Below, in pieces: positions 1 to 64,000 of a stretch of 64,000 nucleotides of DNA. The notes beneath the pieces are model-generated. The model saw only the letters and a list, made by a program, of their open reading frames with translations, was not told the origin of the DNA and did no database searches. The DNA comes from a virus. Location of the stretch: positions 1 through 64,000 of IMG/VR virus record IMGVR_UViG_3300029825_000003; one strand, given 5' to 3'. Position numbers and translations under genes: made by a program. Numbering within the stretch: position 1 is the stretch's first letter; the number at the start of each line of letters is the position of its first letter.

Positions 1-364
1 CAGGATATTTATCTTGTGCTATGTCCATAGCCACACATAGAACAATAATCAAAAGACTAAATATGTAATAATAAATTAAATCGTGAGTAAATGTATCCAT
101 TACCCAAGGAATTGTAAAAGGGTTTTGTTTCGCGGCTCCTATTGAATATACTAATTTTTGAGAAGGAGTCATGTCTTCCAAGTCAGCAGTATTTGCTAAT
201 GTAACACCGTAATTTACTTCTAATAGTTTCTCGGCTTTCATTCGCTCATAGGCTAGTAACCCCTTTGCAACCATCTCCGCACCATCATCAATAGCCCCAG
301 CGCTTACGGGAGTCACAAAAAAAGCAAAAATGAGTATTAAAGTGATTATATGAACATACTTCAT
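1..364 (-). CDS. Signal-peptide, multi-TM membrane protein, truncated by window edge (VirB6/TrbL-like candidate)
   Basis: Manual translation MKYVHIITLILIFAFFVTPVSAGAIDDGAEMVAKG...PFTIPWV...LIYYYIFSLLIIVLCVAMDI; open to base 1; absent from ORF track. Confidence 0.6.
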   Translation of the reverse strand, partial: MKYVHIITLILIFAFFVTPVSAGAIDDGAEMVAKGLLAYERMKAEKLLEVNYGVTLANTADLEDMTPSQKLVYSIGAAKQNPFTIPWVMDTFTHDLIYYYIFSLLIIVLCVAMDIAQDKYP

Positions 365-368
365 AAGA

Positions 369-494
369 TCACCCTATCAGTATTCTTGCTAGAAAGTACA
401 TCCCATAAAGAAATGAAAGGATGTAAAATATAACCCAAACTTTCAAGATTTGTTTAGGACTTATTAATTTAAAACCGTACGCGATCGCCCCCAT
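369..494 (-). CDS. 41-aa hydrophobic membrane microprotein
   Basis: Manual translation MGAIAYGFKLISPKQILKVWVIFYILSFLYGMYFLARILIG; fills the gap between co-oriented genes. Confidence 0.55.
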   Translation of the reverse strand: MGAIAYGFKLISPKQILKVWVIFYILSFLYGMYFLARILIG

Positions 495-502
495 AATTCA
501 CC

Positions 503-892
503 TCAGAATTTGTATGAAGCAAAGTAGAAGTAAAACGCTATACAGGCAGCTAAGACAAACATCCCAAAAGTAGCATGCCCCATCCCAAGATAACCGTCTG
601 ATGCGGATTCTCCATTCCCGTACTTCATTTTAGCCCATTCTTTTATTATTCTATAAAATCCGTATATTAGCACGCCTCCGACAACTAACTTAGTAAGTTT
701 CATTAGGGGTGCTCCTGCTGGAGATTTCTCCACTTCGTTGAGAGATTCAGCAGGACTAAACCATTTCTGATAATCTATTTTCGCACTTGAACCACTGCTG
801 GAATCGTCTTCATCCTCGCCTGCCGATACCGGCAGAGCACATACCATCAACATAACCAATACTGATAGAATAATACTGTGTATTTTTTTCAT
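503..892 (-). CDS. Signal peptide + two-TM hairpin protein (VirB2/TrbC pilin-like topology)
   Basis: Cleavable signal ending VSA-G, then two hydrophobic helices joined by a short charged loop. Confidence 0.55.
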   Translation of the reverse strand: MKKIHSIILSVLVMLMVCALPVSAGEDEDDSSSGSSAKIDYQKWFSPAESLNEVEKSPAGAPLMKLTKLVVGGVLIYGFYRIIKEWAKMKYGNGESASDGYLGMGHATFGMFVLAACIAFYFYFASYKF

Positions 893-985
893 GAGTTCAC
901 CTTTAAACTCTAAAACTCACTAAAAGTATTTAAATCTATTTGAGTAATTTGGTAGTTTACTCAAACATAACTACAAAAAAATATA

Positions 986-3274
986 TTATTGGCGTTTAAA
1001 CCAGCCCCAATAATATTTCATATAAAGAAAGATCACGCCTAACAATCCTAAAAATGGGTCTACCCACAATTCTGTTGTTTTTTCTGGCATCTCATGTTTA
1101 ACTATTTTCCAATCTTTGATTTTTATCTCTTCGTATGGGGTCTTCACAGTTACATCTAATTTATCTTCATCAAATACCCCTAATTCCTTAATCCAATCTG
1201 CTTGATGTGGTATATCCCCTTCCCAATAATCTAAAGTTGTGAAGTTGGTATAAATTACCCCGTTATTGTTTTTATTGCGTTCTCCAACCATTAAATTATG
1301 AACTGATGAATTACCATCATATTCATATGTAATCTTCGTGAGGGATGTTCCATTAGCTTTTACTGCAAAATAAGTCGGGTAAACGTGAATTACCCCTGTT
1401 ATATTTTCAGTTTTTGGGAGAACACTTGGAGCAGGAATTGAATCATTAAACACTGCTACAGATGTATGCTTTTTCCCTTTTTTCCATGTTCCAGTCTTTT
1501 GGTCTTTAACAAGATTGTACCACTTCATTTTTACCGTCAGTGTTGCATAAGCTGTCTCATTCTCAATATGAACATCTACGGTCTTTTCAATTTTAGAACC
1601 TCCTCCTCTCCATCCGATGAGATCAGGTGACTTAATAGCTTCATATTTGACCATGACAGCATCTTCAGAAGGAATATAAGGTACTCCCTCAATGAAAATT
1701 TCATCTTTGAAGCCGATTAACTTGATTCCCCCGTAGATTTTGCCTTTTGAAGTCTTCTCAACTTCATAATTTATACTGTCTGCTGTTTGGCCTGTAACTC
1801 CGGTATCAGTAAATTCTACATCTAAAATACTAAAAATAGAGTCAAATTCCCTCTCAGGAACAGGCTCATAATCAATGCCCTCAACCTTTTCGTCCACTTC
1901 AACATGAGAATCCCATACAGTCTTCTCAGCCGACACATAATCACATTCCCATCCAGATCCAGTCCAACGCCATCCCGTACTTGCAGGATCTATCTTAGGA
2001 TCTTGAATTAAGTCGTTCCCTGAACATTTATTATAATTTCCTCCTGCGTTCTCCCAAAGGACATTTCCTTCAGAAATTATATTATGCGAGTGAGAAAGAG
2101 TATTCGAAAGCCCATATCCCACACCAGACCCTGTATTGCGACCCTTTTTCGAGTTTGTAATAATATTGTCCTTCACGGTAATATCAAAGTCTGCTCCTGT
2201 CTGCCCCGTAGGGAGCCCCTTGACTTTGTATGTCACTACTCCCGCATTTGAACAACCGTCAAAAACATTATTATAAATATTAACATTATGAACTACAGAA
2301 GTCAAGACCCCACCCTGCCAGTCTCTTCCGTCCCATCCAGTACTTAAAAACGCATTGTGGTGGATTTTTATATCCGTCAGGTCTTCATCATAATTATTAT
2401 TATCTCCAACAATCCAAAGCCCCGGCCCGCCTGTGCTCACAAAAACATTATTGCAGATTTCTACATCCATTTCCTGCTTTTCAATTACGTCAACTTGCCC
2501 ACCTGGACCCGCGCTCTCTCTCGCTGTGCAGGTAATGTAATTGTCATGGATGTAAGCGTTATCACTACCGCGAATTCTGAATGCATTGTTTATTCTGCAA
2601 TTGATTTTACAGCCATACATTTCAATATTTGAAGAACGTATAGCAAAAAGAGCTTCGTGCCCAAGCCGTTCAGCTTCAATATTATAAAATTTAATGTTTG
2701 TGCATTTTATAGGTCTGAGGAAATCCCCTAACGAATTTTCACCTGAACAATCGTGAACAGATATCCCATCACAGCCTGTCGGCATGATAAAATTATAGAA
2801 GCCCCTTCCCGTGATTAAGTCAGGTTGCCCACCCGCGTTACCGTCAAAATGTATCCCGATAATCTCAATATTTTTACAGTTATTTGCTCGGATCATCGGG
2901 ATCATCGTTTTTGCGTACCCCTTTGTGGCAGCATGTTTATACTCACTCCCAGAGAGTCTATTTGCATTATCGGGAAGTGTAATTGTTGTTTGTCCCTGCC
3001 CATCGAGTACTGTGTCAGAATCCAAAATGATAGGGTCATTTATACAAAAATCACCAGAGAGATAAACTGTATCTCCTTCTCGGATTGCTTCATTGATTTC
3101 TTTTTGGTCGGCTGCGCCATCTGTTGTCCATGTTTGGTCTCCGCATTGTACAGTCCCTGCTGATGCTAATCCGGTGAAAAATAATAGTAGGATAGGTATC
3201 ATGATGATTGAAAAATGGATCATATTAAGTCGTACTTTCTCAAAGGCTGACACTACATCACCGTGGTACAACAA
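986..3274 (-). CDS. Secreted, C-terminally membrane-anchored right-handed parallel beta-helix protein, disaggregatase-related (likely start 3220)
   Basis: Signal MIHFSIIMIPILLLFFTGLASAG; motifs DGT.DQ.EIN.A, GRGFYNFI, LGHEA, GPGLW, GG..TS...NNVFDG; C-terminal TM. Confidence 0.8.
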   Translation of the reverse strand: MLYHGDVVSAFEKVRLNMIHFSIIMIPILLLFFTGLASAGTVQCGDQTWTTDGAADQKEINEAIREGDTVYLSGDFCINDPIILDSDTVLDGQGQTTITLPDNANRLSGSEYKHAATKGYAKTMIPMIRANNCKNIEIIGIHFDGNAGGQPDLITGRGFYNFIMPTGCDGISVHDCSGENSLGDFLRPIKCTNIKFYNIEAERLGHEALFAIRSSNIEMYGCKINCRINNAFRIRGSDNAYIHDNYITCTARESAGPGGQVDVIEKQEMDVEICNNVFVSTGGPGLWIVGDNNNYDEDLTDIKIHHNAFLSTGWDGRDWQGGVLTSVVHNVNIYNNVFDGCSNAGVVTYKVKGLPTGQTGADFDITVKDNIITNSKKGRNTGSGVGYGLSNTLSHSHNIISEGNVLWENAGGNYNKCSGNDLIQDPKIDPASTGWRWTGSGWECDYVSAEKTVWDSHVEVDEKVEGIDYEPVPEREFDSIFSILDVEFTDTGVTGQTADSINYEVEKTSKGKIYGGIKLIGFKDEIFIEGVPYIPSEDAVMVKYEAIKSPDLIGWRGGGSKIEKTVDVHIENETAYATLTVKMKWYNLVKDQKTGTWKKGKKHTSVAVFNDSIPAPSVLPKTENITGVIHVYPTYFAVKANGTSLTKITYEYDGNSSVHNLMVGERNKNNNGVIYTNFTTLDYWEGDIPHQADWIKELGVFDEDKLDVTVKTPYEEIKIKDWKIVKHEMPEKTTELWVDPFLGLLGVIFLYMKYYWGWFKRQ

Positions 3275-3384
3275 GTACCTATATGTTTAAATACATTTGC
3301 GCATATATGGTATGACCGTGTTGTGTCGATTATTATTTATACAAGATAAAATAAGATAATACTCAAAACCTACAAAGTGATAAC

Positions 3385-3570
3385 ATGGCATACACTGAAA
3401 CCGAAACTGAGATAACTGACACAGTAACGCTTAGAAAACAGAAACAGCGTGGAGCAGGTACTATATACATTAAACCTGAGTTCTTCGAAAGGATAGAACT
3501 GCCGAGAGACGCATCATTGAAAATGACCTATGATAAGATAGAAAAGAAGATAAAAATTGAATCGCTTTGA
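3385..3570 (+). CDS. AbrB/MazE-like small DNA-binding protein
   Basis: GTIYIKPEFFERIELPRDASLKMTYD swapped-hairpin pattern. Confidence 0.55.
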   Translation: MAYTETETEITDTVTLRKQKQRGAGTIYIKPEFFERIELPRDASLKMTYDKIEKKIKIESL

Positions 3571-3730
3571 TGAAAAAATAAGAATTATTGAGGCCCAAGC
3601 TGCCCGGCATGAGCCCCATAAGATCCCCTTGTTAGGAGAGATTTTGAATGAACATGACAAACTATGTAATCTATACTAATATACTTTTCTGTACTGGACT
3701 GAAGACTGCCCCTCTTTCTCAGGTGATCGT

Positions 3731-4285
3731 ATGAATCTCGATTTCTTGACAAAACCTGAGAAACTGTCTCTTTTGAAAGCTCTTGTCCAGGACCCTGAAA
3801 TTCAAACTGAAGTGAAAGAATGGTTTGATACGATGCTCCTGGCGTCTGAACTTCGTCCAATTCAGAGACTCGCGAAACTTGAAGAAATTACCGGACTCGA
3901 AGAACCCGAAGAAGACGAAGTAACAATACCACAGCAGATTTCCCTCATTAATGAAAGAATTGACTCCATCGAAGAAAATGGAGTCACACAGAAGCCCACA
4001 GAGCCTATAATACTACCATCTGAAGGTGTAGCTGACAATAGAGCCATAATTCTCGCTCAGGAAGCTCTAAAAGCTAAAGAAGAAGGAATTACCTTTTTTG
4101 GTTCAGGAAAGATCAATGCAATTCTGAGAAATGTTGTTCCCGAAGAATATCGGGTTAAAGCGGGACAAAATATAGGACAAGCTAAGAAAGAAGCTTTTGC
4201 AAAGTTAGAAACCTTTTTCCCTGGTACTTTCCGGCTCGATAAGAAGCCATTTGGAAGGCATGAGATTCGATTAGTTTTTTCGTAA
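3731..4285 (+). CDS. Coiled-coil protein with conserved C-terminal domain (paralogue of 49899..50471)
   Basis: C-terminus IL..VPEEYRV...NI....KEAFAK....FP...RL.K......IRLV aligns by eye with 49899..50471. Confidence 0.7.
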   Translation: MNLDFLTKPEKLSLLKALVQDPEIQTEVKEWFDTMLLASELRPIQRLAKLEEITGLEEPEEDEVTIPQQISLINERIDSIEENGVTQKPTEPIILPSEGVADNRAIILAQEALKAKEEGITFFGSGKINAILRNVVPEEYRVKAGQNIGQAKKEAFAKLETFFPGTFRLDKKPFGRHEIRLVFS

Positions 4286-4290
4286 GAAAT

Positions 4291-4521
4291 TGTAAGAATC
4301 TTATGGATGGTTGGGAAAAAGACGACTGAGCGAGAAGGAGAAAAGCAAGGGTTTTCAGTAAGTAAAAAATAAAGCTTGTCTTTAAGTTGGCATGACTCTT
4401 GTAAAGTTTGTTTGTTGTTGTTCTCGGTTAGCGTAGAATATAGTAGAGAAATATAGTAAAAATGAGATTGAGAGAGATTGTTGGGTTTATTTTTTGAAGA
4501 TAATATGTAAGATCCTTATGG
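4291..4521. repeat. Two 16-bp imperfect direct repeats TGTAAGA(AT/TC)CTTATGG at 4291-4306 and 4506-4521, each holding a TAAG-N3-CTTA palindrome
   Basis: Read directly; 14/16 identical; they flank a non-coding stretch. Confidence 0.7.
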
Positions 4522-4531
4522 TTTCTTATGA

Positions 4532-4774
4532 TTGGTTTTTCACAGTTTAACATCATACAAACATTTAAGTATTTTACCGTCATATTTACCGTCAATGGAA
4601 CGTACTTATTGGATTACAAAAAACAGAGTGATATGCCCTTTACCGTTCCCTATAAAAGAGCAATTACAAGACAAAGGAATTGAATTTGAAAATAACGGAA
4701 TTGCTGATTATAAGGTAGTAGGTAAAAAGGTAGTAATTGAGTTTAAGAAAAAGAAGGTGAACGAAGAACAATGA
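4532..4774 (+). CDS. Small AbrB-like / hypothetical protein (likely start at MERTYW)
   Basis: ORF; beta-rich basic C-terminus. Confidence 0.5.
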   Translation: MVFHSLTSYKHLSILPSYLPSMERTYWITKNRVICPLPFPIKEQLQDKGIEFENNGIADYKVVGKKVVIEFKKKKVNEEQ

Positions 4775-5094
4775 CTGAAGGACAATTCAAATTGACCCCT
4801 GATATGATTGAAACTGAATATTACAGGATTAGAACGGTTATGGGGAAACTTACGACCTCTAAACTCCCGTTTCTAAATTCTGATGAAATAAACGAATTTA
4901 ATATAATCGGGTACACTGGTAAAAATTCAAAAGATGAAAAAATTAGTCAGCAGGATTACTTAAACTCTCTAGGCAAGGGTGTTATCAATATGTTAATTAC
5001 TCAATTTGATACTGGTGATTTCATTGAAGAATATATAATTGTGAGAATTAATGTAAATGAACTGTTTTCTGAGGAATGGGAAATCAGAAAATGA
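4771..5094 (+). CDS. Hypothetical protein
   Basis: ORF coupled to upstream gene by ATGA overlap. Confidence 0.65.
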   Translation: MTEGQFKLTPDMIETEYYRIRTVMGKLTTSKLPFLNSDEINEFNIIGYTGKNSKDEKISQQDYLNSLGKGVINMLITQFDTGDFIEEYIIVRINVNELFSEEWEIRK

Positions 5095-5351
5095 CTAAAC
5101 ACCGACTATTCACTACTAAAATATGGCTCTTAATCATCCTTCTTGCTCTTGTTGCTGAATATATATATTTATCAGCTGAAACTGAGGGAATCGTGGATAA
5201 GATTAAGACAGATATACTGGCCGAAGCAATACCGGAAGCAAGTTTTTTAGATGACTCGTGTTCTGAGGATATCTCTGAATGCGAGGACGAATTCGAAGGT
5301 TTTTTGATCACGATTCAAACGAAAAACCATTATTACGAACTAAAATTATGA
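5076..5351 (+). CDS. Single-TM membrane protein
   Basis: IWLLIILLALVAEYIYL hydrophobic helix, acidic tail. Confidence 0.6.
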   Translation: MGNQKMTKHRLFTTKIWLLIILLALVAEYIYLSAETEGIVDKIKTDILAEAIPEASFLDDSCSEDISECEDEFEGFLITIQTKNHYYELKL

Positions 5352-5358
5352 GGGTATT

Positions 5359-5676
5359 ATGAATAAACTGACTAAAATTCTACTATGTTTATTTTGTATC
5401 GCTCTGCTTTGCAGTATCTCTTTTGCCTACCCAGAGCCCGGTGCTGGCAATGGTAAATCAAAAAAGATAGTCCAAGTACATACCGGGGAACTCACGGAAA
5501 AACACGAGTCGAACGGCCATTATTATGTACTGTTGCAAAATGACGATGAGGACATGTCATATTCGGTACATATTACAAAAAACAAATACAGGAGTGCTAA
5601 AATTGGGGAATATTATGAATGGAAGAGGATAATTTATCCTGGTGGGAAGGAGAGTGTTTCTTTCCACAGGATTTAA
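5359..5676 (+). CDS. Secreted small protein (signal peptide)
   Basis: MNKLTKILLCLFCIALLCSISFA signal; RBS-like GAGGG upstream. Confidence 0.65.
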   Translation: MNKLTKILLCLFCIALLCSISFAYPEPGAGNGKSKKIVQVHTGELTEKHESNGHYYVLLQNDDEDMSYSVHITKNKYRSAKIGEYYEWKRIIYPGGKESVSFHRI

Positions 5677-5838
5677 TTAATTTTTTTCAAAAGGGGATAT
5701 GGATATGAGTCGTAAAAGAATAACCTCTGGAAATGATTTTTGGGCTAATGTTGAGGAAGCGATGACGAAAAATCAACCGCCTGTTAAGGAATGGACTTTT
5801 TTGTATGAAGTTAATTGGGCTAATCGTGAGGTAAGGAC

Positions 5839-6108
5839 GTGACCGAAGAATTTCTGTTTGATGTTGAATTTACCGTTAAAGCAAGAATAAAAATCAACAG
5901 AGAAGTCTTTAACCAAGCTGACGAAGACTGGAAAAAACAGTTTTATGATATTGATACAGATTCAGATATAGTTGAGATGATTGCTTATAATCTTCTGCAA
6001 GGAAGAAAACTATCACAGTTGGATGGTTTTGCTAATCTGTCTGATAAGTTGGCTGTGTGGGTGCAATATCCTGATTATGAAGTCGAATCAGTTAATGAGG
6101 TAAAATAA
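5839..6108 (+). CDS. Hypothetical phage-type protein (GTG start)
   Basis: ORF in tightly packed operon. Confidence 0.6.
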   Translation: MTEEFLFDVEFTVKARIKINREVFNQADEDWKKQFYDIDTDSDIVEMIAYNLLQGRKLSQLDGFANLSDKLAVWVQYPDYEVESVNEVK

Positions 6109-6536
6109 TGAACCATAAAATCTCTTTTAAAGCCTGGGACAAAAACCTAAAAAGATGGATATGTAATTGGGTAATGTGTATACCTGCACATTACGAAGGT
6201 TCTAAATATCCCATAGAACACGGTGGAATAGATTATATGTGTGTCTATGTCAAATCAAGTGAAGAACATACTGATTGTGAGTTAGTGCATGTAACCACGA
6301 AAAAAGACAAAAATGGGATAATAATATGCGAAGGAGACTTCCTGAAATATGATGATCCTTACAAACATACTGCTCATAAATTCCCTTATCTCATGAGGTG
6401 GAGCGAAGATGAGTGTTGTTTTGAATGTATAAATTATCTTAATTATATGATACCTGATGTATGGTGCGAAATGGAAATTGTAGGAAACCGTTTTGAAAAT
6501 CCCGAATTGTTAGAAGAGGTTGGAATTGATGTTTAA
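6108..6536 (+). CDS. YopX family protein
   Basis: N-terminal ISFKAWDK and C-terminal EIVGNRFENPELLEE; DKNG..I.EGD motif. Confidence 0.85.
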   Translation: MNHKISFKAWDKNLKRWICNWVMCIPAHYEGSKYPIEHGGIDYMCVYVKSSEEHTDCELVHVTTKKDKNGIIICEGDFLKYDDPYKHTAHKFPYLMRWSEDECCFECINYLNYMIPDVWCEMEIVGNRFENPELLEEVGIDV

Positions 6537-6658
6537 GGAGGATTGAGATCATCGTTATTAAATTAACCCCCAACAACAAACTAACAAAAGAACAGACAGA
6601 ATTTCTTCAAAACATTGCAAATCAATTTTCAGAAATATTAACTGACACTTGTTCTGTT

Positions 6659-6865
6659 ATGACTGAAACAATTAAGGAACTTCAGGAACAACATAAAGGA
6701 GAAGATGCAACTTATATCTGCAAGGAATATTCACCTGATACCTGCAGGTTTCAGTGTAAATTACTTGTAAGCCCTTGGACTTTCATGCCTCCGTGGTCAT
6801 GTGTGGATGGTGGTGGAAATTGCGAATGGGAATTGGTAGTGGATGAGTCAAAGACGAAAACGTGA
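6659..6865 (+). CDS. Cys-rich hypothetical protein (frame open upstream to about 6541)
   Basis: ORF; C-x7-C-x3-C...C-x5-C. Confidence 0.55.
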   Translation: MTETIKELQEQHKGEDATYICKEYSPDTCRFQCKLLVSPWTFMPPWSCVDGGGNCEWELVVDESKTKT

Positions 6866-6918
6866 GATGCCGTGTTACAAAGCATTGTTGAAGAAAATAA
6901 GAGAGGTGCTGAAGAGAT

Positions 6919-7239
6919 ATGAACGATGAAGAACTAATACCTGACGTCTTAGAACTGTCTCAAACTACTCCGTATCGATATCACGAGGTATTGAGTTTAT
7001 GCAAGCTATACACTAACACTTATGGAGTGGATTTCAGAGATATAATTAACAGGTATAAACAAGCAGGGGAATTATCTAAAGCATATGATTTTTTAAGGGG
7101 GTCAATGATTGCATGGGAAATAAACGAAATGATATCTGAAAGTAATCCAATTGATTTTGAGAAGTGGACTTATCGCTCGGATACAAATAACAGAAAGAAA
7201 GAGAAGTTACCTAAGAAATTCAGAAATGGATGGAAATGA
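6919..7239 (+). CDS. Hypothetical protein
   Basis: ORF with GAGG RBS-like signal. Confidence 0.6.
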   Translation: MNDEELIPDVLELSQTTPYRYHEVLSLCKLYTNTYGVDFRDIINRYKQAGELSKAYDFLRGSMIAWEINEMISESNPIDFEKWTYRSDTNNRKKEKLPKKFRNGWK

Positions 7240-7240
7240 A

Positions 7241-7519
7241 ATGCCTGATAGTTGTTTTTCAAAATGGAAAGATAAAGAAGAATTAGATATTGCTCGATTC
7301 TATAAAGTCTCCGGGCTTAACAGATCCGATGTTATTAGGGTGTGCTCGGAAGCCGGGGTAGCAGAAGACGAATTTATAACAACTCTATCAAAAACTACAA
7401 AATATGCTTATCAGAAGTTATTTTATGCTTTGTATGAGTTGTTTGAATTGAAGGAGTTTTGGGTTTTGTTTGTGATATTCTGGATAGGACTTGGGTTGAT
7501 TTTTGTTTTTATTAAATAA
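7241..7519 (+). CDS. C-terminal TM membrane protein (start MPDSCF within track ORF 7151..7519)
   Basis: FWVLFVIFWIGLGLIFVFIK helix; start follows upstream stop. Confidence 0.55.
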   Translation: MPDSCFSKWKDKEELDIARFYKVSGLNRSDVIRVCSEAGVAEDEFITTLSKTTKYAYQKLFYALYELFELKEFWVLFVIFWIGLGLIFVFIK

Positions 7520-7851
7520 TACTCTTTTTTTTTAAACTTCTCAAAAACATTTATCACCCCAAACTATCCATTTTAACGAGTTTCGTTTAAAAAAATGGAT
7601 ATAAATTCTAACTTTTATTTTTGCGTAGATATGTCTAAAAAAGTAACATATTTGTTTAGTTCAAAAACGATAACAATTGACACTACTAAAAAGTGCCTAT
7701 GCGTTTCTAATATTAATTTTGTATTATATTTAATGTGTTTAATTTATTGTAATTTTATAAACATCACCGCATTTTAAGATTATACATTTTTTATTTTTAT
7801 ATCTAATTTCAATTATACGAAGTGTAGTATGTTCTTATAAACGTCCGTTTG

Positions 7852-7901
7852 TTGTCACCATAAACGTATGAGACATGTTTAAATAGTATTGTCACCATAA
7901 A
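7852..7901. repeat. 13-bp direct repeat TTGTCACCATAAA (7852-7864, 7889-7901) just upstream of the resolvase; candidate res/operator subsites
   Basis: Exact repeat; short palindromes nearby (AAACGTCCGTTT). Confidence 0.7.
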
Positions 7902-7908
7902 TACATTT

Positions 7909-8547
7909 ATGGGAATTGAAGAAAAAAACAAAGTGTCTTTGGGATATGCCAGAACATCCAGAGAAGAACAGAATATTTCAAACCAACTGCGTAAATTGCG
8001 TGAGATTGGGTTAGAGCCTAAAAACATCTATGATGATGAAGGAGTTTCCAGCTTAACACCTGCAAAGAAACGGAAAGGGTTTAAACAAGTCTTTGAACGT
8101 GTGAAAAACGGAGAAGTAGATAAATTATATGTCTTTGAAATATCGAGACTTGGGAGAACATCAGGAGAGTCCTTGCAGCTATTCATAGAGATTGAATCAT
8201 ACGGCACTATGATAATGTCGCTCTCTAAAAATGAAGCATGGACGCAGATAACAGACATCCCCGGAATACGAAATATATTCTCTGCTCTGTTTAGTTGGTT
8301 TGCAGAACTCGAAAGGAATTCCCTCGTTGAACGAACAAAGATAGGTATTGAGAGAGCAAGAGCGGAAGGTAAAACCATAGGCAGACCTGAGAGACAGCCT
8401 GACAAGAAAGAATATCTTAAGTGGAAAAATCAAGGGCTGAAAACTGCTCAGATCGCTAGGGTTATGCAAGTGCCTACATCTACTCTGTATAAATGGGTTG
8501 AGAGATGGGAAGAAGAAGAGAGAGTTAAGAGGAATAAAGAGGCTTAA
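7909..8547 (+). CDS. Small serine recombinase (resolvase/invertase family) with C-terminal HTH
   Basis: GYARTS..EQ catalytic Ser motif, SRLGR, ER...ERT..G...ARAEGK.IGRP, HTH. Confidence 0.95.
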   Translation: MGIEEKNKVSLGYARTSREEQNISNQLRKLREIGLEPKNIYDDEGVSSLTPAKKRKGFKQVFERVKNGEVDKLYVFEISRLGRTSGESLQLFIEIESYGTMIMSLSKNEAWTQITDIPGIRNIFSALFSWFAELERNSLVERTKIGIERARAEGKTIGRPERQPDKKEYLKWKNQGLKTAQIARVMQVPTSTLYKWVERWEEEERVKRNKEA

Positions 8548-8550
8548 AAA

Positions 8551-9243
8551 ATGAAATTATGTCACTGTTGCGGGGAAGAAGTGTTAGAAGAATCAACATA
8601 CAAAGAGATGACTTTCTGCTCAGTGAAATGCATGGACAGATACCTTTTACATATGTGCGAATCTGGGAGAATATCTTTTCTTGATTTACCAAAGGAAACT
8701 AGAGATAGAGAATCGAATAGAAAACCTTTAAAATGTCATTCAGTTGAGTGTGGGGTATGCGGAACCATATATTATATAAATACCTCCTTTGCAGAGGAGA
8801 GGAGGAAATATTGTAGTGAAAAATGTAGAAAAATTGCACTTAAAAATACAATTGAAAAGAATTGGTGGAAAACTTTTGGATGGATGAGTCCAAATTGGAA
8901 AGGCGGTATCAAAAACGGTATATACTGTCAAAAATTTAACGCCGATCTGAGAAGAAGGGTCAGGACTTTCTTTGGAGAAAAATGTTTTTTATGTGGCAAA
9001 CCTCAAGCAGAAAATAAAAAGAGGTTAGCCGTTCATCATGTAAATTACAATAAAAACGCTTGCTGTGACAGTTCAAGAGTTCTGTTAGTTCCACTGTGTG
9101 AACAATGCCATGGAAAGACAAATCAAAATAGAGAGCATTGGGAAGACTATTTTGAGAAGATACTAAAAGAGAAATATAATTATAAATGTTATTATACTAA
9201 AGAAGAATACAATAAGTTAAAATCCGAGGAATGCTCCACTTGA
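8551..9243 (+). CDS. HNH endonuclease with N-terminal zinc fingers
   Basis: CxxC...FCSxxC repeats; CFLCG...LAVHHVNYNK...LVPLCEQCHGKT. Confidence 0.88.
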   Translation: MKLCHCCGEEVLEESTYKEMTFCSVKCMDRYLLHMCESGRISFLDLPKETRDRESNRKPLKCHSVECGVCGTIYYINTSFAEERRKYCSEKCRKIALKNTIEKNWWKTFGWMSPNWKGGIKNGIYCQKFNADLRRRVRTFFGEKCFLCGKPQAENKKRLAVHHVNYNKNACCDSSRVLLVPLCEQCHGKTNQNREHWEDYFEKILKEKYNYKCYYTKEEYNKLKSEECST

Positions 9244-9438
9244 TTATCTTTTTTTAATGTTAGTTTTTATTAATACCTTTTTATTTAATGGTGCACAGAA
9301 TCAAAACTTGCCCAATTACTGACAGTAATAATACCATTTTAAATCTTGTTTTCATTCTTATATTACCTATGAATAAGTTTGTTCCCATAATCTATATGTA
9401 TAAGGCGTGACTCCCTTTTGGTAGTTTTAGTAGTTAGC

Positions 9439-9480
9439 TATTTATACTACTCGCGTGTATTATTGTATAGAGTATAAATA
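9439..9480. promoter_or_regulatory. 10-bp inverted repeat TATTTATACT-N22-AGTATAAATA in the promoter of the second small-gene operon
   Basis: Perfect IR at 9439-9448 / 9471-9480 containing TATA-like elements. Confidence 0.5.
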
Positions 9481-9518
9481 AAACGGACTTAAGACAAGAT
9501 AAGAAGGAGAGAAAATAA

Positions 9519-9653
9519 ATGGAATGTAAAAATTGTAAATTTTATAAACTGCTAGATAATGGGTATCATGGTCAGTGTGTTGTAGTACCAGAAAAGCATA
9601 CATTAGTACATCCGTATAGTTGCCAGTGTACTAAATTTGAGAAAAAAGAATAA
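9519..9653 (+). CDS. CxxC-GxC zinc-finger microprotein (44 aa)
   Basis: MECKNCKFY...GQCVVV...CQCTKF; AAGGAG upstream. Confidence 0.65.
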   Translation: MECKNCKFYKLLDNGYHGQCVVVPEKHTLVHPYSCQCTKFEKKE

Positions 9654-9665
9654 CGGTGAGGGAAA

Positions 9666-9884
9666 ATGCAAGAAGGTAAAGTAAAAATAGCAGACGGCCG
9701 CCCTGAAACAAGGGCCAGTCTAAGTAACTTCAAGAGTAAAATGCAATTAGAAAACCCCCTTGAAAAAATCACAATGGGGGATGCGATAGATTACGCGATA
9801 GTGCAGGCTGAAAGAGTGCCTGCACTCGAAGAAGAAAACAAGAAATTAAAAGAGAGGATTGTGGAACTTGAAAAAGGGGAATAA
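9666..9884 (+). CDS. RHH-like DNA-binding protein with coiled coil
   Basis: VKIADG.PETRASL...TMGDAIDYAI pattern plus heptad tail. Confidence 0.55.
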   Translation: MQEGKVKIADGRPETRASLSNFKSKMQLENPLEKITMGDAIDYAIVQAERVPALEEENKKLKERIVELEKGE

Positions 9885-9886
9885 AA

Positions 9887-10129
9887 ATGAAATCCAAATA
9901 CGAAAAGGATCAAGCTGATAGAGTAATAAAAGAACGTGCTGATAAATACAAAAATCGTATTTATGAATATATAAAAGAGAATAAAGAACTCCCTGACAGT
10001 TTAGATATAGCCGATCATTTTAATATTCCTTGGGACGTTGCGGTTACTGCTACCCGGGATTTGGTAAAGGATGGGAAAATAGTGTGGAATGATGGATTGG
10101 AAATTAAAGGAGAAAAAGAAGGAAAGTGA
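9887..10129 (+). CDS. Winged-helix-like DNA-binding protein
   Basis: DSLDIADHFNIPWDVAVTATRDLVKDGKI. Confidence 0.6.
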   Translation: MKSKYEKDQADRVIKERADKYKNRIYEYIKENKELPDSLDIADHFNIPWDVAVTATRDLVKDGKIVWNDGLEIKGEKEGK

Positions 10130-10134
10130 ATAAA

Positions 10135-10299
10135 ATGAAAACTATCTCTAATTATTTATGGCAAATAGAAAGGCAATTTGGATTTTATCATTGTAAAAAA
10201 TGTCGAATGTTGGGTACAGATAAAAAATATTGCAGGTTCTGGAAAACGGGAGCTTCTGTAGGGCAATACTGCATTCATTGGGAGAGTAAGAAAAAATGA
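10135..10299 (+). CDS. Zinc-finger microprotein (54 aa)
   Basis: CKKCRM...YCRFW...YCIHW. Confidence 0.55.
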   Translation: MKTISNYLWQIERQFGFYHCKKCRMLGTDKKYCRFWKTGASVGQYCIHWESKKK

Positions 10300-10576
10300 T
10301 AAAAATAGGAGATGAACTTTCTGAATTTGGTCAAGGAGGTCTTGCTGCATTGATTTTTGTATTCATTGAGGAAGGGGAATAAAACCATGAAAGGATTCAC
10401 AGCTATCATGGCAGAAATAAAAGGATGTTATAACGTAAACGGCTATATATATATATATGTAAAGATTGCCCACGAGAACATGATGAATCAGAGTGTGAAG
10501 ATTTTAGAGAAAAGGAAGAGATGGATTTACTGTATATTATAAAACTCACAGAATGAGCTTGAGGAGATGAAATAAA

Positions 10577-10735
10577 ATGGGCCAACAATGCAAAAACTGT
10601 AAATCGTGGAAACCACTTACCGAAGGATCTTGTTTAGGATATTGCACTGATTCGTTATCAGACACTCCCAATCTAGAATCAGATTGGTGTTGCGGATGGA
10701 AACCAATAAAAATGTATGGTTCGGAGGTGTTTTAA
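10577..10735 (+). CDS. CxxC-GxC zinc-finger microprotein (52 aa)
   Basis: CKNCKSW...LGYCTD...WCCGW; GAGGAG upstream; TAATG coupling to next gene. Confidence 0.65.
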   Translation: MGQQCKNCKSWKPLTEGSCLGYCTDSLSDTPNLESDWCCGWKPIKMYGSEVF

Positions 10736-10926
10736 TGCAGATTGGTTGTAGAAACAAGACTAAAAAATACATGTGCGAAGATTGCAACTGTATAACTGAT
10801 AGTATAGAGTGTTATGAATTTAGAGATAAACACAGAGCGAGAACAGATATAAATGATAACGCGGAGCCTGTGCTGTTGACAGATGAGAAACGAAATGAGA
10901 TATGGGAACGGATGATAAACTCCTAA
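10735..10926 (+). CDS. Zinc-ribbon microprotein (start MQIGCR within track ORF 10684..10926)
   Basis: CEDCNC; stop/start overlap with upstream gene. Confidence 0.5.
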   Translation: MQIGCRNKTKKYMCEDCNCITDSIECYEFRDKHRARTDINDNAEPVLLTDEKRNEIWERMINS

Positions 10927-10961
10927 ACATGAAGTTTTTGTAATCATAAAGAAGAAGGAGC

Positions 10962-11168
10962 TTGAGTAAAATGGTTAACGCCTGTGATGTATGCGAAGTA
11001 TTTGAACAATGTGCAGAAGCATGTAACCGAAATGAAACTCGCCTCCCTGTTGAACTTGAAAAACTGGCAGCATGTAATTATGAGAGTCATGCAGAGTATG
11101 CGAAGGCAATAGGGAAGCCAGCTTATGTGATTGTGAAAAATGGAGAAGTTGTTGAGGGGCTTGACTAA
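10962..11168 (+). CDS. Cys-rich hypothetical protein
   Basis: CDVC...CAEAC; GGAG upstream. Confidence 0.55.
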   Translation: MSKMVNACDVCEVFEQCAEACNRNETRLPVELEKLAACNYESHAEYAKAIGKPAYVIVKNGEVVEGLD

Positions 11169-11169
11169 A

Positions 11170-11448
11170 ATGAAATCCAAATACGAAACCATAACAGTAA
11201 AACAACTCGACAACATGAAACACGCTCTCGGTCTCGATCAGACAAAAGCTAAACCAAAACGCGGGAAGTACACGGCTTATAGGAATTATTTCTGTACTTA
11301 TGGGAAAAATGACGAATGGGAATCACTTGTAGAATGTGGGCTGGCTACTTTCCATGTAGGAGATCCTTCTGTTTATTATCATGTTTCCGAAGAAGGGTTA
11401 CAGTTTATGAGTGAGATTCTTGGGTTTAAGATAGTGGAAGGTGATTAA
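11170..11448 (+). CDS. Phage-type hypothetical protein, possibly winged helix (start MKSKYE)
   Basis: MKHALG...YRNYF...W..LV..GLA...Y.V+..G pattern, recalled from bacteriophage hypotheticals. Confidence 0.65.
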   Translation: MKSKYETITVKQLDNMKHALGLDQTKAKPKRGKYTAYRNYFCTYGKNDEWESLVECGLATFHVGDPSVYYHVSEEGLQFMSEILGFKIVEGD

Positions 11449-11749
11449 AATGTATGAAATATTTGAATGTCTTCACTGTGGTTATATATTCGACATGACA
11501 GACGAAGGAAGAAAAGATTTCACAAAAACAGGAGGCTGTATAATAAAATGCCCTGAATGTGAATGTCTTGGATTAGAGCCTTACGATATGAAAAAACAAC
11601 GCTCCGGTTGTCTATCATTTGAAACTAAAGAGTTTACATCTTGTGATGGTTGCTTCTTTGAATATCCGAACGATTGTAATGATTATAGGAGGGTTTCAAG
11701 GGTTTATCAGGTATTGACTGTAGATTTTAAAGAAACTGTTTGGAAGTGA
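11441..11749 (+). CDS. Zinc-ribbon protein
   Basis: CLHCG...CPECEC...CDGC. Confidence 0.6.
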   Translation: MIKMYEIFECLHCGYIFDMTDEGRKDFTKTGGCIIKCPECECLGLEPYDMKKQRSGCLSFETKEFTSCDGCFFEYPNDCNDYRRVSRVYQVLTVDFKETVWK

Positions 11750-11814
11750 AGAAAAATGCAATGCCCGTACTGTAAAAAACACTATACAATGAGATGATTA
11801 AGGAGATGGGATAA

Positions 11815-11997
11815 ATGGATATAACAAAATTCAATACCGACCTCAAAAGAAAAAACGAATTATTGACGCAGATCGATAAAAAGATAACATGGTTAGAAGC
11901 GAGGTCTGATAAATTATTTAACGAGATCAGAGAGATGTATAAAACTGCATACCATGAAGGACTTTGGTATAATGAAGAGGAGGATGAATGGAAATGA
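11815..11997 (+). CDS. Coiled-coil hypothetical protein
   Basis: ORF with GGAG RBS. Confidence 0.55.
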   Translation: MDITKFNTDLKRKNELLTQIDKKITWLEARSDKLFNEIREMYKTAYHEGLWYNEEEDEWK

Positions 11998-12302
11998 AAT
12001 TTGAAATACTCGATACAGTTCAGACAAACGATTATTACAATGAACTTGTTGGAGGTTATTTTATTGGAACTGTGATTGGTGTAATACCCACTGAGAGATA
12101 TAGATTAGACGTTGGAAAAGGGATTACTACGATAATTCATGAGAGTTTTATTAAGAAATTTTAAGAGGCAAAAGAGAAATGGAGTTGAATTTTTCAGAAG
12201 AAGACTTGCAGTACTTCTTTATGAAGAGGAAAAACGATTCTGCGAGACGTTAATGTACAGTACGAAAATTGATGAATTAGAGAAGAGAAAGGAGCAATTA
12301 AT

Positions 12303-12461
12303 ATGAAATGTACTTCATGTAAAAACTATAGACTCGAAGCGGGTTGTTGTGTACTAAACGATGAATTGGAAGGGTACGGTATGAATGTAAATGAAATTAA
12401 TAGAATATGGGGAATATCCTTTGAAGATTGTAATAGATGTGAGGTTATAGTACAGGAATGA
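12303..12461 (+). CDS. Zinc-finger microprotein (52 aa)
   Basis: MKCTSCKNY..AGCC...CNRC; GGAG upstream. Confidence 0.55.
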   Translation: MKCTSCKNYRLEAGCCVLNDELEGYGMNVNEINRIWGISFEDCNRCEVIVQE

Positions 12462-12467
12462 TAATAA

Positions 12468-12695
12468 ATGCACATAAAAATAGGCAATATTCAAATATTT
12501 TCATTAGATTTACCTGAGGACGTAAGAGTAGTTAGAACTTGGGTAGATCATGAATATAGAGCGATTTCATTTTTATTGGAAAGTGAGTCATTCGATGAAG
12601 TAGAGGAAGGGTATAGAGCACCTGAAATAAATTACATGCAAGTAACTATTAAAAAACATGATACGGAGACTGTAAATGAAACTCCCCTCTTATAA
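12468..12695 (+). CDS. Hypothetical protein
   Basis: Last ORF of the plus-strand array. Confidence 0.6.
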   Translation: MHIKIGNIQIFSLDLPEDVRVVRTWVDHEYRAISFLLESESFDEVEEGYRAPEINYMQVTIKKHDTETVNETPLL

Positions 12696-12712
12696 TTGAA
12701 GAGGATAACTAA

Positions 12713-12922
12713 TTAATCTTTTTTTACCCATTTCCCAACACTACAAATCGCCACCCCACAAACCCATAATTTTTTCACCTCACAATAACCAACAAGCCCC
12801 TCCCAATCGGGTTGAAAGTTTTTACAAGAAATACATCGCTCGATTGTGAATTCTTTTGATTTTCTTAATTCCTCTTTTTGTGCGGCGATTTCTGCGAGAG
12901 TAGGATAACAATTCATGCACAA
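12713..12922 (-). CDS. CxxC-GxC zinc-finger protein
   Basis: CISCKNF...VGYCEVK...C. Confidence 0.55.
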   Translation of the reverse strand: MCMNCYPTLAEIAAQKEELRKSKEFTIERCISCKNFQPDWEGLVGYCEVKKLWVCGVAICSVGKWVKKD

Positions 12923-13031
12923 TTTTAAGACCCCCGGAGTAATAATAAGAGGACTATTGTGAGGGAAAGGATCTGGAGAAGAACTTCGGAGCGCATATTA
13001 AAGAGATGGAGAGTAAGATAAAAAAGGAAAA

Positions 13032-13409
13032 TTAATTTAATTTAGTCAGATGCTCAAAAGCTATCCTTATATCCTTCCAGTTACCAATAAAGAAATAAGC
13101 TTGCGGGTTGCACCAATCTTTTAAATCTTGATAATATTCCGGTTCAATAGCCTCAACTGTTTTAATAACTATCCATGCATATTGAGATAGAGTACTTAAT
13201 GAGTATCCCGTAATAGTCGTGTTATAGGAATCATCTACTTCATCTTTATATTCTGCGATCTGGTCAAGATACCAATCTTCCCCGATTAAGCGCATGTTGT
13301 AGCCTTCTGGTTTTCCGGCTTTCTCGAGAAAAGAGTCTGCTTCTTCTTCGGATTTGCCTTTTAGATGTGGAATTCTTGTTACTGTGCCTGATTTTAGTTT
13401 GAATATCAT
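13032..13409 (-). CDS. Hypothetical protein
   Basis: ORF with GAGG RBS. Confidence 0.7.
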   Translation of the reverse strand: MIFKLKSGTVTRIPHLKGKSEEEADSFLEKAGKPEGYNMRLIGEDWYLDQIAEYKDEVDDSYNTTITGYSLSTLSQYAWIVIKTVEAIEPEYYQDLKDWCNPQAYFFIGNWKDIRIAFEHLTKLN

Positions 13410-13421
13410 AATTAATCCTCA

Positions 13422-14285
13422 TTAAACTTTTATATCCCATTTTTGAGAGTCCTGGTCCCAATAAAGCCCGACTGAATCTTTTAATCTCTGCCACTCTTTC
13501 GCGTCTGTATCTGTCCCATCTCCCTTGTATATCTCGGCTCGATGTCTGCACCGGGGTTCTTGGAGCACTTTCTCAGCATAATTACTCTGGAGAGTATTCC
13601 AGGTGAAGACCTGGCCCAAGAGACAGACATGATGTGGGCGCGCGATTTCATCGGCAGGCCCTACAAAGACCCATTGAGAATGGTTCTTAATGTACGCCTG
13701 TTTGCGGCCTTCTTCATAGGCTCTGTGTGAGGCGATCTCGGCAAGGAGTGTAGAGTAGGTTAAGACACTCGCATAAAACGGCTTAGAAATGGTTTTAGAA
13801 CGTTCCGATATTTTGAGATCTTTGTCTACATAGAGTTCTTTCTTTTTCTTACCGCCATTATCAATTACAATGTTTTCCTTTCCCTCAAAAACATCCTGGA
13901 CGTATTTTTGGATTTCTTCTTTGGAACTGCCAGCTTCGGACATCTCTTTAACTTTTGTCAATATCTGAGTTTGGGCTGTGGTATTGAACTTCTTAATATT
14001 ACCTAAAAAGAGAGCTAAGAGGATAGCGAGTTCTGCTTTTTCTTCATCTGTGAGACCGTCTTCCTCTTGATCTTCAGCCGACTTAACGGCTGGGAGTTGT
14101 TTAGCTGGGATACTTTTAGCTGGGAGGGTTTGTACTGGGATAGTAGATTGATGTTTTTCACCTGCTGTCCGTCCTGCTATGTAATTGATTGATATTTCTT
14201 GCGAGAGGGCTTCGGCTTGAGAGGATTCAATTTGAGAAAAGGCTTTTTTGAGGGACTTCTTGAATATGGTAAGATTGAGAGGCAT
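13422..14285 (-). CDS. Head morphogenesis / minor capsid protein (Mu gpF / SPP1 gp7-like)
   Basis: E...AY..GR..AY...W.F....DE..RP.H....G..F....P.CR C-terminal pattern. Confidence 0.75.
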   Translation of the reverse strand: MPLNLTIFKKSLKKAFSQIESSQAEALSQEISINYIAGRTAGEKHQSTIPVQTLPAKSIPAKQLPAVKSAEDQEEDGLTDEEKAELAILLALFLGNIKKFNTTAQTQILTKVKEMSEAGSSKEEIQKYVQDVFEGKENIVIDNGGKKKKELYVDKDLKISERSKTISKPFYASVLTYSTLLAEIASHRAYEEGRKQAYIKNHSQWVFVGPADEIARPHHVCLLGQVFTWNTLQSNYAEKVLQEPRCRHRAEIYKGDGTDTDAKEWQRLKDSVGLYWDQDSQKWDIKV

Positions 14286-14328
14286 TGATAAAAAAAGGAT
14301 AGGGAGTTTAAAAAAGGAAAATTAAAAA

Positions 14329-15120
14329 TTATTGTTTCACATATTCATTTATAGTCTTTATAGCCGCTGGATATTTTTCTCCAAATTTCTTCTGCCATCT
14401 GTCCCACATTTGATAATCAATTTCCCATTTTCTAGGAAATGAAACTTTAACTCTACACATTTCAGTATTGATATTTTCAGCGTCTTCTAGATACCAACGT
14501 GGAACGTTTTCTTCTACAAGAATTTTGTAAGGCACAACACTATAACTTAACTGGCTGCCTCCAACTTCTTCCATTAATTTTAGATAAGTTTCGAGACTAC
14601 GGTCATCTAGTGGGACTATTGTATGTCCATTTGTTTCGCATACAAAAGTTTGTGTGGATTTTTTTACTAATTCGTTTTGTGTTTTCCACACTCGTGATCT
14701 TTTATCATTTCCAGTTTCAGGACGTTCTAACGTCTTTGAAACCCACTGTATAAACTTAGCAGTAATTCCTTCTTCTTTAAAATTCTTAAAGTTCTCAACA
14801 TCAGCTTTTATCTCTTCAGGAATTTTAAAGTAGTACGTTGCATAAGTGCAATCGAATTCGTCGTCTTCATCGGATATATAATAAGGACTGTTTATGAGGT
14901 TCTCATTGGGATAATCTTCCCGATTTCCTCCTCCTGTTCTCGTATAGATGTAAATACCATCATCTGAAAATCCACAGTCTCTATATCTCTGAACATCGTT
15001 CTCTTTGAGTTCCAGAATTGCTAAAACGATATCTGTGTTTGGGTTTTTTCCAAAAAGTAAATTATATAAACTCATGTTATTTGCTCCTTTAATCTTTCCT
15101 GCTGAAAGTACAATTCTCAT
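14329..15120 (-). CDS. Hypothetical protein (likely start MSLYNLLFG)
   Basis: R+RD...IYIYTRTGGGNREDY...D.DDEFDCTYAT+YF motif. Confidence 0.7.
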   Translation of the reverse strand: MRIVLSAGKIKGANNMSLYNLLFGKNPNTDIVLAILELKENDVQRYRDCGFSDDGIYIYTRTGGGNREDYPNENLINSPYYISDEDDEFDCTYATYYFKIPEEIKADVENFKNFKEEGITAKFIQWVSKTLERPETGNDKRSRVWKTQNELVKKSTQTFVCETNGHTIVPLDDRSLETYLKLMEEVGGSQLSYSVVPYKILVEENVPRWYLEDAENINTEMCRVKVSFPRKWEIDYQMWDRWQKKFGEKYPAAIKTINEYVKQ

Positions 15121-15280
15121 TCGGGCACACTTTACCCTTCTTTACCCAAGTTTTAGTACTGTTATCATAGACTCTATAAGGCTGTAAATAATGTTTTTTA
15201 CACGCAGGGCATATTTCCCTAGGCTTGCATTGTTTTTCATTTACTGTGCGTCCTTGTTGCTGTCTTTCACCGACTTTCAT
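15089..15280 (-). CDS. Zinc-ribbon microprotein
   Basis: CPACK...CPNENC. Confidence 0.55.
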   Translation of the reverse strand: MKVGERQQQGRTVNEKQCKPREICPACKKHYLQPYRVYDNSTKTWVKKGKVCPNENCTFSRKD

Positions 15281-15690
15281 TTAATACCTCAAAAAATTGA
15301 TTAACAGAGAAGGTGTTCACCCCACATTCTCTTTGCATCCCCTCCGTGATTATATACCCAATCATAGAAACTTTCTGCTCCAGATTCTGTCTTGAAAACT
15401 TTGCTGTTAGTCGTAACGCCATTCATCGAGTAAACAACTTTGAAAGGATATTCGTGTTTTGGGTTTATTCCTAGCATCTTTTTGTCACGTCCTTTTATCT
15501 TACTTCTATATTCTAATACGCAGAACTCATATATAAAACTATGTGTAATAACTACTAATTTTTACACTAAATAAAATTAATTTCTTGTTTTCGGTTTCAT
15601 GGTTAAAATACACTTGTAATAATAGTAATATTTACACAAGTTTTAAATACTTGAAAACTAATTACTATATACTAAGGTACTAGGAAGAGG

Positions 15691-15924
15691 TTGAGTCAAA
15701 TGATAAGCAGAAAAGGCAGAATGAGCAAATGGGATAAAATCCAGAAAACACTTAAGAATGCAAACCCGAAGGATATACACGAAGTTTATACTCTCTTAGA
15801 ACAGTTCCGGCTTACAGGTGCTGAAGAAAGACAAATCGCACAGAGCTGGCAGAGAGAACAGGAAATGTTAAGAGTACATGGAAAAGGGGCTTATGCTCCT
15901 TGTCCTACCCCAGTGGTGGTTTAA
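15691..15924 (+). CDS. Hypothetical protein on the opposite strand inside the packaging block
   Basis: ORF downstream of AT-rich divergent promoter region 15480-15690. Confidence 0.5.
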   Translation: MSQMISRKGRMSKWDKIQKTLKNANPKDIHEVYTLLEQFRLTGAEERQIAQSWQREQEMLRVHGKGAYAPCPTPVVV

Positions 15925-16065
15925 AATGGTTCTTCCTGTACGAACTGAGTTTTGTAACAACTGCAAATCAAGAACAAAAAGGTTCTTCTGTTGGAATAAG
16001 AATTCTGCTTACTTTAGACATAGAGTAGCAGATGAGTTTTTTTGTATCTGCTGGAAAAAGAGGAA

Positions 16066-17874
16066 TTAATCTTCCTCAAAAACGGTTTCTATTGTATTCT
16101 TCCCTGTTTTATATGCATCCTGTAACTTTTTTACAAGTTCTTTTTCCTTAAATCCGCTTGGATCGGTAGGGGAAGCAGAGATTACCCCCTGCTCAGTCAT
16201 TGCCCCGTAGATGAGCGATTTCAAAATAGCATTAACCTGTTTTGCCTCGTCTTCTGTGATAGTTTCCTGCGGCTTTTCCTGCGCCTCGTAGTTAGCTAAT
16301 TCTAATAGACCATAACCATACTCCTCACCCAATGCCTGAACGTCTTCCTTAGAAGCTCCTACAGCTTTGATGTTTGTCAGTGTTTCCGCGTAAGTTTTAG
16401 CGACCTGAGCTTCGTTAAGAAGATCTTTTGTATCTGGAGTATCCAGAACGAAATGAGCTTTAATATCTTCAAATTTATATGCCCCGTCTGTGCCTTTCCA
16501 TTCTCTTTCAGCAAACATTAATTTTATTAATCTGTCTGCTGCCGCTTCGTATTCTGTCCTTTCGCCTGCATGTACTGAATTGAATATTTGCAGGATATTT
16601 CGTGAAGAGGCTAGTTCAGTGCCTGTCGCATCAATAAGCGACATCGGGAAACCTAGAGCCTGCCCTATTTCTTTATTAAGTTGGTCGATTAACATTTGTA
16701 TAAAGGAATCTGATACTGATTTAGCACTTTCAACAGGCTCAAGAGTAATGTCAGGAGCAGTCGTTAAGGACCCTCCGGACTTCATGCTCTTTGTGACATT
16801 ATCAGAAAGAGTCTGCATTGAGGCAATATAAGCGTTATAGTTTGCGATTTCTGCCGCGTAATTAAACGATCCTTCCGCAGGTTTTCTAGGGACTGACGTA
16901 ATAAAAACAGGGTTTCCAGTCATGTCCTTGCCGATTTGGATCATGCCATTTTTAACATGGATAAAAGGACTGAGAATCGCATAAATGAGATTAGGCGCAT
17001 TAACTAAGAGAAGCCTTTTCAACCATATCGCTAAAATAATACTATCCATCGGCGCATGATCTGTTTTATACTCCTCATCATAATAATAATTATGATCCTG
17101 CTTGACATCAGTATTATGCATTGCCAGAATACGTTCTGCGGCTGCGATTCTTAGATTATTGACATCTGTGATATTATAATCAGTTTTATATTTCTCAAAA
17201 AGAGCTTTTACAGCTTCGTTATTTCCTGTTTCCCTCTGATCTATGTACGTCCCGTATGTATCCATGGTACTCCCAAAAGGAATAAACCAGGAATCTACAT
17301 CCATAGTAGTTCCCATGGTAGACCAGGACGTTTTTACCATGGCACGTTGATGGTATGCTATTATTGAGCTATCCCATGGATCAGAAAAGACTTCCATGGT
17401 AGAAGGTTCTAACTTTTCTAAGCGGGATATTTTACCGGCTTGGTCTTTATCCATTCGACGGTAAGAGTGACCTACAAGAATACCGAAATCCTTGTAATCA
17501 TCCCTAAAAACCTGCATCAGTTGAATGGATTCTAACCAGTCTGTTATTTCCTCGATTGCCTGAGAATAGAGTTTATTGTCCTTTGTCTGGACCGTGAAGC
17601 CTTGTAGAAGAGTATTTTTCAGGTAGGGATAAATTGTACCGCTTAAGAGCGGATCTGCTTCAAACGCTTCTTGCCGGAGTTTAGGAGTCGCATGAGGGAG
17701 CTTGTGTTTAGTTTCATGAATCCATTTTAGAAGGTGCTCGTGATTGAGGAAATGCGATTCTATGGGTTCGGCTGCACTTGCTCCGACTGCGGTTGAGGTT
17801 TTATCTGTGGGTGGATTAGCAGATGAGAGTTTAGGAGAAGTAGAAAAAAGAGATGATAGTTTTGGGAGTTGCAT
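16066..17874 (-). CDS. Portal protein
   Basis: 602 aa, downstream of TerL and upstream of gpF-like; ...I..ALGFP..L....G.ELA... portal C-terminal pattern. Confidence 0.8.
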   Translation of the reverse strand: MQLPKLSSLFSTSPKLSSANPPTDKTSTAVGASAAEPIESHFLNHEHLLKWIHETKHKLPHATPKLRQEAFEADPLLSGTIYPYLKNTLLQGFTVQTKDNKLYSQAIEEITDWLESIQLMQVFRDDYKDFGILVGHSYRRMDKDQAGKISRLEKLEPSTMEVFSDPWDSSIIAYHQRAMVKTSWSTMGTTMDVDSWFIPFGSTMDTYGTYIDQRETGNNEAVKALFEKYKTDYNITDVNNLRIAAAERILAMHNTDVKQDHNYYYDEEYKTDHAPMDSIILAIWLKRLLLVNAPNLIYAILSPFIHVKNGMIQIGKDMTGNPVFITSVPRKPAEGSFNYAAEIANYNAYIASMQTLSDNVTKSMKSGGSLTTAPDITLEPVESAKSVSDSFIQMLIDQLNKEIGQALGFPMSLIDATGTELASSRNILQIFNSVHAGERTEYEAAADRLIKLMFAEREWKGTDGAYKFEDIKAHFVLDTPDTKDLLNEAQVAKTYAETLTNIKAVGASKEDVQALGEEYGYGLLELANYEAQEKPQETITEDEAKQVNAILKSLIYGAMTEQGVISASPTDPSGFKEKELVKKLQDAYKTGKNTIETVFEED

Positions 17875-17918
17875 ATATTAGACTGATTGTAAAAAAGATA
17901 TAAAAGAAAATTAAATAA

Positions 17919-18263
17919 TTACACTTCGTGCAGGATAATAATTATTGTATCACCTTCTTTTATTTCTCTAAAAAAATCCGCGTGAACTGGAAGCCTGCCT
18001 TTTTTTTGGAATATTGGTTTAAGTTCTGAAAAACATCTCCGCGTTCCTTGCCGGATATTGTCCTCATTGACTGTGAAAGAATCTTCAGTAGTAAGAAAGA
18101 ACAAGCTTTTCAAAACAAGAACATCTATTTTAAGCCCTTGCGTTAGTTTGCTTGTTATGCTGCCCGCTTGAAGTTTTCCTTCATATTTTTCTGTCTTCGA
18201 TATATCTGAAAATGACTTAACGACTGTATGTTTAATTCCTGAAAATATTATTTTTGAAGTCAT
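17919..18263 (-). CDS. Hypothetical protein inserted between terminase and portal
   Basis: ORF. Confidence 0.6.
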   Translation of the reverse strand: MTSKIIFSGIKHTVVKSFSDISKTEKYEGKLQAGSITSKLTQGLKIDVLVLKSLFFLTTEDSFTVNEDNIRQGTRRCFSELKPIFQKKGRLPVHADFFREIKEGDTIIIILHEV

Positions 18264-18301
18264 TCGATATCCCCAGTTGCCAAAAATAGGAATTAGTTTT
18301 C

Positions 18302-18958
18302 CTATTCGGCTTCATCTTTGAGGGTTTCCTGCATAAGCTTAAGCTCGGTCTTATAGTCGGCTCTTGAGTGATTCACATACACAACGTCTTCGCTCTCAAG
18401 GGTTTCTATTATATTATCAAGAACTGTGTCATTGTCGAGATCTGAATCCATGAAATTGATGTTTGAATATCCAAGGAGATCTATTATATCAGAATATCTC
18501 TGGAACCCATCTCTTACATCGAAGTAATAATATTTGTCATGTTTTGGGGCTTCGATAATGGCATTTTCAATCTTTGACCATTCGCCATAAGCATCATCGT
18601 TTTCAAAACTGAATCTGCCTTTCCAGTTTGAACCGTCCCAGAATAAGTCGAATTTGGCACCGATGTCCTGGAGAAGAGGTTGGATTTTTTCTTTGTAATA
18701 ATCTGCAAACTCTTCAAAGTCTGTATCTTCTGGAATCGTAAATTCAGACGCAAGCCCATTCCAGACAGCTCCGTCAGTGGAATTTGTTTTCATCTGAGTT
18801 TCAACGATGGCAGTTTTCTTTTTCCAGTCAACATAAAGCATTATTCTGCAAATGCTCTGACTATTCTGCATGGGGTCGGCTTCCCAAAATTGGGCGGGTT
18901 TCCAGTTTTCAACGTTCTCATTCTTCAGTGCAAAATTAGTGTTTTCGGTTGTCATCAT
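18302..18958 (-). CDS. Acidic hypothetical protein (moron-like, own TATA-like promoter)
   Basis: ORF; TTAAATA about 35 bp upstream; AGGTGA RBS. Confidence 0.7.
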   Translation of the reverse strand: MMTTENTNFALKNENVENWKPAQFWEADPMQNSQSICRIMLYVDWKKKTAIVETQMKTNSTDGAVWNGLASEFTIPEDTDFEEFADYYKEKIQPLLQDIGAKFDLFWDGSNWKGRFSFENDDAYGEWSKIENAIIEAPKHDKYYYFDVRDGFQRYSDIIDLLGYSNINFMDSDLDNDTVLDNIIETLESEDVVYVNHSRADYKTELKLMQETLKDEAE

Positions 18959-19027
18959 ATGTCACCTGTAGTATATACAGTGCACCCAATATATTTAAGT
19001 GTTTGGGTGATTGGACTTTGAAAAAAA

Positions 19028-20551
19028 TTAAATTCTCATTCCACCTGCTGAAAATGCACCCATAAATGATGTTTCATAAGCCTGCTGTTGGAAAGGTTGA
19101 TTAATTACAATTGCTGTAGCCGTACTTGTCACGTCTACCATATCATCGTGAGCCGCATTAGGAAAGCCTAATAACTCCGCTTCATAATCATTCAGCCAGG
19201 GAGCCCCCGCAAGGAAATAGACAACTCCTGCGGCTATCCGGGTAGCTGCCGGAATAAAACGAGTTACCTTATCTGTATCGGCATCGACCTTTTGAACGGG
19301 AAGCCCTTCTCTTATCAGAGTTTGATATAAAGAAATACCTAACCCTGTCTTTTCTACAGCTTGAAAAACAGGATGCCATCTGAGGTATTGCTGTTTGAAA
19401 AGGGGGACCTGATCGGGAGTTTCTAATCGAGTTCGTATCAAGTCGATGAGTGCGAGTTCATTTTGTGGAGTTTGCGCCCAGGTTGCCAGGACAAAATAGT
19501 CTGCGCTCGTTTTCGTTGAGGCGGCGGGGTCACATGTCTGGAAGATCCTGCATTGTGGGAGTAAATACTGTTTATCCCCGAGATCGAGGATATTGTTTTG
19601 GAGTGTGCAGTATTTGAATTGTTCTTTTTTTACGAGGTTACCTGCTGCTGCTGAAGGTCTTTGCTGATAGAGAGATAACCATGAATAAACAGGAAGTGTA
19701 TTTTTTATTTTGTAAAGAACTTCTTCAGGGAATTTTTTTACCCATAACGACTGATTTGGAGCAGTCCTTTGATCATATTCAGGTATCACTTCTTCAGAGA
19801 GGGCAGGGAGTGTTATTATCTTACATTTATCAGTTCCTAATTCATTCTCTGAAATATCGATTACCTTTCCAATAAGATCTTCTTCGTGCCAACGAGTAGC
19901 TGTTATTAGTACGGGAGCGTTATCTTCCCGCCGAGTCAAGAACACATCTGTATACCATTCAAAATTTTTTTCTCTGATCGTAGCACTTTCAGCTTCTTCG
20001 CGGTTCTTGAAGGGGTCGTCTATTATTCCTATCCCATCGAAACCCATACCAGTTATCCCTCCTCCAATTCCACAACTCCTATAAACCCCTTTGTGATTCA
20101 CGATTTCAAAAATATCAGAGTTTCTTAAGTATGATCCTTGTGCAGTTGTACGGACATTAGAAGAGTTTAATCGGGTTTCTGGGAAAATAAGAGAATAAAT
20201 GGGGTCATCCACCACACGTTGTACATCTCTATTCATTCGGCTGGAAAGGTCTGCACTATAAGAACATGCTATAATACTAGAATCAGGGTCTTTCCCTAAT
20301 TTATAAGCCGGGAGTCTCCGTGAAACTATTTCAGACTTCCCAAATCGAGGAGGAGTTGAAACGATTAGTAATTCGTATTCACGATTGAGAAGATTGTCTA
20401 TTTCATCACAAATTAATTTATGATGCCAGTTTACGAGATAATCCGGTTTGGTAAACTTTGTAAATTCAATTAAAGATTCTGTCGCCTTTTTTCGCCTAAG
20501 CAACTCTTGAAGAATTTCACGCTTTGAAAATTGTTCTTCAATTTGTAGCAT
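19028..20551 (-). CDS. terL: Terminase large subunit
   Basis: Walker A PPRFGKS, Walker B IIDDP, TRWHEEDL, C-terminal nuclease DPA...DY...E..G...FP..AHDDMVD. Confidence 0.96.
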   Translation of the reverse strand: MLQIEEQFSKREILQELLRRKKATESLIEFTKFTKPDYLVNWHHKLICDEIDNLLNREYELLIVSTPPRFGKSEIVSRRLPAYKLGKDPDSSIIACSYSADLSSRMNRDVQRVVDDPIYSLIFPETRLNSSNVRTTAQGSYLRNSDIFEIVNHKGVYRSCGIGGGITGMGFDGIGIIDDPFKNREEAESATIREKNFEWYTDVFLTRREDNAPVLITATRWHEEDLIGKVIDISENELGTDKCKIITLPALSEEVIPEYDQRTAPNQSLWVKKFPEEVLYKIKNTLPVYSWLSLYQQRPSAAAGNLVKKEQFKYCTLQNNILDLGDKQYLLPQCRIFQTCDPAASTKTSADYFVLATWAQTPQNELALIDLIRTRLETPDQVPLFKQQYLRWHPVFQAVEKTGLGISLYQTLIREGLPVQKVDADTDKVTRFIPAATRIAAGVVYFLAGAPWLNDYEAELLGFPNAAHDDMVDVTSTATAIVINQPFQQQAYETSFMGAFSAGGMRI

Positions 20552-21005
20552 TTATCATCCTCAAAAGTTGTTCTGTTGAAACTTCTTCCAACTTGACAGC
20601 GTTAATATTATTGATCGTAACCCCTTTATCCCCGGTCAATTTCCCCAGCCTCTTATCAAGACTGTCAAGCGCATTATTCGCCTCTTTGAATGCTAATACC
20701 CTAGTATGCTCATTCTCTGCGCTCTGAGCGAGTCCTAGTAACCCTCGAATTACCGTCTTTCTATCTTCAATTGTGGAAATCTCAGCTTCCACAACTTTAG
20801 CTTTAAGCTGGACTTTGTTCTCAATAATTTCAGCCGTGTATTTTTCATCTGATTTCAAAAAAGAGAATACTGAATCTTTGCTTATTTTGTGTCCGGTCTC
20901 TGTCGTTAAAGTGTCGGCAATGTCTCTTAATGATACCCCTTTTTCATTAAGTTCTCTTACCCTCGGTTCAAGGTTATATTTATTGATTTTGTTAACGGCT
21001 GACAT
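20538..21005 (-). CDS. Probable terminase small subunit (HTH + coiled coil)
   Basis: Overlaps TerL start; N-terminal HTH (GVSLRDIADTL); C-terminal INN...STEQLL. Confidence 0.7.
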   Translation of the reverse strand: MSAVNKINKYNLEPRVRELNEKGVSLRDIADTLTTETGHKISKDSVFSFLKSDEKYTAEIIENKVQLKAKVVEAEISTIEDRKTVIRGLLGLAQSAENEHTRVLAFKEANNALDSLDKRLGKLTGDKGVTINNINAVKLEEVSTEQLLRMINATN

Positions 21006-21080
21006 TGTTTAGTCCTGTCTGGGATTGTCGAGTTTTGTCGAGATATATTTTTAGTGTTTAGAAATATAAATGAAAATTCA

Positions 21081-21323
21081 TTACTTCTCAACTTTCACAT
21101 AAATATAAGCTCTCTCACCGACTGCAATACTATCCATACACTCCGGATCTGTCCGCGTTAATTCACAAGTTGAACAGTGTTTTTCTTCATCGCAGGTGAA
21201 TCTATGATTGCATCCCACAATTTCATAGTGTGTTGATTTTTTCATTGAATTGCCCTCATTAATATCCCGGGTAAATCCCACCCCATCAAATAAGCAACTA
21301 CTCCGAAAACAGACAACGCCCAT
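21081..21323 (-). CDS. Cys-rich small protein (likely start MKKSTH)
   Basis: CNH...C...HCSTC...CMD. Confidence 0.45.
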   Translation of the reverse strand: MGVVCFRSSCLFDGVGFTRDINEGNSMKKSTHYEIVGCNHRFTCDEEKHCSTCELTRTDPECMDSIAVGERAYIYVKVEK

Positions 21324-21487
21324 AAAAAAGAAAAATACCCAAGCTGCATATTATCACCGCGTTTCCAATTTCGATACATGAAAGGAGGATATCCGATACA
21401 GTACAGAACATTCGCGTAAAATGCTTGATTAAATGTGCAGGCGAATTGAGCGAGAATGTTAGGGAGTGGGATTAAGAGCTCTAACAT
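21242..21487 (-). CDS. Small membrane protein
   Basis: C-terminal TM; AGGT RBS. Confidence 0.45.
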   Translation of the reverse strand: MLELLIPLPNILAQFACTFNQAFYANVLYCIGYPPFMYRNWKRGDNMQLGYFSFLWALSVFGVVAYLMGWDLPGILMRAIQ

Positions 21488-21965
21488 TGATTACCTCAAA
21501 TAAATACACCATGGATCGTCAGAGCCATTTCCTTGAACTTTATACCTGCTTCCTTCGTATAAGATACTAGGTTTCCCGAAAAATGGTCTTATACATCTTA
21601 AGATAATCTTGTTACATTTGCCATCTTTGCCAAAAACTTTTATTTTTACTTGTGTTCCCAGTGGTATAGGTTATTCCTCCTCATCGTCTACGTTCTCATC
21701 ATGCTCAATGTCCCCTCTCATCCCACCCTGCCGAATAGGTTGACCTCTCCAATATGGATCTTGACAGGGAGAGGTATGTTTGATTGCAGAGCCGAAATTA
21801 TAGGAGTTTGGGCTTGGATATTGGTCTTTATAGAGTGTCATTGTTGAGCCTCTGGATTTATCGGACCTGCTGCGTTACCTACATAGACAAAAGTTGGGAT
21901 ATACAAGTCATATTTTTGTTTGTGCGTTTTTTCTTTTAGGGGGAAAGTTGTCTGCATGTGGCCTC

Positions 21966-22175
21966 TTACAACTTTTTAACCTCATTTGTGAGTTCTTTTA
22001 TCACATTTGTTTTCATCTGCTCAGAAGCTAGTTTGAAGCAGTCAAGAATAGTGTAGTCTTTACCCCCTTCTGCACCTGCTGTAATTAACTGGTCTTCTAT
22101 CAAAGTTGCCTCTATGAGTAGTTGTTCTTCGTCATTGCTGTACCCATCGTATTTGTGAATTAGTCTATTTATCAT
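21966..22175 (-). CDS. Hypothetical phage-type protein
   Basis: IED.L...GAE.GKDYTILD.FKLA pattern. Confidence 0.6.
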   Translation of the reverse strand: MINRLIHKYDGYSNDEEQLLIEATLIEDQLITAGAEGGKDYTILDCFKLASEQMKTNVIKELTNEVKKL

Positions 22176-22197
22176 AGTAAAACCTCAAAAAAAAGAA

Positions 22198-22380
22198 TTA
22201 AATATTGAAATTTTGATTGGCTTCAAGTTCTAACTTTTTAGCAAGATACTCTTCATATGCAATTACTTGACCCCATTCAGGACATTTTCTTTTTGAAGAT
22301 TCACTACCATGACACATAATATTGTATTTTGTACATTTTGTAGAGTTATAATCAGGTTCAAAAACACATCCATTTCTCAT
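22198..22380 (-). CDS. Cys-rich microprotein
   Basis: C...KCTKY..MCHG...KCPEW; GGAGG RBS. Confidence 0.55.
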   Translation of the reverse strand: MRNGCVFEPDYNSTKCTKYNIMCHGSESSKRKCPEWGQVIAYEEYLAKKLELEANQNFNI

Positions 22381-22562
22381 GATTTATTGCCTCCAGTTAT
22401 CGATTTGTAATTAATACTAGTATATACTATTAAAAATTCAGTTTAACTTAATAAAGAAAAAAATTAAGTACAAAAACAGTATCTATCTAATCTAAAAAGA
22501 ATTAATAATAGTACTACATAGTAATATTATTAATTCGAAAGCGATATAGAAAGATGAGTTTT

Positions 22563-24635
22563 TCAGATTACCTTATAATATCCCTCCTGGGAACACAGTA
22601 TATCTCCTCTCTCTTTCATTTTCCGAAGTAATTCTTCAGGTTCCTTAATCCCTTCGTTAAGACATTTCTCTATGATTTCCTCCCTTCTTACAGATTTATC
22701 TCTAGTTGTATCTTTATCAGAAATTGATTTTATTATATTGACTATCTTTCGAATCTTCCTAGATTGACTCATAGAAGTCCCACAGGCAAGTACATTCGCG
22801 TCAAGTTCACCGGTTTCCGGGTCTATTCCAACATTTTTAAGATTATTATAAAATATTTCAACTGCTGCCTTCGCGTCTTCTTCTTCAATCATATCAGATA
22901 ATCTTAATCTGGCGTGCGCAGTTGCAAGCCTGTAAGCAGCTTCCAGTGTACGAGCTGTTATAGGGATTGTATCAGTTCTCCCACCTGCAGCCCCTCTTGT
23001 ACCTACAAAAAAGTCTATTATCATTTCCTCGGCTTCATCGGTAAGCACCGGGAAAACATGAGTTCGAATATAAGCAATACATTTTCTTAAAAGTTCAAGG
23101 TCTATTTCTGGTTCAATAATTTCCTTTTTGCCACGTAAGGCCCCTAAAATATGTTTAGCGAGCTTCCTATCAGTATCAGGGTTCGGAGTGTCCCGTAAGA
23201 TAAAAAGTAGGTCCATCCTCGAAATAAAAGCGTCTCCATGTGTGATCTGTTCAGCAATTGGTGTATATTTGTCATACCGCCCATACTTAGGATTTGCAGC
23301 CCCTAAAAAGGCAGTCCGGGTAAAAAGGTCAGCTTTCACAACTTTGTTAATATGTACTATCTGTTGCTCTAATGCTTCATGGATTGAACCTAATTGCCCC
23401 TGCTTCATTTTATCAAGCTCATCGGCACAACATATACCACCATCCGCTAGTGTTAAGGCGCCCGGCTGAATCCACCATTTGCCGTCCATCTCGTCTTTAA
23501 CAGCTCCACCTGTTAAACCGGCCTCCGAAGTGGACCTCCCTGAGAATTCTACGGCACGAGGGGAATATTTAGCTACAAACGCGAGTAATTGACTCTTTGC
23601 TACCCCCGGATCACCTACTAACATCATATGGATATCTCCTCTTTTCCTGGTCCCATCTGGAAGGTCTATAGCCATCCCACCCACCATCTGAAGAGCAAGA
23701 CCAAGTTTAACGTCTTCAAGTCCAAAAATAGAAGGAGCTATAGATCGGAGGATTTTAGCTTTCAGTACTCCTTCCGATGCCCACTGTTGAAATAAATCAG
23801 CTTCTTCTTTTGAAATCTCAATATTTTCATAATCAGAATCAGATTTCTCGATAGAATTAGCAATGAATGTAAAGTCCTGATATTTGCTTTTCTGAGTACC
23901 TATAAGTTTAAGTCGGCCTTTCAAGATCCCAGTTATTATTACTTTATCTCCTGGAGTAGTAGCCCCGGCAATATCATAAGAACACGATACATTAAGAAAT
24001 TCAGGGAGTTTCCCTCTTAGATTCTCAATAGGCTCCTGAATCTTAACATATTGATGATCATATTTAACGGACTCATCTTCTTTAATTTTAAAGTGTTTTT
24101 TATTCCCACATGTAGTGTTTTCACACTCATACGGTTCAATTAAAGAGTCAACGTCATCCAACTGCATTATCTTGTTTACATGCCCACAAATCATACAAAC
24201 ATGTGCAGACTGTTTAAATGCTGGTCTTACTTCAGATGCCTTTGAAATAACGCACCTGATCGCTAAAAACTTTTCAAGGTGAATATCTCTCAATTTAGAT
24301 ATACTAACTTCTGAAGTCTGAGGGAGTCCAGTAACTCTAACTATAACATCAGGGAGATTCTTATCTAGTAAGTCAATCTCGGATATTGCTTCAGTTGCAG
24401 CCTCAAACCATTCAGAAGGAGCATTTAAAAGACGATCTGCAATTTCCTTATTATACAATGCAATATGCCTAAATTCAACATACAAACTTTTTTTATCAGG
24501 ATAAATCTCACTTAAATATAATAGATCATCCCAATATTGTTTTGGTGCTAAATCTTTATGATTTTTCCCTTTATTTACGTATAACCCCCTACTAAAAAAT
24601 ATTTTAAGTTTCTCCTTCAGCATATCGTAATCCAT
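22563..24635 (-). CDS. mcm: MCM replicative helicase (no intein)
   Basis: Zn finger CMICG/CENTTC; Walker A GDPGVAKS; Walker B CADELDKM; AANP; Arg finger SRMD; C-terminal winged helix. Confidence 0.97.
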   Translation of the reverse strand: MDYDMLKEKLKIFFSRGLYVNKGKNHKDLAPKQYWDDLLYLSEIYPDKKSLYVEFRHIALYNKEIADRLLNAPSEWFEAATEAISEIDLLDKNLPDVIVRVTGLPQTSEVSISKLRDIHLEKFLAIRCVISKASEVRPAFKQSAHVCMICGHVNKIMQLDDVDSLIEPYECENTTCGNKKHFKIKEDESVKYDHQYVKIQEPIENLRGKLPEFLNVSCSYDIAGATTPGDKVIITGILKGRLKLIGTQKSKYQDFTFIANSIEKSDSDYENIEISKEEADLFQQWASEGVLKAKILRSIAPSIFGLEDVKLGLALQMVGGMAIDLPDGTRKRGDIHMMLVGDPGVAKSQLLAFVAKYSPRAVEFSGRSTSEAGLTGGAVKDEMDGKWWIQPGALTLADGGICCADELDKMKQGQLGSIHEALEQQIVHINKVVKADLFTRTAFLGAANPKYGRYDKYTPIAEQITHGDAFISRMDLLFILRDTPNPDTDRKLAKHILGALRGKKEIIEPEIDLELLRKCIAYIRTHVFPVLTDEAEEMIIDFFVGTRGAAGGRTDTIPITARTLEAAYRLATAHARLRLSDMIEEEDAKAAVEIFYNNLKNVGIDPETGELDANVLACGTSMSQSRKIRKIVNIIKSISDKDTTRDKSVRREEIIEKCLNEGIKEPEELLRKMKERGDILCSQEGYYKVI

Positions 24636-24639
24636 ACAC

Positions 24640-25149
24640 TCACCTGCTGTAAAAAACTCTCACTGCTTCCTCAGAGGGCCTGAATTTTGAATCCTTCAGG
24701 AAAACTTCTATCTTTGCAGCATCAACCCCGGAAAGATCAGAAAGTTTAGTGTATTGTAAAAAACCCATATCTTTTTTGAAAGCCTTGCACATTGTAAGTG
24801 TTTCTTTCACGACTACGTTTATTTGAGCTTCAGCTTTCTTTACATCGTTAACTTCAATAACGGCCTTAGCTTCGAGCTGTTCTATTCTTCTCAAAATGAC
24901 GGCTTCTTTTGCCAAATCTGACTGAATTCTCGCTCGAATCTCTTCTAACTGCCATTTAAGTTTAGGAAGATCTGAGTGATAATAGGCAATTTTGTTTAAG
25001 AAAGCCTCTCTAGCAATATCTTGTCTTGATTCTGGAAGATCCCCCGCGGCTATCCATAACTCAGGGTCCATGTACAATATATGCTGAGTCTCCCGCCCTG
25101 TATTTTTCTTGGGTCTTCCTCTACGTTTAGGTTGATTTTCATCTTGCAT
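24640..25149 (-). CDS. DNA-binding protein (AT-hook-like RRGRPKK + RHH-like + coiled coil)
   Basis: Motifs in translation; directly upstream of mcm. Confidence 0.6.
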   Translation of the reverse strand: MQDENQPKRRGRPKKNTGRETQHILYMDPELWIAAGDLPESRQDIAREAFLNKIAYYHSDLPKLKWQLEEIRARIQSDLAKEAVILRRIEQLEAKAVIEVNDVKKAEAQINVVVKETLTMCKAFKKDMGFLQYTKLSDLSGVDAAKIEVFLKDSKFRPSEEAVRVFYSR

Positions 25150-25539
25150 TCATCGCACCCCCACAAAACACCGTCTCCCTCTCTTTTCAATAACGATCTC
25201 ATCCGGCATCCCCTTCAAAATATACCACATTTTCCCATGTGAACAACCAAACGCCCTGGCCACATCCACAACACTCTTACCGGCGTGCCCCCTCACATAC
25301 TCAACAATCTTCTCCTTAAACTGTCGGCTCTCTCCGCGTGGGATATGCAATGAAACCCCATGCGTCTTCCTGCTGCCATATTGTTTCTCACGGAGACAAT
25401 GTGATACGAGAATATGCTTTCCACAGACCGGGCAATCAAGAGAATCTAACGACATCTCAATTTCGATGTAATGTTTGGAAGTCCCTTGATATGGGCATAA
25501 TTTTCGGGCAATCATACGGTCACCCGGAGAGCCCCACAC
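25150..25539 (-). CDS. Zinc ribbon + winged-HTH protein
   Basis: CPVCG; KSVVDVARAFGCSHGKMWYIL. Confidence 0.65.
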   Translation of the reverse strand: MWGSPGDRMIARKLCPYQGTSKHYIEIEMSLDSLDCPVCGKHILVSHCLREKQYGSRKTHGVSLHIPRGESRQFKEKIVEYVRGHAGKSVVDVARAFGCSHGKMWYILKGMPDEIVIEKRGRRCFVGVR

Positions 25540-26285
25540 ACGGCTTGATATTCGACTTCTAAACGGGCCTTCTTCTTGAGAAGCTCAGAAACGTCATTAT
25601 AAGGTTCTACATCAAGTTTTAAAATTGAAGAATAGTTCTGCCTTATCCACTGCCTAATTAAGCTCTTGTAAAGCTCTATGGCGTTTTTCCTCGTACCCGC
25701 AAAAAGCACAGGAACTCCTCTCGTATAAAGAGAAGCTATCTTACCTCTGCGAGCCTCCACATTGGCCCCTATATGATTGATATTGCGTTCTTTCCCAGTA
25801 AAAGCCGGAGAATACAGAAGGAAATCGTTAAGTGTGCATTCCGCGATAACAACCATCTGAGAGAAGCGCGGGTCCTCTCGGAAGCGGTCAATTTCCCGGT
25901 AAAACCTCGCACAGTTTTCCGCACCCATTAGAGTAGAATAGAGATCTTCGCAACCCTTTCCTTTTCCACCCTTCCGTTCCGCGAGAATACCAACCCACCC
26001 GGCAAAACCAGGGCCTCGATAATAAGCTTGATAATCGCCTACCTGCTGAATTCCTGATTTTTCTTTTAAGAGCATTGGCCTAACTGGATAGCCTAAATCT
26101 TCTTGTTTCCAAGGTAATTGCTCATTGGATGCTGCAAAAATGGTTATGTTTACGAGTTTCGCCCAGGAACCCACTCTTGTATTTAATTTTGATTGAATAG
26201 TTTCATTATCGGGGTATTCCTTAAGTGCTTCATGAAGTTCCCTTATTTCATCAATATATGACTGAATTGTTTTTTTAGGAGGCAT
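25512..26285 (-). CDS. ERCC4/XPF-family nuclease
   Basis: VGDY...AERK...DLYSTL...RFYREIDRF...F.QMVVIAE. Confidence 0.85.
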   Translation of the reverse strand: MPPKKTIQSYIDEIRELHEALKEYPDNETIQSKLNTRVGSWAKLVNITIFAASNEQLPWKQEDLGYPVRPMLLKEKSGIQQVGDYQAYYRGPGFAGWVGILAERKGGKGKGCEDLYSTLMGAENCARFYREIDRFREDPRFSQMVVIAECTLNDFLLYSPAFTGKERNINHIGANVEARRGKIASLYTRGVPVLFAGTRKNAIELYKSLIRQWIRQNYSSILKLDVEPYNDVSELLKKKARLEVEYQAVCGALRVTV

Positions 26286-26491
26286 TAATAAGCCCCCACT
26301 CGTCTACCTTTGCACCTAACCTCAGCTATGAACTCCCATGCCCCTTCAATTTCATCTCTCAACTGTTTACATGTGGCACCTTCTCGGCTCCTATTGATAA
26401 TCCTCTCAGCACGTTCAGTGCGGTCAATTGGGTGAACATGCCTACGTTTGAATTCGTCCCACCGTGCACGTTCTTCAGGAGTGAGTTTCAT
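26285..26491 (-). CDS. Hypothetical protein
   Basis: ORF coupled to ERCC4 gene. Confidence 0.6.
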   Translation of the reverse strand: MKLTPEERARWDEFKRRHVHPIDRTERAERIINRSREGATCKQLRDEIEGAWEFIAEVRCKGRRVGAY

Positions 26492-26801
26492 GATCTGCCT
26501 CCATCACATTTTTGATACGTTCAATTGCCTCAGGATACCAAAAACGCAGGAGAGCAACACTAACAACCATCAAACCACCTTCTCAAAATAGATAATCTGT
26601 TCGTCTGGATGTTCATACCGATGTGCAAAAATACACCCAGAGCATTTCCCTTCAATGTGACAGATTGCAGTCCCTCTTATCCGGGGATCACAGGCAAGGA
26701 TAGAACGGCTATATTGATTGTCCGTAGCCATTATATTCCTCTCCACAGTGTCAATAAAAAAAGAAAGAGTAGTCCGATGATTAGAAGATAAGTTCCTCTC
26801 A

Positions 26802-27086
26802 TCAAGCCACCTTCTGAAACTCCATACACTCCCCGATATTATCATTCTCTGAATTACAATCAGCCTTCTTCGCACACGAATTACAAATGCTTTCAATAAC
26901 AAACAATTTGTTAAACTGTTGAAGAAGACATTTCAAAAGAATCTGCTCTTTCTGTGTGATCTCCTGAGCGCGAATGTCAAGGGGAAGCTCAAAAAGAGGG
27001 TTTTCCGGAAATAATGCATTTTCACGTACATCAATGGACTTCAGAAGGAGGTTCTGAAATTTCTTTACAGAGGTTACAGGGATCAT
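26802..27086 (-). CDS. Hypothetical Cys-containing protein
   Basis: CNSCAKKADC...C. Confidence 0.5.
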   Translation of the reverse strand: MIPVTSVKKFQNLLLKSIDVRENALFPENPLFELPLDIRAQEITQKEQILLKCLLQQFNKLFVIESICNSCAKKADCNSENDNIGECMEFQKVA

Positions 27087-27308
27087 TAATAAGCCCCCAT
27101 CATAGAAAAATTAAAATGGAAAGGGAGATTAATTTCTTCCAGAGTGATATCCCCGAGTACTTTTCTTCGATTGGCCTCGAATTTTTGACTGTGGGATTCA
27201 CTCATTTCTTCATCTCCGGCAGGTCTCTTTTGACATATAAAAAATAATTAGCAGCAAATAGATACAACACTGCTAGAATCACGGCTGTAGCACATGTTTG
27301 ATCAGGGG

Positions 27309-27569
27309 TCACGCTTGAACCACCTCCGCATAATCTTTCTTAATGTCAAAGCTGATATGTGCCTTTGGGATAGCCACTCTAAAACCCTGTTCACTCTCTC
27401 CCAAAAGTACAACTTCACTTCCTTCCGGAATCACATTGTTATCAGCCGTCCACTGTTTAAATCTCATAAAATATCCTATCATTTCAGAGGGATACACGAT
27501 AGGAAGCTTCATCCCGGGTAGTTCTGTGGTTTTCTTGCGTGTATTTAATTCCCCGGCTTTGTCTTGCAT
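27309..27569 (-). CDS. Hypothetical protein
   Basis: ORF coupled by TAATG overlap. Confidence 0.55.
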   Translation of the reverse strand: MQDKAGELNTRKKTTELPGMKLPIVYPSEMIGYFMRFKQWTADNNVIPEGSEVVLLGESEQGFRVAIPKAHISFDIKKDYAEVVQA

Positions 27570-27922
27570 TACAAATCACCTATCGTAATCGAAACACTTG
27601 CAGGAATCACAGTAGTCTTCCTAAACTGTTCAACAACAGGATGAACAGCAGCGTACCCCATCAGAGCTTTATCATCCCATGAATGCCTTTCATATTCTTT
27701 CTTAAAAGTAGCCTTTCCAGAATTACACTTAAAGGATTTTCCACTTGCCAGAACTTCCGATTTTATCTTTTCCTGAGTCTCAGTTATAATCTTCTCATAA
27801 GGCTCGGCAATGGCTTCAATTTCCTTCTCAAGAACCATAACTTTATCATGAAGTTCTCTGATTGCCTCGTTCCTCGATGCAATAGTTGCATATAATGTCT
27901 GAAAATCTGATTCTATACTCAT
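27569..27922 (-). CDS. Coiled-coil protein, Gam/Gp157-like candidate
   Basis: Long N-terminal coil then G.ATFKK....SWD..AL...F.K.T...SVSI; adjacent to replication genes. Confidence 0.5.
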   Translation of the reverse strand: MSIESDFQTLYATIASRNEAIRELHDKVMVLEKEIEAIAEPYEKIITETQEKIKSEVLASGKSFKCNSGKATFKKEYERHSWDDKALMGYAAVHPVVEQFRKTTVIPASVSITIGDL

Positions 27923-28209
27923 TCTTATTTCCTCCTACACACAGGGCACAATCTTTCCAGATCCCCTTCAACCGCCACGAAAGACTTCTGGCAGTAATTA
28001 CAAGTTCTCTGAACTATACTTTCATCAGCAGCCATCAGAGCATCAACCATAGCCACTTGCCCGAATCCGGTCATTTCAGAGCCTCCATAGCTTCTTGTGC
28101 AGTCATAAGGTCGGGGGTAACTTCAAGAGTAATCCCAGGAACAGGTTTTTCAGCGATGATCTTCAACGATCTCGCAATGGATTCGAGAGCTATAATTAGA
28201 CGCTCATTC

Positions 28210-28491
28210 TCAGACATTCAAACCCCTCGAAATTGGATACTGCATCCATTCATAATCTGTATAGTAAAAATTAGCAATGTCAGTACGCTTCCCAAGATGG
28301 AAAACTACTCCTATAAAAACAGGATCTGGTGTTTTCTTTCGAAGCAAATTAAGATTAACAGTTTGTTCGCCTGTTTTTATCTTCTCAATCTCGATAACTT
28401 CAGAGATTCTTGAGATTATCTCTGGTACATCTTCCATGGAGTACCCTTTTTTTGTGCTCCATAGTTCAAAATCAATTATTCTTTCATTCAA
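28210..28491 (-). CDS. Hypothetical protein
   Basis: ORF immediately downstream of tRNA-Gln. Confidence 0.6.
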   Translation of the reverse strand: MNERIIDFELWSTKKGYSMEDVPEIISRISEVIEIEKIKTGEQTVNLNLLRKKTPDPVFIGVVFHLGKRTDIANFYYTDYEWMQYPISRGLNV

Positions 28492-28529
28492 TTTTTATCA
28501 CCATCTTATTTTAAAAAAACCGTTTTTCA

Positions 28530-28602
28530 AACTCCTATCAGGATTCGAACCTGAGACCAAGAGTCCAAAGCTCTTGATGATTGCCCGCTACACCATAGGA
28601 GT
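28530..28602 (-). tRNA. tRNA-Gln(UUG), archaeal type (A1:U72), no encoded CCA
   Basis: Acceptor ACTCCTA/TAGGAGT; anticodon arm AAGAG-CTTTGGA-CTCTT; T arm TCAGG-TTCGAAT-CCTGA; D region TGGTGTAGCGGGCAATCAT. Confidence 0.92.
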
Positions 28603-28755
28603 ATACTGGCCCCGGCACCGCCAGGGCAAACGTACGCTGAGAACTGATCCGGTTGCCTTACACCTCTGCAAGGCTCGTTTTTCTGGTAGAAACAAAGATC
28701 CGTTTTTACGACTCATCCTACGTGTTTTTTTGTTATGTGTCCGGGTTGTCCCGGA

Positions 28756-28826
28756 TGCCGTAAGAAGGATTCGAACCTTCATCACACGACTTTGCAGAAG
28801 TGGTCTGCCAGTTGATATATTACGGC
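28756..28826 (-). tRNA. Degenerate tRNA-Cys(GCA)-like (pseudo-tRNA)
   Basis: Perfect acceptor GCCGTAA/TTACGGC and T arm GAAGG-TTCGAAT-CCTTC; loop CTGCAAA; anticodon and D stems poorly paired; A discriminator instead of the U73 typical of tRNA-Cys. Confidence 0.65.
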
Positions 28827-28881
28827 AATTTGTAGATAGGCGCGGTATGCAAGACGCCTACCCAGGTGTTTGAGGTATAAT

Positions 28882-28958
28882 CGCCGTACCGGGGAATTTC
28901 ACCCCGCAGACCTCTATGCACAAAGGACGATTTTTTTGTCTGTCTCAGAGATTACGGC
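28882..28958 (-). ncRNA. tRNA-like element (acceptor stem + T arm only)
   Basis: GCCGTA.../TACGGC acceptor and CGGGG-TGAAATT-CCCCG T-like arm; interior not a cloverleaf. Confidence 0.5.
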
Positions 28959-28965
28959 ACGCGGT

Positions 28966-28994
28966 ACACCCCTGTAGGAGGTTAACAGGGGTGT
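28966..28994. other. Perfect 10-bp hairpin ACACCCCTGT-N9-ACAGGGGTGT within the RNA cluster
   Basis: Read directly. Confidence 0.8.
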
Positions 28995-29106
28995 TTTATC
29001 GTGAAGCTGTCTTCCGGGTTTGAACCTGGAGGGGGGGGATTGTGGGGTAGTCTTTTTTGGGTGAAGAAAGAGACTTATCCAAACCCTTCATAAGACAGCA
29101 TTAAGC

Positions 29107-29265
29107 TCAAATTTTAACAGATATCGGCTTGATGCCTTTTTCAATGTGCAGGGATTCAAGCCCCCTTCTCACGATATCCCGTTTTGCTTCTGCTACTGAT
29201 TTGTACATCACCGGTACAAGCCTTTCAAGTTCTGTGTTTTGAATATCTGTTAAATCTTTGTCCAT
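29107..29265 (-). CDS. 52-aa RHH-like regulator, first gene of the leftward transcript
   Basis: MDKDLTDIQNTELERLVPVMYKSVAEAKRDIVRRGLESL; helix-helix of RHH type. Confidence 0.55.
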   Translation of the reverse strand: MDKDLTDIQNTELERLVPVMYKSVAEAKRDIVRRGLESLHIEKGIKPISVKI

Positions 29266-29277
29266 TTAGATACTACC

Positions 29278-29302
29278 TAATCAGTAATAATCTTACTGAT
29301 TA
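29278..29302. promoter_or_regulatory. Operator-like inverted repeat TAATCAGTAA-N5-TTACTGATTA between divergent regulators
   Basis: Perfect 10-bp IR; TATA-like TTATAAAT at about 29323. Confidence 0.7.
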
Positions 29303-29345
29303 CTACTAAGTAGGTAATACTATTATAAATACCTTATCTTTTTGT

Positions 29346-29792
29346 TTGAGTTATACCACTAATAGAATACTATATGGGTGTGGAAAGGATACTTTATACC
29401 ACTATAAAGGTATCATGAAACTTATATATAGAATCCTCTCTAATTCGGTATCGATGACAGAAGAAGTAGAATCGTCGGGGAACGTAATCAAAACATCAGT
29501 TTCTTTACCACCATATTTATACGAATGGCTCCAATCCGTAGTGAAATCCAATAAATCTAAATTTCCGTCAAACTCATCGGTTGTAGTAATTGCACTCGCG
29601 GAACTCAAAGGCAAAATAGATTCTAAAGATATGATCACCGCCTCACATAAAAACGAACGTTCTGATTTCGAGATGTTCTTAGATACATACTTCCAAACTG
29701 AGGAAGGTATTGAATATTTGAAAAAATTAATGTCAAAAGAACACAACGATTTGCCAAAAAACGGTTTCAAAAGACGTATATTTTTAGAATAA
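29346..29792 (+). CDS. Ribbon-helix-helix (CopG/Arc-like) repressor (likely start 29454, MTEEV)
   Basis: KTSVSLPPYLYEWLQSVV...FPSNSSVVVIAL. Confidence 0.7.
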   Translation: MSYTTNRILYGCGKDTLYHYKGIMKLIYRILSNSVSMTEEVESSGNVIKTSVSLPPYLYEWLQSVVKSNKSKFPSNSSVVVIALAELKGKIDSKDMITASHKNERSDFEMFLDTYFQTEEGIEYLKKLMSKEHNDLPKNGFKRRIFLE

Positions 29793-29925
29793 TCCTATTT
29801 ATATTCAATATCTAATATATGTAGTCGTTTTTGAGAGTATACCGAAAACAGCATATACATTGATACTGCATTTTTATTTTTGGTGATTTCTATAAAAACG
29901 GCTATTCTTAAATATGGTATAAAAA

Positions 29926-30201
29926 ATGCATGGTATTGTAATAGATCCTATTCATGACACTAGGTTTGTCGTCAATGTACTCATAATAGCAGATGAATAC
30001 GAACGCGACGACAAACTGTATGATGTTATGATAACGGACGTGGTAACAGAAGATCAATTTATACAAGATATTAAAAAACGGGTCAATTGCCTGGATAAAC
30101 CCCCATCTGAAATCAGGGAGTTTCTACGAAACGAAATGAGAATATCAGCGTCATACGCGGATGAACTCATGGGACGCATTGTGAAAGTAGAATCACTGTA
30201 A
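29926..30201 (+). CDS. Hypothetical protein
   Basis: ORF. Confidence 0.6.
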   Translation: MHGIVIDPIHDTRFVVNVLIIADEYERDDKLYDVMITDVVTEDQFIQDIKKRVNCLDKPPSEIREFLRNEMRISASYADELMGRIVKVESL

Positions 30202-30363
30202 TTCAGTGCCCGCCGAGAAGAGGCCTCAGTCCTGGTAAGATAGAAATCTTCTCAACGAGCACATGTAGTACATCATACTAATATATAATTGTAATTATAT
30301 AAGTGTTAATCATTATACAAGTTTCAATTTCTTTTGAAATAACTCTTTCATCAATCCCATTAA

Positions 30364-30960
30364 TCACGTTTTCACTTTCGATTGCGTTCTATTTTTTCTC
30401 GAATATGCCTTTCTGCATTTATCTGAACATGTCTCTTTTCGCGGGTTCGCAGTTTCAAACAGTTCCCCACAATATTTACACGTTTTTTTAATCAATTCTG
30501 ACAAATTACCCCGTATTACCTCTGTATTACTTGGTATTACGCTCGCAGGAGACTCAATCTGCTTGTATTCCATACTTTTAAAATAATACGTAAAAATACG
30601 GAGATCTTCGATTTCTCTGTTCAAATCAGCTATTCGCCTGTCTTTTTCCTCAAGTAATTCGCGTATTATGCGAGTCTGAGCGCGTAATTCATAGAGTTCT
30701 GGGGAGTCCCGTATTTCGTTTGTCTTACTTGAAATATTCTGTAAGTCACGCGTAAGACGTTGTATTTCTTTGTCTTTCTCTTGTATTACCGATTCAAAAA
30801 AAGAAGTCGATTGATATGTATTACTTAGTATTATTTCCAAGCTTTGTGTAATACAGTCAGTTTTATCATCGAATTTTTTAAGTTTTACAGCTTCTAAGAG
30901 TTTATTATGTAAGAGGGTTGGGATCTTAGCTGATATTGACGTTTTTGGTTCTTCCTGCAT
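30364..30960 (-). CDS. RHH + coiled coil + C-terminal zinc finger protein
   Basis: TSISAKIPTLLHNKL...KTDCITQSL; CKYCG...TCSDKCR. Confidence 0.75.
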   Translation of the reverse strand: MQEEPKTSISAKIPTLLHNKLLEAVKLKKFDDKTDCITQSLEIILSNTYQSTSFFESVIQEKDKEIQRLTRDLQNISSKTNEIRDSPELYELRAQTRIIRELLEEKDRRIADLNREIEDLRIFTYYFKSMEYKQIESPASVIPSNTEVIRGNLSELIKKTCKYCGELFETANPRKETCSDKCRKAYSRKNRTQSKVKT

Positions 30961-31030
30961 GATAGCGTATTACACTGTAATACTTAAGAAAGTTACGAAA
31001 TTGTTAAAAAATGATTAAAAAATAGTGATT

Positions 31031-31369
31031 TTAATTATTTAAAGAATATATTTTTCTATCTGAATCCCACTGACATAAAGCAAACCGCCCGTCAACTACT
31101 TTATTGTACCATATTTTAAACGTGAAATCCTCAAATCTTACTACATACGCTTTTTCTTTTAATTCTTTCGAGAGCCATATTTGAGTTTCCTCTCGAATTC
31201 TCTGCACAGCTTTATCTATATTTTCCACTAAAACTGCATTAACCCATGTAGGGGCTGCGTATGATAAGTCAGTACAATACTTTGAGTATGAAATTGTATG
31301 CAGGTCTTCGTTTTTGATATAAGTTAGTTCTCCAAGACACGCGACTAACATTATTCCTCCTTCTTGCAC
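31031..31369 (-). CDS. Hypothetical protein (likely start MLVAC)
   Basis: ORF, GGAGG RBS. Confidence 0.55.
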   Translation of the reverse strand: MQEGGIMLVACLGELTYIKNEDLHTISYSKYCTDLSYAAPTWVNAVLVENIDKAVQRIREETQIWLSKELKEKAYVVRFEDFTFKIWYNKVVDGRFALCQWDSDRKIYSLNN

Positions 31370-31533
31370 TCTTTTAACTTTTTTTGTAATAACTCTATTT
31401 CTACGCCTCTTCTTTTATATCCTTCTATTATCTGTCGCAAAATTGCATCATCCGAAGGAGATCCAAATTCAATACCGATTTCTCTTATTTCGTTTAAAGT
31501 CCATTCACCGATTCGTATAGGTTTTGTTTCCAT
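31351..31533 (-). CDS. RHH-like regulator with coiled coil
   Basis: KPIRIGEWTLNEIREIG...SDDAILRQII. Confidence 0.6.
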   Translation of the reverse strand: METKPIRIGEWTLNEIREIGIEFGSPSDDAILRQIIEGYKRRGVEIELLQKKLKECKKEE

Positions 31534-31565
31534 ACTCCTTAAAGTGTAAAAAGGGGTATATATAA

Positions 31566-31604
31566 CTACTTATTGTAGTAAAATATGCTACAAATTGTAG
31601 TAAA
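31566..31604. promoter_or_regulatory. Two tandem operators CTAC-N5-GTAGTAAA (31566, 31588) in a divergent promoter
   Basis: CTACTTATTGTAGTAAA and CTACAAATTGTAGTAAA, 22 bp apart. Confidence 0.65.
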
Positions 31605-31690
31605 CTATAAATACTTTCAAACCTATTACTTATTGCAGGACATAGAACAATGTCCTGACTTCTAATAATCAACTCTAAAGAGGCCAATCA

Positions 31691-32011
31691 ATGAGTGTTT
31701 ATAACCAAACCAAAGCGATCCAGAAAAGAAGCCAGTACGCAAGGTATGGCAGAGATAACAACGTTCTCCTCTTCGAAGAATGGCTCCCAGGAAGAATCGA
31801 AGGTATGAAGAGAAACGGTTTTGACATCAGATCAAAGACCATCAATGGAACTGTTATGGTAGGACTCCAAAAAGGCTGTGAAAAACCTGTTATCATCACT
31901 GAGACACAGTTCAAGGATGAACTGTATAATCAGTATAAGGAGGAATATCTTTCAAGGTTTGGGTTGAACTGTTCAATTCCGTTTGAGGAAAACTCGGGGA
32001 TTATCGCATGA
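31691..32011 (+). CDS. Hypothetical protein
   Basis: ORF. Confidence 0.6.
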   Translation: MSVYNQTKAIQKRSQYARYGRDNNVLLFEEWLPGRIEGMKRNGFDIRSKTINGTVMVGLQKGCEKPVIITETQFKDELYNQYKEEYLSRFGLNCSIPFEENSGIIA

Positions 32012-32133
32012 ACCCCTATTATATCCTCACAACCGGGTCATCCGTGTATACTCGGCGAACAGAAACCGAGGTCCAGAAACTCATCGCTCTTTTTGAGAGG
32101 TGTGGGATGACCTACACAAAGGAGGTCTTTTAA

Positions 32134-32280
32134 ATGCCCCCTGAAGTATGCGGGAACTGTGAATTTTGGATTCGCGTAAACGTTCCCGAACAATTAATGG
32201 GAACCTGTTCAAAATATGAACGCAGGAAACACCGAGACGGTGTCTGTATAAATAAAAGAGCTGCAAAAAATGAATATTGA
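32134..32280 (+). CDS. CxxC-GxC zinc-finger microprotein (48 aa)
   Basis: CGNCEFW...MGTCSKY...GVC; GGAGG upstream. Confidence 0.65.
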   Translation: MPPEVCGNCEFWIRVNVPEQLMGTCSKYERRKHRDGVCINKRAAKNEY

Positions 32281-32452
32281 GGGTCTGGATGGGGGACGAA
32301 TACGCTTATCAAGTGTATTGGGTGGATATGTGGGGGAAAGCACATTATTCAGATATAATATACTCTGAATTAGAGGCTGACAAATTCGCAGATGAGAGGA
32401 TGTATGCGGGGGCAATGCATTATGATCCTCCAAGGGTAATTGTTTTGGAGTT

Positions 32453-32881
32453 ATGAAAATGACTGAAGAAACGCAAATACCGGAATGTTGTAAAAAGTAT
32501 GATGAAGTAACAGGATTAATAACTGAGTTTGAAGACGAACTTTCAAGTTTAAACGAAGAAAAAATACAGGCAGTCGACACTATAACGGAATATCTTCAAA
32601 TTATAAAAAATGCAGATGATCTGAATATCCAGATAGAATTCTTTAAAACTCGAATTATAGAACTTGATAAAGAATTGATGAGTATTCATTCGAGAATGAA
32701 TGATAAACAACATGAGTTGCAGACATTATATGAAAATCAGACAAAGATATTGAAAGAAGTTTATTATACAGGTTATGTAAAAATATTAAGTAATTGGATT
32801 ACCGGAACTGAGCAAAAATGGATTACGAAAGAAGAATATACGAAGTACGAAAAATCCATATTTGTTCAAAGGTTAGTATGA
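32453..32881 (+). CDS. Coiled-coil protein
   Basis: Long heptad pattern. Confidence 0.65.
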   Translation: MKMTEETQIPECCKKYDEVTGLITEFEDELSSLNEEKIQAVDTITEYLQIIKNADDLNIQIEFFKTRIIELDKELMSIHSRMNDKQHELQTLYENQTKILKEVYYTGYVKILSNWITGTEQKWITKEEYTKYEKSIFVQRLV

Positions 32882-32947
32882 AAAGAACTAAGTTTCCTAT
32901 TAAATTATCAATCTTAAATCTCTATTAACAGTATCCTAATAAATCAA

Positions 32948-32977
32948 GTCCGGCTATCAGTGGGGGAATAGTCGGAC
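32948..32977. terminator. Hairpin GTCCGGCTAT-N10-ATAGTCGGAC between convergent units
   Basis: 10-bp stem with one G-U pair. Confidence 0.45.
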
Positions 32978-33141
32978 ATTTCATCTGTTTTTCAGTAAAA
33001 TATCAATCGCCTGAGTAAAAACCTATTCCATTTTGATATTTCCCTCGGCTCGATAATAAGCTTCATGGATTTTCAAAATTTCAACAGGCGTTTTATATCG
33101 ACTTGCCGGAAGAAGATGCCGTTTTTCAATATCAATAAACC

Positions 33142-33492
33142 TTATTTCCCTTCCTCCTTCTTAGGGACAGTCTTAATTAATCTATTATTCCACGCAATAC
33201 AATCATGTATCATCTCTTTTGCCTTTTCCTCGTCAATCGTTCCGTCTTCACCAGGAGCTAACATCCTGAGATAATCAACGAGTTCGTCATCCATATTTAA
33301 CTTCGTAAGCGCGTTCCCGTTCTGTTTTTTGACTGCGTGTATAATTTCTGAGGGGACTATCAATTTGGATAGCCAAATGTCAATATATCCCTTTTTCAAG
33401 AGATATCCTACAAATCCACTAATAGCAACCCCTACAAAAGCCCCACATTTCTCAAGAATTGCTATCGTGGCGTCATCAATTATAATAGACAT
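33142..33492 (-). CDS. Single-TM holin-like membrane protein
   Basis: GAFVGVAISGFVGYLL TM with GxxxG; charged C-terminus. Confidence 0.5.
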   Translation of the reverse strand: MSIIIDDATIAILEKCGAFVGVAISGFVGYLLKKGYIDIWLSKLIVPSEIIHAVKKQNGNALTKLNMDDELVDYLRMLAPGEDGTIDEEKAKEMIHDCIAWNNRLIKTVPKKEEGK

Positions 33493-33567
33493 CTGTCCCT
33501 CATGCGACAGACTGTCTTAAATACTGTCTCAACCTGGCCAATTTCAGTTTTAGAAATTCCACAATCA

Positions 33568-33882
33568 TTAATAATTCTCCTCGATCAAGTTTTTCAGGTC
33601 AGTAAAAACAGGATTACTCAAGATCTCTTTCCCGTCTGCAATCAGTTTCTGGGCTTCCTCGTTTGAGATGTCCCCGTCGCTTGCAGCAAGTTCAAGGGAA
33701 TTTAGTAGGCTACCAAGATTTGAAAGGAGTCCGAGAATAAGCCCGCTCTCTTCTACAAACAATTTTATAGAGTTTTCAGCAAGTCGAAGCTGTGGGGAAA
33801 GTTGTTTTAGTTTCAGAGCAAGTACAGCGGAGGCCGTTGCGAAAAGTACAGTTAAAAGTCCTATAAAAGGTTGCGCGTCCAT
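33568..33882 (-). CDS. Holin-like membrane protein
   Basis: N-terminal TM (FIGLLTVLFATASAVLAL), amphipathic helix, DG.I+.EE motif. Confidence 0.55.
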   Translation of the reverse strand: MDAQPFIGLLTVLFATASAVLALKLKQLSPQLRLAENSIKLFVEESGLILGLLSNLGSLLNSLELAASDGDISNEEAQKLIADGKEILSNPVFTDLKNLIEENY

Positions 33883-33958
33883 ATATACACCTCATAAAAA
33901 AAATATGATATTGTTAATAAAAAAGGAAAATTGATTAGAGTCTCTTGACCAATATTTT

Positions 33959-34501
33959 TCAAACCTTCAAATAGATTTCCATTACTCTTCCCCCAATATG
34001 GGCTTTGAGGTCTTCTGAGAGGTTCATTGCGTCCTGTTCAGAGGTACAAATAATTTGAATACGTGCAGGAGTTCCAACAGGCATCTCTTCTTCTACAGGA
34101 GGTTTACCTGGGTCTACGACAGGATCTGTGACAACGTCTTCATACGAATAAGTGTAAGTACACAATTTCATCAGTGCTTTTGCAGTTCCTGACGTTTTAA
34201 GCCGCCATCGAAGAACCACATCCTTTCCGGCACCCACAAAAATATCAACAGCTTTACTTTTCTGCTGATAACTCGTTTTCCCTTCTTCCCATGTTGCAAG
34301 AGGTTCGGCTTTCCCGTCAAGAGTTATCCAAGCGGTAGCAGTTACCCCGAAGGCAGCCGCCAAAGAGCAACCTATGGAAGAAATTCTTATTTTCTTGCCT
34401 TCTTGCCCTCGAATGGTTACGGTTTTTTGTATGCAGCCCGTCTTTGCACAGTCTTTGTATAGTGTTGTGTACACATTTCTAACATCAGTTACTATGGTCA
34501 T
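33959..34501 (-). CDS. Stand-alone beta-sandwich domain homologous to the repeated domain of the tail protein (putative glycan-binding subunit)
   Basis: GKK.R+...C.LA.A..G.TA.A.+T...SY...I+...V.+...+TS.TA..A.M...+TY aligns with two segments of 38789..43612. Confidence 0.65.
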   Translation of the reverse strand: MTIVTDVRNVYTTLYKDCAKTGCIQKTVTIRGQEGKKIRISSIGCSLAAAFGVTATAWITLDGKAEPLATWEEGKTSYQQKSKAVDIFVGAGKDVVLRWRLKTSGTAKALMKLCTYTYSYEDVVTDPVVDPGKPPVEEEMPVGTPARIQIICTSEQDAMNLSEDLKAHIGGRVMEIYLKV

Positions 34502-35751
34502 TATGCACGCCTCAATATTGTTCTTCTAGGATACTTTTCCTTGATAGTCTTAAGCTCATTTTCCGAACAATCAAACATCAAAAAAGCCGGATTTTCAATT
34601 ACTGGCTCAGGTTTTTCAACAACATTATAAAGATCTCTGACATTTCCAGAATATGAATTCCCCTGAGCTATAACTTTTGTATATTTTTGTGGTTTCAAAT
34701 TACACAATGCAGTACCGGAAGCAGTGCCTACCGTATTACTTCTTTTAGTCCCATTGAAAATATTATTTTTCACAACTGCTGAATATCCTGAACCGGAAGC
34801 AGACACCGAAACGTATTCCCCAAACAAAACACCATACCCGAGACATCGACTAAATGTGTTTTGTTCGACCACTACATCATCCCAGCCCTCACATGTTATT
34901 CCGCCTACACCAGGGATATGATGATAATCTGAATCCATATTTCCACAGTTCGAAAATAGATTATTTCTAACTGTCAACCCCGACGCTGCCGATACGGATT
35001 TGTTAGACGTCCCGATAATCCAGATCCCCGGCCCCCATGTGTCATGCACGTCATTATTTTCTATTATAATATTTCTAGAGGACATTCCAGATGTACTATT
35101 TTCTACCTGCATCCCAGGACTCGATGCCCGCCCTCCATTTTTGTTGATAATATAGTTCCCATGCACATGTCCGCCGTCAACGTGTCGGAGCCTGCATCCT
35201 GAATTTGTCCGGAGTTCCACGTAATTATCAAAGACGTCGATGTTTTGGCCTTTATCGATGTATACCGCATCATGCCCACACCGAACGATTTTATTTTTAT
35301 AATAGTTAACATTTTTTACATTTGTCAGGCGTGCGCCGTCCCCCATACTGTCATGGATATGACAATCATGTATTGAGATGCCGGATGCTCCTGAGAGTCC
35401 TATGAAATTGTGAAATCCTTTTCCGAGAATTGTAGTTTGATTATTTGAATTTCCATCAAATGTCAATCCTGAAAACTCAAACCCCGTTCCTCCATAGACT
35501 TTAGAACCGATAACGGGAGTCATCGAGGGAAAAATGGAAGTAGAAATGTGATCTTTTAGCCGGAAGACTGTATTATTTCCGGAGAGTTTCACACCAGGGA
35601 AGAATTTAACAGGGGATGCAATTTCAATATCATTTGTGGAAAAAATAAATTCAGTAGGCGTGTTGCCTGCGGTATTAATGAGATTTTGTAATTTTTGTGA
35701 GGAATCAATAGAAGAACCTACAGAGACGGTTTTCATATTAAGAAGTAACAC
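34501..35751 (-). CDS. Disaggregatase-related beta-helix protein without signal peptide (putative endolysin equivalent)
   Basis: GKGFHNFI, DSMGDG, CGHDA, RTNSGCR, WGPGIW, GGIT...+EQN.F; TAATG-coupled to 33959..34501. Confidence 0.8.
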   Translation of the reverse strand: MLLLNMKTVSVGSSIDSSQKLQNLINTAGNTPTEFIFSTNDIEIASPVKFFPGVKLSGNNTVFRLKDHISTSIFPSMTPVIGSKVYGGTGFEFSGLTFDGNSNNQTTILGKGFHNFIGLSGASGISIHDCHIHDSMGDGARLTNVKNVNYYKNKIVRCGHDAVYIDKGQNIDVFDNYVELRTNSGCRLRHVDGGHVHGNYIINKNGGRASSPGMQVENSTSGMSSRNIIIENNDVHDTWGPGIWIIGTSNKSVSAASGLTVRNNLFSNCGNMDSDYHHIPGVGGITCEGWDDVVVEQNTFSRCLGYGVLFGEYVSVSASGSGYSAVVKNNIFNGTKRSNTVGTASGTALCNLKPQKYTKVIAQGNSYSGNVRDLYNVVEKPEPVIENPAFLMFDCSENELKTIKEKYPRRTILRRA

Positions 35752-35848
35752 GAATGAGTATAAAAGAGAAAATTAAATTATTTAGTATAGTTTATAAAAA
35801 TAATAAGAGAGTTAAATAGTTAAAGGTTGGTCATTGTTAAATACTGTA

Positions 35849-35867
35849 ATGTACTATAATAGTACAT
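35849..35867. promoter_or_regulatory. Palindrome ATGTACTA-TAA-TAGTACAT abutting an ATG; TTAAATA box upstream
   Basis: Perfect 8-bp IR. Confidence 0.7.
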
Positions 35868-36020
35868 ATGAGTACAAAAAATATTATCCAAGTCGATTGT
35901 GGAGAATGTAATATACAATCACTTGGAAGGATTTCGATAAAGAAATATATGAAAAGGCATGGATTGAAAGATGGTGATACTGTAAAGGTGATACTTGAAG
36001 TTAAGGAAAGTGAAAAATAA
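35868..36020 (+). CDS. 50-aa AbrB/MazE-like regulator
   Basis: GRISIKKYMKRHGLKDGDTVKVILE. Confidence 0.65.
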   Translation: MSTKNIIQVDCGECNIQSLGRISIKKYMKRHGLKDGDTVKVILEVKESEK

Positions 36021-36412
36021 TGGAAGAAAACGAAGTCGCTATAGCTTTTCCATTAGATGATTACCATGTAGAAAAAATAAATAAACTCTGGAAAGCAAAT
36101 AAAATTAACTACGCTGATTTCAAATTCATTCCTATTCAGTACAATTCTATCATGGGTGAATATCTAAATGAATATGATATCCAACTTGAAACTAATGTGC
36201 CTCATATAGTCCTTGTTATACGACTGTATGATAATGTAAATCATGATAAAATTCAAAAATGGTTTGAATCTGAAGGTTTCAAGATAGTAGGGATCAGTGA
36301 GACAATTACATGCGCTGAATGGCACAATGGGATTAAATTTGAACAAGTTTATGCAACTGAAACTACAAAATATAAACATACAAACACTATCAAAAGAAGA
36401 GACATACAATGA
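36020..36412 (+). CDS. Hypothetical protein
   Basis: ORF coupled by TAATG. Confidence 0.65.
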   Translation: MEENEVAIAFPLDDYHVEKINKLWKANKINYADFKFIPIQYNSIMGEYLNEYDIQLETNVPHIVLVIRLYDNVNHDKIQKWFESEGFKIVGISETITCAEWHNGIKFEQVYATETTKYKHTNTIKRRDIQ

Positions 36413-36783
36413 AATGCGAATCATGCCAAACCGAATTTACCGGAGAAGCCTGTCCAAATTGTGGACTCAAACCGCATAAACAACGCTGTAAAAGCTGTTC
36501 TAAAAAGTTTTACTCTAGTTATCTAAAAGGAGGCTTCTGTCCTGATTGTTTTGGAATGTTAAAAGACGTCCCATATAAAAGCCCTCTTCTTGCGTTTGTG
36601 TTTTCAATTATACCCGGAGCTGGTCATGTTTATTTAGGAATGAAAGAACGAGGGGCAGGTTGTTTTCTGCTGTTTTGTATTTCATTCTTGACCTTGATAG
36701 GATGGATTTTTATAATTTTGTTTTCTGGAATTGATGCTTATATTTTAGCAAATCAAATGAATAGGTTGGATGGATATGAATGA
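36409..36783 (+). CDS. Double zinc ribbon + TM2/NINE-like membrane protein
   Basis: CxxC pairs; KSP.LA...S.IPGAGH.YLG...RG. Confidence 0.8.
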   Translation: MKCESCQTEFTGEACPNCGLKPHKQRCKSCSKKFYSSYLKGGFCPDCFGMLKDVPYKSPLLAFVFSIIPGAGHVYLGMKERGAGCFLLFCISFLTLIGWIFIILFSGIDAYILANQMNRLDGYE

Positions 36784-36958
36784 AGATAATAAAAGAAATG
36801 CAATTGTACTAGATATCAAACCAAAGAACTCTAAGTTTTTGGATGCCCTGTTACAAGTGGATGGGTGCGATAACCCTCTTTGGATTGAAGTGATTCCAAC
36901 TGTTAAAGTTGGAGATTCCGTTTTTGTAAGCGAGTATTCAGTTAAAAAAATCAATTAA
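36770..36958 (+). CDS. Hypothetical protein
   Basis: ORF. Confidence 0.5.
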   Translation: MDMNEDNKRNAIVLDIKPKNSKFLDALLQVDGCDNPLWIEVIPTVKVGDSVFVSEYSVKKIN

Positions 36959-36969
36959 CGAGAAGAGAT

Positions 36970-37443
36970 TTGATAACTATGACACAACTATACATTGATG
37001 GAATTCGCATTAATGGATTGACATACGATATTGGAATACCTGACATGCGAGAACGTAAAGCTTCTTTTAGTTATTATCTAATTTCTGAAGATGAAGGACA
37101 GATACTTCTTGATAAGGCTATCTATAACGAGAATGAAGTCCATGAGTACTTTTTATCAAACGATTGCCAAACATGGGAATTTCAGGGAGAAGTAAGTAAG
37201 TACAATTTAATTCACGATGAGGTAAACCTTCCAATGGGCTTTTACGTGATGTTTATTGAAGTGGAGTTATGCGGTAAATTTAGGTATACCCGAAATGAAA
37301 AGCTTGTAATTGAAAGGGATTTTACAAATCTGTGGAAGAAAGGGGAGCAAGAGGCAGCTAAAATTTATGAAGAAATAATTAAGAAAAAAGAGTTTGAACA
37401 AAACGCATTGCCTAAAACATATGATGTAAATTTAATAAACTGA
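36970..37443 (+). CDS. Hypothetical protein
   Basis: ORF. Confidence 0.65.
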   Translation: MITMTQLYIDGIRINGLTYDIGIPDMRERKASFSYYLISEDEGQILLDKAIYNENEVHEYFLSNDCQTWEFQGEVSKYNLIHDEVNLPMGFYVMFIEVELCGKFRYTRNEKLVIERDFTNLWKKGEQEAAKIYEEIIKKKEFEQNALPKTYDVNLIN

Positions 37444-37631
37444 CAAGCTGAATTAATCTGCCCTAGTTGTGCAACCGAACTAAAATTTCATTGGAATTTA
37501 GATGTTTGTATTATTGAAGATTGTTATAATTGCCATACAAAATTTAAATTAATACCTGAAGAACTCCAACAAGAGAAGGATTAATTTAAATTACTTTTTT
37601 GTTTCTTTTTTCCACACGCCATAATCTCACC

Positions 37632-38786
37632 TTATTTACACTGATTTTTCTTTGCTGTCTTAACCGCTTTTGAAACCTGCCCGATATAATCATAAGCGGT
37701 CTTTCTCACTTTTCCCAAATCAAGGGACGTTGTATAATCCCCACCATCTATTAAATGAGATATCCTTTTCACAGTCAAATTAGTATGAATATAATCTCCG
37801 TTTAGATCAATCGAAGGAAACTTGCATTGAACAAGGTCGCATAATTCGACCTCGGGGGTTCCCATTAAAACAGCCTGTCCTGAGACTTCAGGAGTTTTGG
37901 CTTCGGTTAGTAGTCCAGTTGCTATAGTTTTACATTGGGGGGTACTTTTCACCCATGTCTGAGTCTCAACAGCCGCCCGCCGCCCATAGAGCGTGCTTAA
38001 CGCGGTATCCTCATCGTAATCAGTATACTGAGAGCCACCCGATGGCGTATCCCCATTCACTCTATAATAAGTTCTTACTCCTGTTCCTGCTATTTCAAAG
38101 TCTGCACTTAATACTCTCGGAGTGCCTTCAATTATTTTGTACTTATCTGTGGCAGTCGCGGGAAATGCTTTCCATTGAATATATCGAGTTGATAAATTAC
38201 CATTTAGATAAGTAGGAACAATTTTTATAGCCCAATCATAACTCGCAACTTTCTCCATATCTGCAAAAAGATCTGACATATAAGTTTGATTTGCAGTAGT
38301 ATCATACTGTGGAAACGTTTTTCCAGTATCAGCATAACCAGAGTCATAAGTCAACCTTGTAAGATATTTTTGAGCATAATAAGATAAAACCGTCTTTGCG
38401 TCCTGAGATGTATGTGTGTAAGTCTCTGTTATGATAGCTGTTTCCGCTTCTGCTTCATGTCCTTGAGCATATATAGTGACATTATTATTATTGTCGGAAT
38501 ACTCGCAGGATAGATCCATTATTCGACCTTGGAAGATATCCTGCCAGATCGTTTTTTCATTGGGATTCATTTTTATTGAAACTTGCAACCTCACAATATC
38601 ATCGAATCTTAACTGAGAAATGTATGTAGACGTGGACCCTATTATATTGCTGGCAATTTCAATTTCAGCATATGAAATAGAAAAAGGATACGACTGTTGA
38701 GTGCTTGCCCTTAGCACAGAAGGATAATATTTTTCATGAGTTGTAGGCTTTTCAATCACTAAACGAGTTTGAACCCACCTGATCAT
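37632..38786 (-). CDS. Tail tip / baseplate hub (Tal-like) protein
   Basis: Follows the Dit-like gene; +FQGRI...G.E...G..VLMG.PEV.L.D.V...V..ISH...YTTSLDLG. Confidence 0.7.
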   Translation of the reverse strand: MIRWVQTRLVIEKPTTHEKYYPSVLRASTQQSYPFSISYAEIEIASNIIGSTSTYISQLRFDDIVRLQVSIKMNPNEKTIWQDIFQGRIMDLSCEYSDNNNNVTIYAQGHEAEAETAIITETYTHTSQDAKTVLSYYAQKYLTRLTYDSGYADTGKTFPQYDTTANQTYMSDLFADMEKVASYDWAIKIVPTYLNGNLSTRYIQWKAFPATATDKYKIIEGTPRVLSADFEIAGTGVRTYYRVNGDTPSGGSQYTDYDEDTALSTLYGRRAAVETQTWVKSTPQCKTIATGLLTEAKTPEVSGQAVLMGTPEVELCDLVQCKFPSIDLNGDYIHTNLTVKRISHLIDGGDYTTSLDLGKVRKTAYDYIGQVSKAVKTAKKNQCK

Positions 38787-38788
38787 GA

Positions 38789-41700
38789 TTACACCAACAT
38801 GTCGGCATCTCTATATTTCAGTGTCACAATTACGCTAGACGTTGAATCAACAACCGCCCCGAATGTGTTTACCTGCCCTTTGAATATTTTTGGATGTTCA
38901 GCGTCTATCGTTACAAGGCTTGCATACATGAAAATAGAGTTTATCCTGAGTGTATCAGTTCCACCACTCGCAATTTTTAGATGGAATTTTGTAAGACCGT
39001 TCAAGATGCAATCAGTTCCACTGTTCAAGAGCCTATAAGCCTGAGCGTTGCTGATATCCGTTGTTGTATTTCCATCGAGAGGATACCAAGTTCCGGGGCT
39101 TCCCGCGTTATCTTTAGCTATATAGATAGTCGGTGCTCCTGACATAACATTTAGGACAATGTAAGGAATCCCGGTGATTGGGTATTTTGTGTCGAATTTA
39201 TAAATCAAATACCCTGTAGCATTAAACAAGAGCATCTTATAATCATCATAATAAGTAACATAAGCAGAATCGGTAACTGTATATTCATATGCTGTATCTG
39301 CAAAATTTTCACTATACTGATAACTTCCCGTTCCATCTGCGTTTATTGTAATTTTACAGCCAGGTTTCAACTCGTTACAAACTTCCATCCGAGTAAGAGT
39401 ATCAGCCTCGTTATAAATTGAAATAGCAGAGGATGTCACGGAAGGGATAATTTCAGTGTAAGTAAAAGCAAAATTATCCATATATGCTCTGCCGGCTGTA
39501 CTTGAAGTTCTCATATATACTTTGATTGTAACAGTTTCATTCGTTGCTGAATAAATTTCACTATTATATTTTCTTGTAGCATACGAGGAAAGCCTAGTAG
39601 TAGACGAGAATACAACAACCTGCGTTTCCGCACCTGAATTAATGGAAGCGGCTTTTACCGTCACTCTTGCATATGCCGTTAATCCTGAAACGTTAGCAGT
39701 TGCCAATAAACAAGCAAATTGGTCAAGTCTATATTTTTTTCCGTCTGTGAGTGCAGGGAGAACATAAGTAAACTCTAGAGAATATGAAGTCAGATATTCA
39801 GAATGAATATCTGGATCTGTATACGTTTTTGTATCTCCATCGGTTTCATTCGTTCCGCTTTTTGAGGTGATTGCAGTCACTTCAACATCAGGGATAATAT
39901 CTACATGTCCGGTAGTTGTGATGTCCTGCCCTGTAGTACCAAGTTCAAAATCGGAAGCTCTTTCAATCAAAACGTCATCGCAATATACCTTCGCTCCTGA
40001 ATTTAGAGTGTCAACTCCATGAATCCGGATATAGGCATCGACAGGGGCAGTATCAAATCTTATTGTATCCTGCAATTGGGAATATTCACAGTCGGCATCC
40101 CAGAGAAGCTGAGTAATTATCGAATTTCCAGAATAGATATCAACAGATAATTGACCATGAGTTAAACCGGTTACTGCTCCCCATGCACTGACCACGTAAG
40201 AAACCCCTGGATCAAACATAATGTACTGAGTTGAACGCCCGATGTCTTCTGTAAGTCCATCCCCTGATATCTCTAACGCATATAAACCGTCATGTGCAAC
40301 TGAATCACTTCTAGTCTGCCCTTCGCTTTCAAGAGTCCAGCTAGCCGGGGTTTGAATGCCTCCATAATCAGAGGAGGTCATTATCCTGTTATTTGATCCT
40401 GTAGAACTTACTGATACAAACTGATTAAGATCAGAAGAATAACAGACAGAATTCCAGTTATTGTCGGCAGGAGTGTCACAGAGAACCCAATTAGCCGCAT
40501 CATTTGACCTCATTGCTCTGTTTCCTGTACCCGACTTCGCAACACATACCAAAACCGAGTCTTCAGGAGACCATGTAAGCCCCTGCCATGCGTTGTAGGT
40601 ATATGAGACAGTTGCTCCACCTGCTCCATCGAATTCAGTTACTTCATATCCTATAAGGGTAGCATACGCCCTATAAGACGAATTCGAGGATTTCATATAA
40701 CACTGAATAGTTATTGCCTCATTTGCAGCCGTTTCAAATGTTACATCCAGTGTTTTGTCTTCATACGTCTGAGAGACAGAAGAGAATTCAGCCAGAACTG
40801 TTTCTGTTTTTGTTGCGGTTGTTGCGGTAATTTTTATCCATGCTGTTTGTCCGGTCTGTGCGGTCCTTAACTGGCAGAATACCCGGTCAATTCTCCAAAT
40901 GTGATTATTTGTAAGGGCTGCAACTGAGAGAGTAGGCCCACCAGGATATTGAGTAGAATAAGCTGTGACTCCAGAACTATATACCCATCCTTCGGTTGTT
41001 GTAGATGTCGTTGTAGCTACATCAGTTCCAGTTCCAGGGGTAACTATAGACCCACATACAGGAGTTGTCTGCAAGGTCCATTCATCACCATCAGGAGAAG
41101 TTACAATCTGCTGAGTTCCATCTTCAGTACATGCAACAAAAAGACCAAGTGTTTCAGCCCATACAACACTCTTAAACTTCTGAGCAGGAGAAGGTACAGA
41201 AGAAGCTAAATTCCAAACTTCACCATAGTCAACAGAACTCATTATATTTCCATCATAGGAAACCGCAACCAATTTTAGGAGGGATTGTGAGTAACAAACT
41301 GAAACCCAAGTGTTTGCATCTTGGGTATACGTTGCAATTGACCACGTTACTCCACCATCATCTGAATACATGGCTCTGCCAGTACCTGATGATGCAACCG
41401 CGACATAACGGTAGACAAGATCAACGTCGTCCCTAACATAACATACAGAATTCCAGTTGTTATCGGCAGGCGTGGTTCTCGCAGTCCATGTTATTCCATC
41501 GTCTGAAGTCATGCACCTGTTTCCAGACCCTGAAGAAGATACTGCAACCCATCTTCCCGGCAAGAGGTTCCCACCATCAAGCCCGATGGAATACCCCCAC
41601 GCAAGCCCCCTCCAATTATTATTACAATTTGTTGCGCTTGTGAGTCCAGAAGGAACTGACCATGTATCACCGTCAGAGGATATCTGAACGCCATTATTGC

Positions 41701-43612
41701 TCCCACCCGAAGCAACCGCGCAATATTTTGCAAGCTCTCTTGACCATCTCACACAAGTCCATTCAATATCCGCTACACTCGTAGCAGTTGCCCAGGTCAT
41801 CTCGCTTGAAGTAGCCCAATCCTCAAAAGAAGGATTTTTCAAGAGATTACCAGCGTAAGTATCATCTGCGGACCACGTACTCGATCCATATACATGCCTG
41901 CCCCTTACCTTCTGAGAGGCACTTTCTTTGTGAGGTTTTTCCATTTGGTATAAAATAGAATAAGGCTTTGCATTCTCAGGGACATCGGTTGTAAGTCTCA
42001 ATTTAGAACTATGGTCAACCGTGAGACCCCTGCACAGTGTACCCGCATAAGGACCGCCTAATTCTAGCTTAGACTGACCTCTTGAAGTGTCGTACCATGC
42101 AGCCATAACCTCATCTAATTCATCAATAGAAAACGCAAAACAGTCTATGACAAGCCCCGTCCCCTTGAACCCAAAGTCTGTTAAGTTATCTCCTTCTATG
42201 CCCGGAGCTTTCTTTTGTCCTACTGATTTACCACCGTCAACGGCTAATTCTTGCCAATTGAATTTTACCCCGTTTATGTAGCCCTGTCTTGGTTCAGTTG
42301 AATCATAATAATTGGTTAATTCCTCTTGAATAATCCGTATCGGAGGGATATATCTTGTAGTAGGGGTTGTTGTCCCCCCGGTTGAAGATCCTCCTGAATA
42401 TGCACCGTTTGAGGTTGTAGAAGTTGAGATTGGAGTAACTTGATAGTAGTCTCCTGTAACATTTCCGCTTGAATAATTTTCTTCTGCGTATACAGCCATC
42501 TTGGATGGAACCATATTCAAGATTCCGTATCCGCTAACAGGAAGCATACGAGTGGGATCTGTTGCGAGAGTAACCTTCGTATTCAGAATATTGTTATTAT
42601 TTACCTGCATTGTGCAGCCTGAAGCAATGGAATCGAGAACAACAATTCCAGCATTATAACAGCCTGAAATTGTATTATATTCGATAGTAAGCCCATTACC
42701 CCACTTCCAGAGACCAATACCGCCGTTATATTTGATGTTATGCATCCATCCACACGCGGTTATTGTATTATTCCAAATATGAACAGTCTGTGCGGTTGTC
42801 CCGGCTGCTCCATAGGCATCCATCAGGAGAATGCCCACGCCTGCTCCGTCAGTTATTGTATTTTCGTAAATGTTAATATTTTGAGTAAGACGTGTTAAAC
42901 CGTATGAAGCAGGTTCGTTCCCTATCTGAATTGCTCCGTTCCCGTTTGCCCCGGTTCCTGCGTATTTGTGAGTGTCATTATCATGGATGTTAATATTTTG
43001 ACAGTTGTCTAGTCTCACACATGAATTACACTTCTGAACGATGTCATTAGTATAGATATCTCCACCAACCACATCTATGAAGAATACGCCCTCATGTCCC
43101 ATTACGTCAACGTCATTATAATAATATTTGATATTTTCACCATGAGTAAGCCTCAATCCATCCCCTAAACTGTCATGGATTTTCATATTATAGACGGAAA
43201 TATTCTTCACCGGACTACTCGCAGTGCCGGTTATCTGGATACAATTATAATAGGCATCTCCCTCAGATTCCGTTTGATTGGCTCTGTTTCCATCAATCTC
43301 GAAACCGTGAATTTTTATATTGACGGAGGCATGACCATTACCTTCATACTGCCTAATGATTCCAACCATTGAAGCCCAACCAGCATTATTTTTCAGGCGA
43401 AGGCAGGCAGTAGAATCACCGGTTAATTCAGTATTATCCCCTAGGAGGACAGAGGTTTGAATATCGTAAGTACATGGACCTTTTAGGTATACAGTACTTC
43501 CAGGATTAGCGACAGCCGCCGCTAGTGCAGAGTTTATTTCAGATTGGTCATTTGTCCCGTCTACAATGTATGTAGCCCCTGAACCTGAAGGACCTACCGT
43601 GTAAGTAGTCAT
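38789..43612 (-). CDS. 1607-aa multidomain tail protein: disaggregatase-like beta-helix + Dit-like + CBM4/9-like + BNR-type propeller + repeated beta-sandwich
   Basis: Directly downstream of TMP; N-terminus DGTNDQSEINSAL..VYLKGPCTY.I...GDSTA; NLLKNPSFE; SSDG.TW repeats. Confidence 0.82.
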   Translation of the reverse strand: MTTYTVGPSGSGATYIVDGTNDQSEINSALAAAVANPGSTVYLKGPCTYDIQTSVLLGDNTELTGDSTACLRLKNNAGWASMVGIIRQYEGNGHASVNIKIHGFEIDGNRANQTESEGDAYYNCIQITGTASSPVKNISVYNMKIHDSLGDGLRLTHGENIKYYYNDVDVMGHEGVFFIDVVGGDIYTNDIVQKCNSCVRLDNCQNINIHDNDTHKYAGTGANGNGAIQIGNEPASYGLTRLTQNINIYENTITDGAGVGILLMDAYGAAGTTAQTVHIWNNTITACGWMHNIKYNGGIGLWKWGNGLTIEYNTISGCYNAGIVVLDSIASGCTMQVNNNNILNTKVTLATDPTRMLPVSGYGILNMVPSKMAVYAEENYSSGNVTGDYYQVTPISTSTTSNGAYSGGSSTGGTTTPTTRYIPPIRIIQEELTNYYDSTEPRQGYINGVKFNWQELAVDGGKSVGQKKAPGIEGDNLTDFGFKGTGLVIDCFAFSIDELDEVMAAWYDTSRGQSKLELGGPYAGTLCRGLTVDHSSKLRLTTDVPENAKPYSILYQMEKPHKESASQKVRGRHVYGSSTWSADDTYAGNLLKNPSFEDWATSSEMTWATATSVADIEWTCVRWSRELAKYCAVASGGSNNGVQISSDGDTWSVPSGLTSATNCNNNWRGLAWGYSIGLDGGNLLPGRWVAVSSSGSGNRCMTSDDGITWTARTTPADNNWNSVCYVRDDVDLVYRYVAVASSGTGRAMYSDDGGVTWSIATYTQDANTWVSVCYSQSLLKLVAVSYDGNIMSSVDYGEVWNLASSVPSPAQKFKSVVWAETLGLFVACTEDGTQQIVTSPDGDEWTLQTTPVCGSIVTPGTGTDVATTTSTTTEGWVYSSGVTAYSTQYPGGPTLSVAALTNNHIWRIDRVFCQLRTAQTGQTAWIKITATTATKTETVLAEFSSVSQTYEDKTLDVTFETAANEAITIQCYMKSSNSSYRAYATLIGYEVTEFDGAGGATVSYTYNAWQGLTWSPEDSVLVCVAKSGTGNRAMRSNDAANWVLCDTPADNNWNSVCYSSDLNQFVSVSSTGSNNRIMTSSDYGGIQTPASWTLESEGQTRSDSVAHDGLYALEISGDGLTEDIGRSTQYIMFDPGVSYVVSAWGAVTGLTHGQLSVDIYSGNSIITQLLWDADCEYSQLQDTIRFDTAPVDAYIRIHGVDTLNSGAKVYCDDVLIERASDFELGTTGQDITTTGHVDIIPDVEVTAITSKSGTNETDGDTKTYTDPDIHSEYLTSYSLEFTYVLPALTDGKKYRLDQFACLLATANVSGLTAYARVTVKAASINSGAETQVVVFSSTTRLSSYATRKYNSEIYSATNETVTIKVYMRTSSTAGRAYMDNFAFTYTEIIPSVTSSAISIYNEADTLTRMEVCNELKPGCKITINADGTGSYQYSENFADTAYEYTVTDSAYVTYYDDYKMLLFNATGYLIYKFDTKYPITGIPYIVLNVMSGAPTIYIAKDNAGSPGTWYPLDGNTTTDISNAQAYRLLNSGTDCILNGLTKFHLKIASGGTDTLRINSIFMYASLVTIDAEHPKIFKGQVNTFGAVVDSTSSVIVTLKYRDADMLV

Positions 43613-46600
43613 TTAAACCGCCGATTTTGTTTTAGTGGTTGAGGTTGATGTACCGTAATTGTTGACTGTGTTAACTCTATTATTGTTGTAAACCGTCATG
43701 TTTGCTTTTCTAGAAGCTGCTTCCCAATCTGTGTAACCATACACACTGCTCTTGTTGCTCCCTGAAGATTTAGAACTTGAAGAACTCCCTACTTCCATAA
43801 GTTTTGAAATTGTACTCTTAGCCTGGTTATAGACATCTACAAGTTTGTTGTAGACCCCACCAAGTCCTGAAATGGTTGTGGAGAACGAGAATCCTCCTAA
43901 CGTGGAAAATGTACTATTAGCATCCTTTCCTTTCTTATCAGCATCAAGGGTTTTTGTTCCTACAGTGCCGAGATTTCCAATAATACCCCCGAATGGAAGC
44001 CCGTTAGTAGTGCCAAAAGTAGAATTTAGAGTGCCTGCCTTTCCCGTATCATCCTGAGTATTAGAGCCAACTGTTGTTAGATTCCCCTGAATTGTGGAAA
44101 ATGGAAGTGTGTTAGTGGTCCCAAAAGTAGAATTGAGTATTTCGGCTTTGGCAGTGTCGTCATACTCTAGTGTTCCTAAATTTGTAAGATTCCCGTCAAT
44201 TGTTGTGAATGGAGTTGCATTTACATTATCAAGGGACTGCTTAAATAAATCTGCTTGGTTGGCTGCGTCTTTTTCTACGATAGTCATTCCAACTACTTCA
44301 CCATTAACAACAGAAAACGAGACAGTACCAGCGCGGTTAAGTGCTTCTTCCCATGTGATCACGCTATCATTAGCAGTATTCACGTTTCCGTCTACAGTTG
44401 TAATTTGCCCGTTAAGGTTGTCTAATTTTGTATTATCAAGAACGACTACATCATTTCCCATATCCTTGATAAGTTTGTCAAGAGTTCCAGATTCGAGTTG
44501 AGCATCTGTTAAACCATCTGTCAGGATTGTAATTGCTCCCCTGGTTGTATCAAAAGTAACTGCACCCATGCCTTCAAGTTTTGTAATTGCTCCATCTGCT
44601 GAAACTTTGACAAGTTCGTTATTATCATTTAGGATGATTAATTCATCATTAAGTGTCCTGATACCTCTTCTGAGGTCGTCCACGTCAACACCGGAAGTAA
44701 AAGATATTCCTGCTGTAGTTTTCGTTTGAACATCCTGCATTAAACTCTGAACAGCTTCCTGATATTTTGTAGCCGTCTCTGTCATTGAGTTAGTAACTTC
44801 ATCATTTGCTGCCACAACATCATCCGACATTTCCCAAGCGTATTTACTCCACCGGGAATATGCATCTCCGGCAATTTCAGTAGTTCCATCTACAGAATCC
44901 CCTGCATCACCTGTGGAGAGTTCTAATTTCTTCGCGGCTTCTTCGTAGAAATCCGCAGATTCGTGGACGTTCTGAACGCCTTCAGACCATTTTGTTTTTA
45001 TTGAATCCCATGCAGTACCGACAGCAGAAACCGCGCCGCTTAAACCTAGATCTTCAGCTATTCCTGAGAGTGTTTCTTTGAATCCGTCTATATATCCAGA
45101 GATATCCGAGATAGCTTCGCTTATAGTTCCTGAAAGACCATACCAGACAACCCTACCCATATCATAAAGGAGATCAAACGCATCAGATACTAATCCGGTT
45201 TTTTCTTCGATGTATAGTAGAGCGACCCCTACAGCTACCGCAGGACCGGCAAAACTAATAAATCCTGCAACTACTCCAGATAAAGTCAGATCCAAAGCAC
45301 CGAGAACAACCCCTACCCCATCTATAAGAATTCCAAAAGCACCGAGAGCAGTAACTACAGTTAGCCCGATTGTTGCCAGCCCTGCAAAAGCAATAACTGT
45401 TTTCTGAACCCAATCAGGGAGCAGAGAATAAGCAGTTGATAATTCTGTAATCACCTTTACCATAGGTTTTAAGAAAAATGCAACATCTTCACCAATAGAG
45501 ATTTTTAAATTTTCAAATGCTGCATTAAGCTCCCTTACTGCACCACCGAGACCCCCCTGCATCTCATCTGTCATTTGCTCCATGTAGCCGACATTATTCT
45601 CTAATTCGGCTGTGTTTTCTCGGAGTGATTGAGTGCCGGCTGTGATAATAGAGTACATCATAGGTCCGGCTCTCTGACCAAAAATAGTAACAGCGTCATT
45701 TAAAGTAAGCTGTTTATTATGAAGAACATCAATTACCTCATAGAGGTCTTTATTTGTGAGGTTTATATCATTCGCAGTAAGATTATATTTTGCTAAAGCA
45801 TTTACAGCCGCGTTTGTGGGGCTGATCATCTGAACAAAAGCCTGTCTGAAATTAGTTCCTGCGGTAGTTCCCCGGATACCTGCATCCGCAGCAGCCATCA
45901 TCAAAGCAGTTGTTTCTTCAAGGGAAATATTAAGAGGAGCAGCAGCTTGAGCCGCGTATTTTAGAGCAAATGCAAATTCTGAAATTTCGGCTGTAGATTC
46001 ATTAGCACCCTGAGCAATGACATCCCCTATATGACCCATATCCTGAGCAGTCAGGTTATAGTTTGTCATTATGGCAGTCATGGTTTTTACAGACGTGCCT
46101 AAATCTGTAGCTCCCGCTCTCGCTAGAGCCATAACCGCAGGAAGCCCGGAATAAATTTCGTTTACAGATAGTCCAGCCTGAGCAGCTAAAACCATAGCGT
46201 TAGCCGTTTCCGTAGCCGTATAACCCATATCTGTGCCGGCTGTTCTTGCGAAAGAAGAAAGCGCCTTAAAATCCTCTTCAGATGCTCCGATAGCGGCTGA
46301 AACTCTCCTCATAGCATCGTCAAAATCCATGAATGTACTTGTTGCTTCTGAAAACCCAGAAACAAGTTTACCCGTTGCAATTCCTGATATTGCCGTTTTA
46401 ACGATGCCCATCTGAGAACAGAGGGACTGTGCTTTTGTAGCAAACCCGGAAAATGAATTTCCTAAGCTTGAAAGCCCATTTGAAATAGAAGATGTGAATG
46501 AATTTCCTATAGATTTACCTATGTTAGATATCTTAGTTCCAGCAGAAGAAAAAGCCGAGGTGATACCAGCGAGATCTGAAGTAATAGTACTTCTTAATCC

Positions 46601-46639
46601 TACGGTTGCATAAATTGAACCTACATTCGTCTCGCCCAT
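43613..46639 (-). CDS. Tail tape measure protein (TP901-like)
   Basis: FDDAMRRV.A...ET..AM..AAQAG...GIRG..AGT..R; about 1000 aa helical; follows chaperones. Confidence 0.93.
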   Translation of the reverse strand: MGETNVGSIYATVGLRSTITSDLAGITSAFSSAGTKISNIGKSIGNSFTSSISNGLSSLGNSFSGFATKAQSLCSQMGIVKTAISGIATGKLVSGFSEATSTFMDFDDAMRRVSAAIGASEEDFKALSSFARTAGTDMGYTATETANAMVLAAQAGLSVNEIYSGLPAVMALARAGATDLGTSVKTMTAIMTNYNLTAQDMGHIGDVIAQGANESTAEISEFAFALKYAAQAAAPLNISLEETTALMMAAADAGIRGTTAGTNFRQAFVQMISPTNAAVNALAKYNLTANDINLTNKDLYEVIDVLHNKQLTLNDAVTIFGQRAGPMMYSIITAGTQSLRENTAELENNVGYMEQMTDEMQGGLGGAVRELNAAFENLKISIGEDVAFFLKPMVKVITELSTAYSLLPDWVQKTVIAFAGLATIGLTVVTALGAFGILIDGVGVVLGALDLTLSGVVAGFISFAGPAVAVGVALLYIEEKTGLVSDAFDLLYDMGRVVWYGLSGTISEAISDISGYIDGFKETLSGIAEDLGLSGAVSAVGTAWDSIKTKWSEGVQNVHESADFYEEAAKKLELSTGDAGDSVDGTTEIAGDAYSRWSKYAWEMSDDVVAANDEVTNSMTETATKYQEAVQSLMQDVQTKTTAGISFTSGVDVDDLRRGIRTLNDELIILNDNNELVKVSADGAITKLEGMGAVTFDTTRGAITILTDGLTDAQLESGTLDKLIKDMGNDVVVLDNTKLDNLNGQITTVDGNVNTANDSVITWEEALNRAGTVSFSVVNGEVVGMTIVEKDAANQADLFKQSLDNVNATPFTTIDGNLTNLGTLEYDDTAKAEILNSTFGTTNTLPFSTIQGNLTTVGSNTQDDTGKAGTLNSTFGTTNGLPFGGIIGNLGTVGTKTLDADKKGKDANSTFSTLGGFSFSTTISGLGGVYNKLVDVYNQAKSTISKLMEVGSSSSSKSSGSNKSSVYGYTDWEAASRKANMTVYNNNRVNTVNNYGTSTSTTKTKSAV

Positions 46640-46648
46640 AAACTCACC

Positions 46649-47020
46649 TCATTTATATATTACCTGCCCGCCCATAGCTACGGTTTGCTGTCTCAACATT
46701 AATTCATACTGTTCAATTGTTGGCTTCTCTTTCTTTTTCTTTGGCAAGAATTGTTCTACTTCGTAAGGGTACTTTGCTCCTTTCTTCAGATGAGGACCAA
46801 ACGAAGTATTCATTATTGCCGTTAGAACTTCAGCATGTTTTTGATTATCTCTCTCATAATCTAACCTTAATTTGTCTCCTGCTTTTTCGATCATGATCGA
46901 GATTTCAGCAGGAGTATATTTCCAGAATTCAAGGGGATCTTTTCCGCATGTCTGGAATAATACTCCTTGAAGCTCGTCAATTATTTCTTTGAGGGTTTTG
47001 CGTTGGGCTTCATTTCCCCC
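46649..47020 (-). CDS. Tail assembly chaperone C-terminal frame (gpT-like), probably reached by -1 frameshift
   Basis: -1 frame opens exactly at GGGGGAA (47014-47020), right after a TAA, and is continuous with track ORF 46649..46894; FW..TP.E motif. Confidence 0.75.
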   Translation of the reverse strand, partial: GGNEAQRKTLKEIIDELQGVLFQTCGKDPLEFWKYTPAEISIMIEKAGDKLRLDYERDNQKHAEVLTAIMNTSFGPHLKKGAKYPYEVEQFLPKKKKEKPTIEQYELMLRQQTVAMGGQVIYK

Positions 47021-47334
47021 TTATCAGCAACCTTTGTAGAAATGAAACCGGCTTCTTCTAGTCCTTTAGATATGATTGCTGTAACGTCTGACAGTGGGTT
47101 TTCCTGCATGAATTCACTTATAATAGCTCCAACCTCTGAAGGTTGCAAGGTGGGGAATTTGTAAAGGAGTCCAGCCCATAACATCAAACGAAGCTGTTTA
47201 GGTCCAAGTCTACGGAGAACTATATCAAAGTCCATGAAGGATTCGATATTAAGAGCTTCACAGACTTTTTCAAATGCGTCCCAATCATAACGGATAGTAT
47301 ATTCTTTAAAAAATGGGATGTCTTTAAGTGGCAT
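46981..47334 (-). CDS. Tail assembly chaperone (gpG-like)
   Basis: Between tail tube and TMP; L+WAGL pattern. Confidence 0.8.
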   Translation of the reverse strand: MPLKDIPFFKEYTIRYDWDAFEKVCEALNIESFMDFDIVLRRLGPKQLRLMLWAGLLYKFPTLQPSEVGAIISEFMQENPLSDVTAIISKGLEEAGFISTKVADKGEMKPNAKPSKK

Positions 47335-47338
47335 TTAA

Positions 47339-48055
47339 TCACGCCTTCGGTCTTGTGATGATTACCGTATAGACTGCTGCGGCTTTTGTGAGTTCCTTCA
47401 CGACTACCTTCACATCTTTTATTACATCTGTTCCTGCTGCACCTATTGTTATAGTGCCATTTCCTCCACTTGCTACAGTCGTACCATCTACAGTGATGGT
47501 AGCACCGGAAGCTCCCTGAGTCGGAACTATGACTGCCTGTGTATCTGCTGCTGCTATCACGGTTGTATATGTGTAAGAATCTGCTGCGAATGGAGCAGGA
47601 ACCAAGACTTCCCCTGTCACTGAAAGATCTGTTAAAGCACTCTTTGTAGTTGAGAACGTGGGAGCACCTGAGACTTTGATCTTACAGGATATCATCAAAA
47701 TCTGGTTTTCAACAACATGATCATAGGTCTTGACTACACCGTAGAAACTTTGAGAAGACCCACCTGTAAAGGTTGTGACGAAAAGACAAGTTGAACCTGC
47801 TGCTGCGGCTGCTGCGAGTGCTACCTGCCCAGGGTCACTATCTACAGCGTTTGCTTTAAGTTCACATTCTCCACCGTCTTTCCTTCCGGCTTTGTACTCT
47901 TTCCAGTCCCCTGAATTCTGGTTAGTAACTTCTATGTCGTCTGTCGTTGTTTGTGGTTGAGGGATACCATCATCTGTAATTTCGGTGATTTCTACACCGT
48001 CAATAGTGACGATCACCCCTCTTGCTACATTTGCCTGTGAATTCACATATGTCAT
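47339..48055 (-). CDS. Major tail tube protein with C-terminal cadherin-like Ig domain
   Basis: TTDDIEVT..SG.WKEYKAG.KDGGE; C-terminal F.ADSYTYT...ATITVDG...Y.V.ITR. Confidence 0.88.
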   Translation of the reverse strand: MTYVNSQANVARGVIVTIDGVEITEITDDGIPQPQTTTDDIEVTNQNSGDWKEYKAGRKDGGECELKANAVDSDPGQVALAAAAAAGSTCLFVTTFTGGSSQSFYGVVKTYDHVVENQILMISCKIKVSGAPTFSTTKSALTDLSVTGEVLVPAPFAADSYTYTTVIAAADTQAVIVPTQGASGATITVDGTTVASGGNGTITIGAAGTDVIKDVKVVVKELTKAAAVYTVIITRPKA

Positions 48056-48070
48056 GTTTGGAGTCTCCTG

Positions 48071-48487
48071 TTATTGTATTAAAAGAGAGAAATTAATCGA
48101 ATATATTGTAAAATTAGAATCAGAAGAGACAAGCCCAGGAGGACTTTTCGCCTGAATATACAAAAATTTCGTAGTGCCAATTATAGTATTATAAATATCG
48201 TAAAGTAAATTATATATCGAATCGGCTTTCGTTTTCGCTGTATAATTTACAGAATTTCTAACAAGAATACTAAGGTTAATCTGCTGTGGATCTCGTTGCC
48301 CTGTGACTATTTTGTGAGTATTTGTACCCGGATAAGGAAGTAAAGAAATGCAATTAGTTGAAAGGTCAAATTTGCCGTAAAAAATGTCAGTGCCTACTGT
48401 TCCTATAGAATTCGTCTGGAGGTAAGCCCCTAAATCACTGAGATAAGTTTCAATTGTCAAGTGCTCCCTCCATAGCTGAATTGACAT
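48071..48487 (-). CDS. Tail terminator / completion protein
   Basis: GT.GTDIF.G...Q+.VR...Y..A...A..IY..L...+NF pattern; position. Confidence 0.75.
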   Translation of the reverse strand: MSIQLWREHLTIETYLSDLGAYLQTNSIGTVGTDIFYGKFDLSTNCISLLPYPGTNTHKIVTGQRDPQQINLSILVRNSVNYTAKTKADSIYNLLYDIYNTIIGTTKFLYIQAKSPPGLVSSDSNFTIYSINFSLLIQ

Positions 48488-48833
48488 TTGCCTGTAGTTT
48501 TCCCTGATACATTAGAAGGGGGGTTTCCAGATACTTCCATTGAGCATTTGGAGGGTTATAGTGATTATACGGGATCGCCTCAACCCAATAAGCATAATTA
48601 ACTTTTTCATTTCCATAGGAAATTTTCACAGTAAACCTTGAATTTGAGTCTTCTGAAACTACTTCTGTCTGCGAGTTTTTCAAATCACCAGATAATACAG
48701 GACAAAATGTTTCTTTTGAGATTGTGGCTATTTCGTGGGCTGTATCCTTTGTGGCTTCTTTAGCGGCTGACCACATTGCATTGGAAATGAGTCTCGTTCT
48801 AGCTGCACAAGCTGAAGCTCCGGAAGTGCTCAT
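48450..48833 (-). CDS. HK97 gp10-like neck protein
   Basis: CPV.SGDLKNS...YA..VE...Q.KYLE.P. Confidence 0.8.
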   Translation of the reverse strand: MSTSGASACAARTRLISNAMWSAAKEATKDTAHEIATISKETFCPVLSGDLKNSQTEVVSEDSNSRFTVKISYGNEKVNYAYWVEAIPYNHYNPPNAQWKYLETPLLMYQGKLQANVNSAMEGALDN

Positions 48834-49156
48834 CAGAAGCCTCCTTTGATTTCTTCGCCTAACCAGACCTCTACGCAGATTTCAAGACCAAGAGGAGGTT
48901 TAACGTGTTGAATTAAAACTATGGGAGCAGTAGTATTATCTGAAAGTGTTATCTGATCGGTTTTTAAAATCGTAGTTGACGGGGGAAACTGAATCCATGC
49001 ACATGTTAAAAAATGTTTTTCATTCTGCCCCTTGATTACCTTTTCAACTTTTTCATAATTACATGTAAGAGTTGATGCCGTCCCGTAACTATCGTCCCAT
49101 CCATTGTTAGAAGTCTTTGACTTTTTCGTCACTGACGAAGCAAAGAACATTAACAT
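48833..49156 (-). CDS. Head closure / stopper-like protein
   Basis: Beta-rich; position between adaptor and gp10-like gene. Confidence 0.65.
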   Translation of the reverse strand: MLMFFASSVTKKSKTSNNGWDDSYGTASTLTCNYEKVEKVIKGQNEKHFLTCAWIQFPPSTTILKTDQITLSDNTTAPIVLIQHVKPPLGLEICVEVWLGEEIKGGF

Positions 49157-49252
49157 CCCTCCGATACTGATATGAAAAATAAAGGATCTCCTGACAGTGA
49201 GAACGATTCATAAGGGGTATACTGCCAGGAGATGAAGGGGTTTTCATCGGGA

Positions 49253-49642
49253 TTAATGGTGATGCCCTCCACAATGAGAATTAAAGCCGCATTGATAAGA
49301 GGGGCTTGAAAAAACGTAAGCTGAAGAATAATTATATTGTGAGATATACGACTGAGACTTCTTTTCGTATCTTTCAATATCTACGTCAATATTGTTTTGC
49401 TGTTTTGAACCGGGGGTTTCTCTACTGGCTGCCATTTCCCCTGTGGTTTTCATCCGGGTCAAAACAGCCGCAAGAATAGCATATTTCCCCGCTAAAATAA
49501 CAAGAGGATTAGTTTCTACTGTAGTATTGCACTCTGTGAGAACGTCTTCTGAAACCTCTGTGATAATATCCGTGATGTCTGCATCTGCAAGAGTGCCCGT
49601 ATAGATATGTGCTCTAACGTAATCTACATCACAGAGTGCCAT
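49253..49642 (-). CDS. Head-tail adaptor (start MALCDV)
   Basis: Helical MA.C.V..VR pattern; position; AGGT RBS. Confidence 0.65.
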   Translation of the reverse strand: MALCDVDYVRAHIYTGTLADADITDIITEVSEDVLTECNTTVETNPLVILAGKYAILAAVLTRMKTTGEMAASRETPGSKQQNNIDVDIERYEKKSQSYISQYNYSSAYVFSSPSYQCGFNSHCGGHHH

Positions 49643-49840
49643 ACCTGAAAAAAGACTTCTGAAGGATATAAACAAAAATAGGAAAAGTTCTGACTAGATG
49701 GAAACTAACTAAAAAGAAACTCTTAAAATTCAAGGCATCCCATTTTAACAGTCTTCAAAATCACTCTAAAACAGAAATATTAAAATGTCTTCCGTAAAAA
49801 ATACAATTCAGACGATAAATAAAAAAGTCATTTATATACT

Positions 49841-49890
49841 TTTTACGTCAACACGTAAAAGAAGTTTTACGCACTAGCGTAAGAGCTTAT
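49841..49890. promoter_or_regulatory. Cluster of palindromes TTTTACGT-N4-ACGTAAAA, TTACGC-N4-GCGTAA and TAAGAGCTTA
   Basis: Read directly, immediately downstream of 49899..50471. Confidence 0.7.
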
Positions 49891-49898
49891 TATATAAT

Positions 49899-50471
49899 TC
49901 ATTTTATGCTTACTAAAACCCTATCTTTTTTATTAATCCACTCAATAGAAACCACATCTGGAAACATCTCTGTACTTTTCGTCATGATCTCCGATGCGGT
50001 GACTTGAATTCGTTCAGGATTTACCCTAATTCCTTCATCGACTTCCATTAATAGAAAAGATTGAATTTCTTTTGGAGTGATATACTTCATTTTGAGGAAC
50101 TGATTTCCATTGAATAGTTTGATTCTTCGCTCGCTCATTGAAAGGAGCTTTTCCACGACGCATCGAATTCGTTGTTCAGTTTCGTTTCCTGTGATGAGAT
50201 GGACTTCTTTTTCCTTGAGTCTCTTAGTTACGTCCGCATCATGCACGATTAACGCATATTCCCGGTTTTTCAAAGTCCCTTTCCGCAAAAACTCCGCCTG
50301 AGAGAGGTCTTTAAGGTGCTTCTCTTGGCATTCCTTAGAACAGTAGACATCCGCAGTCTTACCATATTTTAGATAGTGAAAGGTCTTTAATTCTCGTTTT
50401 TGTTCAACAGTTATATAAAAAACATTTGAACACTCAGGATATGAACAATTAACAAGTGTCAGGGGCTGCAT
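49899..50471 (-). CDS. Zinc finger + conserved C-terminal domain protein (paralogue of 3731..4285), non-structural
   Basis: CSYPEC...YCSKECQ; C-terminal FL..V.E..RV...I....EIM.K...MFP..V.+...R.LV. Confidence 0.7.
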   Translation of the reverse strand: MQPLTLVNCSYPECSNVFYITVEQKRELKTFHYLKYGKTADVYCSKECQEKHLKDLSQAEFLRKGTLKNREYALIVHDADVTKRLKEKEVHLITGNETEQRIRCVVEKLLSMSERRIKLFNGNQFLKMKYITPKEIQSFLLMEVDEGIRVNPERIQVTASEIMTKSTEMFPDVVSIEWINKKDRVLVSIK

Positions 50472-50688
50472 CTATGACTCCATTAATATAAGCTTCAGGG
50501 GATAGACAATAAGTTTCATAATCAATCGTGATAAGCCCGTCTAACTCGGAAGAATAGGCTTCATCGGCAAGACGGTCAACCGCTTCGATCAAAAAAGGGA
50601 TTCTATTTTGTCCACAGTCTTGTCTTCTGGGACAGCGATTTGTGCATATCTCACCCATATTATTATTTGAATGAGCTAGACATAACAT
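50449..50688 (-). CDS. Cys-rich small protein
   Basis: CTNRCPRRQDC. Confidence 0.4.
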   Translation of the reverse strand: MLCLAHSNNNMGEICTNRCPRRQDCGQNRIPFLIEAVDRLADEAYSSELDGLITIDYETYCLSPEAYINGVIDAAPDTC

Positions 50689-50736
50689 AGTAAAATAATA
50701 TTATATCAGTAGTATATAAAAATTGGGATAGTATAC

Positions 50737-51054
50737 TCAAACAGAACGCTGAACTTCCACTTTCAAATAACCTTCTTGCGGATACGTAATTTTGGCACCA
50801 TCCTTAGAAATGAGTTCAAACTGTGCACTGAAAAATCCGGCTCTATCAAGATCACTGAACGGGATAGCCACCCCTCCTTTGCATACAGGGGTATAATTTT
50901 CAGACGGGATTGACTGTCTAATACATTTTATCCTTTTCGAATAGTTCCTTTTATCCCCAAACTTAAAGTACACCTCTTTAAATGTCAGGTCTACACCGGG
51001 AATCACGAAATTTACTGTAATTGTATCCCCTTGATTCACAATAAATTCAGTCAT
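50737..51054 (-). CDS. BppU-N-like Ig-fold structural protein
   Basis: +.QGDT..+.F...DLT...V.F...G.+...F...AG.+.A+FE...G.K.TYP..GY+.+.V. Confidence 0.65.
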   Translation of the reverse strand: MTEFIVNQGDTITVNFVIPGVDLTFKEVYFKFGDKRNYSKRIKCIRQSIPSENYTPVCKGGVAIPFSDLDRAGFFSAQFELISKDGAKITYPQEGYLKVEVQRSV

Positions 51055-51407
51055 AGTGTCACCTGAATTGCTGGATACACTTTCAACACATAATATTCAT
51101 TTCCATTTGGAATTATAGACAGTTCCCCGTTTTTATTCGCGACAAACTCACATTCATACTCGCCGTCGTGCTCTAATTGAATGGCTGTAAAGTTTATCGT
51201 GACACCGCCTTCTGAAGCAGGGTATGTACTATTACCAATCGTACATGGCACAGAAAAACTATGATTCAAACCGTCAGAAATGTTGAATACGATAGTGGTA
51301 AATGTAGTCAGGTCTATAGGTATCTCATTTTGGAGGAGTTGACAGATTACATTATCCGTGATACCTGTTTTATATTCGATGTCCGCAACTCCATTTTTTG
51401 TGCTCAT
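51051..51407 (-). CDS. BppU-N-like Ig-fold structural protein (tandem paralogue)
   Basis: PIDLT.FT..F...GGV...F...G.Y..EF...P....+.V. Confidence 0.65.
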   Translation of the reverse strand: MSTKNGVADIEYKTGITDNVICQLLQNEIPIDLTTFTTIVFNISDGLNHSFSVPCTIGNSTYPASEGGVTINFTAIQLEHDGEYECEFVANKNGELSIIPNGNEYYVLKVYPAIQVTL

Positions 51408-51577
51408 GGGTCAATCACCGCGGAATATACATTTTTAATAAATGTGGCAGTGTAAATATTTTTTAATATTACAGATGTTAGTGGGTAATCCAACCCTTCG
51501 AAATCGAATGATGTTACTGTCCTCGGGTATAACATATCAGGATATAACCCGGTTGGGAATAGTCCAGTTGGATACAT
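51407..51577 (-). CDS. Small structural protein with YP/FP repeats
   Basis: MYPTGLFPTGLYPDMLYP...; TAATG/ATGA-type coupling. Confidence 0.55.
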
Positions 51578-51579
51578 AA

Positions 51580-52473
51580 TTACACCAATGTTATATTATT
51601 TAGTGTACGATCCCCTTTTGAATCCACAGTAAATGTCGCTGTACCCACTCCGGCAAGTGAAATTGTATACGTGCCTGCACCGCCACCGGCTGGTAATGTA
51701 TAATTCCCAATTTCCATAATGAGACATTTTTTTATCATCGACCAATCGATAGTTGAAATAAGCGAGGTCTGCCCGTCTTTTATTGATTTCAATGAATCGG
51801 TGGCTGTCCACCCTACCCCTTTTACCTGTGAAAATGAATCATCAACTTCGAGTTTCGTAGGGACCCCATATGTACTCATCGCCTCGGATGTTTTAGCAAA
51901 AATGATATCAGGAGTGATCTTATCGGTACTCGTTTTGATTAATACTACATTTGACCCAATATTATCTACATTAGTAGAAATTGTTTTAAGTGTGTTTGTA
52001 GGCGTCCAGTCGACACCCTTGATGTCATTGATAGCAGACGTGACATCATTTGCCGAAGCCGTACCGTATGTTTCGAGTGCAGTCCTTACTACCGATTCGA
52101 TGTCAAGGAGAGTTAAGTTGTCGGTATTTGATTTTATTGCGGAAACGTTTGCGGCGATTGTATTTATGTCGCCGTCGATATCCGAAACATATATCCTGAA
52201 TTTCCCGTCGATAATATCTGTACCAGTTACTATTCCTGCGAGGATTGAGCCTGATGCAGGTATGGAAGTACCGGGAATTGTAACAAGGTACATATCCATT
52301 GTTGAATTGAAAACAGCAGTGGCTCCAGTGATTTCCGCGGGAGTGCCTCCATTCACACTCCCTAAAATATGTAGATTTGTTATTACCGATTTATATTCTG
52401 CATAGGTAGATGAAGAAATTAACTCCATCCAGAATTTAGTTTCGGTGTTGGGTTGTGCGTTAATTTCTATCAT
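51580..52473 (-). CDS. Fibre-like structural protein with internal duplication
   Basis: YG...V...+..+KGV.WT.T.+LK.I occurs twice; heptad stretches. Confidence 0.65.
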   Translation of the reverse strand: MIEINAQPNTETKFWMELISSSTYAEYKSVITNLHILGSVNGGTPAEITGATAVFNSTMDMYLVTIPGTSIPASGSILAGIVTGTDIIDGKFRIYVSDIDGDINTIAANVSAIKSNTDNLTLLDIESVVRTALETYGTASANDVTSAINDIKGVDWTPTNTLKTISTNVDNIGSNVVLIKTSTDKITPDIIFAKTSEAMSTYGVPTKLEVDDSFSQVKGVGWTATDSLKSIKDGQTSLISTIDWSMIKKCLIMEIGNYTLPAGGGAGTYTISLAGVGTATFTVDSKGDRTLNNITLV

Positions 52474-52474
52474 G

Positions 52475-54310
52475 TTACCACCACAGGAAGGATCTTAGCC
52501 ACCAGTATATTTGAGCAAGAGTAGATGGCATTGTCTCTTCTTCGATATTTAGAGTAAGTATAATTTCTGGGCCCGAAAGAATGGCAGGATTGGGGGAATA
52601 CCATGTATTATCTGGATCAAATATTTTATAATCGGATTGCCCCGATTTTGTTGCCGTGATTTCTGATATATAAGTAGTTTCAGACGTTGTGTTTTTAAAC
52701 ATGTTAGGTATAGCCATCCAATTAGATCTGTTGCCAGAATCGTATAATCTCCCATTTTTATCTGTTACAAACCTCTCCTGCACTACCCCGTACCCATTTC
52801 TAGCAGTAGTATTTGTTGTTAACACCGCGTTATCTACTGGATTACCACTTATATCGTTAATTACTATATTCGGATAATAATATTCCGTATAATCGTTTTG
52901 GTTGTCTGGGTGTAATATTACCCCGCCTTCGAAATAACTATTGATTATCGATGTGTTAAGGGCCCACACTAAATACGCTGCTGGATCATATCCATCACCG
53001 GAAAAATTACAGTCAATTAATTTAGTGTCATTTAAATATCCATCCACCCCTACCGATGTCGCACCAAGGGCAAACGCATATGGATCATTAACAGTTGACC
53101 CCGATGCGTTTATAATTGTAAGATTTTCTCCTTTGTTTATATTCCCAAACTTTTTAGAGTTGTAGGTTATCGCGTTTTCTAGCCACACGTTGACAAAATT
53201 GTTCCATGATAAGTCCGAACCGGTTGCGTTTTCAGTATATAAGTTATAAATATATATATCATGGCTTGGTACAGTAATATTTCTTCCAGTTGGATATGTT
53301 CTAGTGTGGATATTTGAAACGCACTCCACAGGACCTGTAATCATAAAATTTTCCATCAGTGAATGTCTAATTATAACATTTGTGAGAGTTACGTTAAATC
53401 CACTGTGCAGATCAATCCCATTGTGCCCTGAATAATTAACTTCGATGTCACAACCGGTGAAGTTATATTCATGCCCAGACAAGGCAAACCCAGATCTCCC
53501 CGTACCGTTAAGTGAGATGTTCCACGCTTGATTATCGTGCCCCCCTGTATTAGTTTCATACAACCCTGACGTAACTGCGCCTGCAAAATACACTCCAGTA
53601 GTTGCATCCACGTTGTCAGGTATTGCTCCCTCAGCTGTGATATTGTAGATGACCGTGTTTGTCGCATTGCCAATTTCCAGAAAACGCCCTTCCATGTCCT
53701 GAAAATGGATATCATGTAATATTCCCCCAACCATCCCAACAGTGCCTTCTATTTTTGGACCCATGTCCCCATTTAAAAATATAACATTAGACATTTCAAA
53801 ATTTTTAACATTGTGGTATGGGAGAGAATATACTCCAAAATATTTAATATCGTTGAATCTTGAGTTTGTGATGTTAATTCCGGGTTTGATAGCAGATGCA
53901 AAACTAACCCGAGTGGGATAAACACATTTGATAGTCGAATTTGAAAAGTTGAATGGACCTAGATCATGTTCGGTACTAAGTGTAAGTGACCCATCTGCCC
54001 TCTGGTAATACGTTGTTTTATCTGAGTGATTGTACCATCCAGTATTATATTGAATTCTGCGAATATTGTTGAACATATACCCGTCTTCGTATGGGATGAA
54101 GACGTCATGTTCGGCCATATATGTACTATTATCAACGTGTTTTATATGGGTCGCTAAATACGATGCGTTCATTTCTCCCCCATATAATCTTAAGTATGGT
54201 TCGCCCCCCCATCCATCTGGATCGTATGTTGCATAAGCGTCTGCACTCGCACAACCACATAACACCCCAACCAACATCAAAAAAAATACAACCCTAAATA
54301 AAAATCTCAC
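52475..54310 (-). CDS. Signal-peptide-bearing beta-helix surface protein
   Basis: MRFLFRVVFFLMLVGVLCGCASA signal; beta-helix repeats (GHNGIDLHSG.NVTL.NV.I). Confidence 0.75.
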   Translation of the reverse strand: MRFLFRVVFFLMLVGVLCGCASADAYATYDPDGWGGEPYLRLYGGEMNASYLATHIKHVDNSTYMAEHDVFIPYEDGYMFNNIRRIQYNTGWYNHSDKTTYYQRADGSLTLSTEHDLGPFNFSNSTIKCVYPTRVSFASAIKPGINITNSRFNDIKYFGVYSLPYHNVKNFEMSNVIFLNGDMGPKIEGTVGMVGGILHDIHFQDMEGRFLEIGNATNTVIYNITAEGAIPDNVDATTGVYFAGAVTSGLYETNTGGHDNQAWNISLNGTGRSGFALSGHEYNFTGCDIEVNYSGHNGIDLHSGFNVTLTNVIIRHSLMENFMITGPVECVSNIHTRTYPTGRNITVPSHDIYIYNLYTENATGSDLSWNNFVNVWLENAITYNSKKFGNINKGENLTIINASGSTVNDPYAFALGATSVGVDGYLNDTKLIDCNFSGDGYDPAAYLVWALNTSIINSYFEGGVILHPDNQNDYTEYYYPNIVINDISGNPVDNAVLTTNTTARNGYGVVQERFVTDKNGRLYDSGNRSNWMAIPNMFKNTTSETTYISEITATKSGQSDYKIFDPDNTWYSPNPAILSGPEIILTLNIEEETMPSTLAQIYWWLRSFLWW

Positions 54311-54317
54311 TACTCTC

Positions 54318-54749
54318 TCACTCCATTACAATCTTTTTCAAATACTCAGTCACACCCTCAACCTGCCCAGCAAATACCTCATCAGGTGATTTCTCAACAT
54401 ACTCAGCAATCAGCGGTTTCAATACGGATCTCAATTCAAGTTTATTCGCTCGTTCCTGGGCTTGCTGAGATCCTCGTGTAACCGCCTCACTCATGAGAGA
54501 TTCAATGAGGCTTTTCAGAGCTACCGTGTCGGATATGTCAATTGAGGTATTCTCGGGAATCTGAATACTCACGGGGATTTCAGGGTATTCCGGGAGAGGG
54601 TTGCCGTCATCACCTAATTCAGATGTGAGTTTTATGTTTCCATTTTCATCGGTAAGTGGGTTTGCGATGTCTTCAAACAGTACAACGATATTTGATGAGT
54701 TATCCGGGATATGTGGTATTTTTTTTCGTCGGAGGGAGATTTCAGCCAT
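54318..54749 (-). CDS. Hypothetical protein (start MAEISL; TAATG-coupled to upstream gene)
   Basis: ORF. Confidence 0.65.
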   Translation of the reverse strand: MAEISLRRKKIPHIPDNSSNIVVLFEDIANPLTDENGNIKLTSELGDDGNPLPEYPEIPVSIQIPENTSIDISDTVALKSLIESLMSEAVTRGSQQAQERANKLELRSVLKPLIAEYVEKSPDEVFAGQVEGVTEYLKKIVME

Positions 54750-56980
54750 TAGATCACCATTCCGTAGGATTGTAAGAATTTCGAGAGAGAACCTTCTAGT
54801 GATGCCTCTAGGCAATCTGGGATATCATTAGAATCAGTATCGCGAGTGAGATCCGAGTAGTGGATTTGTCCGTGATAGAGTAATCCATTACCTGGATATA
54901 GTGTTAGTTCGTGGATCTGCCCGCTTTCGTTTCGTTTGAAGGAGAGGTTTCTTGGTCTGTGCGTGAATAAATAAAAATCAATTTCTGAGGTTGCGGGATC
55001 ATAGAGAGCAATCCACGGTTTGATTTGATTTTGGAGACCGTATGAGGCGTTTGTGGAGTTTGAGAATTCATATGTGGTTGCGCCCATGTTTTGAGCAATT
55101 GGTTTCAGGTGACAGATCAGCCCGGTGGTGCTTACGGGCTGATTGTTTGTTATCGCCGTCATTTCTACAGGTGACAACGATCTGTTGTAAATCCAAACTT
55201 CTGAGATCAACCCCTTAAATAAATTTGTAGGATTAGTCGTTCTCGATATATACCATCCATTTAAATTTACAAAACTTCCGGTCCATACCTTAGAATCTAC
55301 CTGTACCCCATTTTTATATGCAATTATATTCGTGCCCGTTGCAACTACTCCGTAATCGCGCCATTCGCCTGATGTGTATGTCATGGCTGGCATTGCAGAC
55401 GGTACTACTCCATTATCATCTCTTATTTGAATGTCAGAGTTCCCCGACCTAAACGCAATTGTTGATTTTGAGGGGGTTGTATTTCTAATGTCTATTATAT
55501 GTTTTCCAGTGTCCCCTCCTGAACTGTCACACTTTGCACGTACTATTATAGTGCATTGTGAGCCTAGAGAGGTTTGCTTGTTATTTATTATGGCGGAACT
55601 TGAAATGCCGTCGAATACGAGTGCCGAGTTTTTGTTACCCAACCCGTCATCTGATATAGAACACCCTGAAACAGACAGTGTATTTCCTGTCTGTGAGATG
55701 TCTGGAACGACTTTCAGAACTCCGTTTATATCGTCATAATAAGTAATCACTTTCAGCCGAACCTTATTAAAATTAGTTCTCCCTCCATCAGAAGGCGGCA
55801 AATCAATTCTAAAACCTATCCTGTTGCGAGTGCCTTTATTCGCGCTGTAAGTTATATTTCCTGAACTTCCGGCTTTTGTGTCTCCTGATATGCCTTTAGG
55901 GAAATAAGCTCTGCCTAATCCAGATCCATAGACATCATCAAATTTTGTACCGTCTAACATTTTCATGTTTGCAGGAGTACTTGAAATATTTGAGTATGCA
56001 CCATCGAGGGAATCTCTGCGACATTCTGCGTATGCGCTGCCTCCCCAACATTGAACGATTGTTGAGGTTGCGGCGAGGTTGTTTGGGGTTTGTAATTCTA
56101 TGTATGCTGATTTTGCGGAGTCTACTGCGACTCCATACATACTAAACGTAACCGATGAAAATGGTGCTCTACCAGTAATACCCACTCGGATGTGCGTAAC
56201 ATTCGACCAGTTCACCGTCCCGGCAATAAACGTGGGGCCAGCTAGCTCAGTATTGCCACCTCCAGGGTTTGCCAATGTTGTCGACTTCGCAGCACATATT
56301 ACAAATGACGGGACGTTAGGACTGATTACACAATTTGTTTTTGATACCCTATTACTCTCATCAGTACCAATTGATAGATATACCCTACCGCCAACTGGGT
56401 CTGAAATTCCAGCCATGTAAAAATATTTATTAGACATGTCAATTGATATCGTTTTTGATACTGCAAATTGGCCAGCTTCATCTGTAGTGCCTGCCACGGT
56501 GATTTTTGTTCCATCCGAGGAAATTGAATGATTCTTGCCGATTATTCCACCCCATCCAACCGCACTGTCGCCGCTATCTATAACCGTAGGATTATTACTC
56601 TCAGCCGTATTTTCAACTATAAATTCCTCGGTAATCGTATGAGCATCAGTATCAACTGTCAAAAGTGATAACTCTTTTAACTTGCCCGCCGTTAATGTTT
56701 TCGTGGAATTTGTCCCTGACAAATCAGTCAGATATACTCCATCTGTCTGACAAAAAAGAGTACCCGGCGCATAATCAGGAGATCCAGAACCTTTTAAACC
56801 ACCGAAAGGACTTTCTGTGACTGTAAGCCTGTTGCTATTGAGGGTGTATTCATTGAATGAAGGAAGAATCGTAGGGTTTCCAGTCGGGAGAACTAAAACT
56901 TTACCCTCTGTATCTATTGATATCGATTCCCCCACAACAAAAACAGGTGAAAAAGGAGCAGATGGAGTTTTCAACTTCAT
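54749..56980 (-). CDS. Adhesin-like virion protein with LamG/concanavalin domain
   Basis: AL.FDG...T+..RA...W....V......YKNG...F.G.ISEV.IYNRSLS..E. Confidence 0.75.
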   Translation of the reverse strand: MKLKTPSAPFSPVFVVGESISIDTEGKVLVLPTGNPTILPSFNEYTLNSNRLTVTESPFGGLKGSGSPDYAPGTLFCQTDGVYLTDLSGTNSTKTLTAGKLKELSLLTVDTDAHTITEEFIVENTAESNNPTVIDSGDSAVGWGGIIGKNHSISSDGTKITVAGTTDEAGQFAVSKTISIDMSNKYFYMAGISDPVGGRVYLSIGTDESNRVSKTNCVISPNVPSFVICAAKSTTLANPGGGNTELAGPTFIAGTVNWSNVTHIRVGITGRAPFSSVTFSMYGVAVDSAKSAYIELQTPNNLAATSTIVQCWGGSAYAECRRDSLDGAYSNISSTPANMKMLDGTKFDDVYGSGLGRAYFPKGISGDTKAGSSGNITYSANKGTRNRIGFRIDLPPSDGGRTNFNKVRLKVITYYDDINGVLKVVPDISQTGNTLSVSGCSISDDGLGNKNSALVFDGISSSAIINNKQTSLGSQCTIIVRAKCDSSGGDTGKHIIDIRNTTPSKSTIAFRSGNSDIQIRDDNGVVPSAMPAMTYTSGEWRDYGVVATGTNIIAYKNGVQVDSKVWTGSFVNLNGWYISRTTNPTNLFKGLISEVWIYNRSLSPVEMTAITNNQPVSTTGLICHLKPIAQNMGATTYEFSNSTNASYGLQNQIKPWIALYDPATSEIDFYLFTHRPRNLSFKRNESGQIHELTLYPGNGLLYHGQIHYSDLTRDTDSNDIPDCLEASLEGSLSKFLQSYGMVI

Positions 56981-57340
56981 TCAACGCCACCTGTCGACCG
57001 AAACGGTAATTTCCGCAGTATTCACTGCATCTGTGTTAGTCGCTACTGCGTAAATATATTTAGGGATTGCGTCTTTCTCAATGTAGCAGCCTGCTGAACC
57101 TCCTGCGCCGAGTGTGAACGGTCTGAGGACATAAGAGATACCTCCGGTAGCTGCATTAACCGCATAAATTGAAACAGTCACATTTGTTGACGTGCCTGTA
57201 TTTTTCACCGATATCTGCAATTTTGACATTCTTTCAACTGCAAGCCTTGAAGATGTCGCCGAGGGCGTTGCGCCTCCGGATACAGTGAGAGCCTGGGTAG
57301 AGAAAAGTTCAACAGAATCAAAAGAAAGAGGAGAGTACAT
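56981..57340 (-). CDS. Small beta-sandwich structural protein
   Basis: Within capsid operon; GGGGA RBS. Confidence 0.65.
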   Translation of the reverse strand: MYSPLSFDSVELFSTQALTVSGGATPSATSSRLAVERMSKLQISVKNTGTSTNVTVSIYAVNAATGGISYVLRPFTLGAGGSAGCYIEKDAIPKYIYAVATNTDAVNTAEITVSVDRWR

Positions 57341-57349
57341 TTAATCCCC

Positions 57350-57856
57350 TCATACAACTGTATAGAAAATATAATATTTCCCTACAAGTGCACTTGCAGC
57401 CTCTGTCAAAATCTGACCTGTAATATAGTCAGTTGTCCCGTCCTTTTCATCGAGAACGCAACCTATAGCTAGCCCATTACTGCCTTTGTTAGTGATGTTA
57501 TCAAAAATACCGGTCTGATTAATATCAAGACCGTCAATAAGTGTATCACTATGGGTTGTTGCCGATGCTCCGGGGCCAACATCAATTACTGATGTCGCCG
57601 TCCCTCCGGCGGTCTCGATTCTAAGCATTACCCTAGTTACTAATATTTTTGAGGATTCTGGATTTTGCCAAGCGAGCGCGAAAGCATTTGCCGCTCCTGC
57701 AGTAAGCGTTCCTTTTACTATTTTGAGCCCTGCTGCATCTGTAGCCACAAGACTATCAAGTTCTGTATCAATAAGAGCAAGTTCAGAAGTGATTTTCTTA
57801 GCGAGTGATCCTCCACGCGCTGCAAATCCGGTTGTTCCGGGTGCTACATATGTCAT
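57350..57856 (-). CDS. Head decoration / fibre-like protein
   Basis: Directly downstream of MCP; AAGGAG RBS. Confidence 0.6.
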   Translation of the reverse strand: MTYVAPGTTGFAARGGSLAKKITSELALIDTELDSLVATDAAGLKIVKGTLTAGAANAFALAWQNPESSKILVTRVMLRIETAGGTATSVIDVGPGASATTHSDTLIDGLDINQTGIFDNITNKGSNGLAIGCVLDEKDGTTDYITGQILTEAASALVGKYYIFYTVV

Positions 57857-57908
57857 ATAAAAATCTCCTTGATATTATGTACTCAGGAAGTCCAAAAAGA
57901 AAAGGGGA

Positions 57909-58868
57909 TTATACCCCGGTGTCTCTTGCGATTGCATATGGTTCAATTGTGACAGGAGCATTATCATACCATAGCTGGATGATAGTCTCATGAGTTTCGT
58001 TATCGAAATACTTGTTAAAGTTGAAACCATAAGACAGGCTCTTACTCACTTTCTGCCCGTTCTGAATGGTAGTATATGACTCATTCATCACAGAGTACCT
58101 GGGAGAACTGTTGTAGAAAATGGTCATACCTGGGTTATTCTTGTCAAGTGCGATGATTGAGCCCTCGGAGATTCCTGAAAGAAGTCTATGAACAGTGACC
58201 CCTGCAACTGGAATATTAAGGAGATCCGCACGCCCAGATGGATTGCCGTAGAGGTTCTGCTGTTTCCATTCATTAATATCTATGCTGGTAAGATACTTCC
58301 TTAATTCCTTGTAATTAGTTTTGTGGATAAAAAGATCTGTAAGCCTGTATGGGTAGCCTTCCCGGATAAAACAGTCTTCAAGATCTTCGATGTCGGCAAT
58401 TGGCGTGGCGTTTGCGTTATCCCATGTGTAAGTTGGACCCCATGAAGTAGAGAGATCAGTCCCATTTGCATTTATTTCTGCAGATATCCTGTCGTTGTAG
58501 TCCTCAGCAATCCAGTAACCCGTTTTCCTGAAAGCTCTCTGAATTTCGTCCACTCCTTCAACATAATCAAGAGCGTCCTGGTCTATCTTGATAGCGAAAC
58601 CGCGTTTGTTAAGGTTAGCTGCTTTCTGGGTGAACTGTGAGATTTCCACATAGGTCCACTGACCAGATGTAGTCAGAAGTTTCGGTTTTTCTTTTTTGGC
58701 GTCGCCAGAATCGCTCGTGGATTCCTGTTTGTAGGCAACTACTGGAGCAGTGGACTTAACCTGCGGGAATATGTCAGTCCATGCAAGCAGTGGGTTCATA
58801 ATTTCGTACATTTTTGGAATGATGAACCGCTTAGTAAGAAATTCTTCATTAGGTGCTGATACGCTCAT
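57909..58868 (-). CDS. Major capsid protein (HK97 fold)
   Basis: 319 aa; after protease/scaffold and cement; G-+-I..+...E+..A+.K.G..IA...N; AAGGAGG RBS. Confidence 0.85.
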   Translation of the reverse strand: MSVSAPNEEFLTKRFIIPKMYEIMNPLLAWTDIFPQVKSTAPVVAYKQESTSDSGDAKKEKPKLLTTSGQWTYVEISQFTQKAANLNKRGFAIKIDQDALDYVEGVDEIQRAFRKTGYWIAEDYNDRISAEINANGTDLSTSWGPTYTWDNANATPIADIEDLEDCFIREGYPYRLTDLFIHKTNYKELRKYLTSIDINEWKQQNLYGNPSGRADLLNIPVAGVTVHRLLSGISEGSIIALDKNNPGMTIFYNSSPRYSVMNESYTTIQNGQKVSKSLSYGFNFNKYFDNETHETIIQLWYDNAPVTIEPYAIARDTGV

Positions 58869-58880
58869 CTTGATACCTCC

Positions 58881-59480
58881 TTAAGTCGTCACCGTTCCAA
58901 ACCCTTTGAAAGCAATCAGAAGCGAGTATTCACCAGACGCTGCCTTAGCTACTGCATGAAGTGGAATCATATCAGAAGATCCTTCACTTGCAACATCGAC
59001 AACTACTAGACCGTGAGCGGCTGTACTTTCGCTTGCGTCGATGTCGAGTTTTCCAGTAGTGCCTGGAGTGATGGCGGCTGCATTTGCGCATTTTATGGTT
59101 GCCTTGAATATTGACATCGGGAACACTTCAACTGTCGCAATTCTATAGTATTTACCTGTGAGCATATCAGCCCAAGTTGTCTGATTTGCTGATGGTTGTC
59201 TCACCCATTTTGGTTCGTCGTGTATACGCCCTAGACAGAAGTCTTTACCATTTGAGAGGGCAGTAACTACTGGAAGCCCATCAGTCGCGTCGAAAGTGTT
59301 TCCTGTGTCATCGGAAAGTGCTACGAAATCGCCTTGGCAGATTTCAGTTGCTAGCGTGCATACTGTCTGTTTTCCAAAGGGTCCGTATGCTGAGGAATTG
59401 ACAGTAATATTGCCTTCTTTGAGAATTACTGGGATCTGTTTTACCTGCCCGTAATCTCCGCTAATTGTAGAAGTTGCCAT
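58881..59480 (-). CDS. Capsid cement/decoration protein (start MATST)
   Basis: Between scaffold and MCP; beta-rich; GGAG RBS. Confidence 0.7.
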   Translation of the reverse strand: MATSTISGDYGQVKQIPVILKEGNITVNSSAYGPFGKQTVCTLATEICQGDFVALSDDTGNTFDATDGLPVVTALSNGKDFCLGRIHDEPKWVRQPSANQTTWADMLTGKYYRIATVEVFPMSIFKATIKCANAAAITPGTTGKLDIDASESTAAHGLVVVDVASEGSSDMIPLHAVAKAASGEYSLLIAFKGFGTVTT

Positions 59481-59482
59481 GT

Positions 59483-60502
59483 TCAATCCCTCCCGAGCAT
59501 CGCGTTCCATCTGGAGTTCATGGACTCGTATGATTCACCATTATCGGTATTCTGTGATTGTGAACTGCCTACACCCTTCGAGGCAGAAACTTTCATGATT
59601 GCAGTAATACTCTTAATTTGCTCAATAGTCGGATTCGTAGAAAGATAGGATTCGACAGCATCCTTACTCATTACTGAGTTAAGTTCTGTGACTGCTCCTT
59701 CTCTTTCTGCTTTACTCTTGAGATCAGCTTCCCAGGTTGCTCTTGCTTGAGAAACGGCAATTTCAACCCTCTTAGACTCGCCTGATTCAAGTTCTGTGTA
59801 TTTTGTTTTCCAGGACGCAAGTTCATCACCTAGATTCTTGTTATCTGTTTCAAGAGTCTTTAACTGACTCCTGATCTCATCCTTTTCAGAGACGACTTTT
59901 TCATACGTCTCCATACTTATGACGGCCCCGCCGCCTCCGTTGTTGTTTGTCATGATATTATCCTCATTAGTAGGATATTTTGATTGTAAAATGGCAGCCA
60001 ATTCAGGACGAATCCCTACGCCCATTTCAGGCGAAGCTGCCGGATTATAAGGAGATGTAACAACAGTTACGCCTGTGCCGTAGCCCTTGATAACATCGTA
60101 AGAATTTTTGCGGAATTCAATCGGGATACATTCTTGAGAAAGTCCCATGTAGTCGTCTGAATAAATGAGAGCAGATAACCACTCAGGAATTCCAGAAAAA
60201 GAGCAAATCACTAATTTCTTTTTAGCATCATATTCAATATCATGGATAGTAGCCCGTACCCAATCGTGGTTATTTTCATGATTGATAGAGACAAGCCCGC
60301 CTTCCCATGTTTTGTAATCGCGGGAAAGAAATTCTTCTGTAAGAGTGGCTTCGTCTCCCCACAATGAATAGGCATGTTGACCAGCGCAGGCTATAGCCAT
60401 GCGGAGGTCGCCATTGTCTAATTTTTCAGGAGTGAAAGAACGCAGAGGTTCTGTAATATAATGAGAAGGAGGAGGGTTAGACCCCTCAGTAAGTGACGCC
60501 AT
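59483..60502 (-). CDS. Prohead protease / scaffold fusion
   Basis: N-terminal W.G..V.INH...GLS.E protease-like domain, C-terminal coiled coil. Confidence 0.72.
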   Translation of the reverse strand: MASLTEGSNPPPSHYITEPLRSFTPEKLDNGDLRMAIACAGQHAYSLWGDEATLTEEFLSRDYKTWEGGLVSINHENNHDWVRATIHDIEYDAKKKLVICSFSGIPEWLSALIYSDDYMGLSQECIPIEFRKNSYDVIKGYGTGVTVVTSPYNPAASPEMGVGIRPELAAILQSKYPTNEDNIMTNNNGGGGAVISMETYEKVVSEKDEIRSQLKTLETDNKNLGDELASWKTKYTELESGESKRVEIAVSQARATWEADLKSKAEREGAVTELNSVMSKDAVESYLSTNPTIEQIKSITAIMKVSASKGVGSSQSQNTDNGESYESMNSRWNAMLGRD

Positions 60503-60673
60503 GATTGAAAAGAAGTTAAAAAGATATAATAAGGAAAATTAAAAAATAGATAAAAATTAAATTTAGTGAGTAGTAAAGAATTACTTGACAACTTGATTAT
60601 TATTCACGCCTTTTTTAAAATTCGTTTATCGCGTAAAAAAAGAAAGTTAATGTAATTGCTCAGACCACTTGGA

Positions 60674-61015
60674 TTAAAACGAATCTGTGACCAAATGAGA
60701 AGCCACTGGAACTACTCCACCAAGAACCCAACTTCCAAAGAAATAATACTCCACTCCAAAGAGGATAATCCAAAAGAAAGGGTTATGCAGGGTTTTCCTA
60801 TGACCAAAAATCTTGTCGATTATCCATCCAAATATCCCTAGTCTCTTTGTAGCCCTAGAATGCGTATCACTGTCGGGGGTAAAATAATACGAATTCCAGA
60901 TCCACTTTGCAATGAATAGGAGAGCAAATAGTATATCCACATGATGATAGCCTAAAAAGAAGATTGCCGGGAAGAGGGCATATTTGTTAATGGCTTCGTG
61001 ATTTTTGCCGTTCAT
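60674..61015 (-). CDS. Membrane metal-binding protein (DUF2227 / YdjM-like)
   Basis: GKNH...PDSDTHS...GHR..LHNP...H. Confidence 0.75.
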   Translation of the reverse strand: MNGKNHEAINKYALFPAIFFLGYHHVDILFALLFIAKWIWNSYYFTPDSDTHSRATKRLGIFGWIIDKIFGHRKTLHNPFFWIILFGVEYYFFGSWVLGGVVPVASHLVTDSF

Positions 61016-61371
61016 TCTTCCTCTGGAATAAACGGAGCAACCGCATAAAATGAATCATCGACTTCCGCAAGTAAGAAACCATCCCAACAAACAAAAAAGA
61101 ATCTGGCTTCTCCCTGTTCTTTTATATAGTCAATCAGATGCTTCTGATAATGTGCATCAATGCGGCATTTATTGACCATATGGATTCCTTGATATTCGTC
61201 TCCTTTGTAATGTAGGATTTCTTCTTTTGAGTCTACAACTTCATGGATATGTTTATCTAAACGTTGAAATTGAGCTAAAACGTTTTTAGGGAATTTCCAG
61301 AAGTTATCTGATTTCATTATGATGTCGTTTTCGTCTTTGAATAAACCGTCTCTGATTTCTTTTAGTTCCAT
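61012..61371 (-). CDS. Hypothetical protein
   Basis: ORF, GGAG RBS. Confidence 0.6.
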   Translation of the reverse strand: MELKEIRDGLFKDENDIIMKSDNFWKFPKNVLAQFQRLDKHIHEVVDSKEEILHYKGDEYQGIHMVNKCRIDAHYQKHLIDYIKEQGEARFFFVCWDGFLLAEVDDSFYAVAPFIPEEE

Positions 61372-61397
61372 AGTTACTCCCTAATTTATTATCTCCT

Positions 61398-61784
61398 TTA
61401 TTCCTCACAACACATACAAATCGGTTTTCCATATACATCTTTTGAATATTCTATCTGAATATCAGGAGTTACAGGCTTTCCACATTTAGAACAGCAGGTG
61501 GGTTTCGAGAGACACCATGTAAAAATACCTATGATAGAATCCTTGTTCACAAAATCGCTGAAATCCAGAATTTCCCTGTAGAATACCTCTCCTGAGTCTG
61601 ATTCTTTAATCCCAATGAATGTCGGAAATGGATAATTTGTTTCAAATAATCGTTCTATTTGAGAATATTCTTTTTCAGTTAAGATCCTCACGGTATTGTT
61701 TTTGATTCCACTTTTCTCTTTTAGAAAGAAAGTAGGAATTGATTTGAATGTTATTATATTATTTTCGATTTCCAATTGTTTCAC
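61398..61784 (-). CDS. ASCH/PUA-like domain + zinc finger
   Basis: FKS.P.FF.KEKSGIKNNTVR; CSKCG...C. Confidence 0.6.
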   Translation of the reverse strand: MKQLEIENNIITFKSIPTFFLKEKSGIKNNTVRILTEKEYSQIERLFETNYPFPTFIGIKESDSGEVFYREILDFSDFVNKDSIIGIFTWCLSKPTCCSKCGKPVTPDIQIEYSKDVYGKPICMCCEE

Positions 61785-62036
61785 CCCATAACATTTATAT
61801 ATTTTTAACTCCTTTTATAAGTCACCTTTCCATTCTGTTTTTTTGCGGTGACTTTCTGGCAACTCTTTTCTCACACAAGAGGGTTGCCGTTTTTGGGAAA
61901 TTACTTATCCTGCTCCTTCGGACAATTCTTTTCTCTGCAAGCTTTCCACTTATTCTTTTTGTGGATGCACTGGCCGATCAATGCGTTAAAATGTTTGCAG
62001 GTGGAATTGTAAGCTTCATCTGTCATTTATACCACC

Positions 62037-62546
62037 TTACAGTTCACAAGAATATCCATCATAGCTATCATAGTCACCGTTATATCCTATAAATTTAAAA
62101 TCATCATCAGGAAGGGATTTCAATTCCTTTAACAGTTCCCCATATATCATATCTGCGATTTCTTCACATTTCTCTGATATCTCAGTAGTCTCAAAATTCC
62201 CATCTTGATTCCTTAAATACTGCATTATTTCTACACGTTTTTTAAAATCTCCCTGTTCAGGATGGAGTTTATCAACGTCTTCTGCAACATCAATCGCATA
62301 TTCTTCTTCATCATTCCAAGTGTCTAATATGAAACACTTGTTACATTGATATCCACATTCAATTGCCTCGATTATACTATATAAATGCCCGAAACAATGG
62401 CACCCTAGATGTTTACCACAATCTTTGCAATCAAACTTATGTCTGAACACATTCTCTATTGTATCCCAGTATATTTTTTCATCTGAGATGTCTATTTTTT
62501 CGTTGTCTTCATTGTAGTAAAATTCTAGTTTCTTAAGCATGTTCAA
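62037..62546 (-). CDS. Acidic zinc-finger protein
   Basis: CKDCG...CHC...C.KC. Confidence 0.6.
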   Translation of the reverse strand: MNMLKKLEFYYNEDNEKIDISDEKIYWDTIENVFRHKFDCKDCGKHLGCHCFGHLYSIIEAIECGYQCNKCFILDTWNDEEEYAIDVAEDVDKLHPEQGDFKKRVEIMQYLRNQDGNFETTEISEKCEEIADMIYGELLKELKSLPDDDFKFIGYNGDYDSYDGYSCEL

Positions 62547-62722
62547 ATCTCCTTCTGGAATTTAAATTTCTGACCACAAGACCAACAACTTCCATAATGC
62601 CCATCCATCTCACTTAATAAATGTTGACTGTATTCGCTTGTCGCATTGCATGTTGGGCATATTACATATTTTGAGGTAAGATTTATTATCACGAAAGTGT
62701 CTGTAAGGAAACTATCTGACAT
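62543..62722 (-). CDS. Zinc-ribbon microprotein (start MSDSF within track ORF 62543..62800)
   Basis: CPTCN...CWSCG. Confidence 0.55.
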   Translation of the reverse strand: MSDSFLTDTFVIINLTSKYVICPTCNATSEYSQHLLSEMDGHYGSCWSCGQKFKFQKEI

Positions 62723-62872
62723 TGTTTTATTCCCCCCATTTAATCCCATTCCGCGACTGCGAGAGAAACGATCCCTGCACCCATGCAGACATAATTCCAA
62801 GCAAGTAATCCGTAGATTAAAGATACAATGCTTGCAGAGTAGAATATGAGTTTAGTTTTTGGTTTCATTGGT

Positions 62873-63031
62873 TTAGTCCTCCTTCAACGTTCCATAATAT
62901 TTAGCAAGCTTCCCACCGTGGAAACATATTGATTCTTCGTCATTTCCTATTGCAATTTCACAATCTTTACATTCAATTTTATCACATGCTTTTCTGGATA
63001 ATGGAATTATGGTGACTCTTACGTCTGACAT
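62873..63031 (-). CDS. Cys-rich microprotein (start MSDVR within track ORF 62873..63073)
   Basis: C..IECKDC...ICF; GGAGTG upstream. Confidence 0.5.
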   Translation of the reverse strand: MSDVRVTIIPLSRKACDKIECKDCEIAIGNDEESICFHGGKLAKYYGTLKED

Positions 63032-63039
63032 TGTTTTAT

Positions 63040-63237
63040 TCACTCCATGCTCTTTATTTTCTCCTGAATACATTCATCAAGAGAATGATATCCATAAACC
63101 CTAGCGCTCTCTTCGTTGTAAATTATTACATTCTGCAATTCACCATCTTTTATTATATCGAGAGTAGCATGGTCTTTGTAGACAACGAGAGTTTTTAGTG
63201 TGTTTCCTTCTTGTTTTGTATATGTTTGAGAGTTCAT
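63040..63237 (-). CDS. Hypothetical protein
   Basis: ORF. Confidence 0.55.
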   Translation of the reverse strand: MNSQTYTKQEGNTLKTLVVYKDHATLDIIKDGELQNVIIYNEESARVYGYHSLDECIQEKIKSME

Positions 63238-63251
63238 GGTTTAGTTCTCAA

Positions 63252-63578
63252 TTAACACAAATCCAACCAACTATCATCAACTTTCTCAATGTTACTAGGA
63301 GGTGTCTTGTAGATCTCTCCGTCAGGTAGTTCAATTTCTACAGCCGGAACACATTCTCCATTGTAGTGAAATTCAGAGAATCCTTTTATTATTCCCTGCT
63401 GAACGGGTAAAGTGATATACCAAGGATAGTTAGTCCTTACGAGATCACCTGTTTTAAAGAGAATATTTCCATATTGGAGTTCACCTTTATTCTTAGGAGG
63501 CTCTATCACAAGTAGCCGCCCTCCGTGTTTTTTTACAATTTCTTCATAGTTTGTATCATCGTCACGCATTATTATCAT
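63252..63578 (-). CDS. SH3/KOW-like hypothetical protein
   Basis: FKTGDLVR...G.I.G...EIE..DG.+.......IEKV. Confidence 0.6.
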   Translation of the reverse strand: MIIMRDDDTNYEEIVKKHGGRLLVIEPPKNKGELQYGNILFKTGDLVRTNYPWYITLPVQQGIIKGFSEFHYNGECVPAVEIELPDGEIYKTPPSNIEKVDDSWLDLC

Positions 63579-63581
63579 GGT

Positions 63582-63776
63582 TTAGTCCTCCTTCACATAC
63601 AGTTTCTTACAGTTTTCTTTCTTACAGTTCTCATCGTCAAATTTGTATGAGCATATATCGCATAGATACACTGCCTTAAAATCTGTGCATCCTATGATCT
63701 TGAATGTTGCAAGCGCTCCTTTTTTTGTGAGGATATCTATCCCCTTTTGGATCATCTTTTCATCTATTGTTGACAT
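63582..63776 (-). CDS. Cys-rich microprotein
   Basis: CDIC...C...C; GGAG RBS. Confidence 0.55.
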   Translation of the reverse strand: MSTIDEKMIQKGIDILTKKGALATFKIIGCTDFKAVYLCDICSYKFDDENCKKENCKKLYVKED

Positions 63777-64000
63777 GTTTTATTTCTCCTGTTAATCTCG
63801 CTTAATTCCAATATAATTCTCCAATGTTTTCCTGAATTCTGAAATCTCTTTTATAAGCATACTCTTCTCGCATTCCAACTTTTCTATTTTAACATACAGC
63901 TTCTCATTTTCAGAATAGAGTTTATCATTTTCTGCGAGGATGAGTCTTATAATAACATCATCCGCAGGGTTGCCAAATTGTTCTCCTCTTCTTCTGAGGT

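Follow-up and report, generated by a model that had tools for sequence, protein, structure and literature searches.

Why would a tailed virus carry what looks like the start of a T4SS-like transfer locus, and does that locus belong to the virus at all? The window, i.e., the whole stretch of DNA that was analysed, comprises bases 1–64000 of a 73,512-base IMG/VR virus record, and window base n is contig base n. Bases 1–3274 are the first, promoter-proximal half of a minus-strand operon. A first-pass annotation had described this left edge as encoding an anchored surface enzyme, a signal-peptide protein with a two-TM hairpin, a 41-aa TM peptide and a multi-TM protein running off the window, and had read them as part of either a virus-plasmid or a separate conjugative element abutting the virus. 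All four ORFs are present on the minus strand where that annotation had placed them.

The first 98 bases of the record (1..98) are identical to contig bases 73414–73511. This terminal repeat shows that the genome is circular or terminally redundant and was assembled with overlapping ends, so the sequence "left of base 1" is the other end of the contig. A single stray base follows the 3' copy of the repeat, which is probably why IMG/VR labels the record "linear". Circularity had been suggested as a point to check, and the contig is circular. The virus is a complete, circular, ~73.4-kb head-tail (tailed) Methanosarcina virus, its host being indicated by three encoded Disaggr_assoc proteins and by homologs located on contigs of Methanosarcina MAGs. 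It encodes a small serine recombinase (resolvase gene at 7909–8547) and its own replication helicase (MCM gene at 22563–24635), both as first annotated, and the lack of an integrase seen in the window extends to the entire 73,512-base record, where a tyrosine integrase is absent. No plasmid partition genes were found in the genome. The virus could be purely lytic, and an episomal lysogenic state is putative.

Read around the circle, the operon comprises eight ORFs, seven of them conserved, and wraps around the ends of the genome. The junctions between its genes are tight or overlapping throughout, making it one operon. Upstream lies a divergent intergenic region (3275..3384), and on the opposite strand a 61-aa ORF begins at 3385. 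Some 60 nt 5' of the ATG at 3223, this region has a putative TATA-like element (TTTAAACATATA). The minus-strand spacer before the small membrane-protein gene (893..985) contains an oligo-T run, a TATA-like TTTAAATA at 934–927 and GGTGA at 901–897, just 5' of the ATG, and is a candidate promoter.

Gene 1 (986..3274, minus strand) is listed as 762 aa from a TTG start, which is probably wrong; the true start is probably the in-frame ATG at 3223 (745 aa), from which the protein has a clean signal peptide, MIHFSIIMIPILLLFFTGLASA. The anchored surface enzyme of the first-pass annotation is borne out: the product is secreted, with an N-terminal signal peptide and a C-terminal hydrophobic TM anchor, and it matches Pfam Disaggr_assoc (1.5e-32) and Beta_helix (3.7e-5). 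Its N-terminal part is a disaggregatase-related beta-helix, followed by a beta-rich C-terminal region of ~300 aa. Only these C-terminal ~300 aa can be aligned with nearer relatives (38–47% identity), whereas two distant ones (L036 and L037) align over the full length at 36–37% identity. A beta-helix gene stands ahead of the module in most related loci.

Gene 2 (503..892, minus strand; 129 aa) is the VirB2/CedA1-type candidate. The signal peptide and two-TM hairpin first described here are evident: predicted cleavage after PVSA is followed by an acidic Ser-rich linker and a helix-loop-helix hairpin, in which two long helices (60–91 and 97–126) are joined by a 5-residue loop. The best-conserved part in family alignments is the loop G-x-x-x-S-A-x-x-G, which is acidic to neutral, and this counts against a pilin. 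The earlier pilin reading stands as far as topology goes and has weak sequence links through relatives, TrbC (TrbC/VirB2) and T4SS_pilin being the top two Pfam families among 24 family members (TrbC in 8/24, best E 4.6e-4; T4SS_pilin in 6/24, best E 6.8e-5), but the copy in this genome has no Pfam match and no significant family match of its own. It matches no non-pilin family either, and its leads are NCBIfam TcpD_dom (E 0.015) and the T4SS_pilin, TrbC and DUF3852 clusters of the atlas (0.87–0.89). The family is narrow (14 matches among 1.84 billion representatives), the structural model is poor (pLDDT 56) and fold searches are unspecific. The protein may be a pilin of the VirB2/CedA1/TedC type. 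Downstream of it, the 41-aa ORF (369..494, minus strand) has one TM segment and a GAGGTGA ribosome-binding site. The TM peptide first described is therefore there as an ORF, but it is not conserved in the module: 11 related loci have no homolog (0/11), and the gap in them is 9–39 nt versus 138 nt here. This ORF is specific to the present genome, and its status as a gene is uncertain.

Gene 3 is the multi-TM ORF that had appeared to run off the window. It is polytopic, but rather than entering unknown DNA it continues across the circular junction. Its 5' part (1..364, ORF 2–364) and its 3' part (72758–73413, beyond the window, in contig coordinates), both on the minus strand, join on the circularised contig into 339 aa with a signal peptide and 5–6 TM segments, collinear with homologs from other assemblies over 318–349 residues. 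The protein has no sequence-level link to VirB6. When the L004 homolog (44% identical) was modelled, at low confidence (pLDDT 58), and the model was compared with 350,542 chains using Foldseek, however, the top five matches were TrwI/VirB6 of R388 (probability 0.85–0.96, E 0.06–0.17). VIA-align of this model against TrwI gave Z 11.8, 11.3 and 10.9 (rmsd 4.2–4.5 Å over 220–229 of 261–272 residues), ~3 Z units above the next unrelated row (Z 8.3), though helical bundles can score Z 11–12 by chance. By this model comparison, the gene 3 protein has a predicted VirB6-like fold. Gene 4 (71917–72768, minus strand, beyond the window) occupies the VirB3 position and encodes a 283-aa protein that combines a 2-TM hairpin with a cytoplasmic domain; it may fill the VirB3 role.

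Gene 5 (69296–71917, minus strand, beyond the window) encodes an 873-aa VirB4-family ATPase with an extra C-terminal domain that looks nuclease-like by alignment and may act as a nuclease. The protein matches the NCBIfam models VirB4_plasma (6.8e-16), VirB4_CagE (2.8e-12) and TraC (4.7e-6). As the alignments cover the P-loop domain alone, its scores fall well short of the curated full-length cut-offs of all VirB4 models. Its 22 homologs match only nine NCBIfam families at E <= 0.001, all VirB4-type, including VirB4_CagE (22/22), TraC (20/22), VirB4_plasma (19/22, best 2e-28), CD1110 (9/22), CedB (3/22) and TrbE. Walker A (G293–T301), Walker B (D535–E536), R555/E556/R558 and Q569/D570 are invariant, and the best PDB profile match is VirB4 4ag5. 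The ATPase domain belongs to the VirB4 family. In tblastn against plasmids, the only matches were 30 conjugative Listeria plasmids; in one of these, pLM5578, the matched ORF sits among VirD4-like, pLS20_p028 (VirB6-like), NlpC/P60 hydrolase and MobP2 genes. The operon ends with gene 6 (68686–69258; 190 aa, soluble) and gene 7 (68342–68689; 115 aa, N-terminally anchored), both on the minus strand beyond the window.

The suggestion that a T4SS-like locus starts at base 1 is thus supported by the genes across the junction, which encode the VirB6-like protein, the VirB4-family ATPase and, between them, the 2-TM protein at the VirB3 position. VirB4/VirD4 ATPases and a relaxase had been suggested as things to look for there. 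The VirB4-family ATPase was found, but a VirD4-type coupling protein, a second FtsK/HerA-type ATPase and a relaxase were all undetectable in the complete genome, so the module fails the usual definition of a conjugative system.

Does the module belong to the virus? Its seven conserved genes occur in the same order in at least 16 metagenomic contigs, five of which carry Caudoviricetes hallmark genes (terminase, capsid or tail) with the module at differing positions. These are G000 (TerL, MuF, tape measure, tail tube and capsid), G003 and G001 (terminase, shared tail genes and a capsid protein at 65% identity), G002 (tail genes directly adjoining the module) and L032 (TerL 68%, portal-like 59%, MuF-like 54%). 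A conjugative plasmid or ICE that abuts the virus or was mis-joined to it, making the contig a chimera or tandem of two elements, would fit the module's place at the contig ends, where assembly errors concentrate, and the copies in L033 and L035, whose surroundings show no viral genes in view. We nevertheless consider it highly improbable, as the two ends share 98 nt, the junction is bridged by an unbroken 339-aa ORF that is collinear with its homologs, and four further independent assemblies link the module to homologous terminase, portal, capsid or tail genes. Nor is there the compositional break or att site near 3.3 kb that such an element might have left: GC is 0.380 in the module and 0.385 elsewhere, its tetranucleotide distance is 0.119 against a median of 0.122 for same-size windows, the longest flank repeat (12 nt) is at chance level, and there is no integrase. 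We therefore reject the first-pass alternative of a separate, adjoining element: the module is a cassette of a Methanosarcina tailed-virus lineage.

The nearest known counterparts of the module are the archaeal Ced/Ted systems and the cores of monoderm T4SSs. Host chromosomes encode Ced (in Sulfolobales and Aeropyrum) and Ted (in Thermoproteales), which bring DNA into the cell; both are T4SS derivatives with only VirB2-, VirB6- and VirB4-like parts and share no sequence similarity with each other (PMC9905601). The module resembles them in being archaeal, in its minimal set of hairpin pilin candidate, polytopic protein and ATPase with no VirD4 or relaxase, and in the predicted processing of the gene 2 protein, since TedC is cleaved by signal peptidase I (PMC9905601). 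As with Ced/Ted, its components are too diverged for ordinary sequence searches: similarity to CedA, CedA1, TedA or TedC is undetectable, and only the CedB model is matched, by 3/22 ATPase homologs. It differs in residing on tailed viruses of a euryarchaeal methanogen and in adding an anchored polysaccharide-degrading enzyme, the 283-aa 2-TM protein, two more conserved genes and the ATPase C-terminal domain.

Monoderm T4SS cores (e.g., Listeria pLM5578, pCW3 Tcp, ICEBs1, CD1110-type ICEs) provide the best ATPase family matches (VirB4_plasma, CD1110), the only plasmid matches (Listeria) and the weak TcpD, T4SS_pilin and DUF3852 leads for gene 2. In them, too, VirB4 and a VirB6-like protein are accompanied by small membrane proteins and by a hydrolase dedicated to the envelope (NlpC/P60 in pLM5578). 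However, a VirD4 coupling protein and a relaxase are never missing from them, and their hydrolase is a peptidoglycan hydrolase, whereas the module has a disaggregatase-type beta-helix, an archaeal host and a viral carrier. Archaeal conjugative plasmids and ICEs (Sulfolobus pNOB8 type; thaumarchaeal ICEs, PMC6563490) are likewise mobile elements of archaea; they encode VirB4/TrbE, VirB6 and VirB3 homologs and, like the module, have no recognisable relaxases (PMC9905601, PMC6563490). They use a pair of ATPases (VirB4 and VirD4/TraG) rather than one and are plasmids or integrative elements that do not form virions, while the module shares its circle with capsid, terminase and tail genes. Bacterial phage-plasmids (e.g., P1 and N15; PMC12282955) are tailed viruses able to persist without integration, and this virus similarly has its own MCM helicase, a small serine recombinase and no integrase. 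Phage-plasmids move as phage particles, conjugation being the alternative strategy of other plasmids, and a conserved T4SS-like cassette is not in their description (PMC12282955). Plasmid-like maintenance of the present virus is putative, given that no partition genes were found.

The best overall explanation, to which we assign a probability of roughly 0.6, is a minimal T4SS-derived membrane translocation machine for contact-dependent DNA movement. The gene 1 enzyme would be a counterpart of the monoderm T4SS wall hydrolases VirB1, CwlT and TcpG and would locally open the methanochondroitin matrix. The gene 2 protein, a signal-peptide-processed helical hairpin of the VirB2/CedA1/TedC type, would form the pilus or channel subunit, the gene 3 protein would be a VirB6/CedA-like channel protein, and the gene 4 protein would tether the motor to the membrane. 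That motor would be the VirB4/CedB-type ATPase, whose C-terminal domain may process DNA and so stand in for the relaxase and coupling protein that the module lacks, with genes 6 and 7 supplying two small accessory proteins. DNA would move between aggregated Methanosarcina cells, the most plausible cargo being the viral episome itself. The parts of this reading differ in strength: a T4SS-derived machine belonging to the virus is very probable, but transfer of the viral genome between cells is tentative, and we would put it somewhat below even odds.

The same machine might instead serve other ends, i.e., Ced/Ted-like import of DNA from neighbours (e.g., to serve as substrate when the viral or host genome is recombined or repaired), translocation of proteins or effectors into neighbours, or adhesion and aggregate remodelling. 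T4SSs are known to have been adapted to protein secretion, and the Ced/Ted importers have exactly this composition of VirB2-, VirB6- and VirB4-like parts with no VirD4 or relaxase (PMC9905601); the CedB matches point the same way. Yet only a minority of the ATPase homologs match CedB, and VirB4 families of conjugative elements give better scores and are matched by every member. Ced and Ted reside on host chromosomes, the operon has no evident effector-like genes, and a benefit to viral spread is the simpler reason for a virus lineage to keep a cassette (37–87% ATPase identity) that includes a matrix-degrading enzyme of its own, so we regard use without export of the viral genome as unlikely. 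Less likely again is a membrane device that has a generic FtsK/HerA-type ATPase at its core and serves the normal viral cycle; it could act in superinfection exclusion, in genome entry or exit through the envelope, or in virion release from methanochondroitin-embedded aggregates. The P-loop domain does match non-T4SS ATPases (defence ATPase mad8, 6.6e-12; PHROG 2666 "terminase", 2.3e-8; Pfam HerA DUF87, 0.0013), more weakly than VirB4 models, no significant sequence similarity ties the membrane partners to T4SS families, and gene 1 resembles the virus's own tail and lysis depolymerases. But packaging is already served by the viral terminase, a lysis-like cassette exists elsewhere in the virus, and such a device would leave unexplained the exclusively VirB4-type families of the 22 homologs, the VirB6 top match of the adjacent polytopic protein, the VirB2-type families heading the gene 2 Pfam list, and a gene order (the small hairpin protein, then the polytopic protein, the 2-TM protein and the ATPase, a wall hydrolase being close by) that mirrors monoderm T4SS cores such as pLM5578.

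We found no paper describing such a module. If a T4SS-derived machine for contact-dependent DNA movement is the correct reading, these viruses may also hand DNA directly from cell to touching cell.

The first-pass annotation placed four ORFs at the left edge of the window and read the last as a membrane protein running off it. All four are present, co-oriented on the minus strand within 1-3274: a 762-aa surface protein with a signal peptide, a C-terminal hydrophobic anchor and a Disaggr_assoc domain (986-3274), a protein of 129 aa whose signal peptide is followed by two hydrophobic helices (503-892), an ORF of 41 aa that encodes a single TM segment (369-494), and the N-terminal part of a polytopic membrane protein, as found in the ORF listing (2-364). 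The last of these does not run off: on the circularised sequence it closes as a 339-aa ORF whose product has a signal peptide and 5-6 TM segments. The window covers bases 1-64000 of a 73,512-base IMG/VR record and shares its numbering. Its bases 1-98 are identical to contig 73414-73511, after which there is one stray base (73512), which is probably why the IMG/VR record is labelled 'linear'; CheckV rates it 100% complete. Given this 98-base end overlap and an ORF that reads through the junction, the virus genome is circular or terminally redundant. The junction is genuine, since the 339-aa protein aligns with homologs from other assemblies across 318-349 residues.

Past the junction, the operon continues on the minus strand with a 283-aa protein that has an N-terminal 2-TM hairpin (contig 71917-72768) and whose gene shares one base with the following one. 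The latter encodes a soluble 873-aa ATPase (contig 69296-71917), which lies beyond the window, as do the genes for a soluble 190-aa protein (contig 68686-69258) and an N-terminally anchored 115-aa protein (contig 68342-68689), both also on the minus strand. Within 1-3274, each small gene is preceded by GGTGA. In the 93 nt that separate the 129-aa gene from the surface-protein gene, an oligo-T run is followed by a TATA-like TTTAAATA at 934-927; these elements would suit a structural subunit that is expressed separately and at a high level. Divergent from the promoter region of the module is a 61-aa ORF (window 3385-3570) that has no Pfam match and could be a candidate regulator of the module.

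The NCBIfam matches of the ATPase are VirB4_plasma (6.8e-16), VirB4_CagE (2.8e-12) and TraC (4.7e-6), and the aligned part covers residues ~216-620. We gathered 26 homologs and scanned 22 of them against NCBIfam at E <= 0.001, where nine families matched, every one of them VirB4-type: VirB4_CagE in 22/22 (best 1.7e-21), TraC in 20/22, VirB4_plasma in 19/22 (best 2e-28), CD1110-type in 9/22 and CedB in 3/22, with TrbE also among the matches. For the P-loop domain, VirB4-type profiles score better than those of other FtsK-HerA clades, and a VirB4 domain from Thermoanaerobacter (4ag5, E 0.0015) is the top PDB profile match; phmmer against PDB found no match. The Walker A motif (G293-G294-S295-G296-x-G298-K299-x-T301) is invariant in the 22 sequences, as are Walker B D535-E536, R555/E556/R558 and Q569/D570. 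No full-length VirB4 match exceeded a curated cut-off (25-57 bits vs cut-offs of 567-643 bits), and the N-terminal 260 aa alone have no Pfam match. Weaker, generic P-loop matches occur elsewhere: mad8 in PADLOC, 'terminase' in PHROGs and HerA DUF87 in Pfam. With scores this far under the full-length cut-offs, an alignment restricted to residues ~216-620 and generic P-loop matches, the ATPase is a divergent relative in the VirB4 clade, outside every curated equivalog. Across the module, PHROGs and PADLOC gave generic P-loop matches only, all on the ATPase; a defence-system reading was dropped.

A tblastn search of 72,556 plasmids with the ATPase matched only 30 conjugative Listeria plasmids. 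In pLM5578, for example, the matched ORF is flanked by VirD4-like and pLS20_p028 (VirB6-like) genes and by one for an NlpC/P60 hydrolase, and a MobP2 relaxase is encoded nearby. The same VirB4-like ORF occurs in two unannotated 21-kb 'Listeria phage' records (OR848116.1 and OR846771.1), which may be plasmid fragments deposited as phages.

The C-terminal ~150 aa of the ATPase (contig 69296-69850) form an extra conserved domain with the invariant pattern E...(P/A)D...E-x-E/H...K..Q. By eye, this pattern resembles that of PD-(D/E)xK nucleases, a likeness for which Pfam (184 aa), the PDB profile search and the language-model atlas gave no support; atlas scores were <= 0.83, with a faint CoiA_nuc lead only.

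For the polytopic protein, encoded two genes upstream of the ATPase, sequence comparison found no family: it has no Pfam or NCBIfam match, none of its 60 homologs carries a precomputed Pfam domain, and a PDB profile search with its family did not find VirB6. Its fold was compared through a low-confidence AlphaFold model (pLDDT 58) of a 44% identical homolog from L004, another locus with the module. In Foldseek, the top five of 350,542 chains for this model were TrwI/VirB6 of R388 (probability 0.85-0.96, E 0.06-0.17). VIA-align gave Z scores of 11.8, 11.3 and 10.9 against TrwI/VirB6 (rmsd 4.2-4.5 A over 220-229 residues; next row 8.3), values in a range, below 13, that helical bundles can reach by chance. 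The match agrees with the position of the gene in the operon, and we regard the modelled fold as suggestive of a VirB6-like protein.

We read the 129-aa protein as a candidate VirB2/CedA1-type component. Its signal peptide spans residues 1-24 and ends in PVSA. In its low-confidence model (pLDDT 56), the signal helix leads through a disordered acidic linker to a hairpin whose two helices span residues 60-91 and 97-126. With 14 matches among 1.84 billion representatives the family is narrow, and 24 members keep the pattern of a signal peptide, with A-x-A-type sites, followed by a two-helix hairpin whose inter-helix loop, G-x-x-x-S-A-x-x-G, is the best-conserved part. The top two Pfam families among these members are TrbC/VirB2 (8/24, best E 4.6e-4) and T4SS_pilin (6/24, best E 6.8e-5), and this ranking agrees with the atlas leads (T4SS_pilin, TrbC and DUF3852 clusters at 0.87-0.89, under the 0.9 mark) and with a weak TcpD match. 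The window's own copy has no significant family match, and a PDB profile search with the family found no pilin. Searched by fold, the model matched helical hairpins unspecifically, at Foldseek E > 1 and at VIA Z <= 6.9 with hundreds of ties. An hhalign comparison of this family with the VirB6-like family, as in the CedA1/CedA-type relation, found no relation (probability 0.9%).

In its position and predicted N-terminal topology, and in nothing beyond these, the 283-aa protein is like VirB3; a PDB profile search of its family gave nothing meaningful, and its cytoplasmic part has no Pfam match. The 41-aa ORF has a strong GAGGTGA site and fills a 138-nt gap, vs 9-39 nt in 11 related loci. It has no homolog in those 11 relatives, which rules out a conserved CedA2-like component, and it seems to be either a lineage-specific insertion or a spurious ORF.

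The surface protein matches Pfam Disaggr_assoc (1.5e-32) and Beta_helix. Its listed TTG start is probably wrong: read from the in-frame ATG at 3223, the protein begins with a canonical signal peptide. The genome encodes three Disaggr_assoc/beta-helix proteins: the module's anchored enzyme (986-3274), one adjoining lysis-like genes (34501-35751) and a third that forms the N-terminal end of a tail protein of 1607 aa (38789-43612). Comparison with nearer relatives limits the module-specific part of the surface protein to its C-terminal ~300 aa (the last 303 aa have no Pfam match), and the enzyme head looks exchangeable.

The same circular contig carries the genes of a tailed virus: Terminase_6N/6C (6.6e-15 and 3.1e-8), PhageMin_Tail (1.6e-36), Phage_TTP_12 (2e-8), Phage_capsid_4 (2.2e-5), Mu F (6e-4), a tail terminator (3.3e-13) and a weak portal match (Portal_Mu, E 0.035). 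The structural set includes a tape measure, a tail tube protein and a scaffold protein, and the contig also encodes MCM, YopX and a small serine recombinase (212 aa, resolvase + HTH, window 7909-8547); the complete genome has no other recombinase. The resolvase and MCM reported earlier are thus both there, and the lack of a tyrosine integrase extends to the complete record. Of the traits looked for in a candidate phage-plasmid (episomal prophage), MCM and the small serine recombinase are present and a tyrosine integrase is absent, and no ParA- or ParB-type family or other partition gene was found in the complete genome. The Disaggr_assoc domains in the virus and the homologs on Methanosarcina MAG contigs point to Methanosarcina as the probable host.

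Seven genes in the same order (beta-helix surface protein, hairpin, polytopic, 2-TM, ATPase, soluble and anchored protein) occur in at least 16 contigs, with ATPases 37-87% identical to the studied copy. Relatives on viral contigs were found by an alignment-based scan, and viral hallmark genes are present on five module-bearing contigs, including the studied genome. One 57-kb IMG/VR contig (G003, comprising loci L023-L025) has a terminase as well as tail, lysis-like and early genes homologous to those of the studied virus, and a 31-kb contig (G001) has a terminase and a capsid protein 65% identical. Small early-type genes neighbour the module in the studied genome, tail genes directly adjoin it in viral contig G002 (locus L029), and in locus L032 its neighbours are a terminase, a portal-like and a MuF-like gene (68%, 59% and 54% identical), all <= 5 kb away. 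Because its placement relative to structural genes varies, the module behaves as a cassette in this virus group.

Elsewhere, copies of the module have Orc1/Cdc6, primase-polymerase or IS genes as neighbours, and viral genes are not in view. For example, the copy at L035:7787-15187 lies beside IS66, IS1 and IS4-type transposases in a non-viral-looking context. Another (L033:6900-13300), beside glycosyltransferase, TatA and NikR genes, looks decayed: it has no beta-helix gene and its VirB6-like gene is truncated. Given these copies, other Methanosarcina elements may have the module too; an example would be the orc plasmids described recently, which carry disaggregatase-related genes (bioRxiv 10.64898/2026.10.06.756670). 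Two module contigs are binned in a 'Gammaproteobacteria' MAG (L017, CAZALZ010000023.1) and a 'Patescibacteria' MAG (L018, JBMNON010000028.1), and given their Methanosarcina-specific gene content they are probably mis-binned.

Several functions expected of a conjugative system are absent. The complete record has no PF02534 match for a VirD4-type coupling protein, PF01580 matches the VirB4-like gene only, and weakly, no further ATPase family that would represent a second FtsK/HerA ATPase is present among the 85 remaining ORFs, and the Pfam matches of all ORFs >= 60 aa include no relaxase or Rep-type family. Lacking both coupling protein and relaxase, the module falls outside what counts as a conjugative system in bacteria (MPF + T4CP + relaxase, CONJscan-type). 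Archaeal conjugative elements also generally lack recognisable relaxases (PMC9905601, PMC6563490), so this absence makes a canonical conjugative system less likely but does not lower the chance that the module works like one. The archaeal DNA-import systems Ced and Ted contain only VirB2-, VirB6- and VirB4-like parts and share no sequence similarity with each other (PMC9905601); judged from its genes, the module is like them in this composition and in having neither VirD4 nor a relaxase. In a review of plasmid mobility, transfer by viruses and transfer by conjugation are presented as alternatives (PMC12282955).

We propose that the module is a minimal T4SS-derived envelope apparatus. The hairpin subunit, processed by signal peptidase, would form a channel or filament together with the VirB6-like protein, and the 2-TM 283-aa protein would tether the VirB4 motor, whose nuclease-like tail may process the DNA. 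A way through the methanochondroitin layer would be opened by the anchored disaggregatase-type enzyme, much as wall hydrolases act in the T4SS of monoderms. The most likely use of the apparatus is contact-dependent DNA movement between aggregated cells; direction of transport, substrate and lifestyle are what we infer from these parts. That the DNA exported is the viral genome is a tentative step, to which we give somewhat less than even odds. The full reading is of a virus with two routes, virions and a relaxase- and coupling-protein-free, T4SS-like transfer of its genome from cell to cell in methanochondroitin aggregates, in which the fused nuclease-like domain processes the DNA and the disaggregatase opens the matrix; we put its probability at roughly 0.3.

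The main rival shares the same machinery: the module may perform Ced-like import or carry another cargo. The Ced/Ted-like composition would suit an importer, the upkeep of the cassette in a virus lineage, together with its own matrix-degrading enzyme, would better suit spread of the virus itself, and we consider this rival unlikely, if still a serious contender. A role unrelated to T4SS would fit the generic P-loop matches of the ATPase and membrane proteins that show no significant sequence link to T4SS families; set against the uniformly VirB4-type families of the ATPase, it seems quite improbable. A chimeric contig or a separate element abutting the virus, the latter raised by the first-pass annotation with a composition break and att sites as its expected marks, is very improbable. 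Module GC is 0.380 vs 0.385 for the rest of the genome, its tetranucleotide distance (0.119) is close to the median of equal windows (0.122), and its flanks have no above-chance repeat. We conclude that the cassette is the virus's own.

Conjugation and infection by viruses are regarded as alternatives that distinct mobile elements pursue. Full-text literature searches turned up no paper in which VirB4 or T4SS genes are linked with tailed archaeal viruses. To our knowledge, conjugation-type machinery has been described in archaea from three sources only: Sulfolobales plasmids, thaumarchaeal ICEs and the chromosomal Ced/Ted importers. If our reading is true, the T4SS/Ced/Ted family would extend to Methanosarcina, a mesophilic, genetically tractable methanogen, and would there include a minimal one-ATPase system, free of VirD4 and relaxase, for studying archaeal DNA transfer. 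It would also raise the testable possibility that a virus needs no virions to pass between the cells of a multicellular aggregate, which would bear on our understanding of gene flow in methanogens and of their control by viruses.

Follow-up and report, generated by a model that had tools for sequence, protein, structure and literature searches.

A siphovirus-like, tailed virus of archaea encodes three anciently diverged paralogues of one disaggregatase-type beta-helix family, and in the reading that we favour with moderate confidence, one sits on the tail, one is a signal-less protein, and one is anchored at the cell surface. The three copies are candidate means by which such viruses might cross the sugar matrix of their host. 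A search of the literature for the word 'disaggregatase' found no paper that ties the enzyme to a virus and no published description of such a case. The closest case is a disaggregatase-related gene carried on a plasmid in Methanosarcina, described in a 2026 preprint (bioRxiv 10.64898/2026.10.06.756670).

The stretch of DNA that was analysed (the window, 64,000 nucleotides) makes up most of a 73.4 kb virus record, which is complete and terminally redundant (99 nt terminal repeat; CheckV completeness 100%). The hallmark genes of the virus include those for terminase, MCM, capsid, scaffold, tail terminator, tail tube, and tape measure. Its host is very probably Methanosarcina, a methane-producing archaeon. 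This assignment is based on a related Methanosarcina mazei-type provirus (L004), which shares the order tape measure, C-type, 384-aa protein, B-type with the window at 41–65% identity, and whose adjoining enolase clusters with M. mazei enolases; on DNA of the portal/terminase region, which is 65–73% identical to stretches in Methanosarcina genomes; and on matches to PF08480, which among 14 control genomes are confined to M. acetivorans. Neither the DNA nor the proteins of the virus found a match in the GenBank phage collection. When positions 1–20000 of the window were compared with 59 genomes of the genus, only provirus-like stretches (65–89% identical) were recovered, and there were no perfect matches of the kind expected from CRISPR spacers. 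In digesters, sediments, and soils, Methanosarcina ranks among the key producers of methane, and it often grows as aggregates in a methanochondroitin casing.

One family in three copies

The three open reading frames are as follows, with bit scores for the Pfam family PF08480 (Disaggr_assoc).

986–3274, minus strand: copy i (A-type), 762 aa, 113.5 bits
34501–35751, minus strand: copy ii (B-type), 82.8 bits
38789–43612, minus strand: copy iii (C-type), a distal tail protein of 1607 aa, 51.7 bits; beta-helix in residues 1 to about 400, then a poorly modelled stretch of about 180 aa, a propeller, and jelly rolls

All three lie above the gathering cut-off of PF08480 (22.6 bits), and each also matches PF13229 (Beta_helix). 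Pairwise BLASTP gives 29% identity over 304 aa for copies i and ii (E 6e-34), 30% over 373 aa for copies ii and iii (E 9e-29), and 27% over 399 aa for copies i and iii (E 4e-23). This likeness is far above chance and confirms the three as true paralogues, members of one family rather than of unrelated beta-helix families. An HMM built from the copies and run against the 421 open reading frames of the whole record recovers only these three (next match E 0.55), and a genome-wide Pfam scan with PF08480 returns the same set. The motif series that the earlier note had read in all three is present in the three-way alignment as DQ.EIN.A, G.G(F/Y)(Y/H)N.I, (L/M)GD(G/F), GH(E/D), GPG(L/I)W, and GG(V/I), with the single exception that the tail copy has GVGIL where copies i and ii have GPG+W. 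All three genes end in TAA, with further stops close behind, and show no amber read-through. PF06848 (Disaggr_repeat) was looked for in copies i–iii and gave no match.

The family extends into the chromosomes of the presumed host. When two Methanosarcina genomes are compared with the viral profile, twenty chromosomal copies align over its positions ~5–389 of 396 (E 1e-63 to 1e-96), which supports a single family, spanning the whole domain of ~390 aa, for the viral copies and the Methanosarcina disaggregatase-related proteins. Relatives number 876 among 1.84 billion representatives. Several copies per virus is the rule in this group: five IMG/VR relatives carry 2–6 each, and the contig SRR26839088_3491 carries four. 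A pattern-based locus search of genome contigs found 4 loci only.

In phylogenetic analysis, the A-, B-, and C-types form three strongly supported clades (100/100, 100/100, and 97/94), each common to two or three viruses. Together they lie on one side of a branch with moderate support (86/92), outside a clade of 19 chromosomal Methanosarcina copies, in a tree that is unrooted and so does not give the direction of transfer between virus and host. Because the three types are separate and their clades are common to several viruses, they are best regarded as old viral paralogues and not as recent captures; they would have arisen by an old duplication inside the virus lineage rather than by three recent acquisitions from the host. 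The description 'host-derived' was not sustained, given old viral clades outside the chromosomal one and a tree without direction.

Placement of the three copies

The three cellular contexts that had been described are those found: copy iii after the tape measure, copy ii without an export signal, and copy i with a signal peptide and a C-terminal anchor. The proposal built upon them, that one enzyme family was redeployed for entry, exit, and the cell surface, stands for entry through the tail by gene order; it is weak for exit, and for the surface it is revised below. The neighbourhood of copy iii is as follows.

42413–43612, minus strand: beta-helix domain of copy iii (three-way alignment)
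43613–46639, minus strand: tape-measure protein (PF10145, 126.5 bits)
37632–38786, minus strand: 384-aa tail protein downstream of copy iii (phrog_400 'tail protein', E 4.6e-8)

The ATG of copy iii comes directly after the TAA of the tape-measure gene. Copy iii is 65% identical to a 1603-aa protein that follows the tape-measure gene of provirus L004, and the 384-aa tail protein is 63% identical to the gene in the same position there. This gene order, here and in the provirus, lends good support to a predicted place on the tail and a part in entry for copy iii. Its beta-helix is fused to a 1200-aa tail-module protein, assigned to the tail by synteny only. In two relatives (L030 and L035), the C-type occurs as a free protein of ~495 aa after a 1235-aa tail protein, and the free and fused forms present a fusion/fission pattern. 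The model of copy iii (pLDDT 78, with low confidence in residues 410–590) contains a seven-bladed Asp-box propeller with an inserted domain (Z 33.1) and several jelly-roll domains, and there are BNR/sialidase sequence matches at E ~0.01. A Dit (distal tail ring) fold behind the beta-helix, as in proteins of the 'evolved Dit' type, was not recovered by Foldseek, the VIA-wide search, or the PDB profile search, in which the propeller and jelly rolls dominated. From its place by synteny and its presumed activity, the C-type domain on the tail tip would cut a path through the matrix at entry.

The probable start codon of copy ii is the ATG at 35736; the resulting length of 411 aa agrees with the database entry. 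The beta-helix is its only domain; there is no signal peptide and no TM segment, and a hydrophobic N-terminus is likewise absent in 10 of 10 homologues inspected (judged by hydrophobicity only). At its C-terminus stands a Pro-rich linker with a strand-helix-strand tail, conserved in 15 homologues. Three small genes follow it.

33959–34501, minus strand: 180-aa partner gene, overlapping copy ii by TAATG; jelly-roll/CBM-like
33568–33882, minus strand: 104-aa protein, one N-terminal TM segment
33142–33492, minus strand: 116-aa protein, one N-terminal TM segment

The 180-aa partner resembles residues 1290–1386 of copy iii (E 4e-5). In provirus L004, the gene at its position encodes a Disaggr_repeat/CBM96/DNRLRE protein (272 bits); a PF06848, DNRLRE, or CBM96 module was not found in the partner itself, which had no match in NCBIfam, Pfam, or PHROGs. 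A C-terminal 'tag' common to copy ii and the 180-aa protein was considered and rejected as not significant (E = 2). The 104-aa and 116-aa proteins have no match in NCBIfam, Pfam, or PHROGs and belong to no holin family there. The 116-aa protein has a homologue in the relative L037 (37% identity), encoded a short way behind the B-type gene with two small ORFs between them, and L037 is the one of six further relatives inspected in which a pair of small TM-protein genes lies next to the B-type gene.

Thus, of the earlier description of copy ii as a signal-less lysis protein next to holin-like genes, the lack of a signal and the small membrane-protein neighbours hold, the holin label is unproven, and the exit role is left weak by a pair that recurs in L037 only. 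Lysis by tailed archaeal viruses is in general poorly understood (review PMC10791045). The B-type would be an enzyme made in the cytoplasm without an export signal and paired with a small carbohydrate-binding-like protein; to reach its substrate, it would depend on a breach of the membrane or on docking to virions. It may free progeny from the matrix, strip neighbouring cells, or both, with exit as the weakest step of the scheme; copy ii could equally be virion-bound or released.

The strongest of the competing explanations, which we rate as a serious though lesser possibility, takes copy ii not as a lysis enzyme but as a second entry depolymerase, docked through its C-terminal tail or the 180-aa partner, or as a free matrix-stripping enzyme. 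Halo-forming soluble depolymerases of bacterial phages strip matrix as free enzymes. Copy ii matches a PHROG tail-spike family (E 1.5e-10), its partner resembles a domain of the tail protein, and the conserved tail behind the linker could be a virion-docking peptide. The B-type of provirus L004 lies just after the tail genes in the same orientation; the genes that follow it encode the CBM96/Disaggr_repeat protein and a further beta-helix protein, and TM proteins are absent there. In addition, the free-standing C-type proteins of L030 and L035 start directly at the beta-helix, suggesting that the family may attach through C-terminal parts. Against this, copy ii has no recognisable adaptor domain, opposite-strand genes separate it from the tail operon in the window, and the two small TM proteins follow it in an arrangement repeated in L037.

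Copy i heads an operon (the A operon) that runs past the end of the window.

1955–3157, minus strand: beta-helix catalytic-type domain of copy i (three-way alignment)
503–892, minus strand: 129-aa protein, second gene of the operon; signal peptide and two C-terminal hydrophobic segments
369–494, minus strand: 41-aa membrane peptide (by hydrophobicity)
1–364, minus strand: 339-aa multi-TM protein, N-terminal part only; the gene continues across the terminal repeat (circularised reading)
Downstream, outside the window: 283-aa 2-TM protein
Downstream, outside the window (record 69296–71917): 873-aa putative VirB4/HerA-like ATPase

The probable start of copy i is the ATG at 3223, with a TATA-like element upstream. 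The protein consists of a textbook signal peptide ending ASA/G, the disaggregatase-type beta-helix, a C-terminal module of ~300 aa, and a C-terminal membrane anchor. The hydrophobic N-terminal signal and the C-terminal hydrophobic stretch, which ends in basic residues, are both conserved in full-length homologues (again by hydrophobicity only). Over its C-terminal 300 aa, copy i shares 39% identity with its positional counterpart in L037; the C-terminal 320 aa matched nothing in NCBIfam, Pfam, or PHROGs, and residues 440–735 found no usable match in the ESM Atlas. The 129-aa protein also has a homologue at the same position in L037 (42% identity) and no curated family match. The multi-TM and 283-aa proteins likewise matched nothing in NCBIfam, Pfam, or PHROGs, and nothing in the operon matched an archaeosortase-type sorting signal or enzyme.

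Several weak signals suggest that the ATPase is VirB4/HerA-like: a Walker A motif at residue 293, a Pfam DUF87 match below cut-off (E 1.3e-3), nearest Atlas clusters of AAA_10/DUF87/VirB4/TraG at 0.95–0.98, homologues of which two carry PF19044 and one PF01935, and VirB4 (4ag5, E 0.027) as the best match in a profile search of the PDB. The gene order is the same in the window, L001, and L037: enzyme, ~125-aa SP/TM protein, ~340-aa multi-TM protein, ~283-aa protein, ATPase. In L037, the enzyme head has been swapped while the C-terminal module and the operon are retained, which suggests that copy i is tied to the apparatus more than to any one substrate.

VirB1-type enzymes open the wall for bacterial type IV secretion. 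The conservation of the A operon similarly suggests local opening of the wall for a membrane apparatus, a more specific role than general surface remodelling. The A-type protein would be exported and stay attached through its C-terminal anchor. Its gene leads a conserved operon that also encodes membrane proteins and the putative VirB4/HerA-like ATPase, and the protein would most likely open the wall locally for that envelope-spanning apparatus. The secreted and anchored placement given for the surface copy is retained and its general remodelling role made more specific; the suggestion that it might expose a pilus came close to the present reading.

It is rather doubtful that copy i instead acts apart from the ATPase operon on the coat of the infected or lysogenic cell itself, dispersing aggregates so that carriers spread, or destroying matrix or receptor against superinfecting viruses, as the earlier note had proposed. 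In its predicted export and anchoring, copy i resembles the surface enzymes of the cell itself, the plasmid-borne Methanosarcina gene has been discussed in similar terms (bioRxiv 10.64898/2026.10.06.756670), and M. mazei inside aggregates resists the spherical virus MetSV (review PMC12369344). Yet in each of three viruses the A-type gene opens the same five-gene membrane/ATPase operon, and L037 keeps that operon and the C-terminal module behind an exchanged head. The wall-opening role that we prefer also has a bolder extension, which we consider improbable: copy i might serve a virus-encoded, conjugation-like (VirB4-type) apparatus that passes viral DNA directly between neighbouring matrix-embedded cells. 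If this were true, entry of virions, their release, and a virion-independent route from cell to cell would all rely on one enzyme fold.

Fold, candidate active site and substrate

AF2 models copy ii as a right-handed beta-helix (pLDDT 96). Its closest structural matches are the polyuronate epimerases AlgE4 and AlgE6 (Z 38.9, rmsd 2.0 A, 329–332 of 377 residues aligned), about 4 Z above the next one, phage phi29 gp12. Further matches include tailspikes, which like phi29 gp12 score Z 30–35, as well as GH28, GH87, and polysaccharide lyases, and viral beta-helix proteins are among the matches in BFVD. Likeness to AlgE is also detectable in sequence (E 1e-7 to 2e-9; C-type family profile against AlgE4, E 1.8e-9).

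The residues conserved family-wide in copies i–iii are the Asp of GDG, the His-Asp/Glu of GH[DE], and two Arg. The expectation of conserved acidic, candidate catalytic residues was borne out: D133, R136, H155, D/E156, and R182 are retained in all three copies (in copy i as D of GDF, R, H-E of GHE, and R), and the candidate site is kept, with few exceptions, in 8 A-type, 19 B-type, and 15 C-type homologues. Spacing of ~22 residues on successive coils suggests that they cluster in space. Position Q210, by comparison, is A in the tail copy of the window and mostly G/A across the C-type clade. As part of the explanation that we moderately favour, the family domain would be an AlgE-like fold with a conserved Asp / His-Asp(Glu) / Arg site, forming a putative glycan-cleaving enzyme. 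Judging from family membership and host, its substrate is most likely the uronic-acid-containing methanochondroitin matrix.

It is unlikely, though worth weighing, that the substrate is instead a different glycan of the cell surface, for instance S-layer N-glycans or some other exopolysaccharide, with the copies perhaps differing in specificity. The copies are mutually only 27–30% identical, and at position Q210 the tail copy carries a different residue. PF08480 proteins are found beyond the main Methanosarcina clade too, in other Methanosarcinaceae genomes such as Methanolobus MAGs, and most chromosomal paralogues are uncharacterised, the characterised enzyme being that of M. mazei only (PMC12369344). 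However, a uronic-acid polymer would suit both the nearest solved folds, whose substrates are polyuronates, and the CBM96-like partner module of a relative, CBM96 being a family with demonstrated alginate binding (PMC9971899). As for non-catalytic receptor-binding or adhesin modules, beta-helices do serve as adhesins and PfbA is among the structural matches, but the near invariance of Asp133, His155, Asp/Glu156, and Arg182 across 78–150 viral and cellular sequences, and their retention in all three copies, makes this very improbable.

The 876-member family is without a solved structure, and the three viral copies could help to assign its substrates and chemistry (hydrolase or lyase). As candidates for expression, they comprise a tail depolymerase, an enzyme that lacks a signal but has a binding partner, and an anchored enzyme linked to an operon with a VirB4-like ATPase. 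They are also possible tools for dispersing Methanosarcina aggregates.

Comparison with known systems

Cellular disaggregatase-related proteins (PF08480, usually with PF06848) share with the viral copies the same beta-helix domain of ~390 aa and the same Asp/His/Asp-Glu/Arg positions, and are exported, as is copy i. Unlike the chromosomal proteins, the viral copies belong to a virus genome, group in clades of their own, lack the Disaggr_repeat, and score 52–114 bits against PF08480 rather than 240–310; copies ii and iii are without a signal peptide, and copy iii is fused to a tail protein.

The best whole-domain structural match is to the A-modules of AlgE-type mannuronan C-5 epimerases (AlgE4 2pyg/2pyh, AlgE6 5lw3) and to alginate epimerase/lyases (8ja4), which act on uronic-acid polymers, as the viral copies presumably do. 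The catalytic motif of the AlgE epimerases is YG(F/I)DPH(D/E). This motif is absent from copies i–iii, where the HMMER alignment sets AlgE ...SGYGFDPHE... against S(L/M)GD(G/F).R; only the acidic residue of the next coil coincides (GLD in AlgE, GH[DE] in the viral copies).

Endolysin–holin cassettes of tailed phages, and PeiP and PeiW of Methanothermobacter viruses, resemble the copy ii locus in that a wall enzyme without an export signal is encoded beside small membrane proteins, downstream of tail genes. In contrast to those systems, the neighbours of copy ii have no holin match, its neighbourhood is conserved in one other relative, and the enzyme belongs to another family, whose target would be the outer matrix and not the load-bearing wall.

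VirB1-type wall hydrolases of type IV secretion and conjugation operons parallel copy i as exported wall enzymes encoded with a VirB4-like ATPase, a small SP/2-TM protein, and polytopic membrane proteins. VirB1 is a lytic transglycosylase, whereas copy i is a beta-helix putative glycanase, unrelated in fold and substrate. The A operon also differs from type IV secretion operons in belonging to a tailed virus, in having an ATPase that is only weakly assigned, and in containing no other recognised T4SS family.

Lastly, the tailspike and tail-fibre depolymerases of bacterial phages (HK620, Sf6, CBA120 TSP3, phi29 gp12, and Klebsiella capsule depolymerases) are right-handed beta-helices, as the viral copies are predicted to be, and are likewise encoded at the distal end of the tail module, with several different ones per genome. 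Unlike phage tailspikes, the archaeal virus proteins have no N-terminal adaptor; the helix lies at the very N-terminus, and attachment may be through C-terminal parts. The setting differs too, since the host is an archaeon with a methanochondroitin/S-layer envelope and, as predicted from sequence, one paralogue would be membrane-anchored on the cell and another a stand-alone cytoplasmic protein.

A disaggregatase-type family in three contexts

The window holds three related genes, all on the minus strand:

986-3274, minus: copy i (A-type)
34501-35751, minus: copy ii (B-type)
38789-43612, minus: copy iii (C-type, tail)

An earlier note took these for disaggregatase-like paralogues, a host-derived family redeployed for entry, exit and remodelling of the cell surface. 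Their paralogy is confirmed: the three ORFs exist, and Pfam, pairwise BLASTP and a purpose-built HMM all agree. PF08480 (Disaggr_assoc; cut-off 22.6 bits) scores 113.5, 82.8 and 51.7 bits for copies i, ii and iii, respectively, and each ORF also matches PF13229 (Beta_helix). Pairwise identities are 27-30% across 304-399 residues (E 6e-34, 9e-29 and 4e-23). An HMM built from the three copies retrieves exactly these among all ORFs of the record, and a six-frame PF08480 scan finds the same three and nothing else. The motif series described in the note is visible in the three-copy alignment with one departure, GVGIL in the tail copy in place of the GPG(L/I)W of the other two. Among 1.84 billion representatives, the three-domain profile matches 876 proteins at E <= 1e-3 and 302 at E <= 1e-30; 20 copies on the chromosomes of two Methanosarcina genomes can be aligned along nearly the full 396 positions of this profile (E 1e-63 to 1e-96).

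The IMG/VR record (73,512 bp, of which the window covers bases 1-64000) is 100% complete by CheckV. It has a 99-nt terminal direct repeat (window 1-99 and record 73414-73512, 98/99 identical, one mismatch), and its unit length is therefore 73,413 bp. IMG/VR classes it as 'linear', yet it looks complete and terminally redundant. Its landmark genes are:

19028-20551: large terminase
22563-24635: MCM helicase
43613-46639, minus: tape-measure protein
47339-48055: tail tube protein
48071-48487: tail terminator
57909-58868: capsid protein
59483-60502: scaffold-like protein

A serine recombinase and a YopX protein are also encoded, and a search of the GenBank phage collection gave no match to the virus. 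Between the capsid and tail genes (52475-56980) lie two large proteins that may be head or neck fibres, one of 611 aa with no family match and one of 743 aa with a Laminin_G_3/ConA-like domain.

The host is very probably Methanosarcina, because three observations point to that genus. The first is the setting of an integrated relative, provirus L004, in a 124-kb contig of assembly GCA_964434965.1. Here, the tape measure is followed by proteins of 1603 aa (65% identical to copy iii), 384 aa (63% identical to its counterpart in the window) and 453 aa (56% identical to copy ii), then by an integrase and host genes. The adjoining enolase clusters at 90% identity with enolases of Methanosarcina mazei, and PF08480 matches eight chromosomal genes of the assembly (239-300 bits) and two proviral ones (79 and 67 bits). 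Secondly, the portal/terminase region shares 65-73% DNA identity with parts of other genomes of the genus. Lastly, PF08480 matched M. acetivorans only among 14 control genomes. Viral A- and B-type genes (L005, JBAYYO010000280.1; protein P0019) also turn up in Syntrophomonas and Eubacteriales MAGs, on short contigs that are probably mis-binned Methanosarcina virus contigs from digesters.

An unrooted IQ-TREE tree covers 36 domains. Twenty are chromosomal Methanosarcina copies and six come from other Methanosarcinaceae; the rest are the window's three copies, two domains of the M. mazei-type provirus, four of contig SRR26839088_3491 (Logan, 51.8 kb) and one found on a short contig. Each window copy belongs to a separate clade (A 100/100, B 100/100, C 97/94) represented in two or three viruses. 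A branch with support 86/92 sets the nine A-, B- and C-type rows apart from the rest of the tree, and 19 of the chromosomal Methanosarcina copies group together (67/96). The A, B and C types are therefore old paralogues of this virus group. Being unrooted, the tree neither shows nor excludes that the family is host-derived. Proteins of two relatives suggest more recent exchanges with hosts. One of the four copies on SRR26839088_3491 (among them L001:1338-3119 and L003:5688-7355) is a 593-aa protein with PKD domains (PF08480 170 bits) that groups with cellular copies; another, of 555 aa, follows a 1101-aa DUF2341 tail protein. In the provirus (L004:11409-12899), a Disaggr_repeat/CBM96/DNRLRE protein encoded on its own (272 bits) and a 276-aa truncated beta-helix protein come after the B-type gene; both likewise look like products of recent exchange with the host's own genes. 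Multiple copies per virus are the rule, with two to six in each of five IMG/VR relatives.

The tail copy and the signal-less copy

Copy iii lies directly after the tape measure, as does its counterpart in provirus L004, and the proposed role in entry is likely. The ATG of copy iii directly follows the tape-measure TAA. At this junction (43610-43615, minus) both genes share one frame, separated by the single stop, and read-through would yield one 2,600-aa product; the arrangement may be coincidental. Amber read-through is absent from the three copies, whose genes all end in TAA with further stops close by. The 384-aa protein downstream matches PHROG 400 'tail protein'. In the relatives L030 and L035, a free-standing protein of ~495 aa with the same N-terminus as copy iii stands behind a 1235-aa tail protein, and the fused and free C-type proteins appear to be a fusion/fission pattern.

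A model of copy iii residues 410-1607 (pLDDT 78) comprises a seven-bladed propeller (Z 33.1), broken by an inserted domain, and then several jelly rolls:

39600-41800 (residues ~600-1090): Asp-box (BNR) propeller of copy iii, with a ~200-residue inserted domain

The propeller carries Asp-box motifs and has weak sialidase/BNR sequence matches (E ~0.01). It may add a second activity, binding or cleaving glycans. A Dit ring fold was not confirmed, because the first ~180 residues behind the beta-helix are poorly modelled.

Copy ii probably starts at the ATG at 35736, giving 411 aa as in the database entry. No hydrophobic segment was found in it or in 10 homologues inspected. Its stop codon and the start codon of a 180-aa gene overlap (TAATG); the product of that gene resembles copy iii residues 1290-1386 (E 4e-5). 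In provirus L004, this position is occupied by the strong Disaggr_repeat/DNRLRE/CBM96 protein, CBM96 having been defined as an alginate-binding module (PMC9971899). Thus, enzyme and binding-type partner, as two polypeptides, form a recurring pair. The B-type C-terminus, a Pro-rich linker and strand-helix-strand tail (34501-34620), is conserved in 15 homologues; its likeness to the C-terminus of the 180-aa partner (33959-34060) is not significant (E = 2).

The placement described for copy ii holds, with no export signal and a position beside small transmembrane (TM) proteins: downstream of the 180-aa gene are proteins of 104 and 116 aa, each with one N-terminal TM segment. However, neither has a family match. 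A similar pair follows the B-type gene only in the relative L037 (IMGVR_UViG_3300025725_000003), where one member is homologous to the 116-aa protein (37%), and none does so in L003 (on SRR26839088_3491), L004 or the relatives L030, L033 and L035. An exit role is unproven, and copy ii could about equally well act in exit, be released or dock to the virion.

Copy i and the membrane/ATPase operon

Copy i has a TATA-like element upstream of its ORF and an ATG at 3223 that leads into a hydrophobic core ending ASA|G; most of the homologues inspected share an (A/E)-A|G-T-(V/I) junction. The C-terminus, a hydrophobic stretch followed by basic residues, is likewise conserved. The gene heads an operon that wraps across the record ends:

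Gene 1, minus: copy i
Gene 2, minus: 129-aa protein, signal peptide and two hydrophobic segments
Gene 3, minus: 41-aa TM peptide
Gene 4, minus: 339-aa polytopic protein
Gene 5, minus: 283-aa protein, two TM segments
Gene 6, record 69296-71917 (L029:5296-7917, outside the window), minus: 873-aa P-loop ATPase, putatively VirB4/HerA-like

The same order recurs in L001 of SRR26839088_3491 (749, 120, 362, 288 and >544 aa) and in L037 (963, 125, 340, 282 and >507 aa). The L037 protein in the copy i position (L037:13902-16793) keeps the C-terminal 300 aa and anchor at 39% identity and has other beta-helix heads, PF12708 and PF13229 (a head swap). The B-type cassette and this operon adjoin each other in L037.

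The ATPase has a Walker A motif at residue 293 and a sub-threshold DUF87 match. Its Atlas neighbours carry AAA_10/DUF87/VirB4/TraG annotations at 0.95-0.98, some of its homologues have precomputed PF19044 or PF01935, and its family profile matched only VirB4 (4ag5, E 0.027) and DotL (E 0.12) in the PDB. These matches support, without proving, a type-IV-secretion-like ATPase. Many Cys, His, Asp and Glu positions in its C-terminal ~130 residues are invariant in 13 homologues. Copy i would be the exported wall-opening partner of this ATPase. The surface context first proposed for copy i agrees with its exported-type N-terminus and anchor, but it is better read as part of the membrane/ATPase operon, because the operon order is conserved in the window, L001 and L037.

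Fold, candidate active site and known systems

Candidate active-site residues, numbered from the ATG of copy ii, come from an alignment of 78 family members, both viral and chromosomal. The polar positions that hardly vary are Asp133 in GDG (99% acidic), His155 (77/78), Asp/Glu156 (95%), Arg182 (76/78), Arg136 and Gln210. The three window copies have all of them, including the acidic Asp133 and Asp/Glu156, save that the tail copy lacks Gln210. With few exceptions, 8 A-type, 19 B-type and 15 C-type homologues share them too. Judging from the strand pattern of the model, their spacing of ~22 residues would put them at the same place on successive coils.

No solved structure was found for the disaggregatase-type family. 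When Foldseek matches of the AlphaFold model of copy ii (pLDDT 96, pTM 0.89) were re-aligned, the mannuronan C-5 epimerase A-modules of AlgE4 and AlgE6 came first (Z 38.9, rmsd 2.0-2.1 A), with 329-332 residues aligned end to end in both proteins. Next came phi29 gp12 (Z 34.7), an alginate epimerase/lyase, inulin fructotransferases, tailspikes, polygalacturonases and the RbmB lyase. AlgE modules were also the sole matches in a PDB sequence search (E 2.6e-7 for the three-copy profile and 1.8e-9 for the C-type one). The AlgE segment ...SGYGFDPHE... lines up with S(L/M)GD(G/F).R in the viral copies; the epimerase motif is therefore absent from them, while the acidic residue on the following coil matches. 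The enzymes may be hydrolases or lyases.

Of 15 papers naming disaggregatase in the literature searched, none links it to a virus. A 2026 preprint describes a plasmid-borne disaggregatase-related protein in Methanosarcina (bioRxiv 10.64898/2026.10.06.756670), and a 2024 review of how archaeal viruses enter and leave their hosts mentions methanochondroitin solely as part of the envelope. Of the overall scheme of redeployment, the three contexts and probable entry stand, while exit awaits proof and the surface copy moves to the membrane/ATPase operon. The three-copy set is a variant of the phage-depolymerase theme, met here in an archaeal virus.

Follow-up and report, generated by a model that had tools for sequence, protein, structure and literature searches.

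A putative matrix-escape and lysis cassette with a disaggregatase-related enzyme and two candidate holins in a tailed virus of Methanosarcinales

The window analysed here (64,000 nucleotides, positions 1 to 64,000 of IMG/VR record IMGVR_UViG_3300029825_000003) belongs to a tailed virus of methane-producing Methanosarcinales archaea, the DNA of which occurs in digesters, sludge and landfills. It carries a cassette of four minus-strand ORFs between positions 35751 and 33142; the coordinates of all coding features given below likewise refer to the minus strand. The first gene (35751..34501) encodes a beta-helix enzyme of 416 aa from a GTG codon, while the public gene call starts at the ATG at 35736 and gives 411 aa, which is probably the true start. 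It is followed by the gene for a 180-aa partner protein (34501..33959) and by those for two membrane proteins of 104 aa (33882..33568) and 116 aa (33492..33142), at distances of 76 nt and about 470 nt, respectively, from the enzyme pair. The stop codon of the enzyme gene overlaps the start codon of the partner gene (cataATGacc, i.e. TAATG). The common orientation of the four genes and the TAATG coupling had both been pointed out in a first-pass annotation; the former was confirmed as minus-strand ORFs and the latter is directly visible in the sequence. As homologues of all four genes are found in other viral contigs, they are genuine genes rather than ORFs arising by chance.

The cassette is located at the junction between tail genes and replication genes, a position comparable to that occupied by many bacterial siphovirus lysis cassettes. 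Upstream of it lies a divergent, A/T-rich intergenic region (35752..35867, no strand assigned), in which TATA-like boxes (TTTATAAA and TTTTATAC) can be read directly and which is a putative promoter. A T-rich tract is found 3' of the 180-aa gene and may split the enzyme pair and the membrane protein pair into two transcripts. The 50-aa gene divergent from the cassette gave a MazE/AbrB-like match that is not significant (E 0.095). Among INPHARED phages, neither a near match nor a protein-level match was found.

The 416-aa protein matches the Pfam family Disaggr_assoc (PF08480) with an E-value of 4e-23 and 82.8 bits, the gathering cut-off being 22.6 bits (85.9 bits in a search of the genome with the same family), and Pfam Beta_helix with an E-value of 1e-16, as expected from the disaggregatase relationship originally proposed. 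Its AF2 model is a right-handed parallel beta-helix (pLDDT 90, pTM 0.86), for which Foldseek gives a probability of 1.00 with the AlgE4 A-module as well as with GH28 and PL beta-helices. The best PDB folds are AlgE4/AlgE6 mannuronan epimerases, polygalacturonases, alginate lyases, RbmB, phi29 gp12 and the HK620 tailspike, and the best PHROG match is a tail spike (1.5e-10). A PDB sequence-profile search with the enzyme family returned zero matches, as did single-sequence IMG/VR scans in which the enzyme or the 180-aa protein served as query. Neither a hydrophobic segment nor a signal was found at the N-terminus (maximal Kyte-Doolittle value of 0.86 in a 19-residue window), in agreement with the previous description of a signal-less beta-helix enzyme. 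An N-terminal particle-binding or adaptor domain was not seen either, the paralogue alignment and the model having the beta-helix cap from residue 1-60. A polar core (Q100, D133, R136, H155, N178, R182, N194, Q210 and N228) is common to the enzyme and both its paralogues. Judged from the Pfam match, the fold matches and this core common to three paralogues, the 416-aa protein is a cytoplasmically made disaggregatase-related enzyme, with the predicted fold of beta-helix enzymes that act on uronic-acid polymers.

The virus has three Disaggr_assoc paralogues, each with a different topology. One forms the N-terminus of the 1607-aa tail protein (42413..43612; Pfam 1.4e-13), and the alignment between the two beta-helices that had first been made by eye is reproduced by BLASTP, where the enzyme aligns with tail protein residues 50-405 at 30% identity and E 8e-29. 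The other, a protein of 762 aa (986..3274; Pfam 1.5e-32), was obtained from the genome search; by its sequence, it starts with a signal-like helix and ends in a hydrophobic anchor, and probably represents an exported version of the enzyme.

The 180-aa partner consists of an N-terminal jelly roll (aa 1-122; 34136..34501; AF2 pLDDT 90.9) followed by a linker and a C-terminal tag. The N-domain gave VIA Z 9-11 with the Pgp3 C-domain (Z 10.8, rmsd 3.7, 121 aligned residues), CBM36/CBM6 (for CBM36 Z 9.9, rmsd 2.6, 105 aligned), the PLTL (Z 9.6) and BC2L-C TNF-like lectins, BcsB and the receptor-binding domain of lambda gpJ (Z 8.9); the fold matches also include cyanophage tail-fibre domains. Its modelled structure is consistent with the binding-type module proposed earlier, as the fold is of the lectin/CBM/receptor-binding type. 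The family comprises 48 representative clusters among 1.8e9 proteins, nearly all of them stand-alone proteins of 160-190 aa, and a contig search with its alignment gave no match. It is absent from 283 of the 284 genomes of the order to which the host of a related provirus belongs, the sole match being inside that provirus, and therefore looks virus-only. A profile built from the stand-alone family also detects both copies of the domain that had been noticed in the tail protein, at aa 875-990 (40643..40990; i-E 6.6e-15) and aa 1275-1386 (39455..39790; i-E 8.9e-13). The two copies match one another with E 1e-12, and the 180-aa protein itself matches tail residues 1290-1386 with E 4e-5 (BLASTP).

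At their C-termini, enzyme and partner appear to carry related tags of about 35 aa, each a beta-alpha-beta unit containing a conserved Cys; the statistical support for this relationship is moderate. In the enzyme, the tag (aa 387-416; 34504..34593) follows a Pro-rich stretch, Cys390 is retained in at least 90% of the family, and the AF2 model has a helix at residues 392-401. In the partner, a Pro/Glu-rich linker (aa 123-143) leads into the tag (aa 144-180; linker and tag together 33962..34135), in which Cys152 is invariant in the family alignment; pLDDT is about 53 in the linker and 78-94 in the tag. Aligning the enzyme tag with the tags of the partner family by hhalign gave a probability of 80% (E 1.3e-5), and an HMM made from the partner-family tags alone matches enzyme C-termini at E-values of 2.6e-4 to 1.5e-3. 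With the tag HMM, exactly two tagged proteins are found in each virus, and the tag-bearing profile has zero further matches in the 283 other genomes of the order. The common tag may be a new small assembly domain.

Each of the two small membrane proteins has one hydrophobic helix near its N-terminus, with Kyte-Doolittle values of 2.13 (residues 5-23 of the 104-aa protein) and 1.79 (116-aa protein), as the first-pass annotation had stated. From its charge distribution, the 104-aa protein is predicted to be N-out/C-in, with an acidic helical C-domain of 79 aa; the net charge of the C-domains is -7 in this protein and -2 in the 116-aa protein, where a conserved KKGYIDIW motif follows the helix. 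Homologues of the 104-aa protein occupy the same position in three related contigs (L019, L020, L022), and proteins of the same architecture are found there in three others (L009, L015, L023). The 116-aa family has 14 homologous clusters and includes a 131-aa protein in L009 (34% identical, E 6e-10). Two further resemblances are by architecture only, BLASTP having produced no alignment between the 104-aa protein and a 108-aa protein of L009, or between the 116-aa protein and a 115-aa protein of L012. In a search seeded with the 116-aa family, all seven contexts (the window, L009/L024, L019, L020, L021, L022 and L023) have a same-strand Disaggr_assoc gene no more than 3 kb upstream, together with an adjoining 104-type gene, so that the membrane protein genes are co-conserved with the enzyme gene, the outcome on which the original proposal depended.

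Both proteins fit the outline of a small holin, with a transmembrane helix, a charged C-terminal domain and a gene near a predicted lytic enzyme. We regard the 104-aa protein as a holin candidate and the 116-aa protein as a candidate for a second holin or a holin partner. No Pfam or PHROG holin family is matched, and holin diversity is too high for this miss to count. A match to phrog_2233 (E 0.051) is noise, as no PHROG family is reached at E ≤0.01 over 26 family members. ESM Atlas neighbours score just 0.80-0.84, and one neighbour cluster has 11% Phage_holin_6_1 members, both of which are below the level of evidence. The 'DG-x-I-x-x-EE' motif in these proteins lacks the canonical Asp positions of an EF-hand and is therefore not read as one.

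The organisation of the enzyme pair extends to several relatives, with enzyme and partner genes overlapping or abutting in the window and in L009, L012, L015, L017, L018 and L019. In the provirus L010/L014, the partner is a different protein with the same tag, consisting of Disaggr_repeat (1.9e-81) and CBM96, so that this pair holds both disaggregatase-related Pfam domains, Disaggr_assoc and Disaggr_repeat. PF06848 (Disaggr_repeat) has no match across the 73.5-kb genome of the virus studied here and was seen just in the L010 partner gene.

Of the possible functions, we tentatively favour a late, non-tail matrix-escape and lysis module, an assignment to which we give slightly less than an even chance, and the cassette is a good candidate for the route by which the virus breaks out of its host. 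The tags would join enzyme and binding subunit in one hetero-oligomer, which would amount to a split disaggregatase. When infection ends, the membrane would be made permeable by the two membrane proteins, predicted to be N-out/C-in and acting as a holin or as a pair of holins; the enzyme complex would then get to the methanochondroitin around the cell, a polymer of GlcA and GalNAc, and digest this matrix, and the progeny would leave the aggregate. The tail-borne paralogue would fulfil the same task at entry, and the signal-bearing 762-aa paralogue would work from the cell surface. A matrix depolymerase by itself would leave the S-layer intact, and the four genes do not account for the way in which the S-layer would be breached.

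The placing of catalysis and binding on separate polypeptides is indirectly supported by the coupling of the two genes across lineages, by the common tag and by the partner swap in L010/L014. A complex prediction for the enzyme family and the 180-aa family scored 0.21 (mark 0.32), a value that counts neither for nor against binding. A more far-reaching proposal would treat the tag as a portable assembly module of Methanosarcinales viruses, by which the enzyme is combined with swappable glycan-binding subunits, either the virus-only jelly roll or Disaggr_repeat/CBM96, to give a matrix lysin of several subunits. The 104-aa and 116-aa proteins would be the first pair of holins from a tailed virus of archaea, and all these parts together would form the first defined egress machinery for tailed viruses of hosts lacking (pseudo)murein. 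Taken as a whole, this is unlikely.

Several observations weigh against a lysis module. The enzyme family occurs without the membrane protein pair in five cases (L010, L013, L016, L017, L018). The enzyme gene directly follows tail-fibre-like genes in L013 and L020, and its best PHROG is the tail spike. The membrane proteins match no holin family and have acidic rather than basic C-domains, the statistics for tag homology are only moderate, and the T-rich tract possibly makes two transcripts. Since the enzyme is found without the membrane protein pair, and in the tail operon of some relatives, it might instead have a structural role.

A serious rival is therefore an accessory appendage of the virion, which we consider possible, if on the unlikely side. 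The 416-aa protein would be a second, separately encoded tail spike and the 180-aa protein a distal adhesin or assembly partner, with the tag as a docking site between the proteins or a foldon-like trimeriser, and the membrane protein genes as a separate lysis or exclusion unit, to which the T-rich tract between the two gene pairs would correspond. The phage Tfa/gp38 proteins, which are encoded just downstream of the fibre gene and bind the C-terminal tip of the fibre, provide an analogy. With phage tailspike depolymerases and Tfa/gp38-type adhesins, the cassette shares a beta-helix depolymerase fold, a gene for a small receptor-binding-type protein directly behind it and a place beside the tail genes. 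The cassette always adjoins tail genes, and the fold matches (phi29 gp12 and the HK620 tailspike for the enzyme; lambda gpJ, cyanophage tail-fibre domains and trimeric TNF-like lectins for the partner) point in the same direction. However, the enzyme differs from phage tailspikes in that it starts with the beta-helix cap, without a domain for virion attachment ahead of it, and also in its C-terminal tag and in its linkage to membrane protein genes, the pair of which was never seen without the enzyme. In the window and in L019, moreover, opposite-strand genes part the cassette, which has its own upstream region, from the tail operon. That both domains also occur in the tail protein can be taken either way, as a sign of a tail function or as an indication that the tail has them already.

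The cassette might also work as proposed for lysis but have a target different from methanochondroitin: in a Methanosarcinales host without this polymer, the enzyme could degrade S-layer N-glycans or some other exopolysaccharide. The MAG that contains the related provirus is from an uncultured member of the Methanosarcinales, which places the host to order level only, and membership in Disaggr_assoc is no proof of specificity, the fold neighbours acting on alginate, pectin, carrageenan and capsules. Against this, Disaggr_assoc, Disaggr_repeat and DUF1699 match only Methanosarcina acetivorans among 14 control genomes, and of the family itself, only the M. mazei disaggregatase has been characterised (PMC12369344); we consider another substrate quite improbable. 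Still more improbable is a moron-like manipulation of the host independent of lysis, in which the enzyme pair, while the virus infects or is carried by its host, would alter the host's matrix or break it up, e.g. to spread infected cells or expose neighbours, and the membrane proteins would serve in superinfection exclusion or as anchors: three Disaggr_assoc paralogues of differing topology (one exported and anchored), the typical moron position of the L010 pair at the prophage end beside an integrase and a toxin-antitoxin-like pair, and a Tad2-like anti-defence gene inserted in the L021 cassette would suit it, but the 416-aa enzyme has no export signal and so could not reach the matrix from an intact cell, an integrase was not found in the virus's own genome, and gene order and coupling are kept across divergent, lytic-looking genomes.

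If the cassette is a matrix lysin with holins, it resembles known systems only in part. The M. mazei disaggregatase belongs to the same Disaggr_assoc beta-helix family (82.8 bits for the viral enzyme) but is extracellular, whereas the viral enzyme lacks a signal peptide and is tagged, with its function probably split over two polypeptides; the partner in the window is an unrelated, apparently virus-only jelly roll, a Disaggr_repeat partner occurring only in L010. Phage holin-endolysin cassettes, which include two-component holins such as XhlA/XhlB, likewise combine a signal-less, predicted envelope-degrading enzyme with small membrane proteins, co-conserved and at the late-gene end. Here, however, the predicted target is an exopolysaccharide matrix and not murein, the enzyme gene precedes the membrane protein genes, and the latter differ from phage holins in belonging to no known holin family and in their acidic C-domains.

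In the lysin PlyC of streptococcal phage C1 (PlyCA + PlyCB), catalysis and binding are encoded on separate adjacent genes, as is predicted here for the catalytic and the lectin/CBM-type subunit. This is an analogy only, as there is no relation in sequence or fold and assembly via a common C-terminal tag is proposed; a Pfam scan of both viral proteins returned Disaggr_assoc, Beta_helix, NosD or nothing, without homology to PlyCA/PlyCB. From the initial idea of a holin plus depolymerase exit system with a PlyC-style split, the disaggregatase-related beta-helix, the binding-type partner and the co-conservation of the membrane proteins can be retained. Among viruses of methanogens, envelope-degrading lysis enzymes have, to our knowledge, been characterised only in the case of the pseudomurein endoisopeptidases PeiP, PeiW and PeiR of Methanobacteriales viruses. 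They too are made in the cytoplasm but are unrelated in fold, chemistry and substrate and act on another type of host envelope.

According to a review from 2024, holins have so far eluded detection in the genomes of archaeal viruses and the factors behind lytic egress are uncharacterised; for tailed viruses of archaea, there is no description of a holin-endolysin-type system (PMC10791045). To this, our comparisons may add the common tag, the partner swap in L010/L014, the linkage of membrane protein and enzyme genes in seven contexts and an apparently virus-only 180-aa family. Four concrete, conserved genes can now be tested for a role in egress, in a host group for which genetic tools exist. 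Methanosarcina aggregates with a methanochondroitin coat are resistant to infection by at least one virus, MetSV (PMC12369344), so that a viral matrix depolymerase would matter for virus-host dynamics in digesters, sludge and landfills; it could double as a tool for dispersing aggregates.

The four co-oriented genes of the cassette were confirmed as minus-strand ORFs at 35751-33142, and encode a 416-aa enzyme (34501-35751), its 180-aa partner (33959-34501) and two small membrane proteins of 104 aa (33568-33882) and 116 aa (33142-33492). The first two ORFs overlap as TAATG, the coupling described in the first-pass annotation, and each of the small TM proteins that it listed has a single N-proximal hydrophobic helix. 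With acidic residues ahead of this helix and basic ones behind it, both proteins are predicted to be N-out/C-in, leaving a helical domain of 80 aa in the cytoplasm. The gap between the 180-aa and 104-aa genes (33883-33958, minus strand) contains a T-rich tract, TTTTCCTTTTTTATT, then a run of A/T-rich sequence and a ribosome-binding site, GAGGTG. This may represent an archaeal terminator and an internal promoter, in which case the membrane protein pair may be transcribed separately from the enzyme pair.

The virus record is 73,512 bp long (the window being its bases 1-64000) and is rated complete by CheckV. Judged from its genes, the virus is of the tailed type; the tape-measure gene (46639-43613; PHROG match, 1e-80) and, after it, the genes for tail proteins of 1607 aa and 384 aa all run on the minus strand. 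An opposite-strand block separating the tail genes from the cassette contains the gene for a 124-aa protein (36409-36783, plus strand) that matches DUF6677 weakly. The N-terminal region of this protein is rich in Cys and resembles a zinc ribbon, and its C-terminal half is strongly hydrophobic (Kyte-Doolittle values reach 2.76). We infer a host within the Methanosarcinales, as a related provirus sits in an "uncultured Methanosarcinales archaeon" MAG and as Methanosarcina acetivorans was the only one of 14 control genomes with matches to any of the Pfam families Disaggr_assoc, Disaggr_repeat and DUF1699. DNA of the region recurs in metagenomes of nine studies (sludge, anaerobic digester, landfill).

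The Pfam search bore out the description of the first gene product as a signal-less beta-helix enzyme: there are hits to Disaggr_assoc (E 4e-23) and Beta_helix (E 1e-16), and a hydrophobic N-terminus was looked for and not found. Its suspected resemblance to the N-terminus of the 1607-aa tail protein is likewise real (30% identity over the N-terminal 400 residues, E 8e-29), and there is a third paralogue of 762 aa (986-3274, minus strand; Pfam 1.5e-32; 29% identity, E 4e-34). The latter has a signal-like hydrophobic segment at its N-terminus, a hydrophobic anchor at its C-terminus and about 330 residues of C-terminal sequence without domain assignment. The virus thus encodes three topological forms of the enzyme, one exported and anchored, one borne on the tail, and one cytoplasmic and tagged at its C-terminus. 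A polar core that is invariant in 15 homologues (Q100, D133, R136, H155, N178, R182, N194, Q210, N228) is kept in the tail-borne and exported paralogues, so that all three probably share one chemistry. The AF2 model of the enzyme is a right-handed beta-helix (pLDDT 90, pTM 0.86), for which the nearest solved folds (among them AlgE4/AlgE6 mannuronan epimerases, polygalacturonases, alginate lyases, the Vibrio biofilm lyase RbmB, a K1 capsule lyase, phi29 gp12 and the HK620 tailspike) mostly act on uronic-acid polymers or capsule/biofilm polysaccharides. The only characterised member of the family, the M. mazei disaggregatase, cleaves methanochondroitin (PMC12369344), and we infer the same specificity for the 416-aa enzyme.

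BLASTP aligns the 180-aa partner with tail residues 1290-1386 (E 4e-5), and the partner's family profile recovers both of the tail copies that had been aligned by eye (i-E 6.6e-15 and 8.9e-13). When 1.8 billion representatives were searched exhaustively with HMMER, 48 clusters emerged, nearly all of them stand-alone proteins of 160-190 aa, while two are long tail proteins bearing the domain twice. Members of the family begin with a beta domain (residues 1-122), which a linker rich in Pro and Glu connects to a tail of some 35 residues in which one Cys is invariant. The AF2 model (pLDDT 90.9) gives the N-domain a jelly-roll fold, similar at Z 9-11 to the Pgp3 C-domain, the TNF-like lectins PLTL and BC2L-C, CBM36/CBM6, BcsB and phage receptor-binding domains; such values indicate a common fold and do not establish function, and are as expected of a glycan- or receptor-binding module. 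As the family occurs in only one of 284 species genomes of the MAG's order, and there inside the provirus, it looks virus-specific.

The C-termini of the enzyme and partner families, which would each form a beta-alpha-beta tag, align end to end about a conserved Cys. Profile-profile comparison of the two sets of tags gave Prob 80% and E 1.3e-5 over 34 columns, and an HMM built from partner tags only matches the extreme C-termini of enzymes (E 2.6e-4, 1.1e-3 and 1.5e-3). This is moderate support for homology, as expected of only 35 residues. A joint HMM was run on every six-frame ORF of this genome and of six loci, and in each virus it picked out exactly two with the tag. The most informative case is one provirus (L010/L014), in which the gene after the enzyme lies outside the 180-aa family and encodes a 213-aa Disaggr_repeat (E 1.9e-81) and CBM96 protein, whose C-terminus is again this tag (E 5e-10 to the tag HMM). 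The tag thus seems to travel on three unrelated domains encoded side by side, and the second gene to be an exchangeable carbohydrate-binding-type module. Monomer models place the tag confidently, with flanking segments that are not hydrogen-bonded strands, compatible with strand pairing between chains; the tag is possibly a new small assembly domain.

Start/stop overlap or abutment of the enzyme and partner genes is kept across lineages, except in a 70%-identical relative (L004:143-376, plus strand), where a 77-codon ORF (~230 bp) breaks the TAATG coupling. A first survey of synteny was seeded with the enzyme or the partner. In L007-L009 the enzyme is followed by a 179-aa partner and 108-aa and 131-aa one-TM proteins, then by opposite-strand ParB, PAPS-reductase and SNF2 genes. 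The L009 enzyme (5500-6929, plus strand) has its N-terminal 55 codons in another frame than the 394-aa ORF, by frameshift or assembly error, and its tag lacks the conserved Cys. L012 has a 193-aa partner and small genes including two-TM-helix and one-TM-helix proteins; L015 has a 187-aa partner, a 276-aa beta-helix, a Cys-rich protein and TM proteins of 101 and 76 aa. The extra 276-aa gene also follows the partner in the MAG provirus (L010), ahead of a toxin-antitoxin-like pair (10984-11514, plus strand; DUF2683 and a weak ParE-like toxin, E 4e-4) and the integrase. L016 has the enzyme alone, and L017 and L018 have enzyme and partner without clear TM genes; the differing upstream neighbours of these two (TerD, P-type cation ATPase, RtcB, a second Disaggr_assoc protein of ~600 aa) suggest that they may belong to another type of element. 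DUF1699 genes flank the cassette in relatives (L012:7437-7637, L016:6352-6756, L019:6450-6866 with Pfam 7e-43, L020:6427-6840); a search of the present genome found no copy.

A second survey, seeded with the 116-aa family (14 clusters), found in every context a same-strand Disaggr_assoc gene at most 3 kb upstream, with a 104-type gene adjoining. The original proposal had named a lack of such co-conservation as grounds for its refutation, and it withstands that check. The four-gene order is complete in L019 and, at 38% identity, in L023; the partner is absent from L020 and L022, L021 has a Tad2-like (anti-Thoeris) gene (4733-5239, plus strand; Pfam 5e-18) between partner and TM genes among other insertions, and L024 is the L009 contig itself. 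The TM pair thus seems to depend on the enzyme neighbourhood, the enzyme family itself being broader.

Of several possible explanations, all drawn from comparative evidence alone, we favour, at a little under an even chance, a lysis or matrix-escape module. The enzyme would be a depolymerase of the cytoplasm that lacks a particle-binding domain, its tightly coupled, binding-type partner shares its tag, two small membrane proteins are co-conserved, the cassette lies at the boundary of late and replication genes, and the same two domains also occur on the tail, where they would serve entry. The methanochondroitin-directed lysis cassette first proposed is thus supported in part, by the disaggregatase-family enzyme, the jelly-roll fold of the partner and the co-conservation of the TM genes. 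No cassette gene accounts for breach of the S-layer. A virion appendage, in which a Tfa/gp38-like adhesin docks at the C-terminus of a spike, is the main rival, less probable but serious: the enzyme lies within the tail operon in L013 (a tagged homologue, 37% identical) and L020, its PHROG match is a tail spike and the partner has a receptor-binding-type fold, but the enzyme has no N-terminal anchor and the pair is linked to TM genes. Host manipulation and uncertainty over the substrate share the remaining probability.

According to a 2024 review of archaeal virus egress, holins remain elusive and the machinery by which tailed archaeal viruses leave the cell is still uncharacterised (PMC10791045), and we found no paper tying disaggregatase-like genes to Methanosarcina viruses. 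The theme suggested here is the familiar one of holin plus lysin, apparently fitted to an exopolysaccharide matrix; the cassette would be a new form of it, with a possibly new small assembly tag.
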